The position numbers were made by a program, and so were the translations under genes. This document shows, piece after piece, positions 1 to 64,000 of a DNA stretch of 64,000 bases (positions within the stretch are counted from its first letter, which is position 1; every line of letters begins with the position of its first letter). The notes beneath the pieces were generated by a model. The model searched no databases, was not told where the DNA came from, and saw nothing but the letters and a program-made list of their open reading frames with translations. This DNA comes from a virus (taxonomy: Duplodnaviria > Caudoviricetes), in IMG/VR virus record IMGVR_UViG_2602041658_000005, positions 1-64,000 of that record; one strand, written 5' to 3'.

Positions 1-441
1 GTATATGGCAATACTTGTGTATCTGACAATGCTCGGGTGTATGGCGATGCTTTGGTGTATGGCGATGCTTTGGTATATGGCAATGCTCAGGTTTTTGGCA
101 ACGCTTGTGTATCTGACAATGCTTGTGTATCTGACAATGCTCGGGTATTTGGCTACGCAGAGGTGTATGGCAACGCAGAGGTGTATGGCGATGCAGAGGT
201 ACGCTTCACAAGAGATTACGTGGTTTTAAAAAATATATGGTCAAGTGGTCGTTATTTCACATACACACGCTCCAATAAGATGTGGAAGGTAGGCTGCTTT
301 TACGGTACAGGAGAGGAGCTGATTAAGAAAGCATATAAAGATAGTGAGGTAAGCAGAAGAGAGTATAAGCGAGTGGTGGAATATGTGGAAGCGATGTACG
401 CTGACTTGGAAAATGATGAGAGGCAAGAAGCTAAAAAATAA
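1..441 (+). CDS. Hexapeptide-repeat (beta-helix) phage protein, 5'-truncated by window edge
   Basis: Frame open from base 1; VYG(N/D)Ax/VSDNAx repeats (18-nt units) then C-terminal WKVGCFYGT domain. Confidence 0.75.
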   Translation, partial: VYGNTCVSDNARVYGDALVYGDALVYGNAQVFGNACVSDNACVSDNARVFGYAEVYGNAEVYGDAEVRFTRDYVVLKNIWSSGRYFTYTRSNKMWKVGCFYGTGEELIKKAYKDSEVSRREYKRVVEYVEAMYADLENDERQEAKK

Positions 442-456
442 ACATACAAAAAGACG

Positions 457-669
457 ATGAGAGAATATCTATATTGGGAAAAAGGAATAAATCTTCTGTA
501 TACAATTAGTGCCTTAATCTGTATTATTGGTTGTGTGAAAGTGTATTTTCACTTGATAACGGATAGTGATAAAACAGGGAGAATTGCATTTAAGTGGTTA
601 GGCATGAGTTTTCTGTTATTCACTATCGCATTTATCCTATCAGTAATTTATACTTATTTTTTGAAATAA
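457..669 (+). CDS. Two-TM protein resembling DUF4134 (VirB2/pilin-like protein of Bacteroidetes conjugative transposons)
   Basis: LLYTISALICIIGCVKVY...KWLGMSFLLFTIAFIL matches the recalled DUF4134 pattern LIYAIGAVVGLIGGVKVY...SWFGACIFLIVAATIL. Confidence 0.6.
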   Translation: MREYLYWEKGINLLYTISALICIIGCVKVYFHLITDSDKTGRIAFKWLGMSFLLFTIAFILSVIYTYFLK

Positions 670-708
670 GTAAAAAAGTATGAATAATCAACTTAAATAA
701 GTAAAGAT

Positions 709-1098
709 ATGAAAAAACGAGAAATACTGTTTCGTGGGTGGAACAAGAAAAATAAAAAGTGGCTGTACGGCTACTACTTCGCATATCGTGGCTATCATTT
801 CATATCACCAGACGTGTTAAAGGACTTATCGACCCCATTAGATGAATATCTTGTGGACGCTGACACCGTAGGTCAGTACACAGGGCTGAAAGATGCAAAA
901 GGGGTGAAAATATTCGAAGGGGACGTCATAGCTGATGAATCCTACCCCTACATCATACAATACCATGAAGAATATTCATAGTTTGTTGCTGTGCCTAAAC
1001 CAGACGTTACAATAGCATTTTATCAGCAATGGGTTAATGAGCGCGGATTGGTTGTCATCGGGAATGTGTATGAGGACAAAGAACTTGAGGAAGACTGA
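709..1098 (+). pseudogene. YopX-family protein interrupted by in-frame TAG at 979-981
   Basis: N-term REILFRG...TVGQYTGLKDAKGVKIFEGD; same frame past the TAG gives the YopX-type end VVIGNVYEDKEL, TGA at 1096-1098. Confidence 0.75.
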
Positions 1099-1126
1099 AA
1101 AGGGAGTGCCCGTGAACACCCCCTCC
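1098..1126 (-). terminator. Intrinsic terminator of the antisense small-ORF unit
   Basis: Minus strand GGGGGTG-TTCACGGG-CACTCCC-TTTT. Confidence 0.55.
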
Positions 1127-1144
1127 AAGACTACGGCGATAATA

Positions 1145-1264
1145 CTACGCCTTTACGAAGAAGTGGAAACAAGTGCCATTCTTTGGGTAGATTATCTTTC
1201 CTCCCCTGCGAATGAACTTGCAAAACACTTCACGCATTTTGCCTTTGTGCAATTTAGTATTCAT
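1145..1264 (-). CDS. 39-aa basic small protein MNTKLHKGKMREVFCKFIRRGGKIIYPKNGTCFHFFVKA (not in ORF track)
   Basis: ATG 1264-1262, TAG 1147-1145; preceded by AAAGGAGGT; own promoter and terminator. Confidence 0.65.
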   Translation of the reverse strand: MNTKLHKGKMREVFCKFIRRGGKIIYPKNGTCFHFFVKA

Positions 1265-1451
1265 ACAGCAATACCTCCTTTCTCGGCGGTTGCAGTCAAC
1301 GCTTAATTGCGTTGAAGTCGTTGCACTATGCCGAAATGCAACGAAAAGCCCCCAGCACGGGACTGAGGGCGTGTCTTTTCTCTAACAGGAAGAGAGCGGA
1401 CGGAGAGACGACATATCGCCATAGAGGTATTGCCTCATACTAAATTGCGTG

Positions 1452-1490
1452 GCAAAGATAGTGCGTTTTACATCGCACAACAAAAAAATT
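1452..1490 (-). promoter_or_regulatory. Bacteroidetes sigma70-type promoter
   Basis: Minus strand TATCTTTG (-7 consensus TAnnTTTG) with upstream TTTG. Confidence 0.55.
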
Positions 1491-1540
1491 AACGATTTTA
1501 ATAAGCAAATGTTAAATATTAACTTATAAGAATAACAATT

Positions 1541-1822
1541 ATGTACGCAGTAAAAGGAGACCTCATAGAGGTAAAGAAAGTAAGTGAAACGGAGTATGCC
1601 GACAAAGACGGTAACACCTATGACAAGAATGAGCTGGTGCTGCTCGAGGAGATGGAAACCGAGCCTGTTGACTGGGAGCAACGAAGATACGAGATTGCAA
1701 AAGACATAATGGCAGCGTCATTCTACCTACCAATGGACGGTGCAAACATTGTATCATACGCCCATAATTGTGTGCAGTGGGCAGACGCACTTATTGAGGA
1801 ACTAAAAAAGACAAGAAAATGA
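1541..1822 (+). CDS. Hypothetical phage protein
   Basis: 93 aa, DWEQRRYEIAK...WADALIEELK; stop overlaps next ATG. Confidence 0.7.
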   Translation: MYAVKGDLIEVKKVSETEYADKDGNTYDKNELVLLEEMETEPVDWEQRRYEIAKDIMAASFYLPMDGANIVSYAHNCVQWADALIEELKKTRK

Positions 1823-2373
1823 AAAAGATAATGTTTAACGACAAGTTCCTTCTCACCAAAGAGGTGCTAAAAGGAACGAAGACAATGACAAGACGGTTAC
1901 TGAAAGAGGGTACGCCGCTTGGGAATTGGGAAGAAACGGCAAAGTGCCTGCCTTATAAGGTCGGTGATATAGTTGCGATTGCACAGCCATACAAGGATAT
2001 TATCGAATGTATGGCGGAGTACAGCGATATTATAATCAATGTAGATGGTTCTATAAATAGAGAATATAAGGCTGGGTGGACGAATAAAATGTTTGTAAAA
2101 GCTAACTTAATGCCACACCACATCAAGATTACCGATGTAAGGATTGAACGTTTGCAAGACATAACAGAAGAGGATTGCTTGAAATAGGGCGTTTGGCAAT
2201 ATTATGACAACAAGAACTTGTTTTATGTTTCCAAAAATATAGGATATGCCCCTGATGTAGCCTTTCTAAGCGCACGTGAAGCATTTTGGTATTTAATAGA
2301 CAAAATCTGTGGCAAAGGCACTTTGGAGCGCAACCCATGGGTGGGGGCGTACACATTTGAAAGGGTGGATTAA
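1819..2373 (+). pseudogene. ASCH-like phage protein interrupted by in-frame TAG at 2185-2187
   Basis: GTKTMTRR, ITDVRIERLQDITEEDCLK*G; frame continues to ERNPWVGAYTFERVD, TAA 2371-2373. Confidence 0.75.
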
Positions 2374-2414
2374 AATATAGAGAAATTGTATAAACAAAAT
2401 AATATAATAAGGAT

Positions 2415-2753
2415 ATGACAAACAACGATATGCCAATTTGCATGGCAGAGGAATATTGGGCAAACTCCCAGTTCTCAATAGTGAGACATTATGGTAGGAT
2501 AACCATTAACCGAAATATGTACATCATCGTTAATAAGGACGGTCTTGATATATTCGCATTATCCACTATTGCAGAAAGGACAGGAAAGGAAATGGTGATA
2601 GAACCCGGTGAGCCGTGCGACCTCGTAAGAGAGGACTTCGTAAAGTATTACAAGAAATTAAAGCGTGATAGGTTTCTCGCTATTCTGAAAGAGCATTCTT
2701 ATGCAAGTGCAGAGGAACTGAAAGAAATAATGAAAGAAAAGATTAAATATTAA
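2415..2753 (+). CDS. Hypothetical protein
   Basis: 112-aa ORF in operon orientation with AT-rich leader. Confidence 0.65.
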   Translation: MTNNDMPICMAEEYWANSQFSIVRHYGRITINRNMYIIVNKDGLDIFALSTIAERTGKEMVIEPGEPCDLVREDFVKYYKKLKRDRFLAILKEHSYASAEELKEIMKEKIKY

Positions 2754-2764
2754 CTTATAAAATT

Positions 2765-2938
2765 ATGACAGCAATAGAGGTAGAACTGCGTATGAGGTTA
2801 CAGAATGCAGCGGAACACCGATGCAGATTAACAGCAAGGGCAAGGGTGCGAGATATAGCAGAGCTGTATGGGAAGCGAGACTCTAAGGAGTACGAGGATA
2901 AGTATAACGAGCTAACAACGGAATATAACATTAAGTAA
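2765..2938 (+). CDS. 57-aa hypothetical protein (MTAIEVELRMRLQ...)
   Basis: Fills the gap between neighbours; below ORF-track cutoff. Confidence 0.5.
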   Translation: MTAIEVELRMRLQNAAEHRCRLTARARVRDIAELYGKRDSKEYEDKYNELTTEYNIK

Positions 2939-2956
2939 AGCAGAACATATATAGGC

Positions 2957-3658
2957 ATGAAAAGAGTAACGTATAAAACGGAGAAAGAGTTAGAGGCGTT
3001 GAAGTACATCGCTAAATGTTATGACTTCGCCTTAACATTATGTATTACATTAGCATTTAATCAGTTGGACATAACCACAATATCATTGCGAGAGGAAAAG
3101 GACTTCAAGCATGAGCTTAAACACTCGGTTAATAACGCACTAAGCGAAGCTGACAGAAAGCGTGCAGAGATGATGCAGATAATGAAGTCGGGTGGATTCT
3201 TTGAGAGCTATTCAGATACGGTAATAGACTTAGCAGAGAAAGATATTAATGCTTTTAGAAGCTCTTTAGAGCGTGTAATGGAAAAGAACGGCGTAGAAAG
3301 GGCAAAGCTATATGCGCAGGTAGAGACAACGCGGTGCTTGTTAGAATCGTGCGTGATGGACTTTAAAAGTTTGGGCGAGCAATGCAAGGAGAAATTCGGT
3401 TATAACGTATCGTCATTCTTTGAGGAGTTTAACGTATCAAAGGTGGCTTATTGGTTCAGTAGAGCAGTGGATAAGCTGTATAAGGACGTGGACGAGTCTA
3501 ACGGAGAGATAAAGCTAAAGACATCGGCAACATCGAGAATGTGGAACAGAATACATAAGAAGATAGCTGAAGGAGAATATATAGGGGGCTGTTTTGAAGC
3601 AGCGCAGAAAGAACACCCGGAGTTTATGGAGAACGAAGTAAAGGAGGTAGAGGCATGA
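2957..3658 (+). CDS. Hypothetical protein
   Basis: 233-aa ORF, ATGA overlap with next gene. Confidence 0.7.
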   Translation: MKRVTYKTEKELEALKYIAKCYDFALTLCITLAFNQLDITTISLREEKDFKHELKHSVNNALSEADRKRAEMMQIMKSGGFFESYSDTVIDLAEKDINAFRSSLERVMEKNGVERAKLYAQVETTRCLLESCVMDFKSLGEQCKEKFGYNVSSFFEEFNVSKVAYWFSRAVDKLYKDVDESNGEIKLKTSATSRMWNRIHKKIAEGEYIGGCFEAAQKEHPEFMENEVKEVEA

Positions 3659-4359
3659 GTCAGTATGTGAATATAACACCTGAACAGAGGAGATATATAG
3701 TAGAGCATTATGGCAAGGTACCAGTGCTTAAAATGGCAGCAAAATTTGGTGTTTGCGACATGACAATATATCGTATAATAAAAAGTGGAGGAGTAGATAC
3801 AAAAAAGCATTATGTACCTTTACAAAAAGAAGAGATAGAGAAAGTCATAGAGCTATATCCTAATACGCCTAATAAAGAAATAGCAAGGATTATCAACAGG
3901 AAGTTAGGAACGATAAAACATCTCAAGAGGTTGTATGGATTAAAAAAAACACCCGAGTATAAATATTTGGCGAGGATAGATAATTTAAAAAAAGCAGACC
4001 CGGCAAAAGTAAGAATAGCCGCAAAGATAGGATTTCAGAAAAAATATAAGCGAGCAGTCTTCGAGAAGCTATCGGGCATGAAACCGACCACGAAGATGAA
4101 AGTAACTATTTTACCAAAAAGAATATACTCTGTTATGTATAGACTGAGAAGAATTTATAATTACTTTTTAGTAAAAGGAGAACCTTATACGCTCTATTAT
4201 GATAAAGACACGAAAAGATGTAAGAGAGAAGATTATTATTTTAATAAATATCGCATTAAATTTGCGAAGGCAGAAGAGGAAGAAGTAGATATTTGTAATG
4301 AAAAGAAAGAGGAAAGGGGAGGTTTAAAGACGATTAGCCCATTTGTGCTAAAATTTTAA
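3655..4359 (+). CDS. Putative HTH DNA-binding protein
   Basis: Two HTH-like segments (VLKMAAKFGVCDMTIYRII; NKEIARIINRKLGTIK). Confidence 0.6.
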   Translation: MSQYVNITPEQRRYIVEHYGKVPVLKMAAKFGVCDMTIYRIIKSGGVDTKKHYVPLQKEEIEKVIELYPNTPNKEIARIINRKLGTIKHLKRLYGLKKTPEYKYLARIDNLKKADPAKVRIAAKIGFQKKYKRAVFEKLSGMKPTTKMKVTILPKRIYSVMYRLRRIYNYFLVKGEPYTLYYDKDTKRCKREDYYFNKYRIKFAKAEEEEVDICNEKKEERGGLKTISPFVLKF

Positions 4360-4552
4360 AATATTAGCTAAAGAATTTAATTTTACTTGTTAGAGTAGTA
4401 TGTTTTTGCTATATTTGCATAATAAAAATTACTTTTTAATATTTGGTAAAAGTTATGCTTTTACCGTTTAAAGTAATTTAATAATATATTTACAAATAAT
4501 AATTGCAATAGAGATTGCAATTTGTAAATATAAATTATTTTATGTATTTTTA

Positions 4553-4806
4553 GATGCAGCCGTTGCGTCGACCGAAAGACGGGTTCCAAGTTGAATGTAG
4601 GTAAAGCGGTTGGGGTGGAGGATTAAAAGTAGCACCTCTATAGAGTATTAAAAATTATAGTGTACTCGTAAAAACGTAAGAAAGGCTAAAACGAAGATAT
4701 AATAAGTAGTCGTGGACTTTAAATGATTGGTAAGGCAGTCAGCTTAAAACATAGCCTCCTTGTGAGCTATTATAAAGGCTCTACAATCGAATTGGCAAGG
4801 AGGCAC
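4553..4806 (+). ncRNA. Candidate structured ncRNA
   Basis: GC-richer ORF-free island with hairpins (GATGCAG/TTGCGTC; GCCTCCTTG...CAAGGAGGC) downstream of TATATTTG at ~4410. Confidence 0.3.
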
Positions 4807-5095
4807 TATATAAATAAACGTTAAAAATAAACATTGGTTTTAGTTGTTTATTTGTAAAAATATTCTTTATTTTTGTACATAAAGAATATAAAAACGCATC
4901 ATATTATACATTTTTTTAAAAGGAAGATAATTTAATTATAGCAAGCATTTTTATGTTTGCTGGTAAGAGAAATGTCTTTGATGTAGAAGAAAAAGGTTGT
5001 GTAAAAATGATTATTTTGGAATTTTAGAGGAATATATTTGTTTTATTTTAGGAATTGTAAATCTTTAATTTTTAACGTAACATTGTTATTTTTTA

Positions 5096-5126
5096 CTGCC
5101 TTGCCCGTGAGGGTAGGGCGGTTTTT
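5096..5126 (+). terminator. Intrinsic terminator-like hairpin
   Basis: ACTGCCTTGCCC-GTGA-GGGTAGGGCGGT followed by T-run. Confidence 0.55.
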
Positions 5127-5157
5127 GTAGAAACAAGACTAAACATAATATATATAT

Positions 5158-5649
5158 ATGAGTAAAGTTTATATAGGTGTAGATAATGGGGTTACGGGAA
5201 CTATAGGGATAGTGGGTGATAAAACCTCTCCTTTGTTCGTGAAAACCCCCGTAATAAAAGAACAAAACTATACAAAAGCAAGGCAAATGGTAACAAGGGT
5301 AGATAGCATTGCTTTTGAAAAGCTGCTCGGCTTGTACTTAGAAGAAAACGTATTAGTGATAATGGAAAGACCTTTAGTGAATCCTACTCGCTTTAAAGCT
5401 ACAACATCGGCTCTTAGATGTTTTGAAGCAGAACTTATCATAATAGAGCTACTTAAATATCCTCACATTTATATAGATAGTAAAGAGTGGCAAAGAGTGA
5501 TGCTTCCTAAAGGACTAAAGGGTAGCGATGAACAAAAGAAAGCGTCATTAGATATAGGGAACAGGTTGTTCCCTGTTTTTAAGGATGTAAAACATAAGGA
5601 TAGAGATGGTCTTTTAATAGCCGAGTATGCAAGAAGAAAAAGAATCTAA
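5158..5649 (+). CDS. RuvC-like Holliday junction resolvase
   Basis: YIGVDNG, VIMERP, SKEWQ and DRDGLLIAEY motifs. Confidence 0.75.
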   Translation: MSKVYIGVDNGVTGTIGIVGDKTSPLFVKTPVIKEQNYTKARQMVTRVDSIAFEKLLGLYLEENVLVIMERPLVNPTRFKATTSALRCFEAELIIIELLKYPHIYIDSKEWQRVMLPKGLKGSDEQKKASLDIGNRLFPVFKDVKHKDRDGLLIAEYARRKRI

Positions 5650-5686
5650 CTTTTCATAACTTAATTTTTATAATTTGTTTTTTACT

Positions 5687-5717
5687 ACCAGCCGTCTGTG
5701 AAGATAGCTGGTTTTTT
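5687..5717 (+). terminator. Intrinsic terminator
   Basis: ACCAGCCGTCT-GTGA-AGATAGCTGGT followed by T-run. Confidence 0.6.
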
Positions 5718-5728
5718 ATTAATAACTT

Positions 5729-5962
5729 ATGATAGATGTCTTTAATATTATAAAAGAGATTAACGATAAGAAAGTGGAGGCAAATATATTGCCACGCTCG
5801 GCTTCTCACAACGAGATAATGGAACGAATAAAGAAACAGGCGAAGGAAGACATTAATAATCTTGTTCGTGAAAAAAAAGTTTTATTTCATAAAACGATAA
5901 ATGGTTTGTCGTTTGAAGTTGTTGATGATGAAGAAATGGAAAAAGCAAAAACGAGTATATAA
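5729..5962 (+). CDS. Hypothetical protein (possible winged helix)
   Basis: 77-aa ORF. Confidence 0.6.
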   Translation: MIDVFNIIKEINDKKVEANILPRSASHNEIMERIKKQAKEDINNLVREKKVLFHKTINGLSFEVVDDEEMEKAKTSI

Positions 5963-6000
5963 CAACATGATATTTTAATAATAATGATAAGAAGAAGAAT

Positions 6001-6435
6001 ATGGATATTCAAGTAACGGGAACAATCACAAAAATACTTCCTAAGATGGAAGGCGTGTCAGCGAAAACAGGTAAATCTTGGGCTAAGCAGGAGTATGTTA
6101 TAACAGAAGACGGTGGAAACTCACAATACCCTTCTTCTATATGTTTTCAAATATTTGGGGAAGAAAAAATCTCTTTAATGAACTTGCGCGAGGGTGAGCA
6201 TGTGTGTGTGCATCTTGACAGCACTACAAACGAATGGAAGGAAAAAGTGTTTAATTCTATAAATTGTTGGAAAGTGGATAGGTTCGCTACAGAACAGAAA
6301 GGTAACGCTGTTATGTATGCTAATCAGCAATCACCACAGCAAAACGATCAACCTTTTCCTCCACAAGTAAACGATCAAGGCGTGCCACAGCAGCAAAATG
6401 CACCGCAGGCAAAGACAAATGATTTGCCGTTTTAA
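6001..6435 (+). CDS. DUF3127 family SSB-like protein
   Basis: GKSWAKQEYVI, QYPSSICF, FNSINCWK, Q/P-rich tail ending DLPF. Confidence 0.85.
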   Translation: MDIQVTGTITKILPKMEGVSAKTGKSWAKQEYVITEDGGNSQYPSSICFQIFGEEKISLMNLREGEHVCVHLDSTTNEWKEKVFNSINCWKVDRFATEQKGNAVMYANQQSPQQNDQPFPPQVNDQGVPQQQNAPQAKTNDLPF

Positions 6436-6445
6436 GGTTTAATTT

Positions 6446-6474
6446 AGCCCTGCCTCGTAGGTGGGGCTTTTTTA
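6446..6474 (+). terminator. Intrinsic terminator
   Basis: AGCCCTGCCT-CGT-AGGTGGGGCT followed by T-run. Confidence 0.65.
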
Positions 6475-6525
6475 TTTTTACAGGAAATGCACGAGAAAAG
6501 TAAGTTTAACCATACGAATGAAAAT

Positions 6526-6772
6526 ATGAGTGAGAGTAATTTGGTTTTTATAAATGAGAGTGGCAAAGTCTTAACAACAAGTTTGAAAATTGCAGAGACT
6601 TTCGGCAAGGAACATAAGAATGTTTTAAAAGATATTCGGGGGTTGCAATGTAGTGAAGAATTTAACCGGCTAAATTTTGAGCCGGTCAGAATATTTGAAC
6701 GAGCAAAAACATAAGCAACCGATGTTTGTAATAACAAAAGACGGATTTACTTTGCTATATATAAACTTTTAA
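6526..6772 (+). pseudogene. Rha-family regulator fragment, frameshifted at ~6687 and truncated
   Basis: TTSLKIAETFGKEHKNVLKDIR...LNFEPV; shifted frame gives EYLNEQKHKQPMFVITKDGFTLL, paralogous to 10712..11506. Confidence 0.75.
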
Positions 6773-6786
6773 TGTTTAAGAGAAAA

Positions 6787-7489
6787 ATGTACGAGATAAA
6801 TAAATTTGACAATAAAAACAACATAACCTCTCTCGAAATCGCAGAGATAACAGGCAAACAACATCAACATGTATTGCGTGATATTGATAGTATTTTAAGG
6901 CAGGGTGTAGATGCGTCCAATTTTGGACTAACCTCTTATATAGATTCTTCAAACAGGAAACAAAGAATGTATAGCCTTACCCCGAAAGGTTGTTTAATAC
7001 TTGCAAGTGGCTACGATGTAGTGTTGCGTGAGAAAATCATTAACCGATTAGAAGAGTTGGAAATGGAGAAGAAAAGCGGAGGTTTTTTTGATTCCGCAGA
7101 CTTTTTCAGAAGCATTAATGCTTGCAGCCAAACAACAAGAGAAGATAGAGGAACAGCAAAGATTGATAGCAGAAAATAAGCCAAAAGCAGAGTTCTTTGA
7201 TGCAGTAACTAATAGTAAAGATGCAATCGAAATGAAAGCAGTCGCTAATGTGCTTAATTTTAAAAATATAGGAAGGAACAAACTTTTTGAGATTCTTAGA
7301 TGCAATAAGATATTGACAGAGCGAAATCTGCCGATGCAAAGATATATTGATTGCGGATATTTTAGAACTATTGAGCAAAAGTATAGCAAACAGAATGGTG
7401 ATATTTGTATCAATATTAAGACGGTTGTCTATCAAACAGGTGTTGCTTTTATACGAAAAGTATTAACAAATCTCGGATATACAGATTAA
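6787..7489 (+). pseudogene. Rha N-terminal domain + antirepressor C-terminal domain, frameshifted at a T7 run (7083-7089)
   Basis: ITSLEIAEITGKQHQHVLRDI in one frame, IPQTFSEALMLAA...KPKAEFFD...IGRNKLFEILR in the next; removing one T joins them. Confidence 0.8.
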
Positions 7490-7554
7490 CAACACTTTAT
7501 TTTTCAGTGTAACCAAACCTCGCCAAATAAGCGAGGCTTTATTTTTTAGAAAAG

Positions 7555-8217
7555 ATGAAAACAAATCAGATAATGATACGCCCAATGGGCATGTTTAGTG
7601 TAGAGCAGAGAACGAAAGATTCTATGTTTAATGCCACAGCTTTGCTCAAGCAATGGAACGCAACCTCGAAAGGTGATAGAAAGATGGAACTGTACTTCAA
7701 TTCTCCTAAGACACAGGAGTTTATAGATACTATTATGTCTAAAGAAAATTTACATACCCCGAAAATGGTGTATGTAAAATCCCGTGCTTCACGTGGTGCA
7801 AATGCTGGAACTTGGATGTCGCCTATCCTTTTCATTGACTTTGCTATGTGGATAAATCCCTCTTTCAAATATGATGTAATTAAGTTCGTGTTCGATAGGA
7901 TGATTGAATTTAGAAATAGTGCAGGCGATGCTTATAAAGACCTTGGGAGTGCGGTTCAAAAGATTGTTGCTCCAAACTTTATGTGCGTGGCGATGAAGAA
8001 AGTTGGTGAGGCATTGAATTGGATAATCTTCAATAAGCATGAGAAGGCACTCCGCAATAAACATGGCGATGAGGGACAAATGCGCTCTTTGTTCGACCTT
8101 GAGAGAGAGATAGCAATGCTTATAAACAAAGGTTTTATAAAAGATTATAAAGGCTTGATAGTTTACCTCCGGGACGAGTATAAACGCAGGAATATACCCG
8201 CTGTGTTTATGGAATAA
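7555..8217 (+). CDS. KilA-N domain protein
   Basis: QRTKDSMFNATALLKQWN, GTWMSPILFIDFAMWINPSF. Confidence 0.85.
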   Translation: MKTNQIMIRPMGMFSVEQRTKDSMFNATALLKQWNATSKGDRKMELYFNSPKTQEFIDTIMSKENLHTPKMVYVKSRASRGANAGTWMSPILFIDFAMWINPSFKYDVIKFVFDRMIEFRNSAGDAYKDLGSAVQKIVAPNFMCVAMKKVGEALNWIIFNKHEKALRNKHGDEGQMRSLFDLEREIAMLINKGFIKDYKGLIVYLRDEYKRRNIPAVFME

Positions 8218-8258
8218 AGAGTTACTTTAATTTTGTAGAAAGGAGAGAGGTGTACACA

Positions 8259-8945
8259 ATGATAAAATTAAGTAAAGATTTTATAGATAATTTCTCTTCA
8301 CGCGAGCAATTGGTTATGTTGCGATTGCTTCTTATAGCGGATGATAACGGATATGTAAGAATAAGCTATAGAGAGTTAGCAAAATCATGTGAGATAAGTC
8401 TGCAAGTTTGTAGGACTACACTAAAAAATCTTGTAATAAAAGACGCTGTAAAAAAGTATACCAACATAACAACTAACACAACAACTAACACAGCAGCTAA
8501 CACAGCAGCTAACACAGCAAGCACATTCGTAAGTATCTGTGATTACGATAATTACAGGGTTGGTAAAAAGAAATCAACACAGCAACTAACACAGCAATTA
8601 ACACAGCAATTAACACAACAATCAACGCAGCCGCTAACACAGGAGAACGTGAATAACTTGCAGCTTAAATGTAAGAAACGAGAGAAGGCTTTTGAGAAAA
8701 GTCTTATTCCTTTTGTTGTTTCGCGAGGTGGAGAATATCAACCTCAAATGATTAGAGAGTTTTTTAATTATTGGACGGAAAAAAACAAAACCGGGACAAA
8801 GATGCGCTTTGAGTTAGAAAAGACATGGGAAACTTCAAGAAGATTAATGACTTGGAAAAAGAGAAAGGGTTCTTCTTTAAAAACATCGTCCCAAACTATT
8901 CTTAATTCGTCTGAAATGAATTATGATAAAAATGAAGATTGGTAA
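8259..8945 (+). CDS. Replication initiator (lambda O-like) with internal iterons
   Basis: N-terminal HTH, central 12-bp repeats, C-terminal FFNYWTE..KMRFELEKTWE domain; upstream of DnaC-like gene. Confidence 0.75.
   Translation: MIKLSKDFIDNFSSREQLVMLRLLLIADDNGYVRISYRELAKSCEISLQVCRTTLKNLVIKDAVKKYTNITTNTTTNTAANTAANTASTFVSICDYDNYRVGKKKSTQQLTQQLTQQLTQQSTQPLTQENVNNLQLKCKKREKAFEKSLIPFVVSRGGEYQPQMIREFFNYWTEKNKTGTKMRFELEKTWETSRRLMTWKKRKGSSLKTSSQTILNSSEMNYDKNEDW
8462..8641 (+). repeat. Two blocks of 12-bp iteron-like repeats (~AACACAGCAACT), probable replication origin
   Basis: About 5 copies at 8462-8520 and 5-6 at 8575-8641. Confidence 0.7.
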
Positions 8946-8948
8946 AAT

Positions 8949-9533
8949 ATGGAAGATATAAATTTTAATAATGTTATAGAAAGGCTTTCAGATACTACTT
9001 ATAAACCAATGCCTCAATTGGTTCGTATTCAAATACCGAAAGCGAAGGAGTATCTTAAGCAGGGTTTAACTTATTTCTGTGGGAGTAAGGCTGAATGGAA
9101 CGATGATTATGAAAAGATAGCAGAGTGGTTGTCAGATAATAAGGGGAAAGGGCTGATGTTAGTTGGGGATTGTGGTATAGGCAAATCTTTAATAGGTATG
9201 AGAATATTGCCTTTATTGTTAAATCATTTTTGCAGAAAAGTGGTTACAATATGTACTGCAACGGAGCTGAATAAGAAACCGAACGAGGTAATAAATAAGC
9301 ATATAGTGTATATAGATGATGTGGGTACTGAAGACGTATCTAATATATACGGTAACAAACGAATACCTTTCACAGAGATGGTAGATGCGGCGGAAAGAGA
9401 CGGAAAGCTATTGATGTTTTCGACCAATTTAGACGATAAACATTTGTCTGCTAAATATGGAGACAGGACAATAGACAGACTTCATGCTATTACGCGCAAA
9501 ATAACGATACATGGTAAATCTTTAAGAAAATAA
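8949..9533 (+). CDS. DnaC/IstB-like ATPase (helicase loader)
   Basis: Walker A GDCGIGKS, Walker B YIDDVGTE, STNL, YGDRTIDRL. Confidence 0.85.
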   Translation: MEDINFNNVIERLSDTTYKPMPQLVRIQIPKAKEYLKQGLTYFCGSKAEWNDDYEKIAEWLSDNKGKGLMLVGDCGIGKSLIGMRILPLLLNHFCRKVVTICTATELNKKPNEVINKHIVYIDDVGTEDVSNIYGNKRIPFTEMVDAAERDGKLLMFSTNLDDKHLSAKYGDRTIDRLHAITRKITIHGKSLRK

Positions 9534-9543
9534 AAAAAGAGAT

Positions 9544-9789
9544 ATGGTACAAGGAGAAATAGAATTGAGCGAAGAAATGAAGCAAATTTTATCTACAAGT
9601 ATTTATGATGTAGGTTTTTCGCGAAGAACAATAAACGCTTTAGGTAATGCAGACCTAAGATACATCAAAGAGGTGGTAAATCTCACAGATGGGCAGCTTT
9701 TAAGAGTCCCAAATTTCGGACGGACTTGTTTAGAAGAGGTTAAAAACTATGCAAAAGAAAAAGGCTTAATAGTTGGCGGTAAATATTAA
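9544..9789 (+). CDS. Stand-alone RNA polymerase alpha-CTD-like protein
   Basis: FSRRTINAL...LLRVPNFGRTCLEEV resembles alpha-CTD LSVRSxNCL...LLKxxNFGRKSLxEI. Confidence 0.8.
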   Translation: MVQGEIELSEEMKQILSTSIYDVGFSRRTINALGNADLRYIKEVVNLTDGQLLRVPNFGRTCLEEVKNYAKEKGLIVGGKY

Positions 9790-9856
9790 CAAACGAAATG
9801 CAAGAGTTTTTTGCATAAATATTCAAAAACTCTATGATAATATATAAACAATATAT

Positions 9857-10360
9857 ATGAAAATAAAGATAAAGAAAATAAACAAGTTAGCGAAGTTTCC
9901 TTATAAAAAGCATACAGACGACTTCTGCTATGACCTGTACGCCACATCATGCGAAGAGATAGCCCCAAACGTTTATAAGTATGGTTTTGGTATCGCTATA
10001 CAGATAGAACGTGGAGAAGAAGAAGTGATTGAGATAGGAAATGAAAAAACACGAAAGTATGTGAGCATAGACACCTCTAAGATGCCCATGCTGTTTGACA
10101 TAGACATTCGTCCACGCTCATCTGTGTGGAAAACAGGGCTGGTGCTGTCTAACAGCGTAGGAACGATAGATGAAGGTTATACAGGCGAAATATCAGCCGT
10201 ATTCTATCATGTAGTCCCTACACTACCTATATACAAGGTTGGGGACAGAGTAGCGCAGATGAAGATAGGTCTTACTCTACCTATAGACTTTGAGATAGTG
10301 GAAGAACTCAAAGAAACAGAGCGCAAGGCAGGAGGATATGGAAGTACGGGGTTAAAATAA
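9857..10360 (+). CDS. dut: Trimeric dUTPase
   Basis: YDL, IRPRSS, GTIDEGYTGEI, GDRVAQ, RKAGGYGSTG motifs. Confidence 0.9.
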   Translation: MKIKIKKINKLAKFPYKKHTDDFCYDLYATSCEEIAPNVYKYGFGIAIQIERGEEEVIEIGNEKTRKYVSIDTSKMPMLFDIDIRPRSSVWKTGLVLSNSVGTIDEGYTGEISAVFYHVVPTLPIYKVGDRVAQMKIGLTLPIDFEIVEELKETERKAGGYGSTGLK

Positions 10361-10372
10361 GCATAAAGGAAA

Positions 10373-10699
10373 ATGAACGAAAGTAAAGAAATAAAAGACT
10401 TGGTTCCCATTGAGGACAGGAATGGTCAGAAAGCGGTAAGTGCAAGAATGCTTCATGCTTTTTTAGGCAGCAAACAAGAGTTTACCAACTGGATAAAGAA
10501 CAGGATTGACAAGTACGGATTCGTTGAAAATCAGGACTTTGAGGTTTTTGATAATTTTGTCAAAAACCCAAATGGGGGAAGACCTCAAAAGGAATATGCT
10601 CTATCAATCGGAATGGCAAAAGAATTGTCTATGGTTGAGGGTAACGAGAAAGGAAAGCAAGCACGAAGATACTTTATTAAATTTGGTAAAAGAATATAA
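10373..10699 (+). CDS. AntA/AntB antirepressor N-terminal domain protein
   Basis: AVSARMLHAFLGSKQEFTNWIKNRI...MAKELSMVE...ARRYFI. Confidence 0.85.
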   Translation: MNESKEIKDLVPIEDRNGQKAVSARMLHAFLGSKQEFTNWIKNRIDKYGFVENQDFEVFDNFVKNPNGGRPQKEYALSIGMAKELSMVEGNEKGKQARRYFIKFGKRI

Positions 10700-10711
10700 A
10701 TAAAATAACTT

Positions 10712-11506
10712 ATGAGTGAGATTAATTTAGTATTCAAAGGAGAGAATAACCAAGCACTGACAAACAGTTGGTTGGTGGCTAAAAAGTTTGGGAAAGAACA
10801 TAAGCATGTTCTTGAAGCTATTCGGAAATTAACGAGGACAGCCGAAAATTCGGCTGTCATATCAATGTTTTGTGAATCAGCATATTACAATGAGCAGAAC
10901 AAGGAACAGCCGATGTTTGTAATGAACCGAGACGGTTTTACATTGCTCGCTATGGGTTTTACAGGTGAAAAGGCATTAAAATTCAAAGTTGAATATATCA
11001 ATGCCTTTAATAAAATGGAGGAAGTAATTAAGAATGGTACTTACCAAGTTCCTCAAACTTTCTCCGATGCGTTGTTGCTTGCAGCCAAGCAGCAGAAAAA
11101 GATAGAAGAACAGCAAAGAACGCTTATGCAAAACGCAACAGAAATAAAAGATCTTTCCGACGCTGTTGCTACGATGAAGCCTAAAGCCGATTATTGCGAT
11201 TTGATTTTGAGGAACACGGCTACCATCTGTACGACAAGTATAGCGCAGAATTACGGTATGAGCGCAAATGCTTTTAACATCCTACTTCGCAATTTAGGTA
11301 TTCAGCATAAGATTGCGGGGCAATGGATTTTAAAAGCAAAATACCTCCCTTACGGTTACGTTCAAAGCGAATCTGTCGTAATAGAACATAATGATGGTAG
11401 GAAAGAAACAAAGCAGCATTCAAAATGGACGCAAAAAGGACATTTGTTCTTGTATGAGAAACTAAAGGAACACGGAGTGTTGCCACTTATTGAACAAAAT
11501 GATTAA
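10712..11506 (+). CDS. Rha-family regulator with antirepressor C-terminal domain
   Basis: VAKKFGKEHKHVL, MNRDGFTLLAMGFTGEKALKFK, IAQNYGMSA, KWTQKG. Confidence 0.88.
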   Translation: MSEINLVFKGENNQALTNSWLVAKKFGKEHKHVLEAIRKLTRTAENSAVISMFCESAYYNEQNKEQPMFVMNRDGFTLLAMGFTGEKALKFKVEYINAFNKMEEVIKNGTYQVPQTFSDALLLAAKQQKKIEEQQRTLMQNATEIKDLSDAVATMKPKADYCDLILRNTATICTTSIAQNYGMSANAFNILLRNLGIQHKIAGQWILKAKYLPYGYVQSESVVIEHNDGRKETKQHSKWTQKGHLFLYEKLKEHGVLPLIEQND

Positions 11507-11521
11507 AAGAAAAGAGACCTT

Positions 11522-11968
11522 ATGAGAAAGAAAATATCTATTTGGTTTGAAACCACCGTCAGCTATAAAAGGCTGACAGAAAAGGAATTAGAGAAACAGG
11601 TAAGAGAACGCTATGTGGTGGAAGCATGCAGCTTTGGCGAGACAGAAAAGACAGTTATCGAAGAAGTGCTGTCTATGTCTACGGACGGCGAAATAGACGT
11701 TCAAAAGATAGCCAGAGCAAGCTATCAAGACGTGTATTTTGATGATGAAAAGCACTGCGGTATTTATTACAAAGTAAAGCTGTCATCATGCTATATCACA
11801 GATAGCGGAGACGAGAAAGAAGAAACCGTCCACTTACTCGTAGAAGCAAGCAGTATAGAAAATGCCAGAAAGAAAACGGCAGAAGCATTGTCGTTACATG
11901 ACGGATGTGGTACAGAAATTACAGGTATGACGAAAGTGCGGTTTGCAGATGTGTTGGAAAACGAATAA
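11522..11968 (+). CDS. DUF4494 family protein
   Basis: WFETTVSY...ERYVVEACSFGETE...LLVEASSIENA. Confidence 0.75.
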   Translation: MRKKISIWFETTVSYKRLTEKELEKQVRERYVVEACSFGETEKTVIEEVLSMSTDGEIDVQKIARASYQDVYFDDEKHCGIYYKVKLSSCYITDSGDEKEETVHLLVEASSIENARKKTAEALSLHDGCGTEITGMTKVRFADVLENE

Positions 11969-12111
11969 AATGGAAGACAGAGATGAGCAAAAGGATAGTA
12001 GTATGTTCCGCTGAGAAAGAGAAGCAAGCACGAAACTTAACATTCCGAGTTCTACAATTTGCAATAGTTATAGATATGGCATAATCGTGAAAGGAGGGTA
12101 TCAGTTTAATT

Positions 12112-12597
12112 ATGTATAAGAATCATTTGATTTTGCAAGACATACATGTTGGTGATTGGGTACAAGAGTATAGCGAGATAACAGACAATTTCTCGATGCC
12201 TATGTATGTATCTGCAATCTTTGCAGACGGAACCGTTTATCTTGATTTTAATGGCAATGAAGGCGATGTTTGGGAAACTAATATTGAAGATATTGCACCT
12301 ATCACGATGGATAAAGAAGCACTGAAAGGATTTGGATTTGAACTTGACTTTGAAACAGGAGGTTTAAAGCTATCAATTGGCGATAATCATATCTATATAC
12401 GTAAATTTCAATACTACTTTGATAAAAATAATTGGGCTATTCAAATTGGAGAAGATGTAAAGTTTTTTAACAAATGGTTTATTCAAATTGGAGGAGATGC
12501 AAGGTTTACCCCTGTTTGTTGTTACATTCACGAATTACAACACGTATATTACAAATATGCGCACAAGCCTCTTATTCTTAATTGGAAAGGTGTTTAG
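12112..12597 (+). CDS. Hypothetical phage protein
   Basis: 161 aa, IHVGDWV...YIHELQH. Confidence 0.7.
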   Translation: MYKNHLILQDIHVGDWVQEYSEITDNFSMPMYVSAIFADGTVYLDFNGNEGDVWETNIEDIAPITMDKEALKGFGFELDFETGGLKLSIGDNHIYIRKFQYYFDKNNWAIQIGEDVKFFNKWFIQIGGDARFTPVCCYIHELQHVYYKYAHKPLILNWKGV

Positions 12598-12601
12598 TTT
12601 T

Positions 12602-13368
12602 TCTATAATATAAGTTTATTTTTAGTCTGCCATCATCGAACTATCGGTGGTGGCTATTTTACTTGAATTATGATTGAAATGGAGTCTATTTACATGAGGC
12701 TACCAATAGCCTTTGATAGAGATGGCTGTGAACGAGATAGAGATATAAAGAAAAGAACGTGCAGTAATGATGGGAATAAAAAAGATTGACTATGAATAAA
12801 GGCAAAGAGAGACAGGTATATTTTTGTTCTTCTGAAAAGAACGGTAAGATAGTTGATATGGCTTTTAAATATAGCAAATATTCTGCTTTCAAATATAAAA
12901 GAGATCAAGAGAAATTAGGAAGGACGGTTAGCTTTTTCATAATAGTGGAATATTGCAAAGACCAAACAGATGTAGACGATAGGGGGCATAAAGGTGTGAA
13001 ACTTTCGCATTTAAAAGGTTGGTCGAAGCGTATCATGTGCGTAGAAACAGGAGAAGTATACAACACTATTAGAGAGTGCCAAAAAGCAAACGGAATAGGG
13101 AATTGGGTTATTCGTAAGGCGGTGTATGAAAATAAGGTTGTAAATGGTAAACATTACAAGATAATAAGTTAATAGAAAAAACGGGAATAAATATCTAAAA
13201 GACAAAATCTACAAAGCTGTAAAAAAGTTGTGTTTTATTGTTTAAGAAAAAGCATATATGATTGTATGTGGGATTTAGATATAAAAACAACGATAGAATT
13301 TGATTACTCTATAATATAAGTTTGAATTTTTAATCTGCCATCATCGAACAATCGGCGGTGGCTATTTT
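12602..13368 (+). repeat. ~60-bp direct repeat pair (12602-12660, 13308-13368), each with a terminator hairpin
   Basis: TCTATAATATAAGTTT...TCTGCCATCATCGAACwATCGGyGGTGGCTATTTT at both positions. Confidence 0.75.
12792..13172 (+). CDS. NUMOD1-like DNA-binding domain protein
   Basis: C-terminal RIMCVETGEVYNTIRECQKANGI. Confidence 0.6.
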   Translation: MNKGKERQVYFCSSEKNGKIVDMAFKYSKYSAFKYKRDQEKLGRTVSFFIIVEYCKDQTDVDDRGHKGVKLSHLKGWSKRIMCVETGEVYNTIRECQKANGIGNWVIRKAVYENKVVNGKHYKIIS

Positions 13369-13379
13369 TTTTGGAAAAT

Positions 13380-13922
13380 ATGAAAATGGATTTGTTAGCA
13401 GGGAGTGGCAATGATGAGTTTTATACACCACCATACGCCATATATCCTATACTAAAATACATTAAACCAAATTCTTCTATTTGGTGTCCGTTTGATAGTG
13501 AAGAAAGTTTCTTTGTTAAGATATTTAGAAGGAAAGGACATAAAGTGTGTTATTCTCATATCAGCAATGGGGAAGATTTCTTCCTTATGAACGTTCCAGA
13601 ATGTGATTACATTATATCAAATTCCCCTTATTCTCTTAAAACAGAAGTACTTAAAAGGCTATTCCAAATAGGTAAACCTTTCGCTATGCTCGTTGGAGTT
13701 GTTGGTATTTTTGAGAGCAAAAAGAGATTTGATTTGTTTCGTTCAAACAAATCTGAGGTTATGTATTTTGATAAGCGCATTTGTTATATGCAAGATTATA
13801 AAGAAAAGAGGGAATCGTTAAATCCCCCATTTAGTAGTGTTTATATATGCTCTAATATACTTCATAAACAGATAGTTTTCGAAGAATTGAACAAAGAAAA
13901 TCAATTAAATTTATTTGTATGA
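13380..13922 (+). CDS. Phage N6-adenine DNA methyltransferase (motif IV reads NSPY)
   Basis: DEFYTP, IWCPFD, DYIISNSPYS, KPFAML. Confidence 0.8.
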   Translation: MKMDLLAGSGNDEFYTPPYAIYPILKYIKPNSSIWCPFDSEESFFVKIFRRKGHKVCYSHISNGEDFFLMNVPECDYIISNSPYSLKTEVLKRLFQIGKPFAMLVGVVGIFESKKRFDLFRSNKSEVMYFDKRICYMQDYKEKRESLNPPFSSVYICSNILHKQIVFEELNKENQLNLFV

Positions 13923-14233
13923 TAAAAGACAAGAAATGCTACATATCTCTGCCAATAACAGGCAGAGACTTAGATGAGGTTGGCGGAAGAATTGCGGAAT
14001 TGAAACGCAAATTGCAAGATAATGGATATATACCTATTTCTCCATTCGATAGAGAGGTTGATTTTAATGCCACGCATGAGGAACACATGAGAGCGGATTT
14101 TAAATTATTGCTCGATTGCGACTACATCCTTATGGGGCGAGAATGGGAATATTCAGTTGGCTGCCGTGCTGAGCTAAACACAGCACTTGCTTGCGGAATG
14201 AAAATAATGTTTGAATTTGCAGAGACAATATGA
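13919..14233 (+). CDS. DUF4406 family (nucleoside deoxyribosyltransferase-like fold)
   Basis: YISLPITG, HMRADFKLLLDCDYI, WEYSVGCRAE. Confidence 0.85.
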   Translation: MIKDKKCYISLPITGRDLDEVGGRIAELKRKLQDNGYIPISPFDREVDFNATHEEHMRADFKLLLDCDYILMGREWEYSVGCRAELNTALACGMKIMFEFAETI

Positions 14234-14409
14234 TTCACGTTAGAGATGGAGAACCATACATCATTTTTAAAGGCAAACCGTTTTACCCCTACGATGGCTT
14301 GTACATAGGCACTTCGGAGAGGTCTTTCAGAGGAGGACTTAGAGACATAAGCAGGTGTATCAAATCCTGCTCACATGACGCAGCGGTAGTAGTCTTGGAA
14401 GACGAATGA
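14230..14409 (+). CDS. Stand-alone TRD-like mini-protein U1 (59 aa)
   Basis: DGLYIGTSERSFRGGLRDISRCIKSCSHDAAVVVLEDE; ATGA-coupled on both sides. Confidence 0.55.
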   Translation: MIHVRDGEPYIIFKGKPFYPYDGLYIGTSERSFRGGLRDISRCIKSCSHDAAVVVLEDE

Positions 14410-14533
14410 GTTTTTTACAACACCAAATCCACACAAGCATTTTGGTAATGTGAAACCGTCTGAATATGTTGCGCCAACTATGCTTGCGACAGATTATAAA
14501 TAACTACCATTGATAATAAAGATAGAAAAATGA
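14406..14533 (+). pseudogene. Disrupted TRD-like mini-ORF U2
   Basis: After a shift at T6 (14411-14416) reads VAPTMLATDYK*LPLIIKIEK; TGA overlaps the MTase ATG. Confidence 0.45.
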
Positions 14534-15273
14534 AATATGACAAAGAGAATCCATTAAAAGTATTCACTGCGTTCAGTGGGTACGATAGTCAATGCCTTGC
14601 ATTGGAAAGATTAAAGAAATATGATAAGGATTTCGAGTATAACCTTGTTGGCTGGTCGGAGATAGATAAGTATGCCATACAAGCGCACAACGTTCTGTTC
14701 CCCCAATACAAAGACAAGAACTTTGGGGATATATCAAAGATAGATTGGACGGAAGTTCCTAATTTTGATTTATTTACGTTCTCGTCGCCCTGTCAAGATT
14801 TCAGCCAAAGCGGTCTGCAACGAGGTGGCGAGGAAGGAAGTGGCACGCGCAGTTCTTTACTATGGGAATGCAGAAAGGCAATTCTCGCAAAGAAGCCAAA
14901 ATACTTGATGCTTGAAAATGTAAAAGCATTGACAAGCAAGAAATTTATGCCATTGTTTCAAAAGTGGCTTGATGAACTTGAGAGTTATGGTTACTCCAAT
15001 TATTGGAAAGTACTCAACGCTACTGATTTTGGTGTGCCACAGAATAGAGAAAGAGTATTTTGCATATCAATATTGAAGACAGAAGATGAGCCAATGCCTA
15101 TATTTCATTTTCCACAACCTTTTCCACTTGAAAAACGATTGAAAGATATTGTTGAGAAAAACGAAGATGGGAGTGCGAAGAAAGTGGATGAGAAATACTA
15201 TCTGTCGGATAAGGCACTTGAGTATTTCAATAGAGTTGATAAAGACAAAACGCATGGTCATAATTTCAAATAA
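14530..15273 (+). CDS. C5-cytosine DNA methyltransferase, N-terminal catalytic part (motifs I-VIII)
   Basis: AFSGYDS, SEID, FGDI, SPCQDFS, LENV, PQNRERVF; motifs IX-X absent. Confidence 0.9.
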   Translation: MKYDKENPLKVFTAFSGYDSQCLALERLKKYDKDFEYNLVGWSEIDKYAIQAHNVLFPQYKDKNFGDISKIDWTEVPNFDLFTFSSPCQDFSQSGLQRGGEEGSGTRSSLLWECRKAILAKKPKYLMLENVKALTSKKFMPLFQKWLDELESYGYSNYWKVLNATDFGVPQNRERVFCISILKTEDEPMPIFHFPQPFPLEKRLKDIVEKNEDGSAKKVDEKYYLSDKALEYFNRVDKDKTHGHNFK

Positions 15274-15356
15274 GGAGGGGTGGAGGGATAGCCTGTACCA
15301 TAAGGTGCAAGGCAGGCAGCCGTGTAGATGACAATTTTGTAATAGATGAAAAATGA
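15270..15356 (+). other. TRD-like module A in the -1 frame directly after the MTase stop
   Basis: IRRGGGIACTIRCKAGSRVDDNFVIDEK*; one extra A at ~15270 would fuse it to the catalytic part. Confidence 0.55.
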
Positions 15357-15510
15357 GATAATAGAAGCCGTCATCATACCGCAAGTAATGAGAGGGGGGG
15401 CAAGCCCAACAATAACGGCGAGTGTAAAGAATATGGGGTGTGCAAATCTTGTTTCGTTAGCGCATTTCCCCATTGCAGGAATTATAGAAATTTATGATAA
15501 AGAAGAATAA
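15346..15510 (+). CDS. TRD-like mini-protein B (54 aa)
   Basis: MKNEIIE...RGGASPTITASVKNMGCAN...AGIIEIYDKEE; G7 run at 15394-15400. Confidence 0.55.
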   Translation: MKNEIIEAVIIPQVMRGGASPTITASVKNMGCANLVSLAHFPIAGIIEIYDKEE

Positions 15511-15670
15511 ATCTTTGTTTGCCATGTTTGAGAAAGGGCTTGTTCCATTAGAGCCATACGTCTGCATAGATACTTACAATCAAAAGGTCATGAGAGATTG
15601 TTTCTGCACAATTCGCACGACCATAAGCAGTTCAAACTTACATTTCATAACAATAATGGAAGATGATTAA
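15494..15670 (+). CDS. TRD-like mini-protein C (58 aa)
   Basis: MIKKNK...CIDTYNQKVMRDCFCTIRTTISSSNLHFITIMEDD. Confidence 0.55.
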   Translation: MIKKNKSLFAMFEKGLVPLEPYVCIDTYNQKVMRDCFCTIRTTISSSNLHFITIMEDD

Positions 15671-15839
15671 ATTTTTGAATCCTTACGAGACTTTCATTCC
15701 ACAAAATAATGCACGTCATGTGTGTGGGCGAATAGAAGTTTGTAGAACTATCAAGGCGCAATACTATAAAGTAGGAAAGGCTAATTTTATTAGGAAAGAC
15801 GGATTGGGAGCGACAGCCGTAATAGAGGTAGAATTATAA
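15663..15839 (+). CDS. TRD-like mini-protein D (58 aa)
   Basis: MIKFLNP...VCRTIKAQYYKVGKANFIRKDGLGATAVIEVEL. Confidence 0.6.
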   Translation: MIKFLNPYETFIPQNNARHVCGRIEVCRTIKAQYYKVGKANFIRKDGLGATAVIEVEL

Positions 15840-15853
15840 TTTGCTGTAAGTTT

Positions 15854-16012
15854 ATGATAGAAGATGTTTTTGTAATCAATGGCTATAAGAGAAATGACAA
15901 GGAGGTATCATCCACTATTCGTGGAGTATATGGTAAGTGTGGAGGTGGCAGTGTTTTTCTCAATACAGGACATGGGATAACGGGAATAGTAGAAGTGTAT
16001 GAATCGGAATAA
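15854..16012 (+). CDS. TRD-like mini-protein E (52 aa)
   Basis: MIEDVFVING...VSSTIRGVYGKCGGGSVFLNTGHGITGIVEVYESE. Confidence 0.55.
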   Translation: MIEDVFVINGYKRNDKEVSSTIRGVYGKCGGGSVFLNTGHGITGIVEVYESE

Positions 16013-16165
16013 AAAAAAATAATTCAGTTGTTCAACATTCTACCACCATCTACGAATTTCCAGAACGGACAGAGAGGCAGGGTTTACAGCGTGATGGGGG
16101 TAAGTCCTACCATTGATGCGATGCAGGGTGGAAATCTGCAACCGAAAATAGTAGTGATAGAGTGA
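15999..16165 (+). pseudogene. TRD-like mini-ORF F, out of frame at an A9 run (16011-16019)
   Basis: MNRNKKK*; shifted frame IIQLFNIL...QRGRVYSVMGVSPTIDAMQGGNLQPKIVVIE*. Confidence 0.6.
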
Positions 16166-16830
16166 TGAAATATTTAGTATGTGCAAGTAGGGGGAGAAAA
16201 ACCGACAATCCGAGTGAGCGAGGGAAGTCGCTCGGTAGATATAAACAAAGATTACAGGTTAATTTAAGAGAGGTATTAAACACGATAACGAGCATTCAGA
16301 AAGACTATTTGATGATGGAAATATATGAACCGATGTGCTTGTCTTTGTATCGGACGGACTATGGGAAAAAAGTTTGGAACGAATATGAGAAGAGACACAA
16401 TATAAAAATGAATCGGAAAACTATGTTGTGTCTATTACCAAGGCACGATGGTCTATTTAGAACTATAACAACATTACAAAGTGATATACAAATTATGGAA
16501 TCAAGTAACAATAAAGGCAAGTTGATAACAGAAGAGGTGGCAGTGAAGTTAAAGCTACCGAAAGAGTATATTGGCAAATGTTTTAGGATAAGGAAACTGA
16601 CACCAAGAGAGTGCTTTCGCCTTATGGACATGGAAGAAGAAAAAATAGACAAAGTGCTGAATGCCAAGAATGAGAAAGGACAGCAGCTTATATCCAATTC
16701 TCAACTTTACAAATTAGCTGGCAATAGCATAGTCGTGAGTTGTATGGAATATATGTTTAGGAACTTGTTTATTGGTGTTCCCGAAGATGAGAAAGGAAAA
16801 CAAGAGCCAGTGCAATTAAAATTATTTTAG
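16165..16830 (+). CDS. C5-cytosine methyltransferase C-terminal part (two TRD-like modules + motifs IX-X)
   Basis: SRGR...NTITSIQKD; RTDYGK...RTITTLQSD; RKLTPRECFRLM; LYKLAGNSIVV. Confidence 0.85.
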   Translation: MKYLVCASRGRKTDNPSERGKSLGRYKQRLQVNLREVLNTITSIQKDYLMMEIYEPMCLSLYRTDYGKKVWNEYEKRHNIKMNRKTMLCLLPRHDGLFRTITTLQSDIQIMESSNNKGKLITEEVAVKLKLPKEYIGKCFRIRKLTPRECFRLMDMEEEKIDKVLNAKNEKGQQLISNSQLYKLAGNSIVVSCMEYMFRNLFIGVPEDEKGKQEPVQLKLF

Positions 16831-16959
16831 ATGAAATACTTAGGAAGCAAGCGCAGAATAGCGAAAGACATTTTGCCTATCATTCTTGATGGAATGAGAG
16901 AGGGAGATTATTTCATAGACGCCTTTTGCGGTGGTTGTAATCTGTTGGATAATAAATAA
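16831..16959 (+). pseudogene. N-terminal fragment of a Dam/D12-class adenine methyltransferase
   Basis: MKYLGSKRRIAKDILPII...FIDAFCGGCNLLDNK* (motifs X and I only). Confidence 0.75.
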
Positions 16960-16970
16960 ACTTTACTCAA

Positions 16971-17663
16971 ATGAAAGAGATTTTTACTATTAATTCAAAA
17001 AGGTGGCTTTCTTTAAGGAATTACGAAGGAGAGGTATGGAAGCCTGTTGTTGGATATGAAAATTGCTACGAAGTAAGTAATTTTGGTAGAATTAAAAGTA
17101 TAGCACGTTTTGTAAAATGTAAAGATGGCAAAATTCAGCGATACAATGAAAAAATACTTCGTTTATGGATAGCAAAATTAGGCTACGCATCAATAACGCT
17201 TGAACATTATGGAGAAACGAGGAAAGTTGGAGCGCACAGGATAGTTGCAGAGGCTTTTCTCCCAAACCCAAAAGGATTACCGCAAGTTAATCACAAAGAC
17301 GAAAATCCTACAAATAATAAATTAAACAACTTAGAATGGTGCACGGCAAAATACAATTTGACTTACGGAAGCAGGTTACAACGATTACACCTATCAACGA
17401 TAAATAATCCGAAAACCTCAAAGATAGTCCAGCAGTATTCATTTGATGGAGAGTTGATTTGCGAATATCCTTCATTGATGGAGACAAGAAGACTTTTCGG
17501 AGGGCATGTAGGTGAAGTCTGTAATCATAAATACTACAGTACATTAGGTTATTTTTGGCTGTATAAAGGTATTAGTTTTGAAGAATGGCAGAAAAAGCAT
17601 GAAGAAATTTTCAGAGAAAGAAGGCGTAATAAGCCAAGAAGAATTATAACTACCAAACGATAA
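16971..17663 (+). CDS. NUMOD4-HNH homing endonuclease with NUMOD1-like tail
   Basis: EVWKPVVGYENCYEVSNFGRIKS; HRIVAEAF; VNHKDENPTNNKLNNLEW. Confidence 0.9.
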   Translation: MKEIFTINSKRWLSLRNYEGEVWKPVVGYENCYEVSNFGRIKSIARFVKCKDGKIQRYNEKILRLWIAKLGYASITLEHYGETRKVGAHRIVAEAFLPNPKGLPQVNHKDENPTNNKLNNLEWCTAKYNLTYGSRLQRLHLSTINNPKTSKIVQQYSFDGELICEYPSLMETRRLFGGHVGEVCNHKYYSTLGYFWLYKGISFEEWQKKHEEIFRERRRNKPRRIITTKR

Positions 17664-17700
17664 CGAAGAAACCTATTGAAAAACTATTTATGCTATAATT

Positions 17701-17826
17701 ATGGAAAACAAACTTGACAGGGTCGCTTCTGAGTGGACAAAGAAACACCCGAAAGCGACACTTGAAGAAGCGTTCAAGGCGGGATATTTAAGGCATGTTG
17801 AAGCGTGGGTAAAGAACGAAAGATAA
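17701..17826 (+). CDS. 41-aa hypothetical protein (MENKLDRVASEW...)
   Basis: Fills gap before MTase; EEAFKAGY motif. Confidence 0.5.
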   Translation: MENKLDRVASEWTKKHPKATLEEAFKAGYLRHVEAWVKNER

Positions 17827-17828
17827 GA

Positions 17829-18602
17829 ATGATAGAAGAGAACAAACTATATCACGGTGATTGCTTTCGCCTTATGCAGGACATTCCAGACAAGTCTATT
17901 GACATGATACTATCCGACCCACCCTACGCTTGTCTTAACAAATCTAATAAGGATGCAAGTTGGGACAAGGAGATAGACCTACAAGAGTTGTGGAAACAGT
18001 ATGAGCGCATTATAAAAGACAATGGAGCAATATTATTGTTTGGACAAGGCTTGTTTGCAGGCAAGCTCATTATGAGTAACCCGAAGCTATATAGATACGA
18101 CCTTGTGTGGGACAAGGTTAGGAAGGTGGGCTTTCTCAACGCGAAGAGAATGCCGTTAAGACAGCATGAGCAAATACTTGTATTCTATAAAAAACTGCCT
18201 ACATACAATCCTCAAATGGTGAAGTGCGAGCCGCACCAACGCAACCACAGCAGAGGAAGCGGCAACGAAACAAATAGAACCTATGGGAATTATGGTAAGT
18301 CGGAAAGGATTATTACAGACGAGAAATATCCAAGCAGCATTATAACGTTTCCGAAAGGTAGTAAGGACGATTGGCTACACCCTACGGCAAAGCCAATAGA
18401 ATTGCTTAGGTACCTTATTCGCACCTATTCTAACGAGGGCGATTTGGTGTTAGACAACTTTGCAGGTAGCGGCTCAACGTGTGTAGCTGCCATAAAGGAA
18501 AACCGTAAGTTTATCGGAATGGAAATGGAATACCACTTCTTTAAGGTGGCAGATGAGAGAATAAAAAACGAATTGAGAGAACCAAAATTATTTTATAAAT
18601 AA
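17829..18602 (+). CDS. N4-cytosine/N6-adenine DNA methyltransferase (beta class)
   Basis: IDMILSDPPY, HPTAKP, VLDNFAGSGST. Confidence 0.92.
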   Translation: MIEENKLYHGDCFRLMQDIPDKSIDMILSDPPYACLNKSNKDASWDKEIDLQELWKQYERIIKDNGAILLFGQGLFAGKLIMSNPKLYRYDLVWDKVRKVGFLNAKRMPLRQHEQILVFYKKLPTYNPQMVKCEPHQRNHSRGSGNETNRTYGNYGKSERIITDEKYPSSIITFPKGSKDDWLHPTAKPIELLRYLIRTYSNEGDLVLDNFAGSGSTCVAAIKENRKFIGMEMEYHFFKVADERIKNELREPKLFYK

Positions 18603-18615
18603 AACTAAAGATATT

Positions 18616-18924
18616 ATGATTACGAATGATAAGAAGCCAGAGAGCCTTTATGTATATTCTATTCAGCTTTCTACTATAAAATTAGTTCTCCAAAAGTGTT
18701 TAGATTTAGGATATTTTGATGCTAAGACGAAAGAAGATGCTTTCTATGATAAAGCGATTATCAAGTTTTGCTTATCCAACAATCTCGCTGCGGACGAATT
18801 TGTATTAGGGGGACATGATTTCAAATATAGAAATCACAAGAGAGATAAAAGGGGAAAGATGGTGAGTGTAGAAGTATATTTACCTAAACTGGAAAAAAAT
18901 AAACATAAACAAAAAGATTTTTAG
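18616..18924 (+). CDS. Hypothetical protein
   Basis: 102-aa ORF in operon. Confidence 0.6.
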   Translation: MITNDKKPESLYVYSIQLSTIKLVLQKCLDLGYFDAKTKEDAFYDKAIIKFCLSNNLAADEFVLGGHDFKYRNHKRDKRGKMVSVEVYLPKLEKNKHKQKDF

Positions 18925-18927
18925 ATA

Positions 18928-19716
18928 ATGGTAAAAGAATTTGAACTCACTAAAAATAGTGGTAGCGAGGAGATAAAAAAGTATTTTCAAAAGATATTAG
19001 AGCTAAGCAAGTCGGGCGAGAAATATCCCATTAACCTTGATGATGTTTGGGGCTTGGTGTATGGACAAAAGTCTGACGCTGTTGCTGCATTAAAGGAAAG
19101 TTTTATGCAAGATGTTGATTACCAAGTTTTAAGGAAAAATCCTCAAAACCCAACAGGAGGAAGACCCTCTAATATTTACTATATCTCTGTTCCTTGCATG
19201 GAGTTCTTTGTAGCTCGCAAAGTAAGGTCTGTTTTTGAGGTTTACAGACAAGTGTTTCATAAAATTGTGGAAGAAAGATGGGTACTGCCAAAGAATTTTT
19301 CGCAAGCATTACGTCTTGCCGCTGACCAATATGAGCAGATAGAAGCGCAGAACAAGCAGATAGAAGCCTTGAGCGATGAAGTGGTCGAGCTAAAAAAGAA
19401 AACCGATTATCTCGAAATAATATTACAAAGTAAGGAGACGGTTACAATAGGTCAGATTGCCGCAGACTACGGAATGACACCGCAAGAGATGAACGGCTTA
19501 CTCGCTAAAATGCACATACAGCACAAAGTGAACGGACAATGGCTGCTGTATGCAGACTATGTGCGAAAAGGATATACGCACAGCGAAACGATACCTATAA
19601 AGCACAAAGATGGCAGAGCCGAAGTGAAAATGTTTTCTAAGTGGAGACAGTCGGGAAGGATTTTCTTGTATAATAAACTAAAAGAACGTGGTATAATTCC
19701 TTTAATAGAAAAGTAA
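18928..19716 (+). CDS. Antirepressor-type protein (AntA-related N-term + Ant C-term)
   Basis: YPINLDDVWGLVY, DYQV...GGRP; IAADYGMT...IQHKVNGQW...KWRQSG. Confidence 0.8.
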   Translation: MVKEFELTKNSGSEEIKKYFQKILELSKSGEKYPINLDDVWGLVYGQKSDAVAALKESFMQDVDYQVLRKNPQNPTGGRPSNIYYISVPCMEFFVARKVRSVFEVYRQVFHKIVEERWVLPKNFSQALRLAADQYEQIEAQNKQIEALSDEVVELKKKTDYLEIILQSKETVTIGQIAADYGMTPQEMNGLLAKMHIQHKVNGQWLLYADYVRKGYTHSETIPIKHKDGRAEVKMFSKWRQSGRIFLYNKLKERGIIPLIEK

Positions 19717-19721
19717 AGATT

Positions 19722-20132
19722 ATGAGCGAAAAAATAATTAAGGTTGGTAAATATGCCGTGTTACACGAAAGAGAAGCGAAGCGTCTCTTAGAATTTGCTG
19801 GTTATGATGAGACTATGCCTATAAGCGAGGTTAAAGATGATGACCAGAAACTTGCCTCGTGTAAAGAAATAGAGTTCGCAAAGCTAACCAAGCAAATGCT
19901 TGAAACTTTCAAAAAGAAAAACGCAGACTACGGAGATAGTACTACGCAGACATTCAAAGAGTTTGGATTGATGTCTTACGCTGTTAGACTGAACGATAAA
20001 CTAAACAGGGTTAAGTCGTTCTGTAAGAAAGGTGTGTTGGAAGTGAAAGAAGAGAAAATAATAGACACGCTTATGGATATGAGTGCATATTGTCTGTTGG
20101 CGGTTATGGATATTAAGAATCAAAAGGAGTAA
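19722..20132 (+). CDS. DUF1599 / nucleotide-modification-associated domain protein
   Basis: FKKKNADYGDS, RLNDKLNR, DTLMDMSAY. Confidence 0.8.
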   Translation: MSEKIIKVGKYAVLHEREAKRLLEFAGYDETMPISEVKDDDQKLASCKEIEFAKLTKQMLETFKKKNADYGDSTTQTFKEFGLMSYAVRLNDKLNRVKSFCKKGVLEVKEEKIIDTLMDMSAYCLLAVMDIKNQKE

Positions 20133-20136
20133 AACT

Positions 20137-20526
20137 ATGAGATACGAAAATTTAAAAATTACGGAAATAGGTGATGAATATATCATTCTTGAGAATGATG
20201 ATAAAGAAAAGTTAATGGTTAGCAGTTATCATTCTACCGATTGCTGCGAGTATCACTATTTGGATTTTTCAGCAGTTAAAGATATGATAGAAGATGATAT
20301 GCTTTTTTGCATAGATACCGAAGACCCTATGTCATTCTTTTGCAAGGTAGAGGATTTTGGTATCAGACTACTTCCTACAAATAATCACCCTATATCTGTT
20401 CCCGGATATGGAATCAATAACGGATATTATAACAGCCACATAGACCTTATTGTGGAGGATATGAGGTTTCATAAAGAGATACTGAAGATTGATGCTTCTG
20501 AATGTCAAAACATAAAATGGGGATAA
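20137..20526 (+). CDS. Hypothetical phage protein
   Basis: HSTDCCE and GINNGYY motifs. Confidence 0.65.
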   Translation: MRYENLKITEIGDEYIILENDDKEKLMVSSYHSTDCCEYHYLDFSAVKDMIEDDMLFCIDTEDPMSFFCKVEDFGIRLLPTNNHPISVPGYGINNGYYNSHIDLIVEDMRFHKEILKIDASECQNIKWG

Positions 20527-20694
20527 ATGATGCAATTCTTTAAAAATATTTTACTTAAACTTTCATGCTTGCATGACTGGGAACTCAGAAGAAGGGTATA
20601 TACTTACGAGGATGAGTCTTGTAAATATCCATATAAGTGTGAGATACTTTATGTGTGTCGAAAGTGTGGAAAATTCAAGAAAATAAAAATATGA
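20527..20694 (+). CDS. 55-aa Zn-ribbon-like small protein
   Basis: CLHDW...CRKCGK; below ORF-track cutoff. Confidence 0.55.
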   Translation: MMQFFKNILLKLSCLHDWELRRRVYTYEDESCKYPYKCEILYVCRKCGKFKKIKI

Positions 20695-20909
20695 GTAAGA
20701 TAATAGAAAACAAGGCTGACAAGGCTTTTCCTTGTCCAAAAGATGAAGACACCGTTGCTTCTATGCGTGAGAAAAAGAGAGGATACATAAAAGGGTATGA
20801 GCAGGCACTTAAAGACATGAAAGGACATCTTGACCTTGCTGCTATCGCTGGTAAAAGTTTTATGGTGCTTGATATGTGTAAATGGATTGAGGGGAGATTA
20901 AAGGATTAG
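20691..20909 (+). CDS. Hypothetical protein
   Basis: ATGA-coupled ORF. Confidence 0.6.
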   Translation: MSKIIENKADKAFPCPKDEDTVASMREKKRGYIKGYEQALKDMKGHLDLAAIAGKSFMVLDMCKWIEGRLKD

Positions 20910-20935
20910 GGGGAAAATATAAAAGGACTTAAGAT

Positions 20936-21736
20936 ATGGATAAAATTAAAGTTTTTAATTATAACGGAAGCAATATAACGTTCAGTAGTGAAAACGGAGT
21001 GATGGTCAATGCGACAGAAATGGCGAGGGCTTTTGATAAGAGACCAATTGACTATCTCCGTCTTCCAACTACCATAGAGTTGATAAATGCAATTGTGAGA
21101 AAATCTCACATTTCAGAAAGTCAGTTAATTATAACCAAGCAAGGCAGCTCTATTAATGGCGGTGGAACGTGGTTACACGAAGATATAGCCTTGGATTTCG
21201 CTCAATGGCTTTCAGTTGATTTTAGGCTATGGTGTAACGACCGCATCAAAGAGTTGCTAAAGTACGGCATGACCGCTACACAACCAACTTTGGAGCAAAT
21301 GGTAGATAATCCCGACCTTGTGATAGAACTTGCTGTGAAGCTGAAAACAGAGAGAGCAGAAAAAGCGAAATTGGAGCAGGAAAGGGAAATGCTTAATAAC
21401 AAGTTAGAGCAACAAGCCCCGAAAGTAGCTTTTGCCAATGCCATAGAAGCAAGTAAATCAAGTTGTCTAATTGGTGAGCTTGCAAAGATACTCACACAGA
21501 ACGGCTATACGATAGGACAGAACAGGCTTTTTGAATGGATGCGAAACAACGGCTATCTTGGAACGAAAGGCGAATATTACAACATACCTAACCAAACGTA
21601 TATCGAGCAAGGATTATTCGATTTGAAAAAAGGTGTTCGTAGTGGTAATGATGGTGTGATGCACACCACGATAACAACGAAAGTAACAGGGAAAGGATGT
21701 AGGTATTTTATCAATAAATTTTTAGGAGGAAGATAA
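20936..21736 (+). CDS. KilA-N domain + antirepressor C-terminal domain protein
   Basis: VNATEMARAF, GTWLHEDIALDFAQWLS; IGELAKIL...IGQNRLFEWMR...VTGKG. Confidence 0.9.
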   Translation: MDKIKVFNYNGSNITFSSENGVMVNATEMARAFDKRPIDYLRLPTTIELINAIVRKSHISESQLIITKQGSSINGGGTWLHEDIALDFAQWLSVDFRLWCNDRIKELLKYGMTATQPTLEQMVDNPDLVIELAVKLKTERAEKAKLEQEREMLNNKLEQQAPKVAFANAIEASKSSCLIGELAKILTQNGYTIGQNRLFEWMRNNGYLGTKGEYYNIPNQTYIEQGLFDLKKGVRSGNDGVMHTTITTKVTGKGCRYFINKFLGGR

Positions 21737-21738
21737 TT

Positions 21739-21969
21739 ATGGCTGATATAAATTGGTTAGCAGAGATAGTAAAAGTTCATAAATTTCATATAGAATTTTA
21801 TTATTCAAGTATTACTGATTGGTGCTTGATAATAACAAGAAAAGGGTGTAACAAAGGCGGTGGCGACATTGTTGTTTTTGATGACGAATGCAATGATTTA
21901 TCTTTGCTATTATCAAAGGCAGAGGTCGCTGTTAAAGAGTATTGTCTTGAAGAATTAGGAGGGTATTAG
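21739..21969 (+). CDS. Hypothetical protein
   Basis: 76-aa ORF in operon. Confidence 0.6.
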   Translation: MADINWLAEIVKVHKFHIEFYYSSITDWCLIITRKGCNKGGGDIVVFDDECNDLSLLLSKAEVAVKEYCLEELGGY

Positions 21970-21972
21970 ACT

Positions 21973-22746
21973 ATGTTACGATTAATGGTTAAGCCGAAAG
22001 ACGGCAAAGAGGGAGTGATAATGTTTGTAAAATCTTACAAACGAAATTGGCTGTTTAGAAAAAAAATAAAACTTACACCTTTAATAGGGGAGGCTATGGT
22101 CTTCGATTTAAACGAAACCGTAAAGGCGTATGAAATGAAAATTGAAATTGACGATATTGTTAAAACAGAAGTCGTGCATGACTCTGAAATAAATTACTAT
22201 CGAAAATTTCATCAGTTTTATATCATTGCTAAACATACAAAGAAAGGACTTGAATATTATAGTTCTGAAAAAGAGTTTTACGATGAAAGGTTGAAACGTA
22301 GAGTGCAAATGCCCGACTTTACTACGGAAATAGAAAAAGCAGAATTTTCTAAAAGTCTTGTAAGTGTAAAAAATATGCTTACAAGAATGAGGGTAAGTAA
22401 TAAAGACAAGGTGGCTTCTTATAGTGTTTTTCTTACCATTAGAAACGACTTATACAAACCAAATATTATTTTCGTACTAACAAATAAGAAGACAAAGAAC
22501 GTTTATTTTTTAAAGAAATATACGTTAAAGGGTAAAAAGAACTCAAGTATACAAGTGTGTGATAATATGCAAGACGCGTTATCTGTAAAATATGATGAGG
22601 CTCTAAAAATATATGATGATTTACATGCTAAGCATAAGAATTTCTCTGTAAATTGTCATCTTCGCAAAGATAACGAGAATGTAAATGCGAAAGATTTTAA
22701 GTTTAAACGTGAATTTTTACAAATAGGATTTAAGCTAAAAGTCTGA
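21973..22746 (+). CDS. Hypothetical basic protein
   Basis: 257-aa ORF. Confidence 0.7.
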   Translation: MLRLMVKPKDGKEGVIMFVKSYKRNWLFRKKIKLTPLIGEAMVFDLNETVKAYEMKIEIDDIVKTEVVHDSEINYYRKFHQFYIIAKHTKKGLEYYSSEKEFYDERLKRRVQMPDFTTEIEKAEFSKSLVSVKNMLTRMRVSNKDKVASYSVFLTIRNDLYKPNIIFVLTNKKTKNVYFLKKYTLKGKKNSSIQVCDNMQDALSVKYDEALKIYDDLHAKHKNFSVNCHLRKDNENVNAKDFKFKREFLQIGFKLKV

Positions 22747-22786
22747 TAAAGAAGACAATAGCAATATGTAAATATTTTTATAAAAG

Positions 22787-23722
22787 ATGAGGATGTTAGA
22801 TAGAAAAGAAGAACAAGAGCGCAGAGAGTTTATTTTAAAAGAATTGAGAAAGAAAAATCTTGCTTTATTTTATAAGGATTTTAGTATTGATCATAGGTTG
22901 TGGTTAAGAGAACTCACAGATAAATACAAAGAGAGGGGTTTATTGCCCCTCTCACCCCTTATCTTAGCAGACTATTATAAAGAATATGAAGATAAACTTT
23001 TAGCAGTTTTAGTGGCTTGTATTTTGCTCGATGACAATGAAAGAGTTATGGAGCAAGTTTCAGCTATGAGAAAGATATTAGGCGAACACCCTTATAAAGA
23101 TTTTTACTCTAATCGCACGTTCGTGCAGCTTTCAAACGGAGCTAATCAGACGAAGTATATTGCTTATTTTAGGTCAACAAAATATTATGAAATATCTAAA
23201 TTATTTGATATTATATGGAATATTGAACACGACTATGGTAAAAAGATGTTCGAGGTGTTTTTTGAAACGATAACACTAAAAGAATATACACCTTATAATG
23301 CTTTGTTGTTATTGTTGAGAGATTTCCCTGTAGGGCGTCCGGAGTGGCGTGTAAATCTTGCCCTGCTGCGTTTATGCGATAAAAAAGGCATAAGTGAACC
23401 TTTGTGGGATTTAGGTTGCTTGGACGAAAAATTAGAATGCCCCCTAAGTAAAGAAATAAAAGATTATTTAAACACGTGGTTTTTTGAATGGTCGCGTACT
23501 TTTACCTTTAAAGAAGTATGCGCGATACTCGGTTTTGAGAGAGAAATAGATGTGTATTATAGTATGCTTGCTTTCAGAGAGTTATCTCGCTACAAGCCAA
23601 AGGAAGTAAAAGACTATTTAAAGCTGTATTACACGCAGTTTAAAAACGGAACGTTAGGACTTAGGGGTAGAAAGAAGCTCAAAGCAAGAATGCCAAAAAT
23701 AGAGTTTGAGCATAGCAAGTAA
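22787..23722 (+). CDS. Hypothetical protein
   Basis: 311-aa ORF ending the rightward arm, followed by inverted repeat 23724-23781. Confidence 0.7.
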   Translation: MRMLDRKEEQERREFILKELRKKNLALFYKDFSIDHRLWLRELTDKYKERGLLPLSPLILADYYKEYEDKLLAVLVACILLDDNERVMEQVSAMRKILGEHPYKDFYSNRTFVQLSNGANQTKYIAYFRSTKYYEISKLFDIIWNIEHDYGKKMFEVFFETITLKEYTPYNALLLLLRDFPVGRPEWRVNLALLRLCDKKGISEPLWDLGCLDEKLECPLSKEIKDYLNTWFFEWSRTFTFKEVCAILGFEREIDVYYSMLAFRELSRYKPKEVKDYLKLYYTQFKNGTLGLRGRKKLKARMPKIEFEHSK

Positions 23723-24003
23723 AAAATGCCCATCTTTTCTAAAATAAAAATGTTAAGGTATTATGAATAATTATGCAACTTTGATGAAAAGACGGGCATT
23801 TAAATTAAATACTACTTCTTTTTGTTTTTATTCTTATCTTTCTTTTTGTTAATCTTCTCATCTATAGCCAAGTATATAAGGAAGATAATAAAACAAACAG
23901 CTAATACAGGTAAAACATACTTTATAAAATCCCATACTATAATGAGAACCACCTCTATGATTGTGAAAAGAAAACCTAAAATAAACATAATTGCAAAAAT
24001 TTA

Positions 24004-24945
24004 TTAGTTGTTAAAAAAAGTCATTGCATTGGAACCGGGTCTTTTTCCGTCAAGACAGATATAACGGTCTGTCATATTGGTCGTACTATGCCCAGCGAGG
24101 GTTTTTATTATTTCTACGGGGACATCTTTCCCTGCTAAAATAGTGCAGAAAGTTCTTCGTGCTGTGTGTAAAGTTACAAACTCCCACTTTTCGCCTTTTT
24201 GAAGCCTGCCTTTTACGTACAATTGGCAATCTTCATTTATTCCTATATTTCTACAAATACGCTGAATAGTTCTATTTGCTACGGCGGTAGTATGTGTTTT
24301 GCATCTTTCGTTAATATACTTATGGAGCCATTTATGAACAGGTAGAGTAACCTCTGTTTTTGTTTTTTGAGAAACATAAGATAGGAAACCATTAGTTATG
24401 TTATCTAATGTCATTCGCTTTGCATCGGAGCTGCGACAACCTGTCAATACGCATTTCATGAATAGATTTTTTACGTCTTTTTCAGTTTCTGTTTTCGGTA
24501 AATAATCATTTAACTTTTCTAACTCGTTCTCTGTGAGCGCGATATGCTGCGATGGAACTTTCTTTCCACTTAAAACTCCCATTATATTTTTGCAAGGGAT
24601 AACGTTCTCTTCTGAATATTCGTTGAGAAAGGCTTTTATTATATTAAGATACGTACACGCTGAATTTGGAGAAACTTTATCTTTAATATAAGATGCAATT
24701 CTTACAAGGTTAATCTTTGATAGATCTTCCCATGTTATTAAATCTTTTTGCAATGCTTCCCCCATCATTCTAATTATTTGTGGTCGTTGTGTATTCTTTA
24801 AAAGAAAAGCACCTGCAAAGGATTTTTTCCACTCATCAAAAGAATATTCTTCTATATTGTTCATAAAAGGGTTTGCAAGAATAGACGCAAACTGCCTATC
24901 GGTACATCTCTTGCCAAGTACTTTTTTCAAATCTTCTCTTTCCAT
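24004..24945 (-). CDS. Tyrosine recombinase / integrase family protein
   Basis: LTGCRSSD, SQKTK, HTARRTF, LAGHS, RY catalytic residues. Confidence 0.9.
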   Translation of the reverse strand: MEREDLKKVLGKRCTDRQFASILANPFMNNIEEYSFDEWKKSFAGAFLLKNTQRPQIIRMMGEALQKDLITWEDLSKINLVRIASYIKDKVSPNSACTYLNIIKAFLNEYSEENVIPCKNIMGVLSGKKVPSQHIALTENELEKLNDYLPKTETEKDVKNLFMKCVLTGCRSSDAKRMTLDNITNGFLSYVSQKTKTEVTLPVHKWLHKYINERCKTHTTAVANRTIQRICRNIGINEDCQLYVKGRLQKGEKWEFVTLHTARRTFCTILAGKDVPVEIIKTLAGHSTTNMTDRYICLDGKRPGSNAMTFFNN

Positions 24946-25075
24946 AATTATTATAATTTTAAATGTTTTTTATTGTGAGCGAGGTAGGTTTTTCTCCTGC
25001 CACGCTCTGAAAATTACGAAAACAAAAAATGCCCGTATAATAAGGAACGTTAGCGCATACCCTTTTATAAAACAT

Positions 25076-25309
25076 TTAAGATTTACTTTCTTTTTTCACT
25101 GCACTCCAATAAGCCTCAACACCCATCATATTTTGAATGGGCATAGTTAATTTATAAAACACATCTTCTATGTCTATATTATACTCGTCAGTGTTTACCT
25201 CTTCATGAAAATACTTGTAAAGTTTTTCTATGATTGTAGCCATTTCTGCGATATTGTTGCTTACTTTTACGGTTGTGCTTTTTGAATTATTATTATTAAT
25301 ATATGCCAT
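25076..25309 (-). CDS. Hypothetical protein
   Basis: 77-aa ORF. Confidence 0.55.
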   Translation of the reverse strand: MAYINNNNSKSTTVKVSNNIAEMATIIEKLYKYFHEEVNTDEYNIDIEDVFYKLTMPIQNMMGVEAYWSAVKKESKS

Positions 25310-25529
25310 CGTTGTATTTTTTATATGTTTATTTATTGATTAATAACTATTATTCTCTATATTTTTTATAGTTCTTTATTTTATTTTTGCAAGTGTGTGA
25401 TTGCTTGTGTTACCTCCAAAAAGATGATTTATGTATGCTAACCCTTTTTGCGTGCAAACACATTTCATTACTATTAAATCGGGGTGATTTTTTCTTTTTA
25501 TAGGAGGAAGCTCTGTTAAGACGAAATTT

Positions 25530-26318
25530 TTAAATTCCTAACTCTTTTAATAATTCTCCAAATTTGCCAACATACCATTGTGGTTGTGTTTCTTTCGGGT
25601 TGTTTGGGTTTACTTGATTCTCACCAAACGCTTTGCCTTTCTCTGTAATAGAATAGAATTTGTGTTCCTTTCCTTGAAAGCCTTGTCGGGTAAGGTTACT
25701 AAGGAACCCTTTCTCTAAAGCAACTTTATTAAATTTCTGTGCGCTTATTTCCTTGTTATTGCGTTTGAGTAGTTCTGTTGCAGATAACATTTGGTCAATT
25801 GATGTTGTGTAGTCGGGAGTAGGCAGTCCGAGAGGGTCGCCTATTTTCTTTAACAATGATAGCTTAGAGCTATCGTTAAGGTGTAGTATATCACCAACGC
25901 CTTTTATCCACGAAATCTTGGCGTTAATGATTTTAGATGAAATGGAATGTCTTTTTGTTTCTTTTTTCTTTGCGAGTTCTTCGCATCGAATAAAGTACTG
26001 ACGAGCCATTTTCCCCCTCTCGTTGTTCTCTACCATTGAAAGTTCCTTTGCCATTTCAACGGAAATAGCGTATTCGTCTTGTGGTCTACCCCCATTAGGG
26101 TTTTTCACAAATTTGTGAAAAACTTCAAAGTCTTGATTTTCAACGAATCCGTATTGGTTAATACGCTGATTAATCCAATCTGTAAAATTACGTTTGTTTT
26201 CTAAGAATGTGTGTAACATTCTTGCACTTACGGCTCTCTTGCCGTTACTCTCATTGATAGGGATAAGCTCCCCGATGTTTTGGTTTTGGTTTTGTTCCAT
26301 ACTAATAGTTTTGAACAT
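25530..26318 (-). CDS. AntA/AntB antirepressor
   Basis: AVSARMLHTFL...MAKELSMVENNERGKMARQYFI; close paralogue of 10373..10699. Confidence 0.88.
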   Translation of the reverse strand: MFKTISMEQNQNQNIGELIPINESNGKRAVSARMLHTFLENKRNFTDWINQRINQYGFVENQDFEVFHKFVKNPNGGRPQDEYAISVEMAKELSMVENNERGKMARQYFIRCEELAKKKETKRHSISSKIINAKISWIKGVGDILHLNDSSKLSLLKKIGDPLGLPTPDYTTSIDQMLSATELLKRNNKEISAQKFNKVALEKGFLSNLTRQGFQGKEHKFYSITEKGKAFGENQVNPNNPKETQPQWYVGKFGELLKELGI

Positions 26319-26500
26319 AAATAAAGCCGCACGATGTGTTGTTCATGTACTATTAGCGTAACATTCGGGGCATTTCTGCTACCCGACACATGTGCGGCAT
26401 ATCTGATTATACCTTAATCTGAAATATGTAGATACAAAAAACACCGATGCTCAATCGGTGGTGTCTGTACCACTAATAGTTTTGAACACTGCAAAGATAG
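26301..26500 (-). ncRNA. C4-like antisense/attenuator leader of the antirepressor, with promoter
   Basis: Minus strand: TATCTTTG promoter; TGTTCAAAACTATTAGT at the 5' end and again over the start codon; complementary CTAATAGTACATGAACA inside a GCCGCA...TGCGGC-closed structure. Confidence 0.6.
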
Positions 26501-26638
26501 CAATAATATTTCGTATTTTCCAAATGATTGGCTTGCTTTTTTGTAGTTATTATGTTATTTTGTGTTAATACGTACATTAATGTATTGCATTACTATAAAT
26601 CTTATGTTACCTTTGTATTGCAACAAAGAAATTTGACC

Positions 26639-27187
26639 ATGACACATTTTGACAAACAAAAACTATCTGAGGTTGTTTTGTACATTTTGAACAAGACAAA
26701 AGGCTTAGACTATTACCATTTGTTCAAGGTGATATACTTTGCTAATATGGAGCATTTGGTGAAGTATGGTTCCCCTATGGTTGCAGACGCTTTCTACGCA
26801 CTACCTGACGGTCCCGTTCCTACGGTTCTTTATGATAGTATCAAGCGAGATACCAATTGCGATAGTGAGATGCATAACCTTTTGTCAAGCAGTACAAAAA
26901 AGGGAGAGGACGATGCTTATTATATGCTTACCGCAAGCCGCAAGACCGATGAGGACTATTTGTCAAAGGCTGATATTGAAGTGCTGGATAATTCAATCAA
27001 AGAAAACGCATATCTTCCCTATTCTGAGTTGAAAGCCAAGTCGCATGGCAAAGAGTGGGAAAGGGCTTTCTCACAAAGTAGCGACAAAAAGATGAGCATT
27101 GTAGGCATTGCGAAAGATGGTAGAGCCTCTGATGACATGATAGAATACATCAAGGAAAACTTGATGATTGAATCGGCTTTAGCATGA
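26639..27187 (+). CDS. Panacea (DUF4065/SocA-like) antitoxin
   Basis: LFKVIYFA...YGSPM...ALPDGPVP; LKAKSH..W. Confidence 0.8.
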   Translation: MTHFDKQKLSEVVLYILNKTKGLDYYHLFKVIYFANMEHLVKYGSPMVADAFYALPDGPVPTVLYDSIKRDTNCDSEMHNLLSSSTKKGEDDAYYMLTASRKTDEDYLSKADIEVLDNSIKENAYLPYSELKAKSHGKEWERAFSQSSDKKMSIVGIAKDGRASDDMIEYIKENLMIESALA

Positions 27188-27639
27188 CGAGTATAAGAGA
27201 TTTAATCGGAAGTTTATCCGATAAGCTCACGCAAGACAACATTGCTGTTGGAAGCGTATATATGCTTCGTTTGGACAAAACTAATGGAATAACTCCAAAG
27301 AGTGGAGATACCTTTCGTGATAAATTCTTTGTAGTTCTCGGTTTTAACGAAGATAGAGTAGTTGTTGGCGGTTTGGTTATTAACTCAAACATCAACAAAA
27401 ATCTGCCGCCCACTATTACTGATTACTATTTACCAATATCCGCTGAACGTTGCCCTTTTTTGAAACATGATTCATTTGTGAATTGCTCAAAGTTAATCGT
27501 TGCTAACAAGGATAAATTCACACGCTCAACTTATTGTGGAGAAATTACTGACAGCAGTTTTTTAGAGAGTATATACAATACCGTCAAAGAAAGCCCAACG
27601 GTGAGCAATAAGCAGCTAAAAATGTTTGGAATTGAATAG
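27184..27639 (+). CDS. Putative toxin, PemK/MazF-like
   Basis: ATGA-coupled to Panacea gene; RDKFFVVLG, FLKHDSFVNCSKL. Confidence 0.55.
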   Translation: MTSIRDLIGSLSDKLTQDNIAVGSVYMLRLDKTNGITPKSGDTFRDKFFVVLGFNEDRVVVGGLVINSNINKNLPPTITDYYLPISAERCPFLKHDSFVNCSKLIVANKDKFTRSTYCGEITDSSFLESIYNTVKESPTVSNKQLKMFGIE

Positions 27640-27696
27640 GGTTTAATGTCTTTGCAACAAAACACATTTCATACAGGTTATACTTTTGCAAAACAA

Positions 27697-27728
27697 AAAC
27701 CGCCCATACGTTTATTGCATGGGCGGCT
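27697..27728. terminator. Terminator between convergent units
   Basis: CCGCCCATAC...GCATGGGCGG hairpin with A-run upstream. Confidence 0.55.
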
Positions 27729-27808
27729 GTGCTTATTACTGCTGCGACAGATTCGTAAAAACAAAAGTCAAAATGTATGCTACTAAATTGACAGCTAATT
27801 ATTTACTG

Positions 27809-28129
27809 CTATTCTCTATTATTTTCTTTTTTATGCTTATATATATAGATGCCCAAAGAACCAACTGCAATTAAAGTAAATATCCCGGAAATAGCCCAAT
27901 TGCAAATATTGTACAAGGTTTCCTTATGGTTTAACTCATTCATATCCAATATATAATTTATAGTGTCATATTCTGTAGCTTGATGTAAAGAAACATCTGC
28001 ATCATATTCAATAGACGAACGGATTCGCTCTGAACGCAAATTTTTGGAAGCGACCCTGAAAGCAAAAAAGCTAAATATTGCAAGTATCACGCTTGCAATA
28101 AAAGAGATAAGATATGCCTTAGTATTCAT
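27809..28129 (-). CDS. Two-TM membrane protein
   Basis: Hydrophobic N- and C-terminal segments. Confidence 0.65.
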   Translation of the reverse strand: MNTKAYLISFIASVILAIFSFFAFRVASKNLRSERIRSSIEYDADVSLHQATEYDTINYILDMNELNHKETLYNICNWAISGIFTLIAVGSLGIYIYKHKKENNRE

Positions 28130-28169
28130 ATTGTATAATGATTTTTTGATTAGTACACGAACAAGAAAA

Positions 28170-28883
28170 TTATTTTATTTCTTTTTTTATTATGTCAAGG
28201 ATAGTCTTGTTACATTCAACAAGTTTTTTTGCGTTTTTTATTCTTGCTATATATTCTTCAGAAATCTCGGAGAAATTTATAAAATCATCAATACTAAGAA
28301 TTTCGTCTGTCTGTACTCCTTCTTTTCTAATTTCTATTTTATTAAGCAAAGTGTCAGAAACCGCATAATATGTCTTTAGATGCTTCTCCCCTTTTTCGGT
28401 TACCCTTGCTGTTATTTTATATTGTAAAAACGTCTTACCTTTTAACGTCATAAATTTATTATACCTACTACGTAAAGTTTCCCCAAACCCATTTAAAATT
28501 GCAGAAATGTCATCAGAGCCTAAAGACATTGCTTCGTTTAATAAATCTAAATGCTTATACATAGCTTCTTTGAAAATAGGGTTTCTATGAGTTAGACCAT
28601 GTAATTTTGGATTTTTTAATGCTTTGCTAATTTGGTCAGATTGCTTGCGATTGATTTTATTTATTGAATCATAAGTTTGCTTTAGTTCCTTTAAGAGGGA
28701 TTGAGCTTCTTTTATGGTTATTGTATCACATGAATCAACAGAGACTATTTCGTCCAAGTTCTTCGGATCATCAAAATGGGTGCTTACATAGTCTTTGAAA
28801 GCGGTTTTGACTTTTCTTTTGTTCTGGTCAACGCATGAAATCAGACACATTAAAGCACATAATATAAAAATAATATTTCTCAT
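28170..28883 (-). CDS. Putative lipoprotein
   Basis: Signal peptide with lipobox LISC. Confidence 0.7.
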   Translation of the reverse strand: MRNIIFILCALMCLISCVDQNKRKVKTAFKDYVSTHFDDPKNLDEIVSVDSCDTITIKEAQSLLKELKQTYDSINKINRKQSDQISKALKNPKLHGLTHRNPIFKEAMYKHLDLLNEAMSLGSDDISAILNGFGETLRSRYNKFMTLKGKTFLQYKITARVTEKGEKHLKTYYAVSDTLLNKIEIRKEGVQTDEILSIDDFINFSEISEEYIARIKNAKKLVECNKTILDIIKKEIK

Positions 28884-28970
28884 AATTTATAAATTAAAAA
28901 GTTATACATATACCCACGCAATCGGATGGGACTGCGTGTGGTTGTTTCTGTTTCATTTTCGTATACATCT

Positions 28971-29426
28971 CTAAGGATTGATTTCTTTATGAAATCCGGA
29001 ACCGAATCGTGTGAAAGCAATACGACTGTCAGCTTCAAATTTTTCCATTTTTGTTCTCGACATTTTTACTCCATATTTTTGATTGATTGCGCTCGTATTT
29101 GCAAGCCCTTTGTCAAACAAAGGAATCTCGTCAAGATAATATGCTACAAATCTATTTTTTCCTTTGTCAGACGAACCTATAATTTCCATTCTTCTGTCAA
29201 GTCCATTTGCATAAACAGTGCAAAGTAATACGCAATATGTAGTTGAATCAGTGTACTCTTGTTCTATCTCGTATACTTTTACTTCTTTTCCATATTCACT
29301 TTGCAATGATTTCTCTATTTTTTTAGCATAGTCAAATGATGCTTCAATTATAGACCTCTTTTGGCACGCACTGAACGCCGCCATTGCTACAACGGCAACG
29401 AACATAATAGATAAAAGTCTTTTCAT
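28971..29426 (-). CDS. Putative lipoprotein
   Basis: Signal peptide with FSAC lipobox; TATTTTTG promoter upstream (~29478-29485, minus). Confidence 0.7.
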   Translation of the reverse strand: MKRLLSIMFVAVVAMAAFSACQKRSIIEASFDYAKKIEKSLQSEYGKEVKVYEIEQEYTDSTTYCVLLCTVYANGLDRRMEIIGSSDKGKNRFVAYYLDEIPLFDKGLANTSAINQKYGVKMSRTKMEKFEADSRIAFTRFGSGFHKEINP

Positions 29427-29829
29427 TTTTATAATTTTAGAATTAAAAGAATTATTTATATATTTGTTGTTTGATTTGCAAAAATAAACAAAATATTAAA
29501 ATAAAGAAGGGTCGTACTATAAAAGTTTTGTTATAATTAGTTAAAACAATTCTACTTAATAGAAATGTGATGTATATTGCGTTCTTTTATTTAAACTTGC
29601 TATCCGTGTAGAGTTATTAAGAAAAAAAAGCAAACAAGCAAATAAAAATTTAGCTATATTTATTTTATTGCTTCGTACTTTTAACTGCTTCGTACTTTGG
29701 ATAATAGGGCGCAAATAAAAAGAAAAAGGCTGCCACGAATCACTTCGTAGTAGCCCGTAATAATAATAATTTAAAATTTTAATTATGAAAAATTTAATAC
29801 TTAAACAGCAAGTCGCTTCTTGCTAAAAT

Positions 29830-30654
29830 TTATATATTTTCTTTATCAAAGTAAGTGTTTAGAATATCACCAATCATTTTACTTGCCTCTTCCATTTTTA
29901 AACCATCTTCCATATAAAGGATTTGTTTTGCTAAATCTTCTATTTCGTTAATCTCATCGAAATTATCTTTAAAAGAAGGTAACGCTTCTATCTTCATGAT
30001 TAATGCGCTGATTTGGGTAGTAACGAATATAAATTTTACGCGATATTCGTAAATATCAGCTAAATCTACGGCATACTGCATAGATGCATCATCTGAAGAC
30101 AATTCTATCGTACTTCCATTCTGGCTTATTTTAAAAGGTTTTATACCATATTTTTTTTCATATTCTAAAGCTGAATTTGTCGAAGCGAAATCTATTAATA
30201 GTTGGAAAAATATTCGTATATCGAACGCATCAAGAGTGTTTTTTAAAACTTCATCTGTATCGTCCGGACAAAGACAATGACGCATAGTATATGGTTCAAG
30301 AACACTATTTGGTATATTCTCTAAAACAAGGCTACCACCAGCATCTTTGTCGGTAGGTAAGATGTGTCCTTTCTTTATTCTTTCTAACCTTTCATTTTCT
30401 GCAAAAGTACGCCATGTCGAAGGGTAATACTCTGATGCATAAAAGAGGATATTTCTCAAAAAAGGTAAAATAGCGGATACATATTCATGAAACAACAAAG
30501 AATTTACATACATCTTGTTTTTCTTGTCATCTTTCGTTTCGATAAAAGACTTTGGCTTTGAATACGCGTACATAGGGAAAGCCAATTTAACACCTTTGTT
30601 AAAAAACTCGCATAGCTCTTCATCGCCTTTTAATAAATGAAAATTTTTATCCAT
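29830..30654 (-). CDS. Hypothetical protein
   Basis: ~274-aa ORF. Confidence 0.7.
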   Translation of the reverse strand: MDKNFHLLKGDEELCEFFNKGVKLAFPMYAYSKPKSFIETKDDKKNKMYVNSLLFHEYVSAILPFLRNILFYASEYYPSTWRTFAENERLERIKKGHILPTDKDAGGSLVLENIPNSVLEPYTMRHCLCPDDTDEVLKNTLDAFDIRIFFQLLIDFASTNSALEYEKKYGIKPFKISQNGSTIELSSDDASMQYAVDLADIYEYRVKFIFVTTQISALIMKIEALPSFKDNFDEINEIEDLAKQILYMEDGLKMEEASKMIGDILNTYFDKENI

Positions 30655-30762
30655 GTTATAATTTGTTTTTTTTAATCTTAATATATACGCTTTTAGACGC
30701 ATTTAAATATTTTTTTTCGTACTCTTTCGTACTCTTCCGAACTAAGGGCAAACGTTTTGAAT

Positions 30763-31338
30763 TTATTCTATAGGAACGGTAGTCCTATATAATAGCTCTT
30801 CGCCCACAGGCTTATTTTGAAATATATCCATAGTTTTCCCTTTAAATTTAGGGTCGGTAAGTATATAATCTATTCCCGAAAGTAGAGAATGTTCATCAAA
30901 CACTGCGTGTTCATGATCATCTTTTTCAGAAATCATTAAAATGTCATGTAAGGCTCTAATATGAAAACGACTATACCCTTGCACCATATCATAAAAAGCG
31001 CAAGTAATATCAATATATTCCTTGCACTCTGTGTAAAAACCTAACGGACTCCACGATGTAATAAAATCGCATTCTGCCCAATCCGAAAATACAGCGAAAG
31101 GGTAATCTATATCATCACCGGGCTGGAAGGTCAATACCGTATGTGTAGGGTGTTCGCTTCTTAATTTTACCGTACAATACCAACAATCGCGATCAATTTC
31201 ATTACCTTTAAAATTGGTAAAACAATCGAAACCTTGTAAATGGAACCACGGTTCGTACATATCGTACAATTCAAAACATTGCTTTTCAAAATCTCTAAAT
31301 GTTTTGATTTTTTCTTTTGGAGGAATATAATAATCCAT
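30763..31338 (-). CDS. Hypothetical acidic protein
   Basis: ~191-aa ORF. Confidence 0.7.
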   Translation of the reverse strand: MDYYIPPKEKIKTFRDFEKQCFELYDMYEPWFHLQGFDCFTNFKGNEIDRDCWYCTVKLRSEHPTHTVLTFQPGDDIDYPFAVFSDWAECDFITSWSPLGFYTECKEYIDITCAFYDMVQGYSRFHIRALHDILMISEKDDHEHAVFDEHSLLSGIDYILTDPKFKGKTMDIFQNKPVGEELLYRTTVPIE

Positions 31339-31705
31339 GTGCAATAAATTTAAAATATTGATTTGTTTTAGAATAATAGGCAAGTGCAAATTTACCTATT
31401 ATATCCCACTTTTGTGGAGAGAGGAGTCTTTTTAATACTTGTAAATACTATTTAAAAGTGTGAAAAGATTTTCGTACATCTTACTATTTTACCTTTTATG
31501 TATCTTTCTTTTGAATAAAAAAACAATACAAATAGCAGTCTTATAGCATAAAGCCATCTTTTTGCTGTTTCTTTTTTTGTTCTGACGGCTTTTTATGTTT
31601 CTTTCGACTAATTGTCTATCAAAAAGATTTTGAAGCGTCATACGAAGAAAACGCGCGCTTGTGTATTTTCTGAAAAAACAAAGACATCGTACTTTTAGCT
31701 AATTA

Positions 31706-31972
31706 CTATCTGTTGTAAATTATAGATAGTTTATAGTTTTCAACGTTTTTCATTGATTTACGTTGAACGCTATTTGAACAACCTATTGCTGAGTAATTTC
31801 TTTCCTCAAGGCTTAATAAAGCGTTCGCGAAGTCCATTATAGAAACATCTTCACCATAACTATCAAGTCCTTTGTATTCAGATTCACAAAAGTTATCAAC
31901 GTACTTATTCATTCTCTTAAACGAATTTTTTAGAAGTTCTTTTACTTCTTTTCTGAATTGTTCCTTTTTCAT
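31706..31972 (-). CDS. Hypothetical early protein
   Basis: MKKEQF... start after hairpin and AT-rich leader. Confidence 0.65.
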   Translation of the reverse strand: MKKEQFRKEVKELLKNSFKRMNKYVDNFCESEYKGLDSYGEDVSIMDFANALLSLEERNYSAIGCSNSVQRKSMKNVENYKLSIIYNR

Positions 31973-32049
31973 AACTATATATATATTTAAATTAAACATC
32001 GTACTTGCCACAACGATTAAGATGTAGCAAGCTGTAATAATTCAAATGG

Positions 32050-32265
32050 TTATAAGGTCAGTTCTTTTTGAATAGCACCGATAAATATATACTCTGCTTG
32101 AGATTTCGTGTGTGCATACTCGCAGGTCTCCGCAATTTTGTCGCCAAACATATTGAGGATAACCGTTTCTATTTTGTAGCGGTTGCCTGACCTTTTGTAC
32201 AGATAAATTTTTGCCGTTGCCCCATCTTTACGGTCATGCTCGAAAAATGATGTGAAAATCCTCAT
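32050..32265 (-). CDS. Hypothetical early protein
   Basis: 71 aa, hairpin-led. Confidence 0.6.
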   Translation of the reverse strand: MRIFTSFFEHDRKDGATAKIYLYKRSGNRYKIETVILNMFGDKIAETCEYAHTKSQAEYIFIGAIQKELTL

Positions 32266-32357
32266 AATTTAATTTAATAGTTTAATTGTTAATAATATCG
32301 TACTTTGCGTAAATATTAATTCACGCAAAGTTGTAAGACTTAAATTATTTTTTATTT

Positions 32358-32612
32358 TCACTTCCGTGAAAAAATATCATAAGTGATAGCAAAAGCAGCC
32401 AGTTCCCTATCGCTTGTAAAAACATCTTCTTTAAATTTGTAAAGCTGTTTTAGCAAAGGTTTTAATAATTCGTCTTTTATCAAACTTTCACCTTTGAGGA
32501 TCAGCTCCTCTGGCGTGCTAAAATAATCGTACAGCATTGCATGTACACCATCTAAAACTTTACTAAAAAGAGCAATATCAAAATTTTCCTTTTCAAAAAA
32601 TAATTTTTCCAT
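32358..32612 (-). CDS. Hypothetical early protein
   Basis: 84-aa ORF. Confidence 0.6.
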   Translation of the reverse strand: MEKLFFEKENFDIALFSKVLDGVHAMLYDYFSTPEELILKGESLIKDELLKPLLKQLYKFKEDVFTSDRELAAFAITYDIFSRK

Positions 32613-32628
32613 AATCTTCTTTTTTTTA

Positions 32629-32844
32629 TTAATAGATATATAGCGAACCTTTTTGCTTGCAAAGTTTTTTCAAACTTTCTAAATCTTTTCTCTTTGGATA
32701 TTCCTCGTGATACGTGGCATCTATCAACGGCATGTCGTTTGTTGTTGTACTCCATTGCTTACCAGTAGTCGGGCTTGTATAAGTTACTTTGTAATGTCCA
32801 TAACCAGCGAACTCAAATCTGAAATCTGTTAATTCTGTTTTCAT
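32629..32844 (-). CDS. Hypothetical early protein
   Basis: DFRFEFAGYGHYKVTYTSPTTGKQW. Confidence 0.7.
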   Translation of the reverse strand: MKTELTDFRFEFAGYGHYKVTYTSPTTGKQWSTTTNDMPLIDATYHEEYPKRKDLESLKKLCKQKGSLYIY

Positions 32845-32930
32845 AATCGTATAATTTTTAGTGAATAATAATTTTATCGTACTTTGCGTAAACGCCAATT
32901 CACGCAAAGTTTTTATTTAATTCGTGAAGA

Positions 32931-33191
32931 TTAAGAAACCTCTTCTATAAATTGTTCTATTGTTTTGCACCATACGGCATCCCTTTGCGCAGTGTTTGCT
33001 GTATCGCAGTACACTAACACGCACATCTTACCGTTCAAGCTATAAGAAACGTCTATAATTTTTCTTTGCGTGGGGTGCATGAATTTTTGAATGTGATAAT
33101 ACTTGTTCTTCACTTCTTCTATCATTACGGGATTTAAGCCGCAAGCACTATAAAGATTATTTAGTGCTTTTTTAAAAGTCTCTTTTTTCAT
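32931..33191 (-). CDS. Hypothetical early protein
   Basis: Hairpin-led ORF. Confidence 0.6.
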   Translation of the reverse strand: MKKETFKKALNNLYSACGLNPVMIEEVKNKYYHIQKFMHPTQRKIIDVSYSLNGKMCVLVYCDTANTAQRDAVWCKTIEQFIEEVS

Positions 33192-33263
33192 AATCTTAAA
33201 ATTTTTATAATTAATAAATATTGTACTTTGCACGAAAATTACTTCGTACAAAGCTCTAAGGAG

Positions 33264-34259
33264 TTAATCCTTTTTCACATAAGCCCAGCTTGTGATTATA
33301 GGCTTGCACCAATAGCTATCAAAATCTTTATCAATAGGTTTTTCTTTGATTTTTCCAAAATACTTTTTGCAGGTCATTTCGACCCATAAATATTTTTTCT
33401 CGAACCTATGGTAATACAAGCGACAAAGATTATCACCAGCTTGTGGTTGGTAATTTTCATATTTAGAATAACCATCAGGAGCAGGGTTTTCAGAAATAAA
33501 TTTATTTATCATTTCCTCTTTTTTCTTTTGTTCCTCTGCTTCTTTCTTTTTTCGTTCTTCATACTCTTTTTCCCACTTTGCATTAAGCTCTTCATACTTA
33601 CGTTTTTCTTCCGCTTTAATTTCTTCGTACTTTTTATGACCTTCTTCTAAAGTCATACCAGAAAGATTTTCAAAAAGTTCTGAAAAATTCTTTTCATAAA
33701 AGCAACAAATATTTGCATCGAGGCACATATAGCTATAAAATAGTCCTTGAGCAATGTAGCAAGAAACATTACCAACAAATAGACTTCTATCTATCTTTTT
33801 GGCTTCTTCTTCGTACTTATGCACAATCTCAAGGACTTTATCACGGTTGGTTTTCCAATCATTCGGTAAAACTTGCGTTTTGCGAATGTAAAAATCTGTG
33901 GAATTTTTTACAATTCTCCAATCTGTGATGGTCGAAAGCAAATTAAATAATTTTGCTTTTTTGTCGTGGTCAATAGCATTATATCGTACTCCTACAGATT
34001 TATTTTTGTTCTGTATAAGATTAACATAACCGCCAATACAATTTGTAGAAAGCTCTGGAAAAATACCATGTATCGTTATCTGTGTTTTATATTTAAACAC
34101 ATCAAACTTTTTATTCATCATTTCCTCAAGTTGTTCAATACTGCAACCGTTTTCAATACTTGTAAGATATTCTTGTGGAACTTTTTTGTTACAAGTATTG
34201 AGCTTGTGTTTCTTATCGTACTCGGTTTCAATACTGAAAAATTTTTCTAACTGTTTCAT
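33264..34259 (-). CDS. Hypothetical early protein with coiled-coil
   Basis: ~331 aa with E/K-rich segment. Confidence 0.7.
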   Translation of the reverse strand: MKQLEKFFSIETEYDKKHKLNTCNKKVPQEYLTSIENGCSIEQLEEMMNKKFDVFKYKTQITIHGIFPELSTNCIGGYVNLIQNKNKSVGVRYNAIDHDKKAKLFNLLSTITDWRIVKNSTDFYIRKTQVLPNDWKTNRDKVLEIVHKYEEEAKKIDRSLFVGNVSCYIAQGLFYSYMCLDANICCFYEKNFSELFENLSGMTLEEGHKKYEEIKAEEKRKYEELNAKWEKEYEERKKKEAEEQKKKEEMINKFISENPAPDGYSKYENYQPQAGDNLCRLYYHRFEKKYLWVEMTCKKYFGKIKEKPIDKDFDSYWCKPIITSWAYVKKD

Positions 34260-34336
34260 AATTGCAAAAATTTTAGTTATTAATAAATATCGTACCTGCA
34301 AGATTGGCTAAAATCTTGCAAGTAAATTTTCGTGTA

Positions 34337-35269
34337 TTACTCGTCAGCCCAGTATGTCCACGTTTGCAATTTTTTTGTACCATATCTTTTTAAGTACGAC
34401 TTGAGACGTTTTTCAAACTTTTCGTACTCTTGCTTTTGAGCTGCATAGCACTTTTGCAAATCCTCATCGGTTGCTTTTGTCAAACCGTCAAACCTCCAAG
34501 CCTTATCCTTTGCATCGTACTCGTTAAGAAAAACTATTGAATAAAGATTTGAATCGCTGTATTTCCTTGCAAAGTATAAATTCTTCGTACTTTCATAGGA
34601 GTCCTTTTTATTGCCTTCGAAAAGGTTTAATGCGTCCTGCATATCTGCAAGATTATTTGCAAGAAATTGTTTCTCGCCAAAATTTTCGCACGCATCATTT
34701 GCCGCATCGTAACTTTCTGTATCTGTCATACTATCGTGATAACCGAAACAGAAATTTGTTTCAATTTTCGGTTTTTCAAAAATAACAAGACCGCCGAAAG
34801 ATGTACGCACACAGTTACTAACCTCCTTCAGGCAATAGCTCCGCATATGCTCACTAACCCAAATTTTGGAAAATTCTTCTTTTAGTAAAAATTCGTGTGG
34901 CAAAGAATTTTTCTTAAATTTAATCGTACTAAATTCTTTAATTGACTGCAAATCTTGTTCGTACCCGTTCGCTTCGCACCATTCAGCAAATGCTTCCTGA
35001 CGGTTGGCATCGTACTTTTTCAGAACTGCCAAAACTTTCCAAATTTCATCACTAATAAAACTTTCCCCAATCATAGAATCAGAAACGTTTTCATAATCTT
35101 GAAACATAAATTCTGGGTCGCTTTCATCTTTGTGCAATCTTTTACACGTTTGCAAAAATTCGTTTTTGCTTTCGTACTTTGAAAGTTGTAACCATTTACC
35201 AGCAATTGAGCCGCTTGCATACTTTCCATAAGTGCCAACGTAAGCACTTGCTTGCATTAAATTTTTCAT
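34337..35269 (-). CDS. ardA: ArdA-like antirestriction domain fused to an unrelated C-terminal domain
   Basis: AYVGTYGKYASGSIAGKWLQLS...LHKDESDPEFMFQDYE is ArdA-like; C-terminal half is not. Confidence 0.75.
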   Translation of the reverse strand: MKNLMQASAYVGTYGKYASGSIAGKWLQLSKYESKNEFLQTCKRLHKDESDPEFMFQDYENVSDSMIGESFISDEIWKVLAVLKKYDANRQEAFAEWCEANGYEQDLQSIKEFSTIKFKKNSLPHEFLLKEEFSKIWVSEHMRSYCLKEVSNCVRTSFGGLVIFEKPKIETNFCFGYHDSMTDTESYDAANDACENFGEKQFLANNLADMQDALNLFEGNKKDSYESTKNLYFARKYSDSNLYSIVFLNEYDAKDKAWRFDGLTKATDEDLQKCYAAQKQEYEKFEKRLKSYLKRYGTKKLQTWTYWADE

Positions 35270-35354
35270 AATCTGAATTTTTAAATTGTTAATACTAAAA
35301 ATAGAACCCCAACTAAATTTTACTTTAGTTAGGGCCTCGTACTTTGTCTTTTCT

Positions 35355-35627
35355 TTATAGCATTTTTGCTATTTCTGATTCTTTTAAGGCTTTTACAAAT
35401 ATTGTTTTAAAATGAGTATCATTGCAGTCATATTTATCATACCATTCGCAAATTGTACGAAGTGGAAAAACTTGCCTTGCTACATCAAAAGCTATTCTTA
35501 CTTCTATGTTTTTATATGCTCTTTCTTTTTTCACAGTGCTTATATGCTGCATAAGCTGCTCCGGATTCTCTAATTTTAGTTGTTTGAAACTTTTTAAAAC
35601 CTCTGGATAAATTTCTTTTAATTTCAT
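35355..35627 (-). CDS. Hypothetical early protein
   Basis: 90 aa, CNDTHFKT. Confidence 0.6.
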   Translation of the reverse strand: MKLKEIYPEVLKSFKQLKLENPEQLMQHISTVKKERAYKNIEVRIAFDVARQVFPLRTICEWYDKYDCNDTHFKTIFVKALKESEIAKML

Positions 35628-35697
35628 GATTTTATAATTTTTAGAATGTTAATAATAAAAAGTAAGTACGAAGATTTTTACATCTTCGTACTTTGTT

Positions 35698-35895
35698 TTA
35701 TTTGTCCTCTAACATAAGAGAGAGCCGCTTATTTATTATTAAAAATCGTTTCCAAAAACGGCTGGGACTAATTTTTAAAATAACTATTAAATACATCGTA
35801 CTTAAAAGTATTAGTACTAAATTGTTAGAAATAATTCCTATAAAAAAAGGTAGGAGTAAAAACATTCCTACCAAAAAAGTTTTAAAATCTTTCAT
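35698..35895 (-). CDS. Small membrane protein
   Basis: Two hydrophobic segments. Confidence 0.55.
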   Translation of the reverse strand: MKDFKTFLVGMFLLLPFFIGIISNNLVLILLSTMYLIVILKISPSRFWKRFLIINKRLSLMLEDK

Positions 35896-35914
35896 AACTC
35901 AAACGATTTAATGT

Positions 35915-36088
35915 TTATAGCTTTGTTTCATCCCAATATTCATTATTTACACATCCGTATATAGAATAACATATAGAATAAGTACCTATTTGATCCAATT
36001 CTTCCTTCGCTTCCTCAAGCGTTGAGCAATTAGCAACAATGACTTCGCAACCGTCATCAACAACAACATAAGAATCATACTTTTTCAT
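35915..36088 (-). CDS. Small acidic early protein
   Basis: Hairpin-led; STLEEAKE. Confidence 0.55.
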   Translation of the reverse strand: MKKYDSYVVVDDGCEVIVANCSTLEEAKEELDQIGTYSICYSIYGCVNNEYWDETKL

Positions 36089-36167
36089 ATTTTCTAAAAT
36101 TTTTAAATTAAACATTCGTACTTGCAAGATTGGTTAGAATCTTGCAAGCTAATTTTACAATACCTTA

Positions 36168-36386
36168 TTAATAACGGCGCCCATAACTATCTATATTTCC
36201 GTTATTATAAGTTTTTAAGACATTTTCCTCCTCGTCCTCATAATGATAGTTACAATTTTGCAACTTGTGGCGTAACTTTGCCTCCTTTGCACTATCATAA
36301 ACACGTCTTACATCATACTTCCTCCAAATTGCTTTTGTAAATCGTGGAGCTACATTTTTTAATTCTGTTTCGATATAAATTTTCAT
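36168..36386 (-). CDS. Hypothetical early protein
   Basis: 72 aa, hairpin-led. Confidence 0.6.
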   Translation of the reverse strand: MKIYIETELKNVAPRFTKAIWRKYDVRRVYDSAKEAKLRHKLQNCNYHYEDEEENVLKTYNNGNIDSYGRRY

Positions 36387-36483
36387 AACCTTTTATTTTT
36401 ATAAATTGTTAATATTATTGATAAACAAGCACCGCCTTTAAAATCTTTCATTTAAAAGCGGCTTAAAAATCTTACTAAAATAA

Positions 36484-36648
36484 TTATATAGTATAGTTAT
36501 AACCAGCACCTTCACAGTGCCAGCACCCATTTTCTAACTTTGTTATCTTTTTATACAAAGTTGAAAGTTTCACTTTCTTGACTTCCATTGAATTATATAA
36601 AGGCAATAATTCTAAAGCGGCTTGCTTTCTTGTTTTTAACTTGTTCAT
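36484..36648 (-). CDS. 54-aa early protein (MNKLKTRKQAA...)
   Basis: Hairpin-led; below ORF-track cutoff. Confidence 0.55.
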   Translation of the reverse strand: MNKLKTRKQAALELLPLYNSMEVKKVKLSTLYKKITKLENGCWHCEGAGYNYTI

Positions 36649-36755
36649 AATTGATTAATTTTTAATTTGATTTTGTTTTTATTCTTTATAAAAAGCACCG
36701 CGCAAAATTTTCACATTTTGCACGGCGTTAATATTTAGGACTTAAAAGCTAACTT

Positions 36756-37106
36756 TTAGATAAATTTTACTTGTCCGTTTATTTCTAAAGTTATTGCCTC
36801 CTGTAACATTTCCTTTTTAAGATTTTCGCAAATTTCTAAAATAGTATCTATATTTTCTTTTAATTGCTCGGAGGTACAATAACTATATACTATTTTAATT
36901 TTCTCAATAACAGTTTGTCCATCATTTGCAACCCAGCCTCCTACAGCATCAGATGCTGTAGCACCGCCAAAAAGAAGGGATAACTTCTTTATAATTTGCA
37001 AAACTTGTTGTTCGTTATTTACTTCTTTGTCAACGTCGACCGTTGATGGCACATAAATTGCTACTTTACAATCTAAATCAAACTTAAACTTTAATTCTTT
37101 TTTCAT
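36756..37106 (-). CDS. Hypothetical protein (DUF3574-like)
   Basis: IYVPST...FGGATASDAVGGW...QEAI. Confidence 0.6.
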   Translation of the reverse strand: MKKELKFKFDLDCKVAIYVPSTVDVDKEVNNEQQVLQIIKKLSLLFGGATASDAVGGWVANDGQTVIEKIKIVYSYCTSEQLKENIDTILEICENLKKEMLQEAITLEINGQVKFI

Positions 37107-37207
37107 TTTCGTAAAATTCTAAAAATTAATAAATAAAAAGTGCCAGCTTTAAAATGTTTCATTTAAAACTGGCTTAAACAAAAAGCACCACGAAGTATAT
37201 TTTGTTT

Positions 37208-37690
37208 TTATTTCTTTATATAGCTATAATAAAAGTTAGTAGCATCTTTATAATCGAAATTATATAATAACATTGTTTCCTTTTTTATTCTCAAATCTTT
37301 CATATCATTTTTTAGCTTTTTATAGAAATGATCCAAATAATGAAAAAACAGTTCAGAGCCTTTGTCTTTAATTTCTTTTAATTCTAAAAGATCCAGTCGT
37401 GCCAATATGCATGTCCTTTGCACGGGGTGCATATTGTGAAAATAAGCTAAAGCAGCAGCCGTTCCAGCGTTACTTAATTTGTTTAATTCTTTATTAGCAT
37501 AAATAGAATCAGCACCGCCGCCGTTGTCGCTATCATTATCATTATTGATATTATCAATATAACGATCCTCCTTCATCTTTATAAAGGATTTAAGCCCATG
37601 TACCGGCACCCGCTGCAGTGCAGCCTCCAGCTCCCACTTGTTGTAATAAGTGGCTGGTATTGTTATTTCTTTGTTGTTGTTGTTATTCAT
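37208..37690 (-). CDS. Hypothetical early protein
   Basis: 160-aa ORF. Confidence 0.6.
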   Translation of the reverse strand: MNNNNNKEITIPATYYNKWELEAALQRVPVHGLKSFIKMKEDRYIDNINNDNDSDNGGGADSIYANKELNKLSNAGTAAALAYFHNMHPVQRTCILARLDLLELKEIKDKGSELFFHYLDHFYKKLKNDMKDLRIKKETMLLYNFDYKDATNFYYSYIKK

Positions 37691-37775
37691 TTTGATTTAT
37701 TTTTTATGTTAGGTACTTTGTAAATATTTTTCAATTTATAAAGCATAAAAAAAGCGGCTTATTAAGCCGCTTTAA

Positions 37776-38591
37776 TTAATCGAAAATATCATTAACCACA
37801 TCACATATTAATGATTTGTTAGCATCTTTTTCTTTTAGTTTTTGCAAAATTACTCGCAAATCATTTAACAAGCTCCCAGCTTTATTTGCTGCCTTTTTTA
37901 CTTTGTTAAATTCTTTTACGTAATAAGAAAAACTAACAACCGCTTTTATATAATTTGTTCGATTTAAATCTAACTTCTTATAATAAACAGTCCCAGTGTG
38001 TGGATGACTGTATATATCATTAATAGTGATTGTTGTATAATTGTCTTTGCGTTCATTGTCTTTATTTTCATTGTCATTTTTAATCGTATCAGACAAAAAA
38101 CAAATTACATAACCATCTTTTACTATTTTTTTATAATCAAAATTATTATAAAAAACATTGTCTATTAGTGCTTTAATTTCTGAATCTTGTAAAATTTGCT
38201 CAAAAAATTGCACCGTTGGTGTATTTTCTATTTTTTCAATTTCTTCTTTATTCTCATCCTCCCAGCTTTTTTTAACCGCCTTTAATGCGCCTTCGAAAGC
38301 GTTTGAATCAACGTTTTTTAAAGCGCCAAAGGATGTCATAAAGTTTTTATATTTTTCTGATCCTTCAAAAAATAGTCCCGTCTTATTATCTAATAACTTT
38401 TTGAGTTTTTTTGTTTTTGATTCTTCTTTAATATTAGAATCATCACAATTAGATTTGTTACTTTTAGTTGTGGAGTTGTCCTCCACATTTAAGCCTTCAT
38501 TTTCTAATTTGTTACTGTTTTCAATTTCTTTTTTGGTATTTTCTGAAATATTTAAATTCTCAGAAAACTTTTTGTTTTCTAAATTTTTCAT
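37776..38591 (-). CDS. Hypothetical K/E/N-rich protein, first gene of the leftward block
   Basis: 271-aa ORF followed by terminator-like hairpin 37751-37773. Confidence 0.7.
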   Translation of the reverse strand: MKNLENKKFSENLNISENTKKEIENSNKLENEGLNVEDNSTTKSNKSNCDDSNIKEESKTKKLKKLLDNKTGLFFEGSEKYKNFMTSFGALKNVDSNAFEGALKAVKKSWEDENKEEIEKIENTPTVQFFEQILQDSEIKALIDNVFYNNFDYKKIVKDGYVICFLSDTIKNDNENKDNERKDNYTTITINDIYSHPHTGTVYYKKLDLNRTNYIKAVVSFSYYVKEFNKVKKAANKAGSLLNDLRVILQKLKEKDANKSLICDVVNDIFD

Positions 38592-39136
38592 AACTTAAAA
38601 GTTTTTTAATTTGTTATTATTGTTATTATTATTATTGTGTGGGGGGCTTATTTTCCAAAGGTACTCCCACGTGTTTTTGTTTTTGCTTATTATTTTATTT
38701 CAGATGCACAAACAAGCAAACAAACTAACATCAATTAATTAGATTTATATATTTAAGAATCTTTTTTTTGTCTTATTTTTCAAAAACAAAAAAAAACAAA
38801 TAAAACTACATTAACCACTTGATATATTGCAAGTTAATTATATCAAGTAATTAAGCAGGATCCACGCCTTCCTCCGGTCGTGTGCATGAAAGTAAGACAA
38901 AGATTTTTTAAAAGTTTGCAAAGTAAAAATTTTATTTATATCTTTGCACCGATTTTGTGAATCAAGCAAAAATATTTTTTATTTTTGAGTAGCTAAAAAA
39001 ACTTGCAAGGTTATATTTTTAGCTACTTTTTTTTGCTTTCAAATTTTCAAAAAGTAAAACAGTTAGTAGCTTTATTACATTGTTGTTATTGCTACTGTCT
39101 GTAAAAGTAACCGCCGTTATCTTTTTTAATTACATA

Positions 39137-39146
39137 ACAAAGGTAG
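39137..39146 (-). promoter_or_regulatory. Candidate early promoter for the leftward block
   Basis: TACCTTTG on the minus strand matches TAnnTTTG. Confidence 0.35.
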
Positions 39147-39315
39147 TAAATTTTGTTTATTAATCCAAATTTAAAGGGTTGTTTTTTCGTTAAATTTTGC
39201 AAATAAAATTACCACTACAACAAAGTAAAAAATATTTACATTTTCACAAAGGACTAAAACAAAGATAATAAGTATCATTATTATTATTGTATCTGTGTAT
39301 ATGCAAGTTGCTAAG

Positions 39316-39500
39316 ATGTATAATGTATAATGTATATAAGGTTATAAGGTTATAAGGATATAAGGATATAAGGATATAAGGATATAAGGATGTAAGACGT
39401 ATATATAAGGTAATAGATAGGAGGTAATAGATAGTAGGGAGTAGGGAGTAGGGAGTAGATAAGGTAAGGTAAGGTAAGGTAAGATGTATATATATAAGGC
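39316..39500 (+). repeat. Compound short tandem repeats
   Basis: (ATGTATA)3, (TATAAGGW)7 at 39335-39390, (AGGTAATAGATAG)2, (GTAGGGA)3, (TAAGG)4; almost no C on + strand. Confidence 0.85.
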
Positions 39501-40432
39501 TGTAATTAAGGCAATAAGAGAGTCAGGAGGGAGGCGATTCTTAATAGTTTGAGAGTGTAAGAGAGGAGGTTATATTTTCGTTGTAAGTTGTTGTTTATCA
39601 ATAAGATAGGTTATACAAATAATGTATCTTTTTTTTTTAGTAGTAAGGGGGGGGTAACCCCTTAATGAAAGCAAAGAGTCCCTATTTGATTACCGGTCTA
39701 AATTTTTTATTTTTTTTTTTTGTTTTTGGGGTTGTCTATTGTTTAGGGTATTGGTTTAGTATTGGTTTAGTGTGTGTTAAGGGTGCATTGAGTGTATATG
39801 TAGAGCGTATGTGTAGAGTGTTAAAATGACGTTAAAAAAGTCATGTTTTTATGTTTTTGGGTCTTGTATGGACTATTTTGTCATTTTATTTGACAATTTA
39901 TTTTTATTTTTCGAGATTTTTGTTTAATCTTTTCAAAGTCTTTATTATAAAGGGTATCTTTGCATTGTTAGTGGACATATTTCTTAATTATTACCTATTT
40001 TAGGGTATCTATATAGGATATTTATATATATATTATATATATTTACTAATAAACGCGAGGAGATGAGTTTTAGAGAGTGTATTTTAGCGAAATTAGCGCG
40101 ATATAGCGAAAAAATAGCGATAGATAAGAGAATGTGCCAAAATGGATAGAAAGTGCTTTAAAACGCACGTAAAACAGATTTGAGCAAACATAATGTATGC
40201 GAGTAAGGAAGTTGTTTGTATTTTTAAGGTAAAGGTTTGCTGCTGTTTTTTTGCGAAAGATAGGTATTGTAGCTATCTTAGCAAACAGAGAAAGAGAAAA
40301 AAGGAAAAGAAAAAAAATAAAAAAAGAAAAGGAAATAAGAGAAAGACGAAAGACGAGTGAGAGAGAGAAAAAAAGGACGAGAAAGAAACCGTAAGAGGGA
40401 AACAAGGAATTGGATAGAGATAAGGAGAGTTT

Positions 40433-41920
40433 ATGGTTAGAAAGAGTAGTGTTAGTAGGGTTAGTAGAGTATGTTTAAAGGCTGAGGGTAGTTCTGATTA
40501 TGTTCGTAGTATGGATATAGTGTCTTCGTTGTCGTTGTCGCTATATTCTTCTTTTAACAAGAAAGAGTTTCAGCGTGTGGTTATGGAGCCTCGTTTTGGG
40601 GATAGGGTATTTGGTTATGAGAACTGCGTCCGTAGTGCTTGTGCTAAGGTATTGAAGTATTATCGGGATCGTGTGTATTACTTCTCGGGTAAGTATTGGT
40701 CGGAGCTGTCTGGTGAGCTGTTAGAATTGTCTTTGAATGATGCTTTGTTGCGTTTCCGTCCTCAAAAGTCGGATTTAGTAAAGGCTCGTGCTAACATCTT
40801 GCGTGCTGCTAAGCAAGGGGCTTCGCTTTCTCGCTTACGTCCGTCCCGTTCTGTGGTAGGCTTTAGTAATGGTGTGTATGATTTTACTGATGTAGACAAT
40901 CCGGTGTATCACCCTTTTTCAGACCGCATGGACGTGCTGTCTATACTTCCTTATGCTTATGATGAGACAGCTACCTGTCCTAAGTGGCTATCTTTTATGC
41001 GTTCTGTCCTTACCCCTGTACAGGTGTCTTTGTTGCAAAAGTATTTGTCTTTAGGTATAGCTCCTCGCGATGCTTCTTCTCGGAAGATAGAAGAGACGTT
41101 GTGGTTGGTGGGTAATGGTGCAAATGGCAAGAGTGTTATCTTTGAGGTTGTCAGTGCTGTTTTTGGTATAGATAGTATATCTTCGGTATCTCTTCACAAT
41201 CTCATACGTGGTGGTGATGAGCGTGCAAGGTTTATGGCTGCCATAGTGGGCAAGATATTTAATTATTGTACAGAGGTAGACTCTTCTGATATATCAAAAT
41301 ATGAGGGTAATTTTAAGTCGTTATGCTCTGGTGAGCGTCAAGAGGTGCGTTTGATAGGTAAGAATGTGGAGATGACGTCAGACATACCTTATTTGGTTTT
41401 CAACATGAATAAGAAGCCGAGCAATAGGAGTATGGGAGAGGCTTTTATGCGTAGGTTGCTACTTATCCACTTTAGGACTACGGTGTCTAAGCACGATATG
41501 CGTCCGGACTTGGTAAAAGAACTATGTACGGAACTTAGCGGTATAAGGAATTGGCTTATTCAAGGCTATAAATCGTTGAAAGAAGATGGGTTTAAGTTTG
41601 TCCCTACGAAAGAGAGTTTAGAGGAAACGGAGGAGTATCTATTAGAGAACGGTCAGACCATACAGATGTTTTTGCGTGTTAGAGGCTATAGACCTAATAG
41701 ATATAGTGGTCATTGGAATGAGAAACCTAAAGCTGTGCCTGCTCAATCTCTGTACAATGACTATGTTACGTTCTGTGAGCGTAAGATGTATGAGGTAGAA
41801 ACTCTAAATATGTTCGGCAGGGAGATGACGCGGTTAGGCTTTAGTAAACGTAAGCAGAGCAGCTATAACATCTATGAGATTTTTAGCGACAATGAGATAA
41901 GTTACGCATTTAATGTTTAG
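40433..41920 (+). CDS. D5/P4-family SF3 helicase (no obvious primase domain)
   Basis: GFSNGVYD, ATCPKWLSF, Walker A GNGANGKS, FKSLCSGE, AFMRRLLLI. Confidence 0.85.
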   Translation: MVRKSSVSRVSRVCLKAEGSSDYVRSMDIVSSLSLSLYSSFNKKEFQRVVMEPRFGDRVFGYENCVRSACAKVLKYYRDRVYYFSGKYWSELSGELLELSLNDALLRFRPQKSDLVKARANILRAAKQGASLSRLRPSRSVVGFSNGVYDFTDVDNPVYHPFSDRMDVLSILPYAYDETATCPKWLSFMRSVLTPVQVSLLQKYLSLGIAPRDASSRKIEETLWLVGNGANGKSVIFEVVSAVFGIDSISSVSLHNLIRGGDERARFMAAIVGKIFNYCTEVDSSDISKYEGNFKSLCSGERQEVRLIGKNVEMTSDIPYLVFNMNKKPSNRSMGEAFMRRLLLIHFRTTVSKHDMRPDLVKELCTELSGIRNWLIQGYKSLKEDGFKFVPTKESLEETEEYLLENGQTIQMFLRVRGYRPNRYSGHWNEKPKAVPAQSLYNDYVTFCERKMYEVETLNMFGREMTRLGFSKRKQSSYNIYEIFSDNEISYAFNV

Positions 41921-41932
41921 ATTTATATAGTT

Positions 41933-42580
41933 ATGAGAGAAAGAAAAGAATATTGGGCAAAGGTTATAAGCGAGGAGGCTTTGTTGTTTCTCTGTTCGCA
42001 AAACATTTGTACTCGCGAATTGCCAATTATGAAAGTGTACGATATTGGTCGCAACGAGGTGATGATTGTTGAAATATTAGGGTGTACTATCCCACAACAG
42101 ATAAAGTATAAGTTTTTAGGCAGCAGTATATCTAAACTATCTCTTAAAGAAGCATTATCACTCGACATTAAAGACAAGAAGCGAGCTGAAATTTTAGAAG
42201 ATTGTTTGGTTAATGAAAACGAAAAAGATTACTCTAACAAATCTAATTTTATCTCTCGTGGTGCAATAAAGGGTAAGTGGAGTGATGATATTAAAGGGCT
42301 GAAGAATAATCCAGCCTTTGATGAGAGGTGTTCACTACTTCCCGATGAAATAGACCTGTACAATTTCTTCGAGAAATATAAGGGACACGCTAAATGTTTT
42401 CATATATTTGGTTATGTTGTTTGTTGCTATACACTTAATGGTTATATTACGGAATACAAGGAAAGTGATAAGATTGAATACTTTATTGACGACAACCGCT
42501 ACTATGCTATCAAGTTCAAGGACAGAGGCACGTTCCTTGTGAGCGAGAAAAGATATAAAGAACTAAAAGCAAAGAAATGA
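41933..42580 (+). CDS. Hypothetical protein
   Basis: 215-aa ORF. Confidence 0.65.
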   Translation: MRERKEYWAKVISEEALLFLCSQNICTRELPIMKVYDIGRNEVMIVEILGCTIPQQIKYKFLGSSISKLSLKEALSLDIKDKKRAEILEDCLVNENEKDYSNKSNFISRGAIKGKWSDDIKGLKNNPAFDERCSLLPDEIDLYNFFEKYKGHAKCFHIFGYVVCCYTLNGYITEYKESDKIEYFIDDNRYYAIKFKDRGTFLVSEKRYKELKAKK

Positions 42581-43011
42581 TGCTGCAAGAGTTTAAAAAC
42601 GACATATACCCACGTACGTTATGGGTTGCTACGAGTTGGGAGGATGTTAAGGATAAGTTTGTCTGTCATAAGAACGATGAAAAACCAATAGAAAAGTACG
42701 AAGACGGTGATGCTTATACCTACCAATATGTTATGCACAAGAAAAATAAGAAATATGGCACGCTGATACTTTTCATTTTGGAAGGAGAAATGCTTGGTAG
42801 CGAAATTGTGGGACGTATTGCCCACGAAAGCCTACACGCAGTGAACTCTATTTTTGATGAGCTTAATATAGCGTACGATTTGGTCAACGATGAACACGCA
42901 GCCTATATGGTAGGTTATATAGCCAAGTGTTGTTGGAAAGTATTACAAAAAGAAATATATAAAAACAGAACTAATGATGAAGAAGTACAGAAAGAAACCA
43001 GTAGTAGTTGA
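42577..43011 (+). CDS. Putative metallopeptidase-like protein
   Basis: IAHESLH (HExxH) and DEHAAY. Confidence 0.6.
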   Translation: MMLQEFKNDIYPRTLWVATSWEDVKDKFVCHKNDEKPIEKYEDGDAYTYQYVMHKKNKKYGTLILFILEGEMLGSEIVGRIAHESLHAVNSIFDELNIAYDLVNDEHAAYMVGYIAKCCWKVLQKEIYKNRTNDEEVQKETSSS

Positions 43012-43255
43012 AGCCGTGCAATGGAACGGTAAAAATTTTGATGAGTGTATGAATTTCATGGGAGAAGACTGCGGAAATAAAGTCGCATACGAAGACTATG
43101 AAGAAAAATGTCTTAAATCAGAAGAACTAACTATTCATACGTTAGAGGGAAATATGATTACTTCTAAAGGCGATTACATCATCAAAGGTGTGAATGGAGA
43201 GTTTTATCCTTGCAAGCCAGATATATTTGAGAAAACATACGAGGAAGTAGTATGA
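42974..43255 (+). CDS. Conserved small phage protein (YRKKPV...YPCKPDIF family)
   Basis: YRKKPVVVEAVQW, GDYIIKGVNGEFYPCKPDIFEKTY. Confidence 0.8.
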   Translation: MMKKYRKKPVVVEAVQWNGKNFDECMNFMGEDCGNKVAYEDYEEKCLKSEELTIHTLEGNMITSKGDYIIKGVNGEFYPCKPDIFEKTYEEVV

Positions 43256-43372
43256 ACTTTGTGAAAAATAATACATGATAAAACGAGCTGCATTTAGATT
43301 TAGTGAGTTCCTATACGGAATACCTACGAGTAAAAAAACTATCGTCCATAGAAATATTAAACTTGTAATGAT

Positions 43373-43591
43373 ATGAGACAGGAAGATGTGAAAACCATTG
43401 ATTATTTCGTAGCAAGTCTATCTGGAAAAGAGGTAAGGGAGCAGTTATCCCTTGCTTACCAACAGATGGAACTTTGCTTAGATGTACTAAACGGAAAGAA
43501 AGGTATAAAACCTATTGTAATGAAAGACAATGGGTTGTCTACCGATTTAGAGTTATTCTACAAATGTATAGAAGTAGTAGATAGTTTTTAA
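43373..43591 (+). CDS. Hypothetical protein
   Basis: 72-aa ORF. Confidence 0.6.
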   Translation: MRQEDVKTIDYFVASLSGKEVREQLSLAYQQMELCLDVLNGKKGIKPIVMKDNGLSTDLELFYKCIEVVDSF

Positions 43592-43612
43592 TCAAAAGAA
43601 AGATATAAGATT

Positions 43613-44209
43613 ATGGAAAAAGAGGAAAAGAAAGACAGGAGAGTGCTACCTTTTAAGGAATATGCTCGATTTGGCAATTTTAAGATAAAGAAAGTGAATT
43701 TGCTTATTTCCGATAAGGGAACGGCGCAAGAGGAAGATCCAATGGCAGAGTTGTCGGAGGAAAATATTGATAAGAGGGGTTTGTATAAAATAGAGGCTGT
43801 CAAAATAGCTTCATTGGAAGAGTTGTGGTGTGTGCGTATTCCATCAAATAGGGTGATGTACCGCTTTATAGTAGACTTATACGAAGAGAATAAGGAGGAA
43901 AACGATAAGATACTAAGCACATTGTTTTGCAATATCAGCAACGTAACTTCTTTAGGTGATGGTTTGTTTCATGACGTAGTTATTCATGCTGCTATGGCTT
44001 ATATGAACCGTAGAGACGAAGTAAGTTCAAAGGAAGACAAGGTAAAAGAGTATAAACGCATAACGGATTCTATCTTAGCCGATATGCTTAAGGACTTAGA
44101 AAGTTATACTCCTAAGAAGAAGATAGATGAAACAAAGAAAGAGTTTAGGCAATCTGTACTTGCTGATGAGCTAAGAGCAAAGACTATAAACGAAAACGAG
44201 GCGAGCTAA
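43613..44209 (+). CDS. Hypothetical protein
   Basis: 198-aa ORF. Confidence 0.65.
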   Translation: MEKEEKKDRRVLPFKEYARFGNFKIKKVNLLISDKGTAQEEDPMAELSEENIDKRGLYKIEAVKIASLEELWCVRIPSNRVMYRFIVDLYEENKEENDKILSTLFCNISNVTSLGDGLFHDVVIHAAMAYMNRRDEVSSKEDKVKEYKRITDSILADMLKDLESYTPKKKIDETKKEFRQSVLADELRAKTINENEAS

Positions 44210-44221
44210 GAAAAGTTTAAT

Positions 44222-44839
44222 ATGGCAAAGGATTGGAAAGGTAACGGGAATAGTATCTTTAAGACGCTTGGGGCAAGTAACCATACTACAAAAGAACGTG
44301 AAGAGAACGACTTCTATGCTACGGATAACATAGCTATAGACCGGTTAAGGGCAAAGTTTGATATTCCTCACGATGTATGGGAGCCATGCTGTGGAGAAGG
44401 AACCTTGTCGGAGCGTTTAAAGGCGTTTGGACATAACGTGTACTCTTCTGATATTATAGATAGGGGTTATGGCGATGAGGTAAAAGATTTCTTTAGTTAT
44501 GACAAAGCTCCTGCTATTCTTGGGGAGGACTTTTGTATACTCACTAATCCCCCTTATAAATATGCCTGCGATGTTGTAAAACACTCATTAAGTTTGCTTC
44601 CTAAGGGTTGCTATTCTATAATGTTTTTGAAGACTACCTTTTTAGAGGGTAAACGAAGATATGAGGAACTGTTCAGTAAAACGCCCCCGAAGTATGTTTT
44701 TCAGTATATTAGTAGGGTATTGTGCGCTAAAAACGGTGATTTCGACTACATGCGCTCTCATGGAGGCTCTGCGGTGAGCTATGCTATGTATGTTTTTGAA
44801 AAAGGGTATAACGGTACGTCTGTGATAGATTGGATTTAA
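44222..44839 (+). CDS. Phage N6-adenine DNA methyltransferase
   Basis: DFYAT, WEPCCGEG, ILTNPPY, FLKTTFLEG. Confidence 0.85.
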   Translation: MAKDWKGNGNSIFKTLGASNHTTKEREENDFYATDNIAIDRLRAKFDIPHDVWEPCCGEGTLSERLKAFGHNVYSSDIIDRGYGDEVKDFFSYDKAPAILGEDFCILTNPPYKYACDVVKHSLSLLPKGCYSIMFLKTTFLEGKRRYEELFSKTPPKYVFQYISRVLCAKNGDFDYMRSHGGSAVSYAMYVFEKGYNGTSVIDWI

Positions 44840-44851
44840 TAAGGCTGCGCT

Positions 44852-45016
44852 ATGATTTGGTTAATTCTAATTACGACGGTATTAATGTTTTACTGGGTTT
44901 ACCTTGCAACAGGAATAGACTTATACAAAGGGGGACTATTTATATTTGTTTTTAGGTTAATAGTTACCTTGTATATAGAATTTTTCTTGCTTGTATGGTG
45001 GTTCTATAATTCTTAA
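44852..45016 (+). CDS. 54-aa membrane protein
   Basis: Two hydrophobic segments; below ORF-track cutoff. Confidence 0.45.
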   Translation: MIWLILITTVLMFYWVYLATGIDLYKGGLFIFVFRLIVTLYIEFFLLVWWFYNS

Positions 45017-45088
45017 TCCTTAACTCGCCTACCATGCGTAGAAGGAGTAACAAGGGCGTATATTGGTTGTACGCCTTTTGTCTTTGTT

Positions 45089-46174
45089 CTATTTTGTTCC
45101 GTCTTGCTTTACAGATGGTTCTTTTACCCAAATATCTATATTGTCGTGGGTCAAACTTTTTCCAAATTCAGATATAAAATACGCTATGAATTGCTGGTCT
45201 GGTCTAAACATTTCACATTTCGCACCCTCATTATCTTTGCAGTACTTGGGGTTACCACACTTTTTGTATAATACACAGAACTTATCGAGAGATAGGTCTG
45301 TTTTTTGCCATTTACAAACCTCGCAGGTTTTAGGCAGAATACCATCAAGGTAAGCTTTAACCTTTCCTATAGTATAAAGCCCAATACTCTCTATAAAGTA
45401 AGAGAGACTGTTATTGTAGGGTACACTTATTTCATAGATTCCTCTACGATAGACTGAATAATTCTTACAAGTAAACAGTTGAGTTTCTACATAGCTTTTT
45501 AGAGATGGGAATAGTATGTATTTCTGAAATGGAAGTTCTAACTTGTCTGATAGGGTTTTATTGCACTTAAAATTATAAAACCTGACCCTTTCGCTTTCTA
45601 TTAAGTAATGCGAGTTAACGATTTCCAATACATCCTCTTCTGATTGTATTGAAATTTCTATAATCCTAATTCCTGAACTTATTTTTTTCTCGCTACATTC
45701 GTGTGTTACGAAAATTTCAATAAAAAGAGGCGAGTCTGTTCCGTTGTTTCTTTGACAAAATAAATCAGCAACAAAATTGTTGTATCTTTGTTCTCGAACA
45801 CATCGTGAATAGTATTTTTTTATATCAAATCTTGACCGTTGGGTTGCAAGGCAGTAATTCTCATTATAAAACTTACACTCCCCTGTCCTTATGCACTTCC
45901 TGTAACTATTCATATCAATAGTAATAGATTCACTTTCGTTGAACCAGTCCATTATGAGTACTTCTGAAATAGAATGCAAGTACTTGTCATAAGAGCATGC
46001 TTTTACTTTATGTGCGAAATGCCATTGCCTCACTCCTCCGCGCTTGGCTATCAATTCTTTACGACAGCAAGGACAAAGAAACGTTTGCTGTTCTCTTTTA
46101 GGACAGTCATGTATATCAACCAATTTGTCGTTTTCGTCAAGTGCAAAATGTTGTAGCTTGCAACCTTTCTCCAT
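45089..46174 (-). CDS. CoiA-like Zn-finger + PD-(D/E)XK-like nuclease (moron)
   Basis: CPCC...RQWHFAH; ADL...IEIFVTH; own TATATTTG promoter at ~46248-46256 (minus). Confidence 0.65.
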   Translation of the reverse strand: MEKGCKLQHFALDENDKLVDIHDCPKREQQTFLCPCCRKELIAKRGGVRQWHFAHKVKACSYDKYLHSISEVLIMDWFNESESITIDMNSYRKCIRTGECKFYNENYCLATQRSRFDIKKYYSRCVREQRYNNFVADLFCQRNNGTDSPLFIEIFVTHECSEKKISSGIRIIEISIQSEEDVLEIVNSHYLIESERVRFYNFKCNKTLSDKLELPFQKYILFPSLKSYVETQLFTCKNYSVYRRGIYEISVPYNNSLSYFIESIGLYTIGKVKAYLDGILPKTCEVCKWQKTDLSLDKFCVLYKKCGNPKYCKDNEGAKCEMFRPDQQFIAYFISEFGKSLTHDNIDIWVKEPSVKQDGTK

Positions 46175-46299
46175 GCTGTTGTTTTATTAAAGAATCCAGC
46201 CCATCGCAAAATAATAGGCTGTGTAATATAGCACCCATATTGTGAGTGCAAATATAAAAAGAAAATGTTAATGGAGGTTGAAAACGGTGATTTTTTTGC

Positions 46300-46827
46300 T
46301 TATTCTTTGTCTTTGCACATTTCCCTTGCCATCTCTATCTCTGCCTGCTTTTCGTTATATTCTTGAAGAAGTGGGCAGTCGTTGCATTTTAAAGGCATAT
46401 ATATACGAATGCTATCTTCTTCGGGTTCTGCGTCTACGGTGCTGTTGCGCCGTAGTAGTTCGGTATATTTAACAAACATTTCTCCTCGCTCTTTAGAACC
46501 CTCTGGGAGTAGCTGTGCAGCTTTAAGAACCTGCTTAGCAGCATCTTCTGTACTCATAAGTTCCATGTCTTCATTATCTTTCAAAGGTAACCTTGAGCGT
46601 AGAGAATCTATGCGGTCATTGACCATTTCTTTAAAGCGTCCTGACTTTGTTATGCCCTCTCTTATGCTTTGGTTTTGCTGAAAATTCAAGACAGCATTTT
46701 CTTGATACACTATATCGTAAGCCTCATTAGGTGTATAACCTATTGTTATTAAATCTGCCATTACTAAGGTGGCAGGGTCTATGGCGTATTTCTTTGCCTC
46801 TTTTATAATTCTTTTACTAAGTTCCAT
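46300..46827 (-). CDS. Hypothetical protein, candidate terminase small subunit
   Basis: Last gene of TerL-portal-minor head unit; helical; C-terminal CxxC. Confidence 0.35.
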   Translation of the reverse strand: MELSKRIIKEAKKYAIDPATLVMADLITIGYTPNEAYDIVYQENAVLNFQQNQSIREGITKSGRFKEMVNDRIDSLRSRLPLKDNEDMELMSTEDAAKQVLKAAQLLPEGSKERGEMFVKYTELLRRNSTVDAEPEEDSIRIYMPLKCNDCPLLQEYNEKQAEIEMAREMCKDKE

Positions 46828-46841
46828 AAAGTATATTGTCT

Positions 46842-47783
46842 TTACATGTTAGGTTCTTTAAAAGTAGAACCGTTAGACTTTTCGGCTCTTTCTAATTGTT
46901 CTATTGTAAAAATGGGAACTCGCCAACACTTACAATTGGGGTGTGGGTATTCTTCATTTATATCTGCTTTATGTAAGCCTACCTCTGCATCGCATAAAGA
47001 GCAGGGGTATGAGCTTCCGCGCTGCTGATAATAATACTCTACATTAGAGGATTCAAACTCCATAAGTTGCTCTCTCATCCACGCCATATTCATAGTAGTT
47101 TTAGCCATATTAATAACATTAACGGCATTGCTACTACTTGCGCCTATGGAACTCAAAGGGACATTATCAACGCTGTGATTGCCATGTGAAAGGAGATACA
47201 TAGCCTGCATAGCGATTATATTCTTCTTAGACATGGCAAGGCGGACTTCAGGGGTAGCGTAAACAGAGTGCAGTGAGCTTTTTATTTTAGCTATGGCAGC
47301 TGATTTTGTAAAATTAGAATTATTCTCCATAGAGAGTTTTATAGCAGCTATAAGAGCCTCTAAATCGTATAAATATCTAAACAAATAACCTCGCAAGGTA
47401 TCTTGCAAGGTATTATTTCTACGTCCTAACGAAGCAATGTAGGCTACTATGGCTTTTTTGCTTTTTTCGCTTTTAGTATTCTTTACCGAATATTCTACGA
47501 TGAGCGTCATTATCTCGTCCTCTATACGGTTCATGACCTCTTCGATTTGAGCAAACATCTGCTTGTTAGTGGTTAGCTTAAAACTTTTAGCAGGAATGTT
47601 GTACATAAGACATATTTGCGCAATCTCGCCAGCGGCGTTGGTAAGAATATTATCTATACGTGTACCTAAGCTGTTAGAGGTATATTCTCTTTTAAGAATA
47701 AAGTTTTTAGCCTTGTTAATGTCTTGCAAGGTGGGTTTAAGAAACTTTGTCGTATCTATTTTAATATTTATAGTCTTATCCAT
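46842..47783 (-). CDS. Minor head protein (SPP1 gp7 / Mu F-like)
   Basis: C-terminal CSLC...YPHPNCKC; downstream of portal. Confidence 0.75.
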   Translation of the reverse strand: MDKTINIKIDTTKFLKPTLQDINKAKNFILKREYTSNSLGTRIDNILTNAAGEIAQICLMYNIPAKSFKLTTNKQMFAQIEEVMNRIEDEIMTLIVEYSVKNTKSEKSKKAIVAYIASLGRRNNTLQDTLRGYLFRYLYDLEALIAAIKLSMENNSNFTKSAAIAKIKSSLHSVYATPEVRLAMSKKNIIAMQAMYLLSHGNHSVDNVPLSSIGASSSNAVNVINMAKTTMNMAWMREQLMEFESSNVEYYYQQRGSSYPCSLCDAEVGLHKADINEEYPHPNCKCWRVPIFTIEQLERAEKSNGSTFKEPNM

Positions 47784-48108
47784 TGTGTGAGGCTAAACGT
47801 TCTTTTTCTTTCTTCTCTATGATGCGCATGGCTTTAACCTGTTGTCTTGTCATGGCTTTGATGATAGTGTTTTGTACTTTCTCTAAGACAAACTTAGGAG
47901 TGTCATTATCTCTGATAAAAACAGGATAAGCCCATCTCCTGTATTTTTTAAAGAAGAGTTGTCCGTCTTCTGAATCTATTTTGATAGCTATTCTCAAAGT
48001 AGGTATCCAAAGATCCCTTTTACCCGGTTTATTTACAGCTCTGGCGTATTTAATATTATTTTCTTCGAGAAACTTTTTAACCTTTTCGAGCTTGTTAATA
48101 TTCTTCAT
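47776..48108 (-). CDS. Hypothetical protein with degenerate nuclease-like motif
   Basis: RDLWIPTLRIAIKID. Confidence 0.5.
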   Translation of the reverse strand: MKNINKLEKVKKFLEENNIKYARAVNKPGKRDLWIPTLRIAIKIDSEDGQLFFKKYRRWAYPVFIRDNDTPKFVLEKVQNTIIKAMTRQQVKAMRIIEKKEKERLASHNG

Positions 48109-48160
48109 AAATAACAGAAAATATAGTCTTCACTTTTTACAATCTATATATACCATGTTA

Positions 48161-48865
48161 CTATGTTCTCCATTTACAGCCTACACGGTATGTGTTAGCT
48201 TGTACTTGGAATCCATAGTTGAGTGTAGTAAAAGTATAACCTTCAATATCACGGAAGTGAACTCCTTTCATTTGAGTCCATATAAAGTGAGTTATCTTTT
48301 TAAAATATCTCTTTTTTACTCCGTTTTTGATTATTTTTACTATAGTAGAAACAGATTTGCCGATTTTTTGTGCAATAGTTTTGTAAGAAAGTCCTTTTTC
48401 GCAGTATTTGTTTCCATAACCATACCTCCTACATACTTTTTGCGCTTCTTTGACTTTTTTAGGGTTGTGAGCGTGATGTGCATTGTGAATAGCATGTTTA
48501 CAGAAATCTTTTTGCTGTTGAATAAGTACGACTTGCAAAGCCTGCAATGATTTTTCTACTGTTTTTACGTTTTTAAAGTCCATGTTGCCAATATTCATGT
48601 TTCTATCTTTGTGTTTACTCACCGTAGAGCGAAAAACGAGGCTGTTTTTCTCCACAAAGATAAGTCCATGTTCTTTTAATGTACGCAATCTCTTTTTAAT
48701 AGTGTTAGCGTGCATTCCGGTCATGTCATGAATAAGGTTTATTGAATATTTATGCAAAATAGAGGCTTTAGTCTTACTTTTTATTAAGTAAGCCATAGCT
48801 ATTGCTTTGAGTAAAGCAGTGTCATGGAAAGTTTCCTTCACTAAAGACCGTCTAATATGCTTCAT
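48161..48865 (-). CDS. Double-HTH DNA-binding protein
   Basis: INLIHDMTGMHANTIKKRL; SYKTIAQKIGKSVSTIVKII. Confidence 0.6.
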   Translation of the reverse strand: MKHIRRSLVKETFHDTALLKAIAMAYLIKSKTKASILHKYSINLIHDMTGMHANTIKKRLRTLKEHGLIFVEKNSLVFRSTVSKHKDRNMNIGNMDFKNVKTVEKSLQALQVVLIQQQKDFCKHAIHNAHHAHNPKKVKEAQKVCRRYGYGNKYCEKGLSYKTIAQKIGKSVSTIVKIIKNGVKKRYFKKITHFIWTQMKGVHFRDIEGYTFTTLNYGFQVQANTYRVGCKWRT

Positions 48866-49107
48866 ACGCGATCTAAGAAAAAAAATGTGAGGGCGTTATA
48901 AACCGATTGTGAAAACTTTTTCAGCAAAAAAAGACAATCTACTTTACAACTCCCTCTTTATTTAGTAGCCTTTCGGCTTTGATTATTATTTTATTAAATT
49001 TCCTTACTGAAAAAGATTTCTTTAGCGCGAAGGTATAAAGTGAAAAGTTTATAACCCCGTGGAAAATCAAAAATCTTAAAAGAAATACCAAAAGTTTTTT
49101 GTTAATC

Positions 49108-50862
49108 TTAGTGTTTCGCATTGTAAGCATCCCATTTAGAGTATGCTTTACCCTTTGTAGGGTCAACTTTATTGCGGTTAGCATCCCATAAGAACTGCCC
49201 TTTCCCTGAAATTATTTGTGCCTTATCCTTAGCGTTATTGTTGGAAGTGTCTTTCGATAGGTCGGTTTTCTTTTCAGAAATCTTATTTATCTCTTCTGTT
49301 TGCTTTATAGAGTTTTGAGTTTGCACATCTAACTTTTGTTCTGTCAGCAATAAATCCATTTCCTGTTCATGTTTTTTCTCTGCGAGTATTCTATCCCATT
49401 CTTGGGGTGTAGAATAAACAGATTTTTCAGAAGCTGTTTGTTTGGAAAGGAATCCGTTTTGAACCTGCATGGCGAGGTTATTTGTAAGTTCTGTTTCATT
49501 TAAATGGACGTATGGCTTTATGTAATGGGAAATAGGTGTGCTTTTAAAAAGTAGCTGATTATTAGTTTCTACACCGTACCCAAAAGAGAAGATGTCGACC
49601 ATTTTATCTACAACCTGATCGTATTCGTTAGCATCAGCCATAGCTTTTTCATACGCAGGCGAATATAAAATTTTAAGTGCAGCAGCAGGTAAGTCTCCGG
49701 ACTTTAGTTCTGGTGGTATAACAGCGAAAGATTGCGTATAGATTTGCTTTTCTAAAATTTCGAGTTCTTTTGCATAACCTGTGCTTGCATCTTGTTTATT
49801 AAGGAAGCCCATGTCCCCGTCAGAGGGTAGGAAGAATATTTTAGAGGCGTGGCTCATATCTTGCTTGCTAACCTCTTCTGACCCTTCCCCTTTCACGTAC
49901 ATGATAGGTAAGCCAAAGTCGTGGTTACTTTGCGCCATGCGTGAGAACGCCATTTCATAGTTGTCGATAGTTTCTTGCGAGAGAGTCCAACATGCTCCCA
50001 TGTCATCTCTATGATAAGCTACGGGTATAGAATCGAACCCATGTGTTTCTTTTATTTCGAGCGAGTAACCTTTAACATTAAAGAGATTGTCGATAGCTTG
50101 TTTAAACTTCTTTAAAGCTGTGGTAGCTTCGCCATCGGCTTTAAATCTGTAATAATAAGTATCGTCCCAAACATCTATATACCTATTAACTACATTACCA
50201 TTATCAGCGTAATTACAGTAAGTCCGGGCTAAGAGGTTAAGCCTTCCGGTTTTTGTATCGTAGTGAGGGAAGATTTTGTCGCCTTTTAAGAAAGATAGGA
50301 TTTTCCATCCAAAGCGTTTATTATCAAGATAACCTACCATAGCACCATCACCGGTGGCTTTAACGGATTTAGCCAAGAGATACCATGCTGTTTCCATGTT
50401 ACGTTCTTGCCAGCCTCGTTTAAAGGTGTTGTATGTTTTTCTTGACTTGTCATCGTCTTTCTTATCGGCAAGTTCAAACTGAATATCATTACCGCAAAGA
50501 TGTGTTAGCTGTTTGTTTAAGATGACATATTGAAAGCTAAAAGCATATCTTGGGACTTCTTCTAAATACCACAATCCTTTTCCTTCTTCTCTTGTGTCTT
50601 GCCGCCATATATCATGATAATATTCGCGGTCGTTGATGAGGTGTCCGTAAGGGTCGAGTTCTCTTGCGAAATCTTCTTGTGTTACGATTTTGCGATGTAG
50701 GTAATCGTAAATAGGGGCTTCCTCCATAGTATTGCCAAAGCGTTCGCCATGATTATAATGCCCATTAGGCTTTATTCGAGTAAAGGGTTTTTTTGTTAGC
50801 AGCTCCCTTACGTTAAGGGTGCGCGCTTGGTCTTTTTTTATATTTATTTTGGTTAAATCCAT
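49108..50862 (-). CDS. Portal protein (SPP1 gp6-like)
   Basis: 584 aa after TerL; LCGNDIQF, GFDSIPV, IDNYE, LPAAALKILY, GFLSKQT. Confidence 0.85.
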   Translation of the reverse strand: MDLTKINIKKDQARTLNVRELLTKKPFTRIKPNGHYNHGERFGNTMEEAPIYDYLHRKIVTQEDFARELDPYGHLINDREYYHDIWRQDTREEGKGLWYLEEVPRYAFSFQYVILNKQLTHLCGNDIQFELADKKDDDKSRKTYNTFKRGWQERNMETAWYLLAKSVKATGDGAMVGYLDNKRFGWKILSFLKGDKIFPHYDTKTGRLNLLARTYCNYADNGNVVNRYIDVWDDTYYYRFKADGEATTALKKFKQAIDNLFNVKGYSLEIKETHGFDSIPVAYHRDDMGACWTLSQETIDNYEMAFSRMAQSNHDFGLPIMYVKGEGSEEVSKQDMSHASKIFFLPSDGDMGFLNKQDASTGYAKELEILEKQIYTQSFAVIPPELKSGDLPAAALKILYSPAYEKAMADANEYDQVVDKMVDIFSFGYGVETNNQLLFKSTPISHYIKPYVHLNETELTNNLAMQVQNGFLSKQTASEKSVYSTPQEWDRILAEKKHEQEMDLLLTEQKLDVQTQNSIKQTEEINKISEKKTDLSKDTSNNNAKDKAQIISGKGQFLWDANRNKVDPTKGKAYSKWDAYNAKH

Positions 50863-50887
50863 ATAGCGTATGTGTGTTTAAAAAAAA

Positions 50888-53533
50888 TTAGAAATTTCTT
50901 ACCCACGATGGTATTTTGACGGCTCTTAGGTTAATTTCAAAATACATAATCATCATTAAAGCCTCAAAGAAGTCAGGGGAGTGCTTTACAAGTCGTTTCA
51001 TTTGGTCTTTCTTTATTAAACACCAACCTTTATCGAGCTTGTTAATGTCTTGTCTTATACATTTTCGTTCCATTTGCAGAATATCTTTGAGAGGTTTCCC
51101 ATCATATCCTTTTCCCGAGAATTTCCGTTCGAGCAGCGTAGGTTCGAAACTTATCTCGGCTTGTTGTATTTTTTGAGCGAACATATAAGCGCATTGACTT
51201 TTTACGTTGTCATATACGTTTCTGTATTTTGGCTGTACAGCTTCGATGTTGTTAAAAGGAATTGCATTTTTAAAGAACCCCTTAAACGTTTGCCCTAATC
51301 CGTTTAAATCGTATAAGAAGTGGTTTTCGGACACTCCCCATTCGGCTAATTTTGCTTGTACGGCTTGGCAAGTTTGCATGGAATCGAGTTGGCAAACAAA
51401 GATGTCAGCCAAGTGCCATCCGATCCAATGCCAAAGGACGCAGTTGTCGCCTCCTGTGAAAGCCACGTCGCAGGTAGCTCTATGTACGTGGTCGCCAAGC
51501 ATTTGGTCATTGAGAAAACATTTTGCCAAGTGGGACATACTTATGAGGTCTTCTCCTGTTTCGATAAAATTCCAATTCCCCTCAACCTCTCTTGCTCTTG
51601 TGGCTTCGTCTTGATTGTAGAGTTTAGCTAAATAGCTTCGGTCGTTTTTTAAAAGAATCTTGTTATCAGTAAGTTCTGCCTTTATGAACGTAACGGAACT
51701 TACAAAGAAACTTTTTTTGTCATACCCCAACTTTTCTAATTCGCTATTCCATTGCCTATCAATATCGCCTTTACATTGCATATAAACCTCTTCGGGCGTG
51801 TTGCCCCAAACGATGTTGTCAACAGAGGTGTCTCCCATGTAACAATACCTAATAACGCCATTTCTTTCGGGGATAGGTGTACCTTTGTCGTCTATATACC
51901 AATCTATAAACACCCTTAACCATGACAAGGGGTCGGGGTTGCATGTTCCAACGAAGCGCGATTTTATTCCGCTTGAGTTTCTGTTAGAGGTTAAAAGAAA
52001 CTTGAACGTTTCAAAAGGCATCTGTGGAAGCTCGTCGACGCCGATGTACGCTATCTGCTGTCCACGATATTTGTCGTCAAAGTCTTGATAAGGCATGTCG
52101 AAATATCCAAAGCCTAAGTCGGCTCCAGAATTAAAATACCATGTCATATCGTCTTTTGCCACGTTATAATGTCCGAAATTAGAATATAGCTTTTTGCTTT
52201 CACGAATAATGTTTCTAAAGTCGCCCTTGTTCTTTCTTAGAATAATCCCATTAAAATTAGGGTTATTTATATCATACATAGCTTCCATGAGAAGCGTAAA
52301 AGTGTTGTGATTTACTGTATAGGCGTTAGACAAATAGAGATGGTCTTTACCTGAAACGGTAATACATCTACACTTCCTTTTCTTCTTATTTTTTTTAATC
52401 CATACAATCTTTTTGGTTAGAACATCTTTGCAATAAGGACTTCTTGGTTTGCTTGCGTTTAGCTGCGACTTGTACTTATAAGACATTTTATAGTAAATAT
52501 CTCCATCGTCCGGGCAGATAAAAACAATACCTTTCCACCCATAACGTTCGGGCTTTTCGACAACATCATATATCTTAGCCCATATGCCTAAAGAACGAGC
52601 AAGAGAGGCAACGTCTTCGATGAGCTTCTTATTAGAAAGCTCTAAATGTGGGTGTTTCTTGAAAGAGAACCCATATTTATAGAATACGCCTCGTAGGAAC
52701 TCCCAACGAGCAGAAATGCTTGCCGTCATGTACTCTTTAGGGATTCGTGCTAAGTGTCTCATGCGTTTAGAGGTTATTGCTTTGCGTGCCTGGTCTGTAA
52801 TGCCTTTTAAAAGATACTTTCCTTGTCGTTTTAGAATGCGATAACCTAAACTTGTGCATTTGTTAGCTATATACATCTCATGTTCTAAATTAACACCGGC
52901 AGTAGGGAACTCAAGATAGCCATCACTACACATATAGCCCAAAAGGAAAGGGTGTATAGGTAAATCAAGTTCAGTAATATTCTCGTTCATCTCAACCTCT
53001 CCGGGCAAAGGAATTTCAAAGAAAGTATCACCACCTTGCCTCAAAGAGTTAGGGGGCATAGAGCTTAGCTTGTAATAATTGAAAATATCTCTTGCAACAT
53101 ACTCTTTAAACTCTCTATCTCTACCATATCTTGCCCAAAAGCGGTGGTTGTCCATACATTGCAGACTTGTGCCATCATCAAAATGTAAAGTGTATACATA
53201 CTGCTCGCCTTGCTCAAAAATCTGTTGGACTTTCTGTATACCATCATAAGGGGTACAAATGCAATCGCCAACCTCTAAAGACCCCATAGTAACAAAGCCG
53301 TTAGGCGTGGCAATAGGGGTGAAATAGGTATTAGCTTTACCGCCGCCACGGTTACCTCCTGTTATGAGAATATCTACGTTGCTGTGCAGATCGTCTTCTT
53401 GCGCTCCTTCTTGGGGTATAAATACGTTTTTTAAATTTTTATTCTCAATATCTTCTCTGCATTTTTTTATAAAAGAATTAGTGTAAATGCGTTTACCAGA
53501 AAGACTTGTTAATTTAGTGAAATCATTACACAT
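50888..53533 (-). CDS. terL: Terminase large subunit with intein
   Basis: Walker A GGNRGGGK/T split by intein; YIGVDE; GTCNP; nuclease DVAFTGGD and SPD motifs. Confidence 0.92.
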   Translation of the reverse strand: MCNDFTKLTSLSGKRIYTNSFIKKCREDIENKNLKNVFIPQEGAQEDDLHSNVDILITGGNRGGGKANTYFTPIATPNGFVTMGSLEVGDCICTPYDGIQKVQQIFEQGEQYVYTLHFDDGTSLQCMDNHRFWARYGRDREFKEYVARDIFNYYKLSSMPPNSLRQGGDTFFEIPLPGEVEMNENITELDLPIHPFLLGYMCSDGYLEFPTAGVNLEHEMYIANKCTSLGYRILKRQGKYLLKGITDQARKAITSKRMRHLARIPKEYMTASISARWEFLRGVFYKYGFSFKKHPHLELSNKKLIEDVASLARSLGIWAKIYDVVEKPERYGWKGIVFICPDDGDIYYKMSYKYKSQLNASKPRSPYCKDVLTKKIVWIKKNKKKRKCRCITVSGKDHLYLSNAYTVNHNTFTLLMEAMYDINNPNFNGIILRKNKGDFRNIIRESKKLYSNFGHYNVAKDDMTWYFNSGADLGFGYFDMPYQDFDDKYRGQQIAYIGVDELPQMPFETFKFLLTSNRNSSGIKSRFVGTCNPDPLSWLRVFIDWYIDDKGTPIPERNGVIRYCYMGDTSVDNIVWGNTPEEVYMQCKGDIDRQWNSELEKLGYDKKSFFVSSVTFIKAELTDNKILLKNDRSYLAKLYNQDEATRAREVEGNWNFIETGEDLISMSHLAKCFLNDQMLGDHVHRATCDVAFTGGDNCVLWHWIGWHLADIFVCQLDSMQTCQAVQAKLAEWGVSENHFLYDLNGLGQTFKGFFKNAIPFNNIEAVQPKYRNVYDNVKSQCAYMFAQKIQQAEISFEPTLLERKFSGKGYDGKPLKDILQMERKCIRQDINKLDKGWCLIKKDQMKRLVKHSPDFFEALMMIMYFEINLRAVKIPSWVRNF
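52304..53335 (-). mobile_element. Ala1 intein (344 aa) with degenerate LAGLIDADG domain in TerL Walker A
   Basis: ANTYFTPIATPNG...VGD; DNHRFW; LLGYMCSDG; FLRGVFYKYG; CRCITV; ends HN/T. Confidence 0.88.
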
Positions 53534-53555
53534 ACTAAAAACTTTATTGATTATA

Positions 53556-53660
53556 ATGCAAAAATACCTATTATTCAGGTCGTTATGCTGTTTTTTGACA
53601 AAAATGTAAAAGATTTTTGTGATTTTTTTTTTACATGAAATAAAATGCTTTTATTTTTGT
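53556..53660. promoter_or_regulatory. Back-to-back promoters for divergent packaging and capsid/tail operons
   Basis: TATTTTTG on minus (~53559-53566) and on plus (~53652-53659). Confidence 0.5.
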
Positions 53661-53686
53661 GAAAATATTTTACAAAAAACAGAAAA

Positions 53687-54517
53687 ATGGAGAAAGAAGC
53701 TCTTATAAATGAATTGAAAGCTAAGGTTGGAGAAGACGATTTTAGCGTGTTATCGGGTCAGACCGTGGATGCTCTTGTAACTACGTTTCTGCCATCGTTT
53801 GCGGATGACGAAAAAATTACAAATGACACTTGGAAACTGCCGGTAGAGGTATGTAAAAATTATGTTGGTCAATACCGCCATGATTTAGCTACCAAAGCAG
53901 CAGAGGAAAAAGCTCGTTTGGAAAGGGAGAAAGAAGAGGCTGTAAAAACTCTTGTTGAGAAAAAATTAGAGAGTTTGAAAGCCGAGTGGGAAAAGGAGCA
54001 TAAAAACGTAAAAGAGGAAACCGATAACAAACCTATTCACAGCGATAAAGATGACTTTGTAGTAAAAGCTATTGAGGAGTATAACAAGAAACTTTTTGGT
54101 GAAGACGGCAAGAGTGGTCTTATCGGGGGGCAGCTAAAAGCTACTTCTGATTTTATTGCTGAATCTGTAAAGGCTACTGAGGCTGAAAAAATAAAAACCA
54201 TTAAGCAGCAACTCAAAGATTATTTACAAAAAGACCGAAAGGCTTCTCGTGAGCCTGTAGTAAACCTATCGGTGGGCGACTTGGAAATTACACCAAAATC
54301 GGACATTAACGAGCTAAAAATAGAGGTAGAAAAGATCTACGAAGAGCGTTATAAAGAGTTCTATGGTGATGGTGGAAAGCCTTTTGGCGGTGATACTTTG
54401 GGTGGTGATAATGGTGATGACACAGACCTTGAGGTGAAGAAGTATTTGGAAGCGCGGAAAAAAGCCGACGAGGAGAGAACTAAGATACTGGAAGCCAGTC
54501 GCCAAACATTTGTATAA
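53687..54517 (+). CDS. Putative capsid scaffolding protein
   Basis: Charged, helical, upstream of capsid genes. Confidence 0.6.
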   Translation: MEKEALINELKAKVGEDDFSVLSGQTVDALVTTFLPSFADDEKITNDTWKLPVEVCKNYVGQYRHDLATKAAEEKARLEREKEEAVKTLVEKKLESLKAEWEKEHKNVKEETDNKPIHSDKDDFVVKAIEEYNKKLFGEDGKSGLIGGQLKATSDFIAESVKATEAEKIKTIKQQLKDYLQKDRKASREPVVNLSVGDLEITPKSDINELKIEVEKIYEERYKEFYGDGGKPFGGDTLGGDNGDDTDLEVKKYLEARKKADEERTKILEASRQTFV

Positions 54518-54551
54518 TACATATTGTTAAACAAGCAAAAGAAAGAAAAAT

Positions 54552-55154
54552 ATGTCAAAAGGAACATTTAATCAATCGGTATGCTATTCAAACAAGATAG
54601 GTGGCTACCGTAAAGTCTTTGAGGGTCATGTTGCAATGCTTGTTGGTGGTTTCAATTGGGATTTGAAAGATTTACCAGAAGCAGGTAATGTCTTACCAGC
54701 AGGTACACCGGTGTATATAGACGAGGAAGCTCGCACCATTAAGCCTCTTTGTGGTTTTAAGGTGGTAAGCAACGAGGGAACAACTCTGACCGTAGAAAAA
54801 GGTATTTTTGGTACATGTGCTAAAGTAGGAATGACCATAGGCGGGCAGAAGGTGAAAGCTGTGGACATTTCAAAACACTTAGTAGCAGTTCTTACAATGG
54901 AAGCAGCTGTGAACAGCGTTAAGAAAGGCGATGTAGTGTATGGAACGGTGGACGGTGAGGATATTACAGGAAAGGTAAACGCTCTTACCCCTTACGACAT
55001 TTGTTTAGACGGCAATGCTGTCAGCGCAGATGGCGATGGTGTATGGAAGAGTGAATATCCTGTTTTGGTAACTCGCATGCCTCCTGTTACAGACGAGGTT
55101 TTGAAAGCATTAAACAGTAATGGTTGTTTTTTCCGTTTTAGTAAGCGTCATTAA
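54552..55154 (+). CDS. Putative head decoration protein
   Basis: VLPAGTPV motif; directly upstream of MCP. Confidence 0.6.
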   Translation: MSKGTFNQSVCYSNKIGGYRKVFEGHVAMLVGGFNWDLKDLPEAGNVLPAGTPVYIDEEARTIKPLCGFKVVSNEGTTLTVEKGIFGTCAKVGMTIGGQKVKAVDISKHLVAVLTMEAAVNSVKKGDVVYGTVDGEDITGKVNALTPYDICLDGNAVSADGDGVWKSEYPVLVTRMPPVTDEVLKALNSNGCFFRFSKRH

Positions 55155-55171
55155 AAGAAAGGGTAAGTACG

Positions 55172-56314
55172 ATGAAAGAAACTAATCAATATTCTATTGG
55201 CGATTTACGTCAATATATAAGTCCGGGAAACTTCGGTATGATTTTGGATAACTCCAATGCGCGCTATAATGACGCTATCTGGCGTAGGTTTGCTATGTGG
55301 GGTACACCAAGCGATGACAGAGAATGGGTACAAGGTCAGAAAGAAACACCAATCATGGTGCGTGCTTCTATACTTGGTACACACTCTAACAAGCCACAAA
55401 GAAACGGTGGCGGCTGGAAGGTCTACACAGGGTCTGTGCCTAAGATAGGTCATGGCTACTCTATAGACGAGGACGACCTATTTACAATAAGAAAGAATAA
55501 GAACATGCAGGGTATTCCTACCTCTATTCTTATGACAGACTTAGTAACAGACCGTAGTGCGGCTATGATAGGTGGTGTTCATGCCGAGCTTAACTATCTC
55601 ACCCTGCAAGCTCTTTCTACGGGAGCTATACATGATGTATCGGTAGACGGTACGAGTGTGGATTATAAATTCCCTATAGAGGATAGTCATTATTTGAAGT
55701 TAGCTAAAGCTAAAGAGTGGTTTAAGAAAGCATCAGGAGGTAAGGTGGTGGATAATGAAACCGCAGACCCTATAAGCGACATTTTGAATGCTCAAAATGT
55801 TTTAACTAACGAATTAAACCTTTCAGTAGACCATTGGAAGATAAGCAAAGAACTATTCCGCCGTCTGATTCAGCATAAGAACGTGGTAGCAAAGTGTGTG
55901 GCAAGAGCTAACTACTTTGATAAAGACAACGTTCATTTAACAGATAAAGAGGTAGCTACATTCTTACACGACATGGGGGTATGGATGTTTGATGTAGTGG
56001 ATTACAAATCTCGCCATGAGGTAGACGGTGTAAGCACTGCTGATGCACCTGCTTTTGATGAGCATAACTTAGTAGCGTTTAGTTCGCAGATTATCCCATT
56101 TGAGATGAAGTGTACTAACAGCGTTATGATAGACCGTCAGAAATTAGGTCAGATAGGTAGCAACCACAATTACTATCTCGTAGAGGATCGTATTGCAGTG
56201 TTATCAACTACTGAAGAGCGTCCTTTCAAGAATATTGTAGACTGCGAGCTTTATGCGGCACCTGTCTTTAACAATATTAGAGAGATTGGGTTCTTAACAG
56301 CATGGTCTGAATAA
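55172..56314 (+). CDS. Major capsid protein (lambda gpE-like)
   Basis: 380 aa; PKIGHG, LQALSTG, ADPISDI; synteny. Confidence 0.8.
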   Translation: MKETNQYSIGDLRQYISPGNFGMILDNSNARYNDAIWRRFAMWGTPSDDREWVQGQKETPIMVRASILGTHSNKPQRNGGGWKVYTGSVPKIGHGYSIDEDDLFTIRKNKNMQGIPTSILMTDLVTDRSAAMIGGVHAELNYLTLQALSTGAIHDVSVDGTSVDYKFPIEDSHYLKLAKAKEWFKKASGGKVVDNETADPISDILNAQNVLTNELNLSVDHWKISKELFRRLIQHKNVVAKCVARANYFDKDNVHLTDKEVATFLHDMGVWMFDVVDYKSRHEVDGVSTADAPAFDEHNLVAFSSQIIPFEMKCTNSVMIDRQKLGQIGSNHNYYLVEDRIAVLSTTEERPFKNIVDCELYAAPVFNNIREIGFLTAWSE

Positions 56315-56335
56315 CTAAGAGAAAGACTATAGACT

Positions 56336-56737
56336 ATGGAATGTGGAATATATACCATATCTAAATATCTTAAGGGCAAAGTCAGGAACATAAACGTTCC
56401 TGACGAGGCTCTTCTTTCTATATTGGCAGATAATGACTTGGCTCCTGATACGGAATATACAGAAGTGTCAATAGAAAAGAAAGAACTATGCGTGGCAGAT
56501 TTGTATGCTTGGGTAGCTTTATCGCCAACATCATCGAGCAGGGTGTCGGATAAAGATGCTCATTGGGAACATAGCGAGGGCGGCGAAACGATGTCGGCTT
56601 CTGTATTAAACAGCTACATGCGTATGGCTAACTCTATATATAAGCGGTATGGCAAGCCTATGGTAGGTGCAAGCAAATGGGGTATGGTAGGAAGAGGATT
56701 TCACAACATAAGAAACGGTAGAGATAGAAACCTTTAG
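56336..56737 (+). CDS. Putative head-tail adaptor
   Basis: ELCVADLY, ANSIYKRYG; synteny. Confidence 0.6.
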   Translation: MECGIYTISKYLKGKVRNINVPDEALLSILADNDLAPDTEYTEVSIEKKELCVADLYAWVALSPTSSSRVSDKDAHWEHSEGGETMSASVLNSYMRMANSIYKRYGKPMVGASKWGMVGRGFHNIRNGRDRNL

Positions 56738-56752
56738 ATAGAAAGAGAAGAA

Positions 56753-57088
56753 ATGACAGACAACCCACGTTTTCCACATAAATGCAGGATAATAAGGCAT
56801 AGCGACAATGGCGACCCTATGACAGATGAAGATGAAGGAATAGTGATATATGAGGGTGAATGTCGTGGGTATGATAAGCTGACAACCTCAATAGGTGGTG
56901 ATGTGATAAGCTCATATAGAGAGCTGTCGCTCCCTTTAACACAATGGGAATGGCGGAAAGATACTATTCCACAAGAGGGAGACAGAATAGAATTAGACAA
57001 AGGCAGCTATGTGGAAAAAGGCGAGGTGGTAGACCGTATGCCGGGAAATTTGGGAACTCATTTGCTTTGGAAATATGTCAGAAATTAA
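56753..57088 (+). CDS. Putative head closure protein
   Basis: RFPHKCRI, IYEGEC; synteny. Confidence 0.55.
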   Translation: MTDNPRFPHKCRIIRHSDNGDPMTDEDEGIVIYEGECRGYDKLTTSIGGDVISSYRELSLPLTQWEWRKDTIPQEGDRIELDKGSYVEKGEVVDRMPGNLGTHLLWKYVRN

Positions 57089-57611
57089 AGCACAAATACA
57101 TAAGGCTATGGAAGAATTTCTTCTTGGCATAGAGAAGGACTTGGAGAAGAGGTGCCGCTTTATATGTGAAGAGCTGATTGATGAGGCTATAAAGAACAGA
57201 GAGGGAAGCAAGGGTAAACACGACTTCACGGGAAACTTTCTTAACAGCATCGTTGTGTGTTTGTATAAAAAAGGAAGCCCTTTAGTGGCTTATTCTGCAG
57301 CAGAAAAAGTGGGCAAAAGACCTATACAAAAGAAGATGTCTGCGGTAAGAAAGCGATATATCTTTGAGAAAGACTATGAGGAAAGTAAAAGTCAATATAA
57401 GCCCGAGCAGTATACAGATATGGGGTATGGTAACGTTGACGCGATACGGTTTTTTCAAAGCTACCGTCCAAAAGGGAACTTTTTATTTGACATAGTAGTG
57501 GCGTACCCTGTGGAATATGCCTCTTTTATAGAAATAAAGCGAGGCACAGCAGGATATTTTAAGACAAAAGAAGAAGCAAAAAATATAGCTATAACATATT
57601 TAGGAATTTAA
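57075..57611 (+). CDS. Putative neck/tail-completion protein (HK97 gp10-like)
   Basis: DFTGNFLNSI, VEYASFIE. Confidence 0.6.
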   Translation: MSEIKAQIHKAMEEFLLGIEKDLEKRCRFICEELIDEAIKNREGSKGKHDFTGNFLNSIVVCLYKKGSPLVAYSAAEKVGKRPIQKKMSAVRKRYIFEKDYEESKSQYKPEQYTDMGYGNVDAIRFFQSYRPKGNFLFDIVVAYPVEYASFIEIKRGTAGYFKTKEEAKNIAITYLGI

Positions 57612-57615
57612 CATT

Positions 57616-58029
57616 ATGGCGAAACCTATAACATACAACATATTAAACTCTTTATGTAAAGCGGTGAAGACGACAGGTATAAAATATTTATACGTTATAA
57701 ACCGTCCTGACGTGTCGCATGAGCAGACAGAGTTTGTCGTAATAGATTTGCCATCAGAGATAAAGCGTAAAACAAAAGGAGAAGATGACTTTTTGTTAGA
57801 AACAGAAGGTATATTCTATTTAGGTGTGAAGAGCAAGGGGAATAATACACCTAATATAGAAAAACAAACAGAGTTAGCTCAAAAGCTAATGAACTTGTTC
57901 CCTATACAAGACGACTATATAGTAGCTACGCGTCCCTCACTACTATTTGAGGGTAGCGATAAAAGCAATTTTCAGATAACAACAATAGCATTTAACATCC
58001 GCACAAAAATAAATTCGTTTAATCATTAG
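57616..58029 (+). CDS. Putative tail terminator
   Basis: Size and position before tail tube. Confidence 0.5.
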   Translation: MAKPITYNILNSLCKAVKTTGIKYLYVINRPDVSHEQTEFVVIDLPSEIKRKTKGEDDFLLETEGIFYLGVKSKGNNTPNIEKQTELAQKLMNLFPIQDDYIVATRPSLLFEGSDKSNFQITTIAFNIRTKINSFNH

Positions 58030-58041
58030 AAGGGAAAGAAT

Positions 58042-58629
58042 ATGGCATTTAGTAGGAAAATAGACATGCAGGGAGATGTGTTCAATGGTATATCTTCCGT
58101 ATTCGCAGTAAAAGATGGTATTAAAACATCTGGTAACGCTGCAACTCTTAAAGACAGCGAGATGATAGAGTTTCCTGTATCAGAAGAGTCGGGTTTTAGT
58201 TTTGATACCGGCGCCCCAAGCGTGGATCATTTTAAGGTAAAGGGTTTGCAAGCAGACTGGGTATCAAAGTTTAAACCCGGTGATGGTGAGGTGAAGTTGG
58301 AAGTTCCATGTAACAACACCGGAATTATGGAATTTTGTGGTTTCGTGGGTAATGATACTACTCTTACTCTTCCTCAAGGCTTTTCAGTAGGAGGAAAAGG
58401 TAAGATAAAGGGTAAAACATTCGCATCGACACAGAAAGCTATTTATTTAGGTATTCTTGTTCTTAACGATAGTGAGGACAAGGTATTATACGTAAAGAAG
58501 GTGAAGTTTATGGCGCAGCTTGTTTTTGACGGCTCTAACAAACCTTTGTGTGTAACACTAACAGGTAGCGTAGCCGCTGGGGCAGATAGCGATGCTTTTG
58601 GCATCTTAGTGCCTGACGCTACTGCATAA
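58042..58629 (+). CDS. Major tail (tube) protein
   Basis: 195 aa, beta-rich; followed by hairpin 58662-58698 and chaperone genes. Confidence 0.65.
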   Translation: MAFSRKIDMQGDVFNGISSVFAVKDGIKTSGNAATLKDSEMIEFPVSEESGFSFDTGAPSVDHFKVKGLQADWVSKFKPGDGEVKLEVPCNNTGIMEFCGFVGNDTTLTLPQGFSVGGKGKIKGKTFASTQKAIYLGILVLNDSEDKVLYVKKVKFMAQLVFDGSNKPLCVTLTGSVAAGADSDAFGILVPDATA

Positions 58630-58723
58630 AATAAATATTGTTTAATAAAAAAAGTAAGCCAAAGGGGCAGTGGTAGTATTGTTGCCGCTGTCCCTTTTAA
58701 AATATAAGAAAAGGAGAAGATAT

Positions 58724-59296
58724 ATGGAAGAAGAACCTATAGTAAGACAGCCGAGCGAAGAGGAACAAAGGGTATATCAATCGGCACGAGATAATGACCC
58801 TACGATAGTACGCATACCTCAGACAAACAAAGAGTATAAGCTGCGTTGGCTAAAATATTGTCAGACGAGAAAACTTGGAAGAGTGCTTTTGAACAAGCAG
58901 AAGAGCGATGACAAAGACAAAGAACAATCAAACCTAAGCGAGGCAGATATAGTAATAAAGGATAGCAAGATAGCTTGTAAGGCGGCTGCTATATTCTTGC
59001 TTGACGGAATGTTTAAACTAAACTTTTTTTATTGGTTTTTGTGGCGTTGGTTTTACTACATAAAAGAGTATAGCTATACGCAGTTATTACCATTACTTAC
59101 AGAGGGTAAAAAAAAAGTACCTCTAATGCAGTACTTCGGAGCTACCACATCACTGATAGGGGTAAAGGATACGCTACTGCAGATGACGACAAAGGAAGTA
59201 GAACGTATCCTCCAAGAACTGGGTTCGGAGCAGCCCACACAGGAGCAAAGCACAGAGAATGGCTCGTCAAAACAAGGTACTTCCTCTTCGGACTGA
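58724..59296 (+). CDS. Tail assembly chaperone (G-like)
   Basis: Between tail tube and tape measure; A9 slippery run 59108-59116. Confidence 0.7.
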   Translation: MEEEPIVRQPSEEEQRVYQSARDNDPTIVRIPQTNKEYKLRWLKYCQTRKLGRVLLNKQKSDDKDKEQSNLSEADIVIKDSKIACKAAAIFLLDGMFKLNFFYWFLWRWFYYIKEYSYTQLLPLLTEGKKKVPLMQYFGATTSLIGVKDTLLQMTTKEVERILQELGSEQPTQEQSTENGSSKQGTSSSD

Positions 59297-59538
59297 TACC
59301 GGTAAAAATGTATGAGTACTATTACGTATATACTATCGCACAAATAGAACTAATGAATATAGATGTTCCTATGACTTGTTATAGGCACGAAAGAGGCAAA
59401 AACGACCCGCCATCGAGAAAAGAGATGGATAATGCTGTGAAAAAGTGGGAAGAGCGCAAGAAACATAGGAAATGGAAAATGGAAGACCTATTAAAAGGAA
59501 AATTACCAAAGGAAGAAAAACAATTAAAAAAAGAGTAA
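59110..59538 (+). CDS. Tail assembly chaperone T-like extension (-1 frame)
   Basis: -1 frame has TAA at 59107-59109, then is open from 59110 to TAA 59538, including track ORF 59308..59538. Confidence 0.6.
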   Translation, partial: KKSTSNAVLRSYHITDRGKGYATADDDKGSRTYPPRTGFGAAHTGAKHREWLVKTRYFLFGLIPVKMYEYYYVYTIAQIELMNIDVPMTCYRHERGKNDPPSRKEMDNAVKKWEERKKHRKWKMEDLLKGKLPKEEKQLKKE

Positions 59539-59542
59539 AGCT

Positions 59543-62500
59543 ATGTCTAATAACAACATATTAAAATTTATCGTAGCTATAGAGGATCAAGCTACAAAGG
59601 GCTTAGATGAGATAGAAAGACGCCTTAACTCTATGGTGGACTATTTTAAATCATCGACTACGAACATAAATAAAATACTCGGGGGTATAGGTGGCAAGGA
59701 AAATGCACAAGGTGTAGAGAGCTTTACGAAGATCCTTTCCGAAGTGCAAGCATCTTTGAAGAAAGATGTGGGTGATGTGCCTTTGTTTAAATCTGTAATG
59801 GAGCAGATGATGCAATTGCAAAAATTTATAGGTAGCAATTCTTTGAAAGAAGAGATAGAAAAGGTGCGTGCGAGTATAAACAACCTATTTACAGAAGTTC
59901 CAAAGGTAAATCCGGGTGCTTTTAATGCTTATTTCCAAGAGTTAAACAAGGCTTATGAGACTTTTAGAGGGAAGCTCTCTGGAGGCAAGAGCTTCTACTT
60001 AACAGAGGGGTTAGGAGCAGATATTTCCCGTTTAGGCTCGATAAGCGGTGGTGATACGTATAAAGATATGCAGGCGCAAGTGGAAGCAGTGAAATTAGCT
60101 TTATTAAAATCAATGAAAGAGATAAACGAAGCTATAAACGTTACGAAAGGTCTGTTTTCAAATAACGGCATTGATTTTGGGAAAGTGAGTGAAAAGGTAG
60201 AGAAGTTGACTGCAAATATAGACGTTTTAGCCACAGCTTTTAGGAATCTTAATGGGGTTATAAAAGACGAAAAACTATTAAACACTGCGGCAGGTATAGG
60301 TGAATCTATAAGAATCGTAAAAGGCTCTGTAAAAGTTCTTCAAGAGGGAAGTGCTAACATGCGTGTGAAAGAAGATTTTGACGAAGCTGCAAAAAGTATA
60401 TATAGAGCGCGTGCGGAAATAGAACGACTAATTCCTCTTCAGGAAAAGCTACAGAAGCAGATAGATATAGCGAAGTTCTTGGGTCTTGATAGCGAGAAGA
60501 TAGAGAAAGCTCAAGCAGAAATGTTACGTTTAAGAGAGATATTGTCAAGCATAACAAGAAGCCCGAACGGTCTTGCTAACGGAAAGGACGTACATAGAGA
60601 CGACCTCACAGGTCTTAACACTTCGCAGCTTATGGAAGCATATAGAGATGAGGTCATAAGAGCGAAGAACGCTTTGGCTACACAAACGCAAAGAAACTCA
60701 GAGACTTTAAAAAACGAAGCTCAAGCGCAGAAAGAAAATGAAATAGCTAAGAGGTCTAACTCGCAAGCTACAGAGGCTTTGATACAAAAGGAAAATCAGC
60801 TTAGCAACGCTATAGAGAAAGCAACAGGAAAAGGACGTGAGCATAGCCAAGTGATAAGCGACTTAAAGGGCATGGCTTTGCAATATCTTAGCGTGTGGGG
60901 TGCGCAACAGTTCTTAGTAGACATGGCTAACATAACAGGAGAGTTAGAACTGCAAAAAAAATCGCTCGAGGTGATACTGAATAGTGCCAGCGCGGCTCAG
61001 AACATGTATTCAGAGATACGCGACCTTTCGCAGATGTCGCCTTACTCTTTTGAAGACCTTTTAAAATCGCATAGACAATTAGCTGCCTTTGGTATTGAGA
61101 CTAAAGATGTATTTGGTACGTTAAAATCGCTATCGGACATAGGGGCAGGTTTAGATGTAGATGTATCTCGCCTCATATTAGCATACGGTCATACTCGGTC
61201 TTATGGGTACTTGTCGGGAATACAGAACAGGCAATTTGAAACAGCAGGTATAGACCTCGTGGGTGCTTTGACAGATAAGTATAACAAACTTGCAGCTGCA
61301 GAGAAGCGCGCAGGTAGGCAGGCAGAGTTTGTGTCGAGGAAAGACATCTTTAGCAGAATGAGAGATAGGAGCATTCCTTTTAGTGATGTGCAAGATGTTA
61401 TCATGGATCTTGATAAACCGGGTGGAAAATTTTATGACATGCAGATACGTCAGTTTGAAACTCTTGGTGGAAAGCTAAGAAACTTGCGTAATAACTACCG
61501 TATAATGATGTCGGAATTAGGCGAAGAGCATAAAGGACTACTTTACGGCGTGGTTAGCATAATAAACGAGTTGACAGAAAATTGGAACAGGTATTATCAT
61601 ATCTTGCGAAACGTAGCAATAGGTTATGGTGCTATAAAGGTAGCCGCTATGATGGCAGGGCGCGCAGGTAAGGCTGCAAACTTAGCTCTAACGGAATCGA
61701 TAAGGAAAAGACAAAGAGAGGCGGCGGTAGTAAACTATCTTAACGGGGACGTTGGGATAGGTAAAGCGTCAGGGGCAGGCTCTTCGTGGAGGTTGTTTAA
61801 AAAGAGTAAAGGAGTAGTAGCAAGCCGAGAGAACAACAACCTTGTAAGGAACTTAGCCCAAGACAGAGAGGTAAACAACCTTGTAAAGCAACGAATAGCT
61901 CTAACCTCAAAGCTGACCGTAGCGCAGAGAGCTTACCTTTTGCAATCGACGGGGGTAAATGCAGCAGAGGCACGTTCGATAGCTCTTTCAAGTGGTTGGA
62001 AGAGAGGCTTGTTGTCAGTGAGACTTGGCATTATAGGGGTAGCTCAAAGTTTTAAGGCTATGACGATAGCTATGCTTTCTAACCCTATGACATGGGTTTT
62101 TGCAGCCGTAGAGGCTTTTACATGGCTCGTAGATAGAATGGGCGCAGCTTCGAGGACGGCGGAAGAATTTAAAAACACAATAGAAGAGACAGCTCAAACA
62201 GACTTAGACGGCATAAAACAATCATTATCTACTTTTGAAGACGAGGGTATAATAACACGAAGAGCGAAAGACTCGTATAAAAGCTCGGAAGGTACGGCTT
62301 TTTTAACAGAAACGAAAGTGTCGGAAAAAGCGTTAGAGGATTATGGTGTAGAGAACGCCTTTGAAGAGTTAGACAGAGCTTTGCAAGTGCATTCCCCACT
62401 ATATAAAGGTGATTACTTTGATGTAGTGAAAGCAGGTAATCAGGTGGAGCAGGTGAAAGCTATGTTTAAGAAACTGGATAACATAGAATATGCTACGCAG

Positions 62501-64000
62501 ATACAAAATCTGAATAAAGAAAATATAGAAAAAGATATTAAATCTACAGGAGGGGTGTTTGATGATGATGTCATTGTGAACATGAATGACTATAACAAGG
62601 CTTACGAGAAAACGTTAGCTTCTATAAACTTGACTGATGAAAACTGGAGCAAGGTTTACGATAATGATAAGCGTGCGATAGAGGACTATATGAAAAAGTT
62701 GGGCATTAGTAAGAAAGAGGCAATAGCAAAATACATAGAAGATGTGGGTGTTGAGAGCTTCAGCAGCCTTTTTACGACACGTGCAGATGGCAGTACTGAC
62801 GGAGGGGTAAAAAGGTATAAGAGTACTAACAGCTTGAACAAAGCATTTAAAGAGGCTTCTGATGACATGAAGTTGATGAGTGGAGATATAGCCCTTATCT
62901 TAAAAGAATCTTTTAAAGGAAATACAGATGCAGGTGTAGAGTTTATAGAGAAAACTCTAAACCAAATGTTCTCACAAGCAAAGATAGGGAACGAGGACGT
63001 TAAAGCACACTTGTCAGATGGATTTTATAGCGTTGTCATAGCATCTTTGCGAAAAATGGGACAAAAAGAAGATGCGGACGCATACGAGAAGCAGCAAATG
63101 AACAGAAAGGTAGGTGCTATCCTTTTTGATAAAATAAAAACTCGAGTATCGGAAAAAAGCAGTCAAGGAGATAAGGTTAAAGCTGTTCAAGAAAGCCTAA
63201 AAGCTGCGATAGAAGCAGCAAAGAAAGGATCGAAAAATTTTGCAGCTTTCTGGAAAAAGTTAGGGAAGAAAGGTCAAGATGCGTTTAAAGCAGGGCTGAA
63301 CTTGTCAGGTATAAACTATGCTAACCTATTAACCAACATATCAGGATGGCAAAAACGCGCGATAAAAATGGGTGTGAGCGTTACTTTAGGAGCTGATGTG
63401 GACTATACAGAATTTATAAACAAAATACGCGATAAGATAAAAGAGGCTCGTGAAAAGCTAAAAGCAAATCAAGGGCGCATAAACTATATAATGGGTGTAA
63501 ACGTCAACCTTGACGTAAGGACTGTAGGGGACGCTAAAAAGCTGTTAGAGATGTTTCAGAAAAAGCGTAATGCTTTGCATCGTGCATGGGTAGCATTTGT
63601 AAAGAAATATCGAAGCAAAGACGGCTATATACATGATCCTCGCAAAGCTAAAGAAGCTATGAACCTTAAAGACCAATGGATGGAAATGGACGACATTTAT
63701 ATACCTATGGCTAAAGAAATGTTTGGAGATATAAAATATGTAAAGAGTGAGCATCAAGACTTAGAACCCGCTAAAGAGCATAGGTCGGCACCAACACATA
63801 AGCAAACAGGTGGCAAGAAGGGTAAAAAGAGCAGCTCGGCATTTGGTAGGAAAGAAGATAAATTAGCAAGAGATATTCGCTCGCAGGCTCAAATATTGGG
63901 AGAGGCATATTCAGAATATAAGAAATGGGAAGAGAAGATAGGTAATACCAAAGCCTTAAGCAAGGTGCAAGAGGAATTTTTTTGGAAAGGGGTCTGCTCT
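59543..64000 (+). CDS. Tape measure protein, runs off window end (not in ORF track)
   Basis: ATG 59543; tape-measure domain QKKSLEVIL...SPYSFEDL...RQLAAFG...RLILAYG at ~60950-61250; no stop seen. Confidence 0.88.
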   Translation, partial: MSNNNILKFIVAIEDQATKGLDEIERRLNSMVDYFKSSTTNINKILGGIGGKENAQGVESFTKILSEVQASLKKDVGDVPLFKSVMEQMMQLQKFIGSNSLKEEIEKVRASINNLFTEVPKVNPGAFNAYFQELNKAYETFRGKLSGGKSFYLTEGLGADISRLGSISGGDTYKDMQAQVEAVKLALLKSMKEINEAINVTKGLFSNNGIDFGKVSEKVEKLTANIDVLATAFRNLNGVIKDEKLLNTAAGIGESIRIVKGSVKVLQEGSANMRVKEDFDEAAKSIYRARAEIERLIPLQEKLQKQIDIAKFLGLDSEKIEKAQAEMLRLREILSSITRSPNGLANGKDVHRDDLTGLNTSQLMEAYRDEVIRAKNALATQTQRNSETLKNEAQAQKENEIAKRSNSQATEALIQKENQLSNAIEKATGKGREHSQVISDLKGMALQYLSVWGAQQFLVDMANITGELELQKKSLEVILNSASAAQNMYSEIRDLSQMSPYSFEDLLKSHRQLAAFGIETKDVFGTLKSLSDIGAGLDVDVSRLILAYGHTRSYGYLSGIQNRQFETAGIDLVGALTDKYNKLAAAEKRAGRQAEFVSRKDIFSRMRDRSIPFSDVQDVIMDLDKPGGKFYDMQIRQFETLGGKLRNLRNNYRIMMSELGEEHKGLLYGVVSIINELTENWNRYYHILRNVAIGYGAIKVAAMMAGRAGKAANLALTESIRKRQREAAVVNYLNGDVGIGKASGAGSSWRLFKKSKGVVASRENNNLVRNLAQDREVNNLVKQRIALTSKLTVAQRAYLLQSTGVNAAEARSIALSSGWKRGLLSVRLGIIGVAQSFKAMTIAMLSNPMTWVFAAVEAFTWLVDRMGAASRTAEEFKNTIEETAQTDLDGIKQSLSTFEDEGIITRRAKDSYKSSEGTAFLTETKVSEKALEDYGVENAFEELDRALQVHSPLYKGDYFDVVKAGNQVEQVKAMFKKLDNIEYATQIQNLNKENIEKDIKSTGGVFDDDVIVNMNDYNKAYEKTLASINLTDENWSKVYDNDKRAIEDYMKKLGISKKEAIAKYIEDVGVESFSSLFTTRADGSTDGGVKRYKSTNSLNKAFKEASDDMKLMSGDIALILKESFKGNTDAGVEFIEKTLNQMFSQAKIGNEDVKAHLSDGFYSVVIASLRKMGQKEDADAYEKQQMNRKVGAILFDKIKTRVSEKSSQGDKVKAVQESLKAAIEAAKKGSKNFAAFWKKLGKKGQDAFKAGLNLSGINYANLLTNISGWQKRAIKMGVSVTLGADVDYTEFINKIRDKIKEAREKLKANQGRINYIMGVNVNLDVRTVGDAKKLLEMFQKKRNALHRAWVAFVKKYRSKDGYIHDPRKAKEAMNLKDQWMEMDDIYIPMAKEMFGDIKYVKSEHQDLEPAKEHRSAPTHKQTGGKKGKKSSSAFGRKEDKLARDIRSQAQILGEAYSEYKKWEEKIGNTKALSKVQEEFFWKGVCS

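What the first reader, a model, noticed from the sequence alone, without database searches (positions are those of the whole stretch)
6665..26123. All eight antirepressor-type genes carry an internal palindrome with variable stem and A/T centre
Seen: Rha ACCGGCT-aaattttg-AGCCGGT (6665-6686); Rha GTCCAA-tt-TTGGAC (6915-6928); KilA-N TTTACATACcCC-gaaaat-GGtGTATGTAAA (7749-7778); AntA GGTTTTTGA-taattttg-TCAAAAACC (10543-10568); Rha GACAGCCGAA-aa-TTCGGCTGTC (10837-10858); GTTTTaAGGA-aaaa-TCCTcAAAAC (19126-19149); KilA-N TGTGAGA-aaa-TCTCACA (21094-21110); AntA GTTTTTCACAAATTTGTGAAAAAC (26100-26123, perfect 24-mer). Each sits roughly 45-75 codons into the N-terminal DNA-binding domain of three unrelated families. 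The AntA paralogues have identical flanking peptide but differ inside the palindrome (FDNFVK vs FHKFVK) with a compensatory G-C to C-G swap. The 6526 gene is frameshifted right after its palindrome. Inference: symmetry rather than sequence is maintained, suggesting a hairpin-templated diversification hotspot, a domain-shuffling site or an autoregulatory operator. I know of no description of this but cannot search the literature.
Basis: partly seen in the sequence, partly recalled or inferred. Interest (0 to 1): 0.85.

Follow-up and report, generated by a model that had tools for sequence, protein, structure and literature searches.

The report
Conserved DNA palindromes inside antirepressor genes
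Each antirepressor-type gene of this prophage carries a short DNA palindrome at one fixed spot of its DNA-binding domain, and relatives across many bacterial phyla keep the symmetry while changing the letters, so a nucleic-acid signal of unknown function is written on top of the protein code.

Summary
Together they exceed synonymous-codon shuffles: summed score 67 against 44.9 +/- 3.9, reached by 0 of 400 shuffles.

Relatives give the stronger evidence. AntA, two KilA-N subfamilies and two Rha subfamilies keep a dyad at the same codons while the arms and the encoded residues change in complementary pairs. In AntA this holds in bacterial genomes of many phyla, at 24-58% GC.

The dyad is not a recombination breakpoint and is not hypervariable. 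It shows no bias towards G-U pairs on the transcribed strand. Diversification, domain shuffling and a sense-RNA hairpin are therefore not supported.

My best reading is inferred, not shown. It is a selected DNA dyad acting in cis, most likely a private site for the DNA-binding domain that the gene encodes. The nearest parallel is the BstA-aba self-immunity pair.

The main rival is a functionless palindrome that perpetuates itself by replication template switching.

Earlier notes of this scan report the same phenomenon in ORF6N and KilA-N genes on other DNA. This window adds AntA and Rha. My literature searches found no description.

The parts
6665..6686 (+). Dyad in the Rha gene remnant 6487-6714 (7-bp arms, then a mismatch, then 3 more pairs). 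The gene is frameshifted within the 3' arm and truncated.
   Evidence: Relative L119 has a 24-nt dyad and L105 a 14-nt dyad at the same codons. ssDNA fold -7.5 kcal/mol, z -3.6.
6915..6928 (+). Dyad in the Rha gene 6772-7179 (6-bp arms, SNFG codons).
   Evidence: In relatives L365-L444 the outer pair switches G-C to A-T, the loop base varies T/C, and the dyad reaches 22-28 nt in some.
7749..7778 (+). 30-nt dyad in the KilA-N gene 7555-8217 (codons 65-75).
   Evidence: In alignment A4, 87.4% of cells are paired against 68.1% shuffled, and covariation is 0.424 against 0.128 (0 of 500 shuffles). It is the top covarying centre of the whole gene. In the AlphaFold2 model it codes a loop after helix 51-63 plus the start of strand 73-76.
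10543..10568 (+). Dyad in the short AntA gene 10373-10699 (codons 57-66).
10837..10858 (+). Dyad in the Rha+ANT gene 10712-11506 (10-bp arms, AENSA codons).
   Evidence: (p=0.01). The third bases of the Ala and Ser codons pair in 11 of 11 distinct relatives (C-G 7, T-A 3, G-C 1).
19126..19149 (+). Dyad in the AntA-like N-terminus of the ANT gene 18928-19716.
   Evidence: Relatives L291 and L313 have the same frame with a different complementary inner triplet.
21094..21110 (+). Dyad in the KilA-N+ANT gene 20936-21736 (7-bp arms, 3-nt loop).
   Evidence: At the family site, 30 of 51 relatives have a palindrome against 3.4 expected. Top covariation centre of the gene, score 8 against 3 for the next.
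26100..26123 (-). Perfect 24-nt dyad in the AntA gene 25530-26318 (codons 66-73, VFHKFVKN).
   Evidence: (p=0.007). In the model it codes strand 44-51 and the turn of the beta hairpin.

Best explanation
Each gene carries a DNA dyad at one fixed place of its N-terminal DNA-binding domain. That place is the stretch between the helix before the beta-hairpin 'wing' and the first wing strand. The dyad has 6-15-bp arms around an A/T-rich centre of 0-8 nt.

Shown here:
- The dyad is a nucleotide-level element kept at the same codons in relatives.
- Arm bases, synonymous third positions and whole codons change in reverse-complement pairs.
- The encoded residues simply follow.

Inferred:
- The constraint acts on DNA, because there is no G-U strand bias.
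- The paired changes arise by template switching within the palindrome and are retained by selection.
- The dyad works in cis as a private site for the DNA-binding domain encoded around it. This would serve autoregulation or a self mark, as aba DNA does for the KilA-N protein BstA. That would explain why the eight paralogues each have a different sequence.
For: AntA, IMG/VR relatives:
- 14 of 15 distinct sequence contexts have 9-12 of 12 pairs, with different arm sequences.

AntA, 60 distinct sequences from viruses and from bacterial genomes of many phyla:
- 76.0% of cells are paired against 65.4% shuffled.
- Covariation is 0.355 against 0.175 (0 of 500 shuffles); slid controls give 0.106-0.163.
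- The Val codon is GTT in 43 of 43 sequences.
- The third base of the Phe/Tyr codon tracks Lys/Glu in the partner codon: T-K 12, C-E 23, T-E 4, C-K 0, Fisher p=5e-7.
- The inner codon pair are exact reverse complements in 30 of 60.

Other families:
- KilA-N. Rha.
- The dyad is the single top covarying centre across the whole gene in AntA, KilA1 and KilA2.

Further support:
- A capsid-gene palindrome of equal strength is absent from 3 of 3 homologues.
- The eight dyads differ from one another, and none recurs elsewhere in the record.
- Palindrome bases share more information with residues 43/47/51/55 (one helix face) and 74-81 (the wing) than other variable bases do.
- Precedent: aba is a DNA-based, cognate element inside the bstA locus (PMC8585504, passages read).
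Against: - No binding or phenotype data exist.
- Loop length at the KilA2 site varies from 0 to 8 nt, and 12 KilA2 sequences have no palindrome of score >=5. A dimer site with fixed half-site spacing does not predict this.
- Inner arms differ between proteins that are 60-70% identical, so specificity would have to change often.
- The residue-base association is confounded: the palindrome codes a strand that may pack against the same helix and wing.
- There is no second copy of any dyad in promoter regions.
- One control palindrome, in a structural gene, is also conserved with one compensatory change in 3 of 3 relatives. Conserved coding palindromes are therefore not exclusive to these genes.
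- The element is weak or absent in some Firmicute and Campylobacterota phages: scores 5, 6, 6 and 0 among 6 named phages.
Confidence: 0.4

Rival explanations
1. A functionless, self-perpetuating quasi-palindrome. Once present in an ancestral gene, replication template switching between the arms copies any change in one arm onto the other faster than point mutation erodes it. The protein merely tolerates this in a permissive segment.
For: - Flips that need two transversions are common: column pair 20-31 shows CG 20, GC 12, UA 6, AU 5.
- Some copies are perfect through the centre.
- There is a frameshift in the 3' arm of the 6487 dyad.
- The dyad diverges at about the same rate as its surroundings.
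- There is no strand bias.
- A palindrome in an unrelated structural gene is also conserved.
- Template switching that creates and maintains hairpins is published (PMC8794818 and PMC3820800; search listing and start of abstract only).
Against: - The element recurs in three Pfam families with no detectable sequence relation.
- It survives across phyla and from 24 to 58% GC.
- Arms of only 6-7 bp, poor substrates for snap-back, are also conserved and covary.
- A capsid palindrome of equal strength is not kept.
- The innermost pair is unpaired in 52 of 60 AntA sequences.
Confidence: 0.25
2. An mRNA hairpin, for example an RNase III site, a ribosome pause or a stability element, that controls expression of these genes.
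For: - Stem covariation with a 2-4-nt unpaired centre.
- All eight fold as hairpins, z -2.1 to -5.8; the windows were chosen around the palindromes.
- RNA control exists at this locus: a c4-2 RNA lies just upstream of the AntA gene.
Against: - G-T and A-C mismatches are balanced: 32:22 in AntA across phyla and 2:12 in the viral sets. A sense-strand RNA should favour G-U.
- The outer arms are runs of A-U pairs, kept even in GC-rich genomes.
- Rfam has no family at any of the sites.
- Nothing explains why only this class of genes, at this place in the protein, would need such a hairpin.
Confidence: 0.15
3. A structure-specific DNA signal read by some other factor: a hairpin or cruciform used in replication, recombination or packaging, or sensed by a host defence.
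For: Pairing rather than sequence is conserved, the centre is A/T-rich, and loop length varies.
Against: - There is no link to replication or packaging genes.
- It is not a recombination breakpoint.
- Confinement to these domain families is left unexplained.
Confidence: 0.12
4. One reading: a hairpin-templated diversification hotspot or a domain-shuffling site.
For: The encoded peptide differs strongly between relatives. One gene is broken at its dyad.
Against: The divergence ratio is 1.0-1.4 and no close pair has different dyads. Breakpoints lie at the domain junction, not at the dyad.
Confidence: 0.04
5. Chance, or a by-product of the conserved peptide and A/T-rich codon usage.
For: - Four of the eight are individually unremarkable.
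- Peptides such as VF..FVKN or AENSA give palindromes in about a fifth of synonymous shuffles.
Against: The joint test, the synonymous-site coupling, and the covariation with slid and shuffled controls.
Confidence: 0.02

Closest known systems
BstA and its anti-BstA (aba) DNA element of Salmonella prophage BTP1 (Owen et al. 2021, PMC8585504; passages read)
   Same: The gene of a KilA-N-domain protein holds a short element that acts as DNA, not as RNA or peptide. It is specific for its own protein and different in each homologue.
   Different: aba is 63 bp, overlaps the start of the gene and is marked by terminal direct repeats. The text does not use the words palindrome or inverted repeat. The elements here are 14-30-bp dyads lying 42-75 codons inside the domain, in AntA and Rha genes as well, and have no functional data.
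Phage lambda O protein and the ori-lambda iterons inside the O gene; parS inside parB/spo0J (recalled, no call)
   Same: Dyad-symmetric binding sites for a protein lie inside that protein's own coding sequence.
   Different: Those sites are conserved in sequence, belong to replication or partition machines, and are not reported to evolve by paired codon changes. There is only one site per gene here.
Template-switch (quasi-palindrome) mutation that creates and maintains hairpins (PMC8794818, PMC3820800; listing and start of abstract only; Ripley's model recalled)
   Same: It explains simultaneous complementary changes in both arms, perfect palindromes and frameshifts at the arms.
   Different: It is a mutational route, not a function. 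By itself it does not explain the restriction to these domain families.
[quoted passage not shown] 2002 recalled)
   Same: These are the gene class concerned. Here too, recombination shuffles N- and C-domains at their junction.
   Different: The passage I read does not mention a coding palindrome.

Membership tests
Cis-acting self-site of a DNA-binding protein (aba / ori-lambda / parS type) | A dyad or repeat DNA element lies inside the protein's own gene. | tested here: met
   Eight of eight genes; conserved in relatives.
Cis-acting self-site of a DNA-binding protein (aba / ori-lambda / parS type) | The encoded protein binds the element specifically. | not testable with these tools
   No DNA-protein prediction or assay is available. 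The association of palindrome bases with one helix face and the wing is confounded by protein packing.
Cis-acting self-site of a DNA-binding protein (aba / ori-lambda / parS type) | Fixed spacing of the two half-sites. | tested here: inconclusive
   Spacing is constant in most AntA and KilA1 sequences. In KilA2 the loop varies from 0 to 8 nt.
Structured cis-regulatory RNA | Stem covariation with tolerated G-U pairs on the transcribed strand. | tested here: not met
   Covariation is present, but G-T:A-C is 32:22 and 2:12. No Rfam family lies at the sites.
Quasi-palindrome kept by template switching | Complementary double changes including transversion flips; indels at the arms; the same behaviour in unrelated genes. 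| tested here: inconclusive
   Flips are common and one arm frameshift is seen. Of two control palindromes, one is conserved and one is not.
Targeted diversification (DGR-like) | Local hypervariability against conserved flanks. | tested here: not met
   Divergence ratio 1.01-1.43; no close pairs with different dyads. I did not search for a reverse transcriptase.
Recombination or domain-shuffling site | Phylogenetic discordance across the site. | tested here: not met
   The left-right distance correlation is 0.77-0.93 at the dyad. The minima lie at the domain junction.
Intrinsic terminator | A G+C-rich stem followed by a T run. | tested here: not met
   The arms are A/T-rich and no T run follows; seen directly in the sequences.

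The most novel reading that the evidence does not exclude
Every N-terminal domain family of the phage 'Bro network' (KilA-N, AntA, Rha, and ORF6N according to earlier notes of this scan) writes a private DNA dyad into its own coding sequence, and its product recognises that dyad. This gene-embedded self-tag would let each protein tell its own genome from foreign DNA, or shut off its own gene. Template switching would let tag and gene change together. It would be a general, undescribed cis-code for one of the largest classes of phage regulatory and defence genes.
Probability: 0.22. Interest if true: 0.9.

Novelty: new variant of a known kind. Interest (0 to 1): 0.78.

Why it matters
Antirepressor-type 'Bro network' genes are among the commonest and least understood phage genes. 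One branch, BstA, is a defence system with a DNA self-immunity element.

A dyad conserved across phyla at one fixed place of their DNA-binding domains means that these genes carry two overlapping codes. It gives a concrete, cheap experiment: test each domain against each dyad. That experiment would show what these domains bind and how paralogues avoid cross-talk.

It also bears on annotation and evolutionary analysis. Residue pairs there covary because of DNA, not because of protein contacts. It is also a natural test bed for template-switch mutation.

Tried and rejected
- **Diversification hotspot:** rejected. The dyad's divergence is 1.01-1.43 times that of the N-domain.
- **Domain-shuffling site:** rejected. 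Breakpoints lie at the domain junction.
- **One common repressor for all eight genes:** rejected. The arms share no sequence, and none recurs in the 79-kb record except in the AntA paralogue pair.
- **c4-2 RNA pairing with the AntA dyad:** rejected. The best complementarity is 9 nt, elsewhere in the mRNA.
- **Homology of KilA-N and AntA:** not shown. hhalign gives probability 0.8%. Foldseek places KilA-N with Mbp1 and gives AntA no clear match.
- **Solved structures by sequence:** none useful.
- **Other Bro-network families in the record, as a test of prediction:** no Bro-N or ORF6N. The four ANT hits are the known genes.
- **Sequencing runs:** no RNA holder is listed. The laid runs were contigs only and showed no variant inside a dyad. 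Two contigs stop at or in a dyad, which an assembler would do anyway.
- **Residue-base mutual information:** a lead only, because it is confounded.
- **Literature:**
  - 'KilA-N' + 'palindrome': 0 papers.
  - Antirepressor, inverted repeat, hairpin: nothing relevant among the 15 papers listed of 249.
  - ORF6N, AntA, pRha, KilA-N, palindromic, dyad symmetry: nothing relevant among the 20 papers listed.
  - Supplements were closed, so the aba mutation maps of PMC8585504 (its Figures S5-S6) were not seen.
- **Rows dropped:**
  - In one search, 42 distinct sequences from the 80 loci were scored. The rest failed my motif pattern or were duplicates.
  - In one search, 37 rows with indels at the site (duplicate rows among them) were left out of A3, which holds 60 distinct rows.
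  - In one search, 2 rows were left out of A4.
  - In one search, 17 loci without the motif were not scored. One search scored their representatives at 0, 8 and 7.


Full report
**What the window is.** The window is the first 64 kb of a single 79,173-base record. IMG/VR classes it as a provirus, about 75% complete. It has about 35% G+C, and its nearest DNA matches are Bacteroides phages. Between 6.4 and 26.4 kb it holds nine ORFs of the antirepressor ('Bro network') kind:
- Rha 6487-6714, a fragment.
- Rha 6772-7179, with an overlapping ANT ORF at 7088-7489 in another frame.
- KilA-N 7555-8217.
- AntA 10373-10699, N-domain only.
- Rha+ANT 10712-11506.
- An ANT gene at 18928-19716. Its N-terminus matches my AntA profile over 34 columns that include the dyad.
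- KilA-N+ANT 20936-21736.
- AntA 25530-26318 on the minus strand.

Palindromes are common in this A/T-rich DNA. There are 214 perfect ones with a stem of at least 6 and a loop of at most 8 in the window. With one mismatch allowed, the record holds 352 of score >=6 and 30 of score >=9.

Against 300 synonymous-codon shuffles per gene, only the 10712 Rha (p=0.01) and the 25530 AntA (p=0.007) stand out alone; four of the eight are ordinary. Jointly the set is not ordinary:
- The summed best score within codons 35-80 is 67, against 44.9 +/- 3.9 in shuffles (maximum 57; 0 of 400 reach it).
- The eight per-gene p values are lower than those of the 107 other ORFs (Mann-Whitney p=0.0006).
- All eight fold as hairpins with DNA parameters, z -2.1 to -5.8. 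The windows were chosen around the palindromes.

**Homologues decide the matter.** I fetched relatives from IMG/VR for AntA (41 loci), 10712-type Rha (80), 7555-type KilA-N (80), 20936-type KilA-N (80) and 6772-type Rha (80). I also fetched AntA relatives from bacterial genomes (80 loci). Their record titles include Segatella, Riemerella, Flavobacterium, Bacteroides, Bartonella, Arsenophonus, Achromobacter, Haemophilus, Moraxella, Clostridium, Leptotrichiaceae, Desulfamplus, Phycisphaerales and Magnetobacterium.

*AntA.* In the viral set, 14 of 15 distinct contexts have 9-12 of 12 pairs at the same eight codons, while the peptide runs VFHKFVKN, VFAKFGEN, VFNKFVEN, VYNKIIEN and so on. Three of these variants are perfect 24-mers of different sequence. 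Across phyla, 30 of 42 distinct sequences scored have a palindrome of score >=8 at the site and 37 of 42 have >=6, at 24-58% G+C.

On 60 distinct sequences (alignment A3) the counts are:
- 76.0% of cells paired, against 65.4% shuffled.
- 97 cells changed on both sides, against 48.
- Covariation 0.355 against 0.175 (0 of 500 shuffles each); slid controls 0.106-0.163.
- The innermost pair is paired in only 8 of 60, so there is a small A/T loop.

Synonymous sites obey the pairing:
- The Val codon is GTT in 43 of 43 sequences.
- The third base of the Phe/Tyr codon follows Lys or Glu in the partner codon (12/23/4/0, p=5e-7).
- The two inner codons are exact reverse complements in 30 of 60.

Six named phages gave scores 5, 10, 6, 11, 6 and 0. 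The element is therefore widespread, but weak or absent in some lineages.

*KilA-N.* In the 7555 type, a 30-nt dyad is kept while the peptide changes between HTPKMVYV, HRGNSPYV, DRGNYPYH, HTQDSTYV and NTPKMVYL. Counts are 87.4% paired against 68.1%, and covariation 0.424 against 0.128 (0 of 500); slid controls are at most 0.127.

In the 20936 type there are 18 distinct palindromes with quite different arms and loops of 0-8 nt at the same place, while 12 sequences have none of score >=5. A joint protein alignment puts the two KilA-N sites in the same segment.

*Rha.* In the 10712 type, the AENSA/AEKSA codons form the core. The third bases of the Ala and Ser codons pair in 11 of 11 distinct sequences (C-G 7, T-A 3, G-C 1), and the outer arms covary. 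In the 6772 type, the SNFG codons form the core. The outer pair switches G-C to A-T, the loop base is free, and some relatives extend the dyad to 22-28 nt. Relatives of the 6487 remnant carry 14- and 24-nt dyads there.

*Internal control.* Scanning every possible dyad centre along whole-gene alignments, this site is the single top covarying centre in AntA, KilA1 and KilA2. It does not stand out in the gappy Rha alignment.

*External controls.* A capsid-gene palindrome of equal strength (55779-55800) is absent from 3 of 3 homologues. A palindrome in a DUF6706-like structural gene (56381-56404) is kept in 3 of 3, with one compensatory change.

**What it is not.**
- Not a breakpoint. Distance matrices left and right of the dyad correlate at 0.77-0.93; the minima (0.14-0.58) lie at the junction of the N- and C-domains.
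- Not hypervariable. The divergence ratio is 1.01-1.43, and no close pair of sequences has different dyads.
- Not a shared operator. The eight differ, and none recurs elsewhere.
- Not a known RNA family. The only Rfam hit is a c4-2 RNA just upstream of the 25530 AntA gene, and it does not pair with the dyad.
- Not evidently a sense-strand RNA structure. G-T against A-C mismatches are 32:22 and 2:12.

**Place in the protein.** In the AlphaFold2 model of the 7555 KilA-N domain (pLDDT 88.9), residues 65-75 form the link from helix 51-63 into strand 73-76. The fold matches Mbp1.

In the AntA model (pLDDT 86.6), the dyad codes strand 44-51 and the turn of a beta hairpin that follows helix 25-36. 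In both models the dyad therefore sits between the helix before the hairpin and the hairpin's first strand.

The residues there range widely, for example His, Asp, Ala, Asn, Ser, Pro, Thr, Leu and Arg at one AntA position. The protein tolerates what the DNA dictates.

**Mechanism.**

*Shown:* a nucleotide-level constraint on complementarity between two arms, tied to one place in these domain genes, over very wide phylogenetic distance.

*Inferred:* the constraint is on DNA, and the paired changes arise by template switching. Many of them are transversion flips such as CG to GC, and one gene carries an arm frameshift. The published mechanism is known to me only from listings and the starts of abstracts (PMC8794818 and PMC3820800).

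As to function, the only thing these genes share is the kind of domain they encode. I therefore favour a cis site for the gene's own product, private to each paralogue. The nearest tested parallel is BstA, a KilA-N protein whose locus holds a 63-bp element, aba. It acts as DNA and is cognate to its own protein, but it overlaps the gene start and is not described as a palindrome (PMC8585504, passages read).

One exploratory result fits this reading. AntA palindrome bases share more information with residues 43, 47, 51 and 55 (one face of the helix before the hairpin) and 74-81 (the hairpin) than other variable bases do. This result is confounded, because the dyad-coded strand may pack against those same residues.

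The main rival is a functionless, self-perpetuating palindrome. It fits the flips, the perfect copies and the one conserved control. It fits less well the recurrence in three families with no detectable relation, the conservation of 6-bp arms and the capsid palindrome that is not conserved.

**Novelty.** My searches found no description. Notes of this scan report the same kind of coding palindrome in ORF6N and KilA-N/BstA-like genes of other genomes. I did not test those notes, except for KilA-N in IMG/VR. They gave me the BstA lead and the own-product reading. This window adds AntA and Rha, shows AntA conservation across phyla, and shows eight private dyads side by side in one genome.

Noticed in passing
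window 26323-26399 (-): An Rfam c4-2 RNA (RF02944, 54 bits, E 4.5e-9) lies immediately upstream of the start of the AntA gene 25530-26318. The arrangement resembles an immI-type antisense-RNA-controlled antirepressor of phage P1; that comparison is recalled. Its best complementarity to the AntA mRNA is 9 nt and is not at the dyad.
   Followed up: partly
window 6487-7489: Decayed copies. The Rha gene at 6487 is frameshifted in the 3' arm of its dyad, and its Rha-like reading continues in the +1 frame to about 6765. The Rha ORF 6772-7179 and the ANT ORF 7088-7489 overlap in different frames, like a split Rha-ANT gene. The AntA gene at 10373 has only the N-domain.
   Followed up: partly
window about 10750-10775, and the same codons in L042-L121: A second, smaller dyad lies in Rha genes at codons 15-20 (LTNS motif). 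21 of 53 distinct relatives hold a palindrome there against 1.5 expected, in at least two arm versions; one relative reaches 10 bp.
   Followed up: partly
window 56381-56404: A 9-bp-stem palindrome lies inside a DUF6706-like structural gene (0 of 300 synonymous shuffles reach it). It is conserved in 3 of 3 IMG/VR homologues at 61% identity, with one compensatory change (Asn codon third base together with Val to Ile).
   Followed up: partly
L042-L281 and window genes 7555, 10712, 20936, 25530: Left-right distance correlation drops sharply at the junction of the N-domain and C-domain (to 0.14 in KilA1, 0.39 in KilA2, 0.43 in AntA, 0.58 in Rha). This is a direct trace of domain swapping in these genes.
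   Followed up: yes
window 28000-38900: Fifteen of the 30 strongest palindromes of the record (score >=9) lie between about 28 and 39 kb, in the minus-strand block. Several form near-duplicate pairs, such as 32302/32881 and 34293/36121. Other notes of this scan deal with them.
   Followed up: no
window 6663 and 7757: Contigs of coded run X2 that match the window end just before or inside two of the dyads. This is most likely an assembly effect of palindromes, not biology.
   Followed up: no

Follow-up and report, generated by a model that had tools for sequence, protein, structure and literature searches.

A prophage locus with a split C5 cytosine methyltransferase and about ten small TRD-like modules, mostly separate overlapping mini-genes

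The window, a stretch of 64,000 nucleotides of phage DNA, carries a prophage locus in which a C5 cytosine methyltransferase is laid out as two catalytic halves and about ten small TRD-like modules, the majority of which are mini-genes in their own right that overlap one another (Table 1). Eight of the modules lie outside the halves, in changing frames, and all of the ORFs and cores named in an initial annotation of this DNA were present. Motifs I, IV (PC), VI (ENV), VIII (QxRxR), IX and X of the family (Pfam PF00145) could all be recognized, in normal order and with no circular permutation in the window, but not in the usual single polypeptide. The N-half (PF00145, E 1.4e-54, profile positions 5–222 of 324) ends at a stop codon at 15271–15273, and 892 nt with several frames separate motifs I–VIII from motifs IX–X of the C-half (E 8e-7, positions 193–322), as the initial annotation had indicated. 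The TRDs stand in tandem between motifs VIII and IX, six modules between the halves and two in the C-half, and occupy separate ORFs in three frames rather than a single polypeptide. No match to a TRD module was found in the N-half past the post-VIII linker. The C-half ATG at 16165, which shares bases with the M6 stop codon (TGATG), is a more likely start than GTG 16162.

Table 1. Positions in the window of the two methyltransferase halves and the TRD modules around them.
Feature	Position	Strand	Length (aa)	Core	Tail	Description
M0a	14230..14409	+	59	ISRCIKS	VVVLEDE	Stand-alone TRD mini-gene
M0b	14402..14533	+		VAPTMLA	LPLIIKIEK (after premature TAA)	Dead TRD module
N-half	14530..15273	+	247			Motifs I–VIII (FSGYDS, SPCQDFS, ENV, QNRER), without TRD
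M1	15264..15357	+		IACTIRC		First TRD module, -1 frame relative to N-half, without start codon
M2	15346..15510	+	54	ASPTITA	IIEIYD	TRD mini-gene
M3	15494..15670	+	58	CFCTIRT		TRD mini-gene
M4	15663..15839	+	58	VCRTIKA	VIEVEL	TRD mini-gene
M5	15854..16012	+	52	VSSTIRG	IVEVYESE	TRD mini-gene
M6	15999..16165	+		VSPTIDA	IVVIE	TRD mini-gene, OFF
C-half	16165..16830	+	221	VLNTITS (TRD C1); LFRTITT (TRD C2)		Two TRDs, motif IX (RIRKLTPRECFRLM) and motif X (GNSIVV)

The five ATG-started mini-ORFs (M0a and M2–M5), the -1-frame module behind the catalytic stop codon (M1) and the two TRDs fused to the C-half were confirmed, and most starts do overlap the end of the preceding module. The M0a ATG overlaps the stop codon of an upstream DUF4406 gene (ATGA at 14230), the M2 ATG is overlapped by the end of M1 (stop codon 15355–15357; 12 nt from 15346), the M3 ATG sits within the tail codons of M2 (17 nt, 15494), M4 overlaps the end of M3, stop codon included, by 8 nt (15663) and M6 starts 14 nt within M5 (15999); the exception is M5, which follows M4 after a gap of 14 nt (15854). 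M0b is dead. Its former start is now ACG (14402–14404) and, by comparison with the relatives L113 and L114, a TCA codon has become TAA (14501–14503); its TGA stop codon (14531–14533) overlaps the N-half ATG (ATGA at 14530). The disruption of this module had been attributed to a T6 run, but its counterparts in L113 and L114 are intact 43-aa ATG ORFs with an identical T6, and the real lesions are the ACG and the TAA. M6 is OFF, since an A9 run at 16011–16019, just after its ATG, throws the module out of frame; with A7 or A10 it would be in frame again. M1 is probably dead or OFF in the window. It lacks a start codon, and with 72 nt between the N-half stop and the first ATG after it, translation may be only weakly coupled into the array. 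The G run of M2 is a G7 (15394–15400) that keeps the module in frame. Judged from their sequences, five mini-TRDs (M0a, M2–M5) and both C-half TRDs look ON.

The modules were first described as TRD-like, and their homology to TRDs of single-chain multispecific relatives bears this out. Nine of the ten match TRD regions of relatives (tblastn, E<=1e-3), and for the tenth, M5, homologues are present in L113 and L114. The single-chain relatives of the locus have 356–710 aa and homologous modules; M0a is homologous to the last TRD of L006/L023, and M4 corresponds to the only TRD that the monospecific L097 has. M1 is fused in frame to motifs I–VIII in 29 other loci. Many phages of the gut and rumen show the same split layout. 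The N-half was found in 41 viral loci, 20 of them single chain, 14 split and seven without motifs IX–X downstream (fused upstream in four, none detected in three). In a wider survey of 108 loci, in which motif-based classes are approximate and the loci are not phylogenetically independent, TRD mini-ORFs occurred in 38 (139 mini-ORFs in all) and one continuous ORF without mini-ORFs in 53. An exhaustive search with M4 returned 30 representative homologues, 23 of which are proteins of 39–98 aa and none of which contains motifs I–VIII; M4 is a stand-alone ORF in 17 of 29 viral loci. An M6-type profile matched 564 of 639 short candidates, its best PDB match being residues 237–257 of M.HhaI (E 0.13). 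M6 itself has seven close stand-alone homologues of 52–54 aa, M3 has four short homologues (81–98% identity), and a two-module member of 97 aa is present on 51 contigs.

One explanation for these data is decay, in which a multispecific single-chain gene is undergoing pseudogenization and the mini-ORFs are non-functional leftovers. The 53 continuous loci make a single-chain ancestor plausible, and the dead M0b, the OFF M6 and the ATG-less M1, together with other broken modules in L113 and in L114, would also fit the ongoing loss of dispensable parts. However, the breaks are not private lesions, as they are common to close relatives at ~87–93% nucleotide identity (L113, L114, X2, X3, X10) and are kept in relatives from ~92% down to 37% N-half identity. 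L113 (coverage only 2.4x) and L114, which are 87–92% identical to the window in nucleotides across the N-half region, share its N-half stop and its -1-frame M1 and likewise have ATG mini-ORFs; M0a is intact in L114, M5 is an intact ATG ORF in both and M6 is ON in both. An ATG no more than six codons from the upstream in-frame stop was found in 29 of 51 mini-ORF hits, as against 1126 of 9384 background segments (12%; binomial p 2e-14, the hits being not all independent), which upholds the claim that breaks with a fresh ATG go beyond random decay. Across the 108-locus survey, 76 of 139 mini-ORFs had an ATG this close to the upstream stop, and the previous stop was overlapped at 40 of 54 scorable junctions. 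Comparison of the window with L114 and L113 gave pN/pS of 0.07–0.36 in the annotated frames, against mostly 0.4–4 off frame, with 0.07–0.08 for the N-half, 0.11–0.13 for the IX–X part of the C-half, 0.10–0.15 for M2, 0.19 and 0.31 for M0a and 0.33–0.34 for M5; by this measure the modules are under purifying selection. Among seven stand-alone copies of the M4 core, differences by codon position were 0.21/0.18/0.64 (pS 0.85, pN 0.19), so that these copies are saturated at synonymous sites and yet conserved as proteins. With short homologues numbering in the hundreds as well, we consider decay unlikely.

Exchange of modules, which had also been predicted, is evident from close relatives, in which the junction ATGs mark the points where one whole module gives way to another. 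Swapped sequence begins at 15497/15498, directly past an ATG; M3 is missing or replaced in X2, X3, X10, L113 and L114, the TRD part of the C-half is replaced in X3, X10, L113 and L114, and P0025 is a chimera of the start of M0a and the end of M4. All of this would be expected of a silent cassette store, in which only the TRDs in cis are used, the mini-ORFs recombine into the expressed half and the junction serves as a recombination signal. Silent cassettes need neither an ATG nor a stop–start overlap, though, and apart from that overlap the junctions have little in common; neither inverted repeats nor long direct repeats were found in the array. The TRD-less cores of the relatives L093 and L110 would, moreover, be inactive if only TRDs in cis were used, and a silent store seems to us an improbable account of the locus.

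Switching by homopolymers had been suggested for several modules, and part of this stood. Although the T6 of M0b is no switch, the M2 G run and the M6 A run both set the reading frame and differ in length among strains when contigs, rather than reads, are compared. The M2 run is G7 in the window and L114 (ON) and G8 in L113 (OFF), and it is shorter by one base in X2 and by four in X3; the M6 run is A9 in the window and two A shorter in X3, and the start of P0066 is of the A7 type. Simple repeats of four kinds lie at the junction of the N-half with the first TRD in other lineages (L007, L008, L089, L095, L103, L111), where the tracts are A9, A8, G9, (GA)n or (GACA)n. Tracts of this type are known slippage sites, and it could be argued that ribosomal frameshifting or transcriptional slippage fuses the modules, for example the N-half with M1, with no free mini-proteins being made. 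In the window, L113, L114, L007, L089 and L111, M1 indeed has no ATG and is in the -1 frame. Against such recoding, there is no slippery tract at 15259–15275 in the window, and L114 has AAG for AAA at this site. The other junction ATGs have an in-frame stop zero to two codons upstream, which hardly leaves space for a shift, and at least five shifts in succession would give negligible product, so we give this explanation little credence.

We propose that the locus is probably a fragmented multispecific phage C5 cytosine methyltransferase operon with trans-acting mini-TRDs. A single rightward transcript would carry the N-half, the C-half and a string of TRD genes of 45–60 aa, each started at its own ATG by termination–reinitiation coupling. 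The N-half would supply AdoMet binding and catalysis and the C-half two TRDs with motifs IX–X, the two pairing as in two-chain C5 methyltransferases. We infer that the mini-ORFs are translated and assemble in trans, and that a mini-TRD would dock at the TRD position of the core through its C-terminal hydrophobic-acidic strand, paired with the strand immediately preceding motif IX. However, the same bases, read in two ways, give both the conserved 'Y-D/E' tails and the 'M-K/I-K' starts, and the tail motif may thus reflect the overlap and not a docking surface. One core could in this way form several holoenzymes, each with a different target, and shield phage DNA from several host restriction systems, while the module set would turn over rapidly as whole cassettes are traded at conserved overlap junctions and single modules are toggled by homopolymer indels, start-codon loss or nonsense mutations. 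The organization suggests that there may be one enzyme core with interchangeable, switchable specificity subunits.

AlphaFold2 gave no confident fold for a mini-TRD alone (pLDDT 49), and when the same TRD type was modelled in its natural cis fusion, residues 1–44 were below 50. The lack of a predicted autonomous fold and the acidic ends could also point to mini-TRD proteins that are produced without serving as specificity subunits and that instead regulate the methyltransferase, compete with it, bind DNA or counter restriction; the selection seen on the peptides does not indicate their function. Such another role is very unlikely in our view, as the mini-TRDs retain the TRD core found in single chains of the active type, among them monospecific L097 with its one TRD, and are found only beside split or TRD-poor cores, with none beside the 53 single-ORF loci.

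The idea of trans-acting mini-TRDs can be set against known systems. The C5 methyltransferases of temperate Bacillus phages of the SPR, phi3T and rho11s type are like the locus in having tandem TRDs of ~40–60 aa between motifs VIII and IX. These multispecific enzymes help the phage to evade many restriction systems, and the single-chain relatives of the locus share their layout. In the SPR/phi3T/rho11s type all TRDs are in one polypeptide, according to the sections available of PMC12707154, whereas most TRDs of this locus are individual ORFs that lie in other frames and have an ATG of their own. Two-chain C5 methyltransferases and fragment complementation are established, and M.AquI has one chain with motifs I–VIII and another with part of the variable region plus IX–X (PMC3404938, as excerpted). 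The N-half and C-half match this division; M.AquI, however, has two chains and one specificity, and the present halves are surrounded by as many as eight additional TRD ORFs. In M.EcoHK31I (alpha plus a small beta) the small polypeptide supplies the missing motif IX (same excerpts of PMC3404938) and the TRD stays on the large chain, whereas here the TRDs are the small proteins. Specificity on a separate, exchangeable subunit and switching of expression by simple repeats are features of type I HsdS subunits and phasevarions, again as given in the available sections of PMC12707154. This resemblance is an analogy only, as those are amino-methyltransferases with the HsdS fold and no sequence relation. 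In the literature we found no published description of a split core with mini-TRDs.

How many TRDs share one catalytic core is structurally unclear for multispecific C5 methyltransferases, and we know of no structure of such an enzyme using many TRDs. Free TRD proteins of 50 aa, if they exist, would make this question directly testable, would give C5 methyltransferases a counterpart of the type I specificity subunit and would offer a modular path to enzymes with chosen 5mC targets. They would also represent a large family of small phage proteins, un-annotated or 'hypothetical' (the 564 short matches are for one module type), and a locus of phage counter-defence in which cassettes turn over and repeats act as switches; at present mini-TRD genes are missed by gene callers and annotators or taken for pseudogene debris. 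A broader reading, which we put forward tentatively and hold to be somewhat short of an even chance, is that C5 cytosine methyltransferases can work with dissociable TRD subunits of ~50 aa that dock by a C-terminal strand on a TRD-less core of one or two chains. Phages of Bacteroidales and of other gut and rumen bacteria would carry libraries of such subunits, trade them as cassettes and switch single ones by simple-repeat slippage, and the mixed methylation of their progeny would insure against methylation-sensitive and methylation-dependent restriction alike.

Cores of other arrangements occur among the relatives. Motifs IX–X precede motif I in L026, L028, L029, L034, L053, L093, L110 and L112. 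The M.BssHII-type permuted order TRD-IX-X-I-VIII, in contrast to the normal order of the window, was found in L026, L029 and L112 and is the natural 'type H' of PMC5944983, as far as that paper's list is available. The permuted TRD-less cores of L093 and L110, a form absent from the available part of the same list, are flanked only by ATG mini-TRDs, which have uniform tails. In L004, motifs IX–X form a mini-gene of 73 aa.

A fragmented C5 cytosine methyltransferase was found on the + strand of the window, itself a portion of a 79-kb IMG/VR provirus record, amid tightly packed rightward genes. Its N-half (motifs I-VIII) and its C-half (two TRDs, C1 and C2, then motifs IX-X) are accompanied by TRD-like modules, ten in all with C1 and C2 counted. 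The initial annotation had described these pieces as a split enzyme with exchangeable, trans-acting TRD modules; with small corrections its observation was confirmed, and all of its module cores were located. Throughout the module string, starts overlap or abut stops (ATGA, overlaps of 8-17 nt, one gap of 14 nt and, where the C-half begins, TGATG). Another genetic code was rejected, as the frame shifts at every junction and TAA, TGA and TAG all terminate ORFs, so that no stop reassignment yields a single chain. A consensus scan of the array for internal terminators and promoters gave nothing exceeding shuffled expectation, and significant inverted repeats, as for an invertible shufflon, were absent from it. 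The junctions 5' of the N-half (14513-14538) and of the C-half (16148-16173) are 77% alike over 26 nt, with a further likeness at 16830-16843; the pattern shared before the two halves is a tail …I-x-I-E, a stop and ATGAAATAT, and the N-half, the C-half and the next gene all start with MKY.

Features of the methyltransferase locus, with pN/pS of window versus relative in the annotated frame and reading-frame state (ON, in frame; OFF, out of frame) in the window, the close relatives L113 and L114 and the sequencing-run contigs X2 and X3; indels in L113, covered at only 2.4x, may be errors, and X3 has a depth of 74
Feature	Position	Strand	Remarks	pN/pS, L114	pN/pS, L113	Window	L113	L114	Run contigs
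M0a	14230-14409	+		0.19	0.31	ON	frameshifted	ON	
M0b	14402-14533	+		0.31	0.07	dead (ATG to ACG, TCA to TAA)	intact	intact	
N-half	14530-15273	+	247 aa; motifs I-VIII; Pfam PF00145 E 1.4e-54, profile positions 5-222 of 324	0.07	0.08				
M1	15264-15357	+	-1 frame after N-half stop; no start codon; pN/pS from 7-9 changes only, not decisive	0.36	0.27				
M2	15346-15510	+		0.10	0.15	ON (G7)	OFF (G8)	ON (G7)	X2 OFF (one base fewer), X3 OFF (four fewer)
M3	15494-15670	+							
M4	15663-15839	+							
M5	15854-16012	+		0.34	0.33				
M6	ATG 15999, A9 run 16011-16019, module to 16165	+		0.28	0.09	OFF (A9)	premature stop	ON	X3 two fewer A
C1		+	TRD within C-half			ON	ON	frameshifted	
C2		+	TRD within C-half						
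IX-X part				0.11	0.13				
C-half	ends 16830	+	PF00145 E 8e-7, positions 193-322						

One continuous ORF in close relatives, which the initial annotation had named as evidence against its reading, was not what we found: the metagenome contigs L113 and L114, about 90% and 87% identical to the window in nucleotides, are split likewise. Both have the N-half stop of the window (after …HGHNFK) and an M1 that lacks an ATG and lies in the -1 frame; their M0a/M0b, M2, M5 and M6 begin with ATG. Logan contigs from three further runs (90-95% identity) covered the region with the same pieces; run X1, identical to the window and perhaps its source, was not counted as independent. Private lesions and assembly errors were rejected: L113, L114, X2, X3, X10 and many distant loci have these breaks too, and the modules are without long shared repeats capable of producing misassembly. 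A survey of 108 loci (five duplicate contigs dropped, L113-L115 not included), whose classes were set by simple motif patterns and are approximate, gave 53 with one ORF and without mini-ORFs, 29 split and accompanied by mini-ORFs, nine in which mini-ORFs accompany a full or permuted ORF, seven with a two-part split and ten incomplete or other. At least one TRD mini-ORF was present in 38 of the 108 and at least two in 28; none was seen beside the 53 continuous ORFs, the most distant single-chain relatives in genome contigs included. Strings of mini-TRDs in changing frames were found in L003, a lineage with visibly different composition, in L005, L007, L008, L086, L093, L096, L099, L101, L105, L110 and L111, and in others. 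Genome records name as hosts Bacteroidales MAGs (Alistipes, Muribaculaceae, Porphyromonadaceae, Paludibacteraceae) as well as some Firmicutes. Among 50,697 cultured phage records M4 had no tblastn match; the N-half matched 37, every one below 60% identity and including an ordinary 340-aa gene of Bacillus phage BMBphi, and blastn of the region gave five weak matches only.

Homology indicates that the window modules are real TRDs. Nine of the ten matched relatives (tblastn, E<=1e-3), M5 homologues are present in L113 and L114, and the sole TRD of a monospecific relative, L097, is an M4-type module. The N-half search of viral contigs returned 41 loci, 20 of them encoding one continuous protein of 356-710 aa; the C-half query found no match there. 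One rival explanation, considered unlikely, is that the mini-ORFs encode peptides with another role. The ten best PDB matches of an M6-type profile all fell on M.HhaI residues 237-257, with a weak score (E 0.13), a stretch containing the Thr-Leu recognition loop of that enzyme. An M4-type profile gave chance-level PDB matches only (E>=1), a profile search of PDB with M6 singly gave none, and the ESM Atlas yielded no usable match. AlphaFold2 modelled the M4 mini-protein (20-sequence alignment) at pLDDT 49.1; for L112, a natural TRD-IX-X-I-VIII chain (eight sequences), the core was good and residues 1-44 were below 50.

Another rival, also considered unlikely, is decay of the array; the broken modules in the table would fit it, and the gene-like signals of the mini-ORFs speak against it. 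An in-frame ATG lay upstream of the match in 41 of 51 mini-ORF matches of window modules, and in 29 of the 51 it was no more than six codons past the upstream stop, versus 1126 of 9384 background stop-to-stop segments (12%; binomial p 2e-14, with the matches partly non-independent and the background drawn from the same loci). Of the 139 surveyed mini-ORFs, 101 had an in-frame upstream ATG, and 76 had it no more than six codons from the stop. Fifty-four of the 101 adjoin a methyltransferase-part ORF ending at -40 to +60 nt, and at 40 of these 54 junctions the ATG lies upstream of the neighbour's stop, with peaks at 4, 8, 11, 14 and 23 nt. Between stand-alone M4 cores (n=7, 26 codons), differences were 0.21 at the first, 0.18 at the second and 0.64 at the third codon position (mean pS 0.85, mean pN 0.19). 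Off-frame pN/pS values of the window comparisons were mostly 0.4-4.

Database matches show the stand-alone TRD form to be common among known protein sequences. M4 was searched exhaustively with phmmer against 1.84 billion representatives, which gave 30 matches at E<=1e-3: 23 of 39-98 aa, two two-module proteins of 113-122 aa and five of 203-415 aa, these being three C-halves (203-212 aa), a 415-aa multi-TRD chain ending in IX-X and a 338-aa TRD-only protein. None of the 30 contained motifs I-VIII. The short homologues have a common start and the core '…LNP…GG.CRTIKAQY.K.S.ANF.R.DGLGATAVIE.E', and end just past the tail. Across 29 viral loci the M4-type TRD was a stand-alone ORF in 17 and part of a full single chain in six; the remainder had it with the C-half (three), with the N-half, in a larger TRD-only ORF or in a permuted chain (one each). 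An M6-type profile matched 564 of 639 candidates (E<=1e-3; proteins of 24-84 aa), and at least 46 of the 120 matches listed are on contigs of >=10 kb, thus not fragments of contig ends. Their names are absent, 'hypothetical protein' or, in three cases, 'DNA (cytosine-5)-methyltransferase 1'. A two-module 97-aa member was found on 51 contigs, an unrelated 391-aa protein in the same clustering being left out. Seven close stand-alone M6 homologues measure 52-54 aa, and one of them, a near-identical module named 'hypothetical protein [Prevotella disiens]', has the N-terminus expected from A7. A 39-aa protein, P0025, joins the first 16 M0a-type residues to the last 23 of M4, and is an inter-module recombinant or deletion product in some relative.

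The strongest indirect argument for action in trans comes from cores that lack a TRD. L093 (3799-5340) and L110 (3819-4967) each encode one ORF with motif order IX-X-I-VIII in which BLAST against the TRD set (E<=1e-3) matched the conserved post-motif-VIII linker alone and no TRD module; the L093 core has a ~100-aa insertion between motifs IX and X. ATG mini-TRD ORFs flank both cores, with nearly uniform ends (…LIEYEL, …LIEYEI, …LIEYE and …FIEYDE in L093). In L004 a 73-aa ORF with motifs IX-X only (3777-3998) runs into the beginning of the N-half (245 aa), and a separate downstream ORF contains the TRDs. With such cores, DNA recognition would need TRDs in trans or joined otherwise. Tails are alike inside a locus and unlike between loci (L099 …YET, L086 …YEE, window …IE(I/V)(Y/E)(D/E)). 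The tail 'Y-E/D-E/K' and the following start 'M-K/I-K' are the same bases read twice (…TATGAAGAA…), and the tail motif therefore cannot alone count as a docking surface. The N-half ORFs of L035, L036/L108, L088, L096 and L098 are ~600-672 aa, the match being interrupted at query residue 88; the insert, ~1 kb in frame and ending …HNC immediately 5' of the motif IV Cys, looks like an intein at the catalytic cysteine.

As the most likely mechanism, and a plausible one, we propose that the mini-TRDs are putative trans-acting specificity subunits. A co-transcribed, translationally coupled operon would yield the two halves together with several free TRD proteins. The halves would associate like those of M.AquI, as do split M.HhaI, M.BspRI, M.BsuRI and M.SssI fragments in vivo (PMC3404938). 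A free TRD would fill the TRD position, its C-terminal strand probably pairing with the strand preceding motif IX, and different TRDs would confer different targets. Two-chain C5 enzymes (M.AquI, M.EcoHK31I; PMC3404938) and natural permuted ones of order TRD-IX-X-I-VIII (PMC5944983) are known. A literature search of openly available full texts turned up no paper in which the TRDs of a C5 methyltransferase are encoded separately.

A third rival, likewise considered unlikely, is that the modules are a silent cassette store, which their fast turnover would fit. In X3, 15498-15851 (M3 and M4) is missing, with 5 different letters instead, and X10 and X2 have 146 and 177 different letters there; X2 has 285 additional letters at 16002-16015, and about 280 different letters replace 16222-16509 (C-half TRDs) in X3 and X10. 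Similarity of L113 and L114 to the window drops at 15497/15498, immediately 3' of the M3 ATG, and L114 has a single different 46-aa module there and an additional 50-aa module between M5 and M6. Thus the overlap junctions are where modules are swapped, each as a unit.

In ten loci the N-half and M1 are in different frames (L007, L008, L089, L095, L103, L111, L043, the window, L113 and L114). The linker between them holds A9 in L007 (4020-4030) and A8 in its close relative L008 (2481-2489), neither in frame, long (GA)n in L089 (~3375-3405) and L095 (~3360-3395), G9 in L111 (~3391-3400) and (GACA)n in L103 (~3380-3405). No such repeat occurs within 110 nt in 29 loci with an M1-type module fused in frame to I-VIII, a class that includes two long ORFs mislabelled by the motif test. 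Repeats in five of ten out-of-frame versus none of 29 fused loci gave Fisher p 4e-4, the rows being non-independent lineages; the L103 repeat was noticed afterwards and would raise 5/10 to 6/10. The presence of four repeat types in a single linker points either to selected switchability or to an N-half-M1 fusion expressed by way of slippage. Recoding of the pieces into fused chains is a further rival explanation, considered unlikely. The window's own junction is without a repeat and, for a programmed -1 frameshift, has no canonical slippery heptamer; the site differs in L114. On the genetic side, the interpretation in the initial annotation is supported: the pieces are non-random and conserved, they are under selection and exchangeable, and some are apparently switched by repeats; trans action stands as the plausible reading proposed here.

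The split enzyme lies within a DNA-modification island (flanks 13371-14233 and 17805-18602), with a weak Dam/EcoRI-methylase-like ORF (E about 4e-4, under the Pfam cut-off) and a DUF4406 gene (nucleoside deoxyribosyltransferase-like) upstream, and an N6_N4 methylase (E 6e-34). The stretch 16831-17698 holds the stub of a D12-class adenine methylase (42 aa, Pfam E 7.5e-4) and, after it, an HNH/NUMOD4 endonuclease gene (16971-17663). The L113 counterpart of the D12 methylase is an intact 240-aa ORF, and its similarity to the window ends at 16952 and restarts at 17652, so the HNH gene has taken the place of the methylase core in the window. Homopolymers cluster at 39629-39720 (T10 39629, G8 39647, T12 39710) and 38762-38797 (T8 38762, A9 38788); across the 64-kb window the M2 run (15394-15400) and the G8 at 39647 are the only G runs of >=7.
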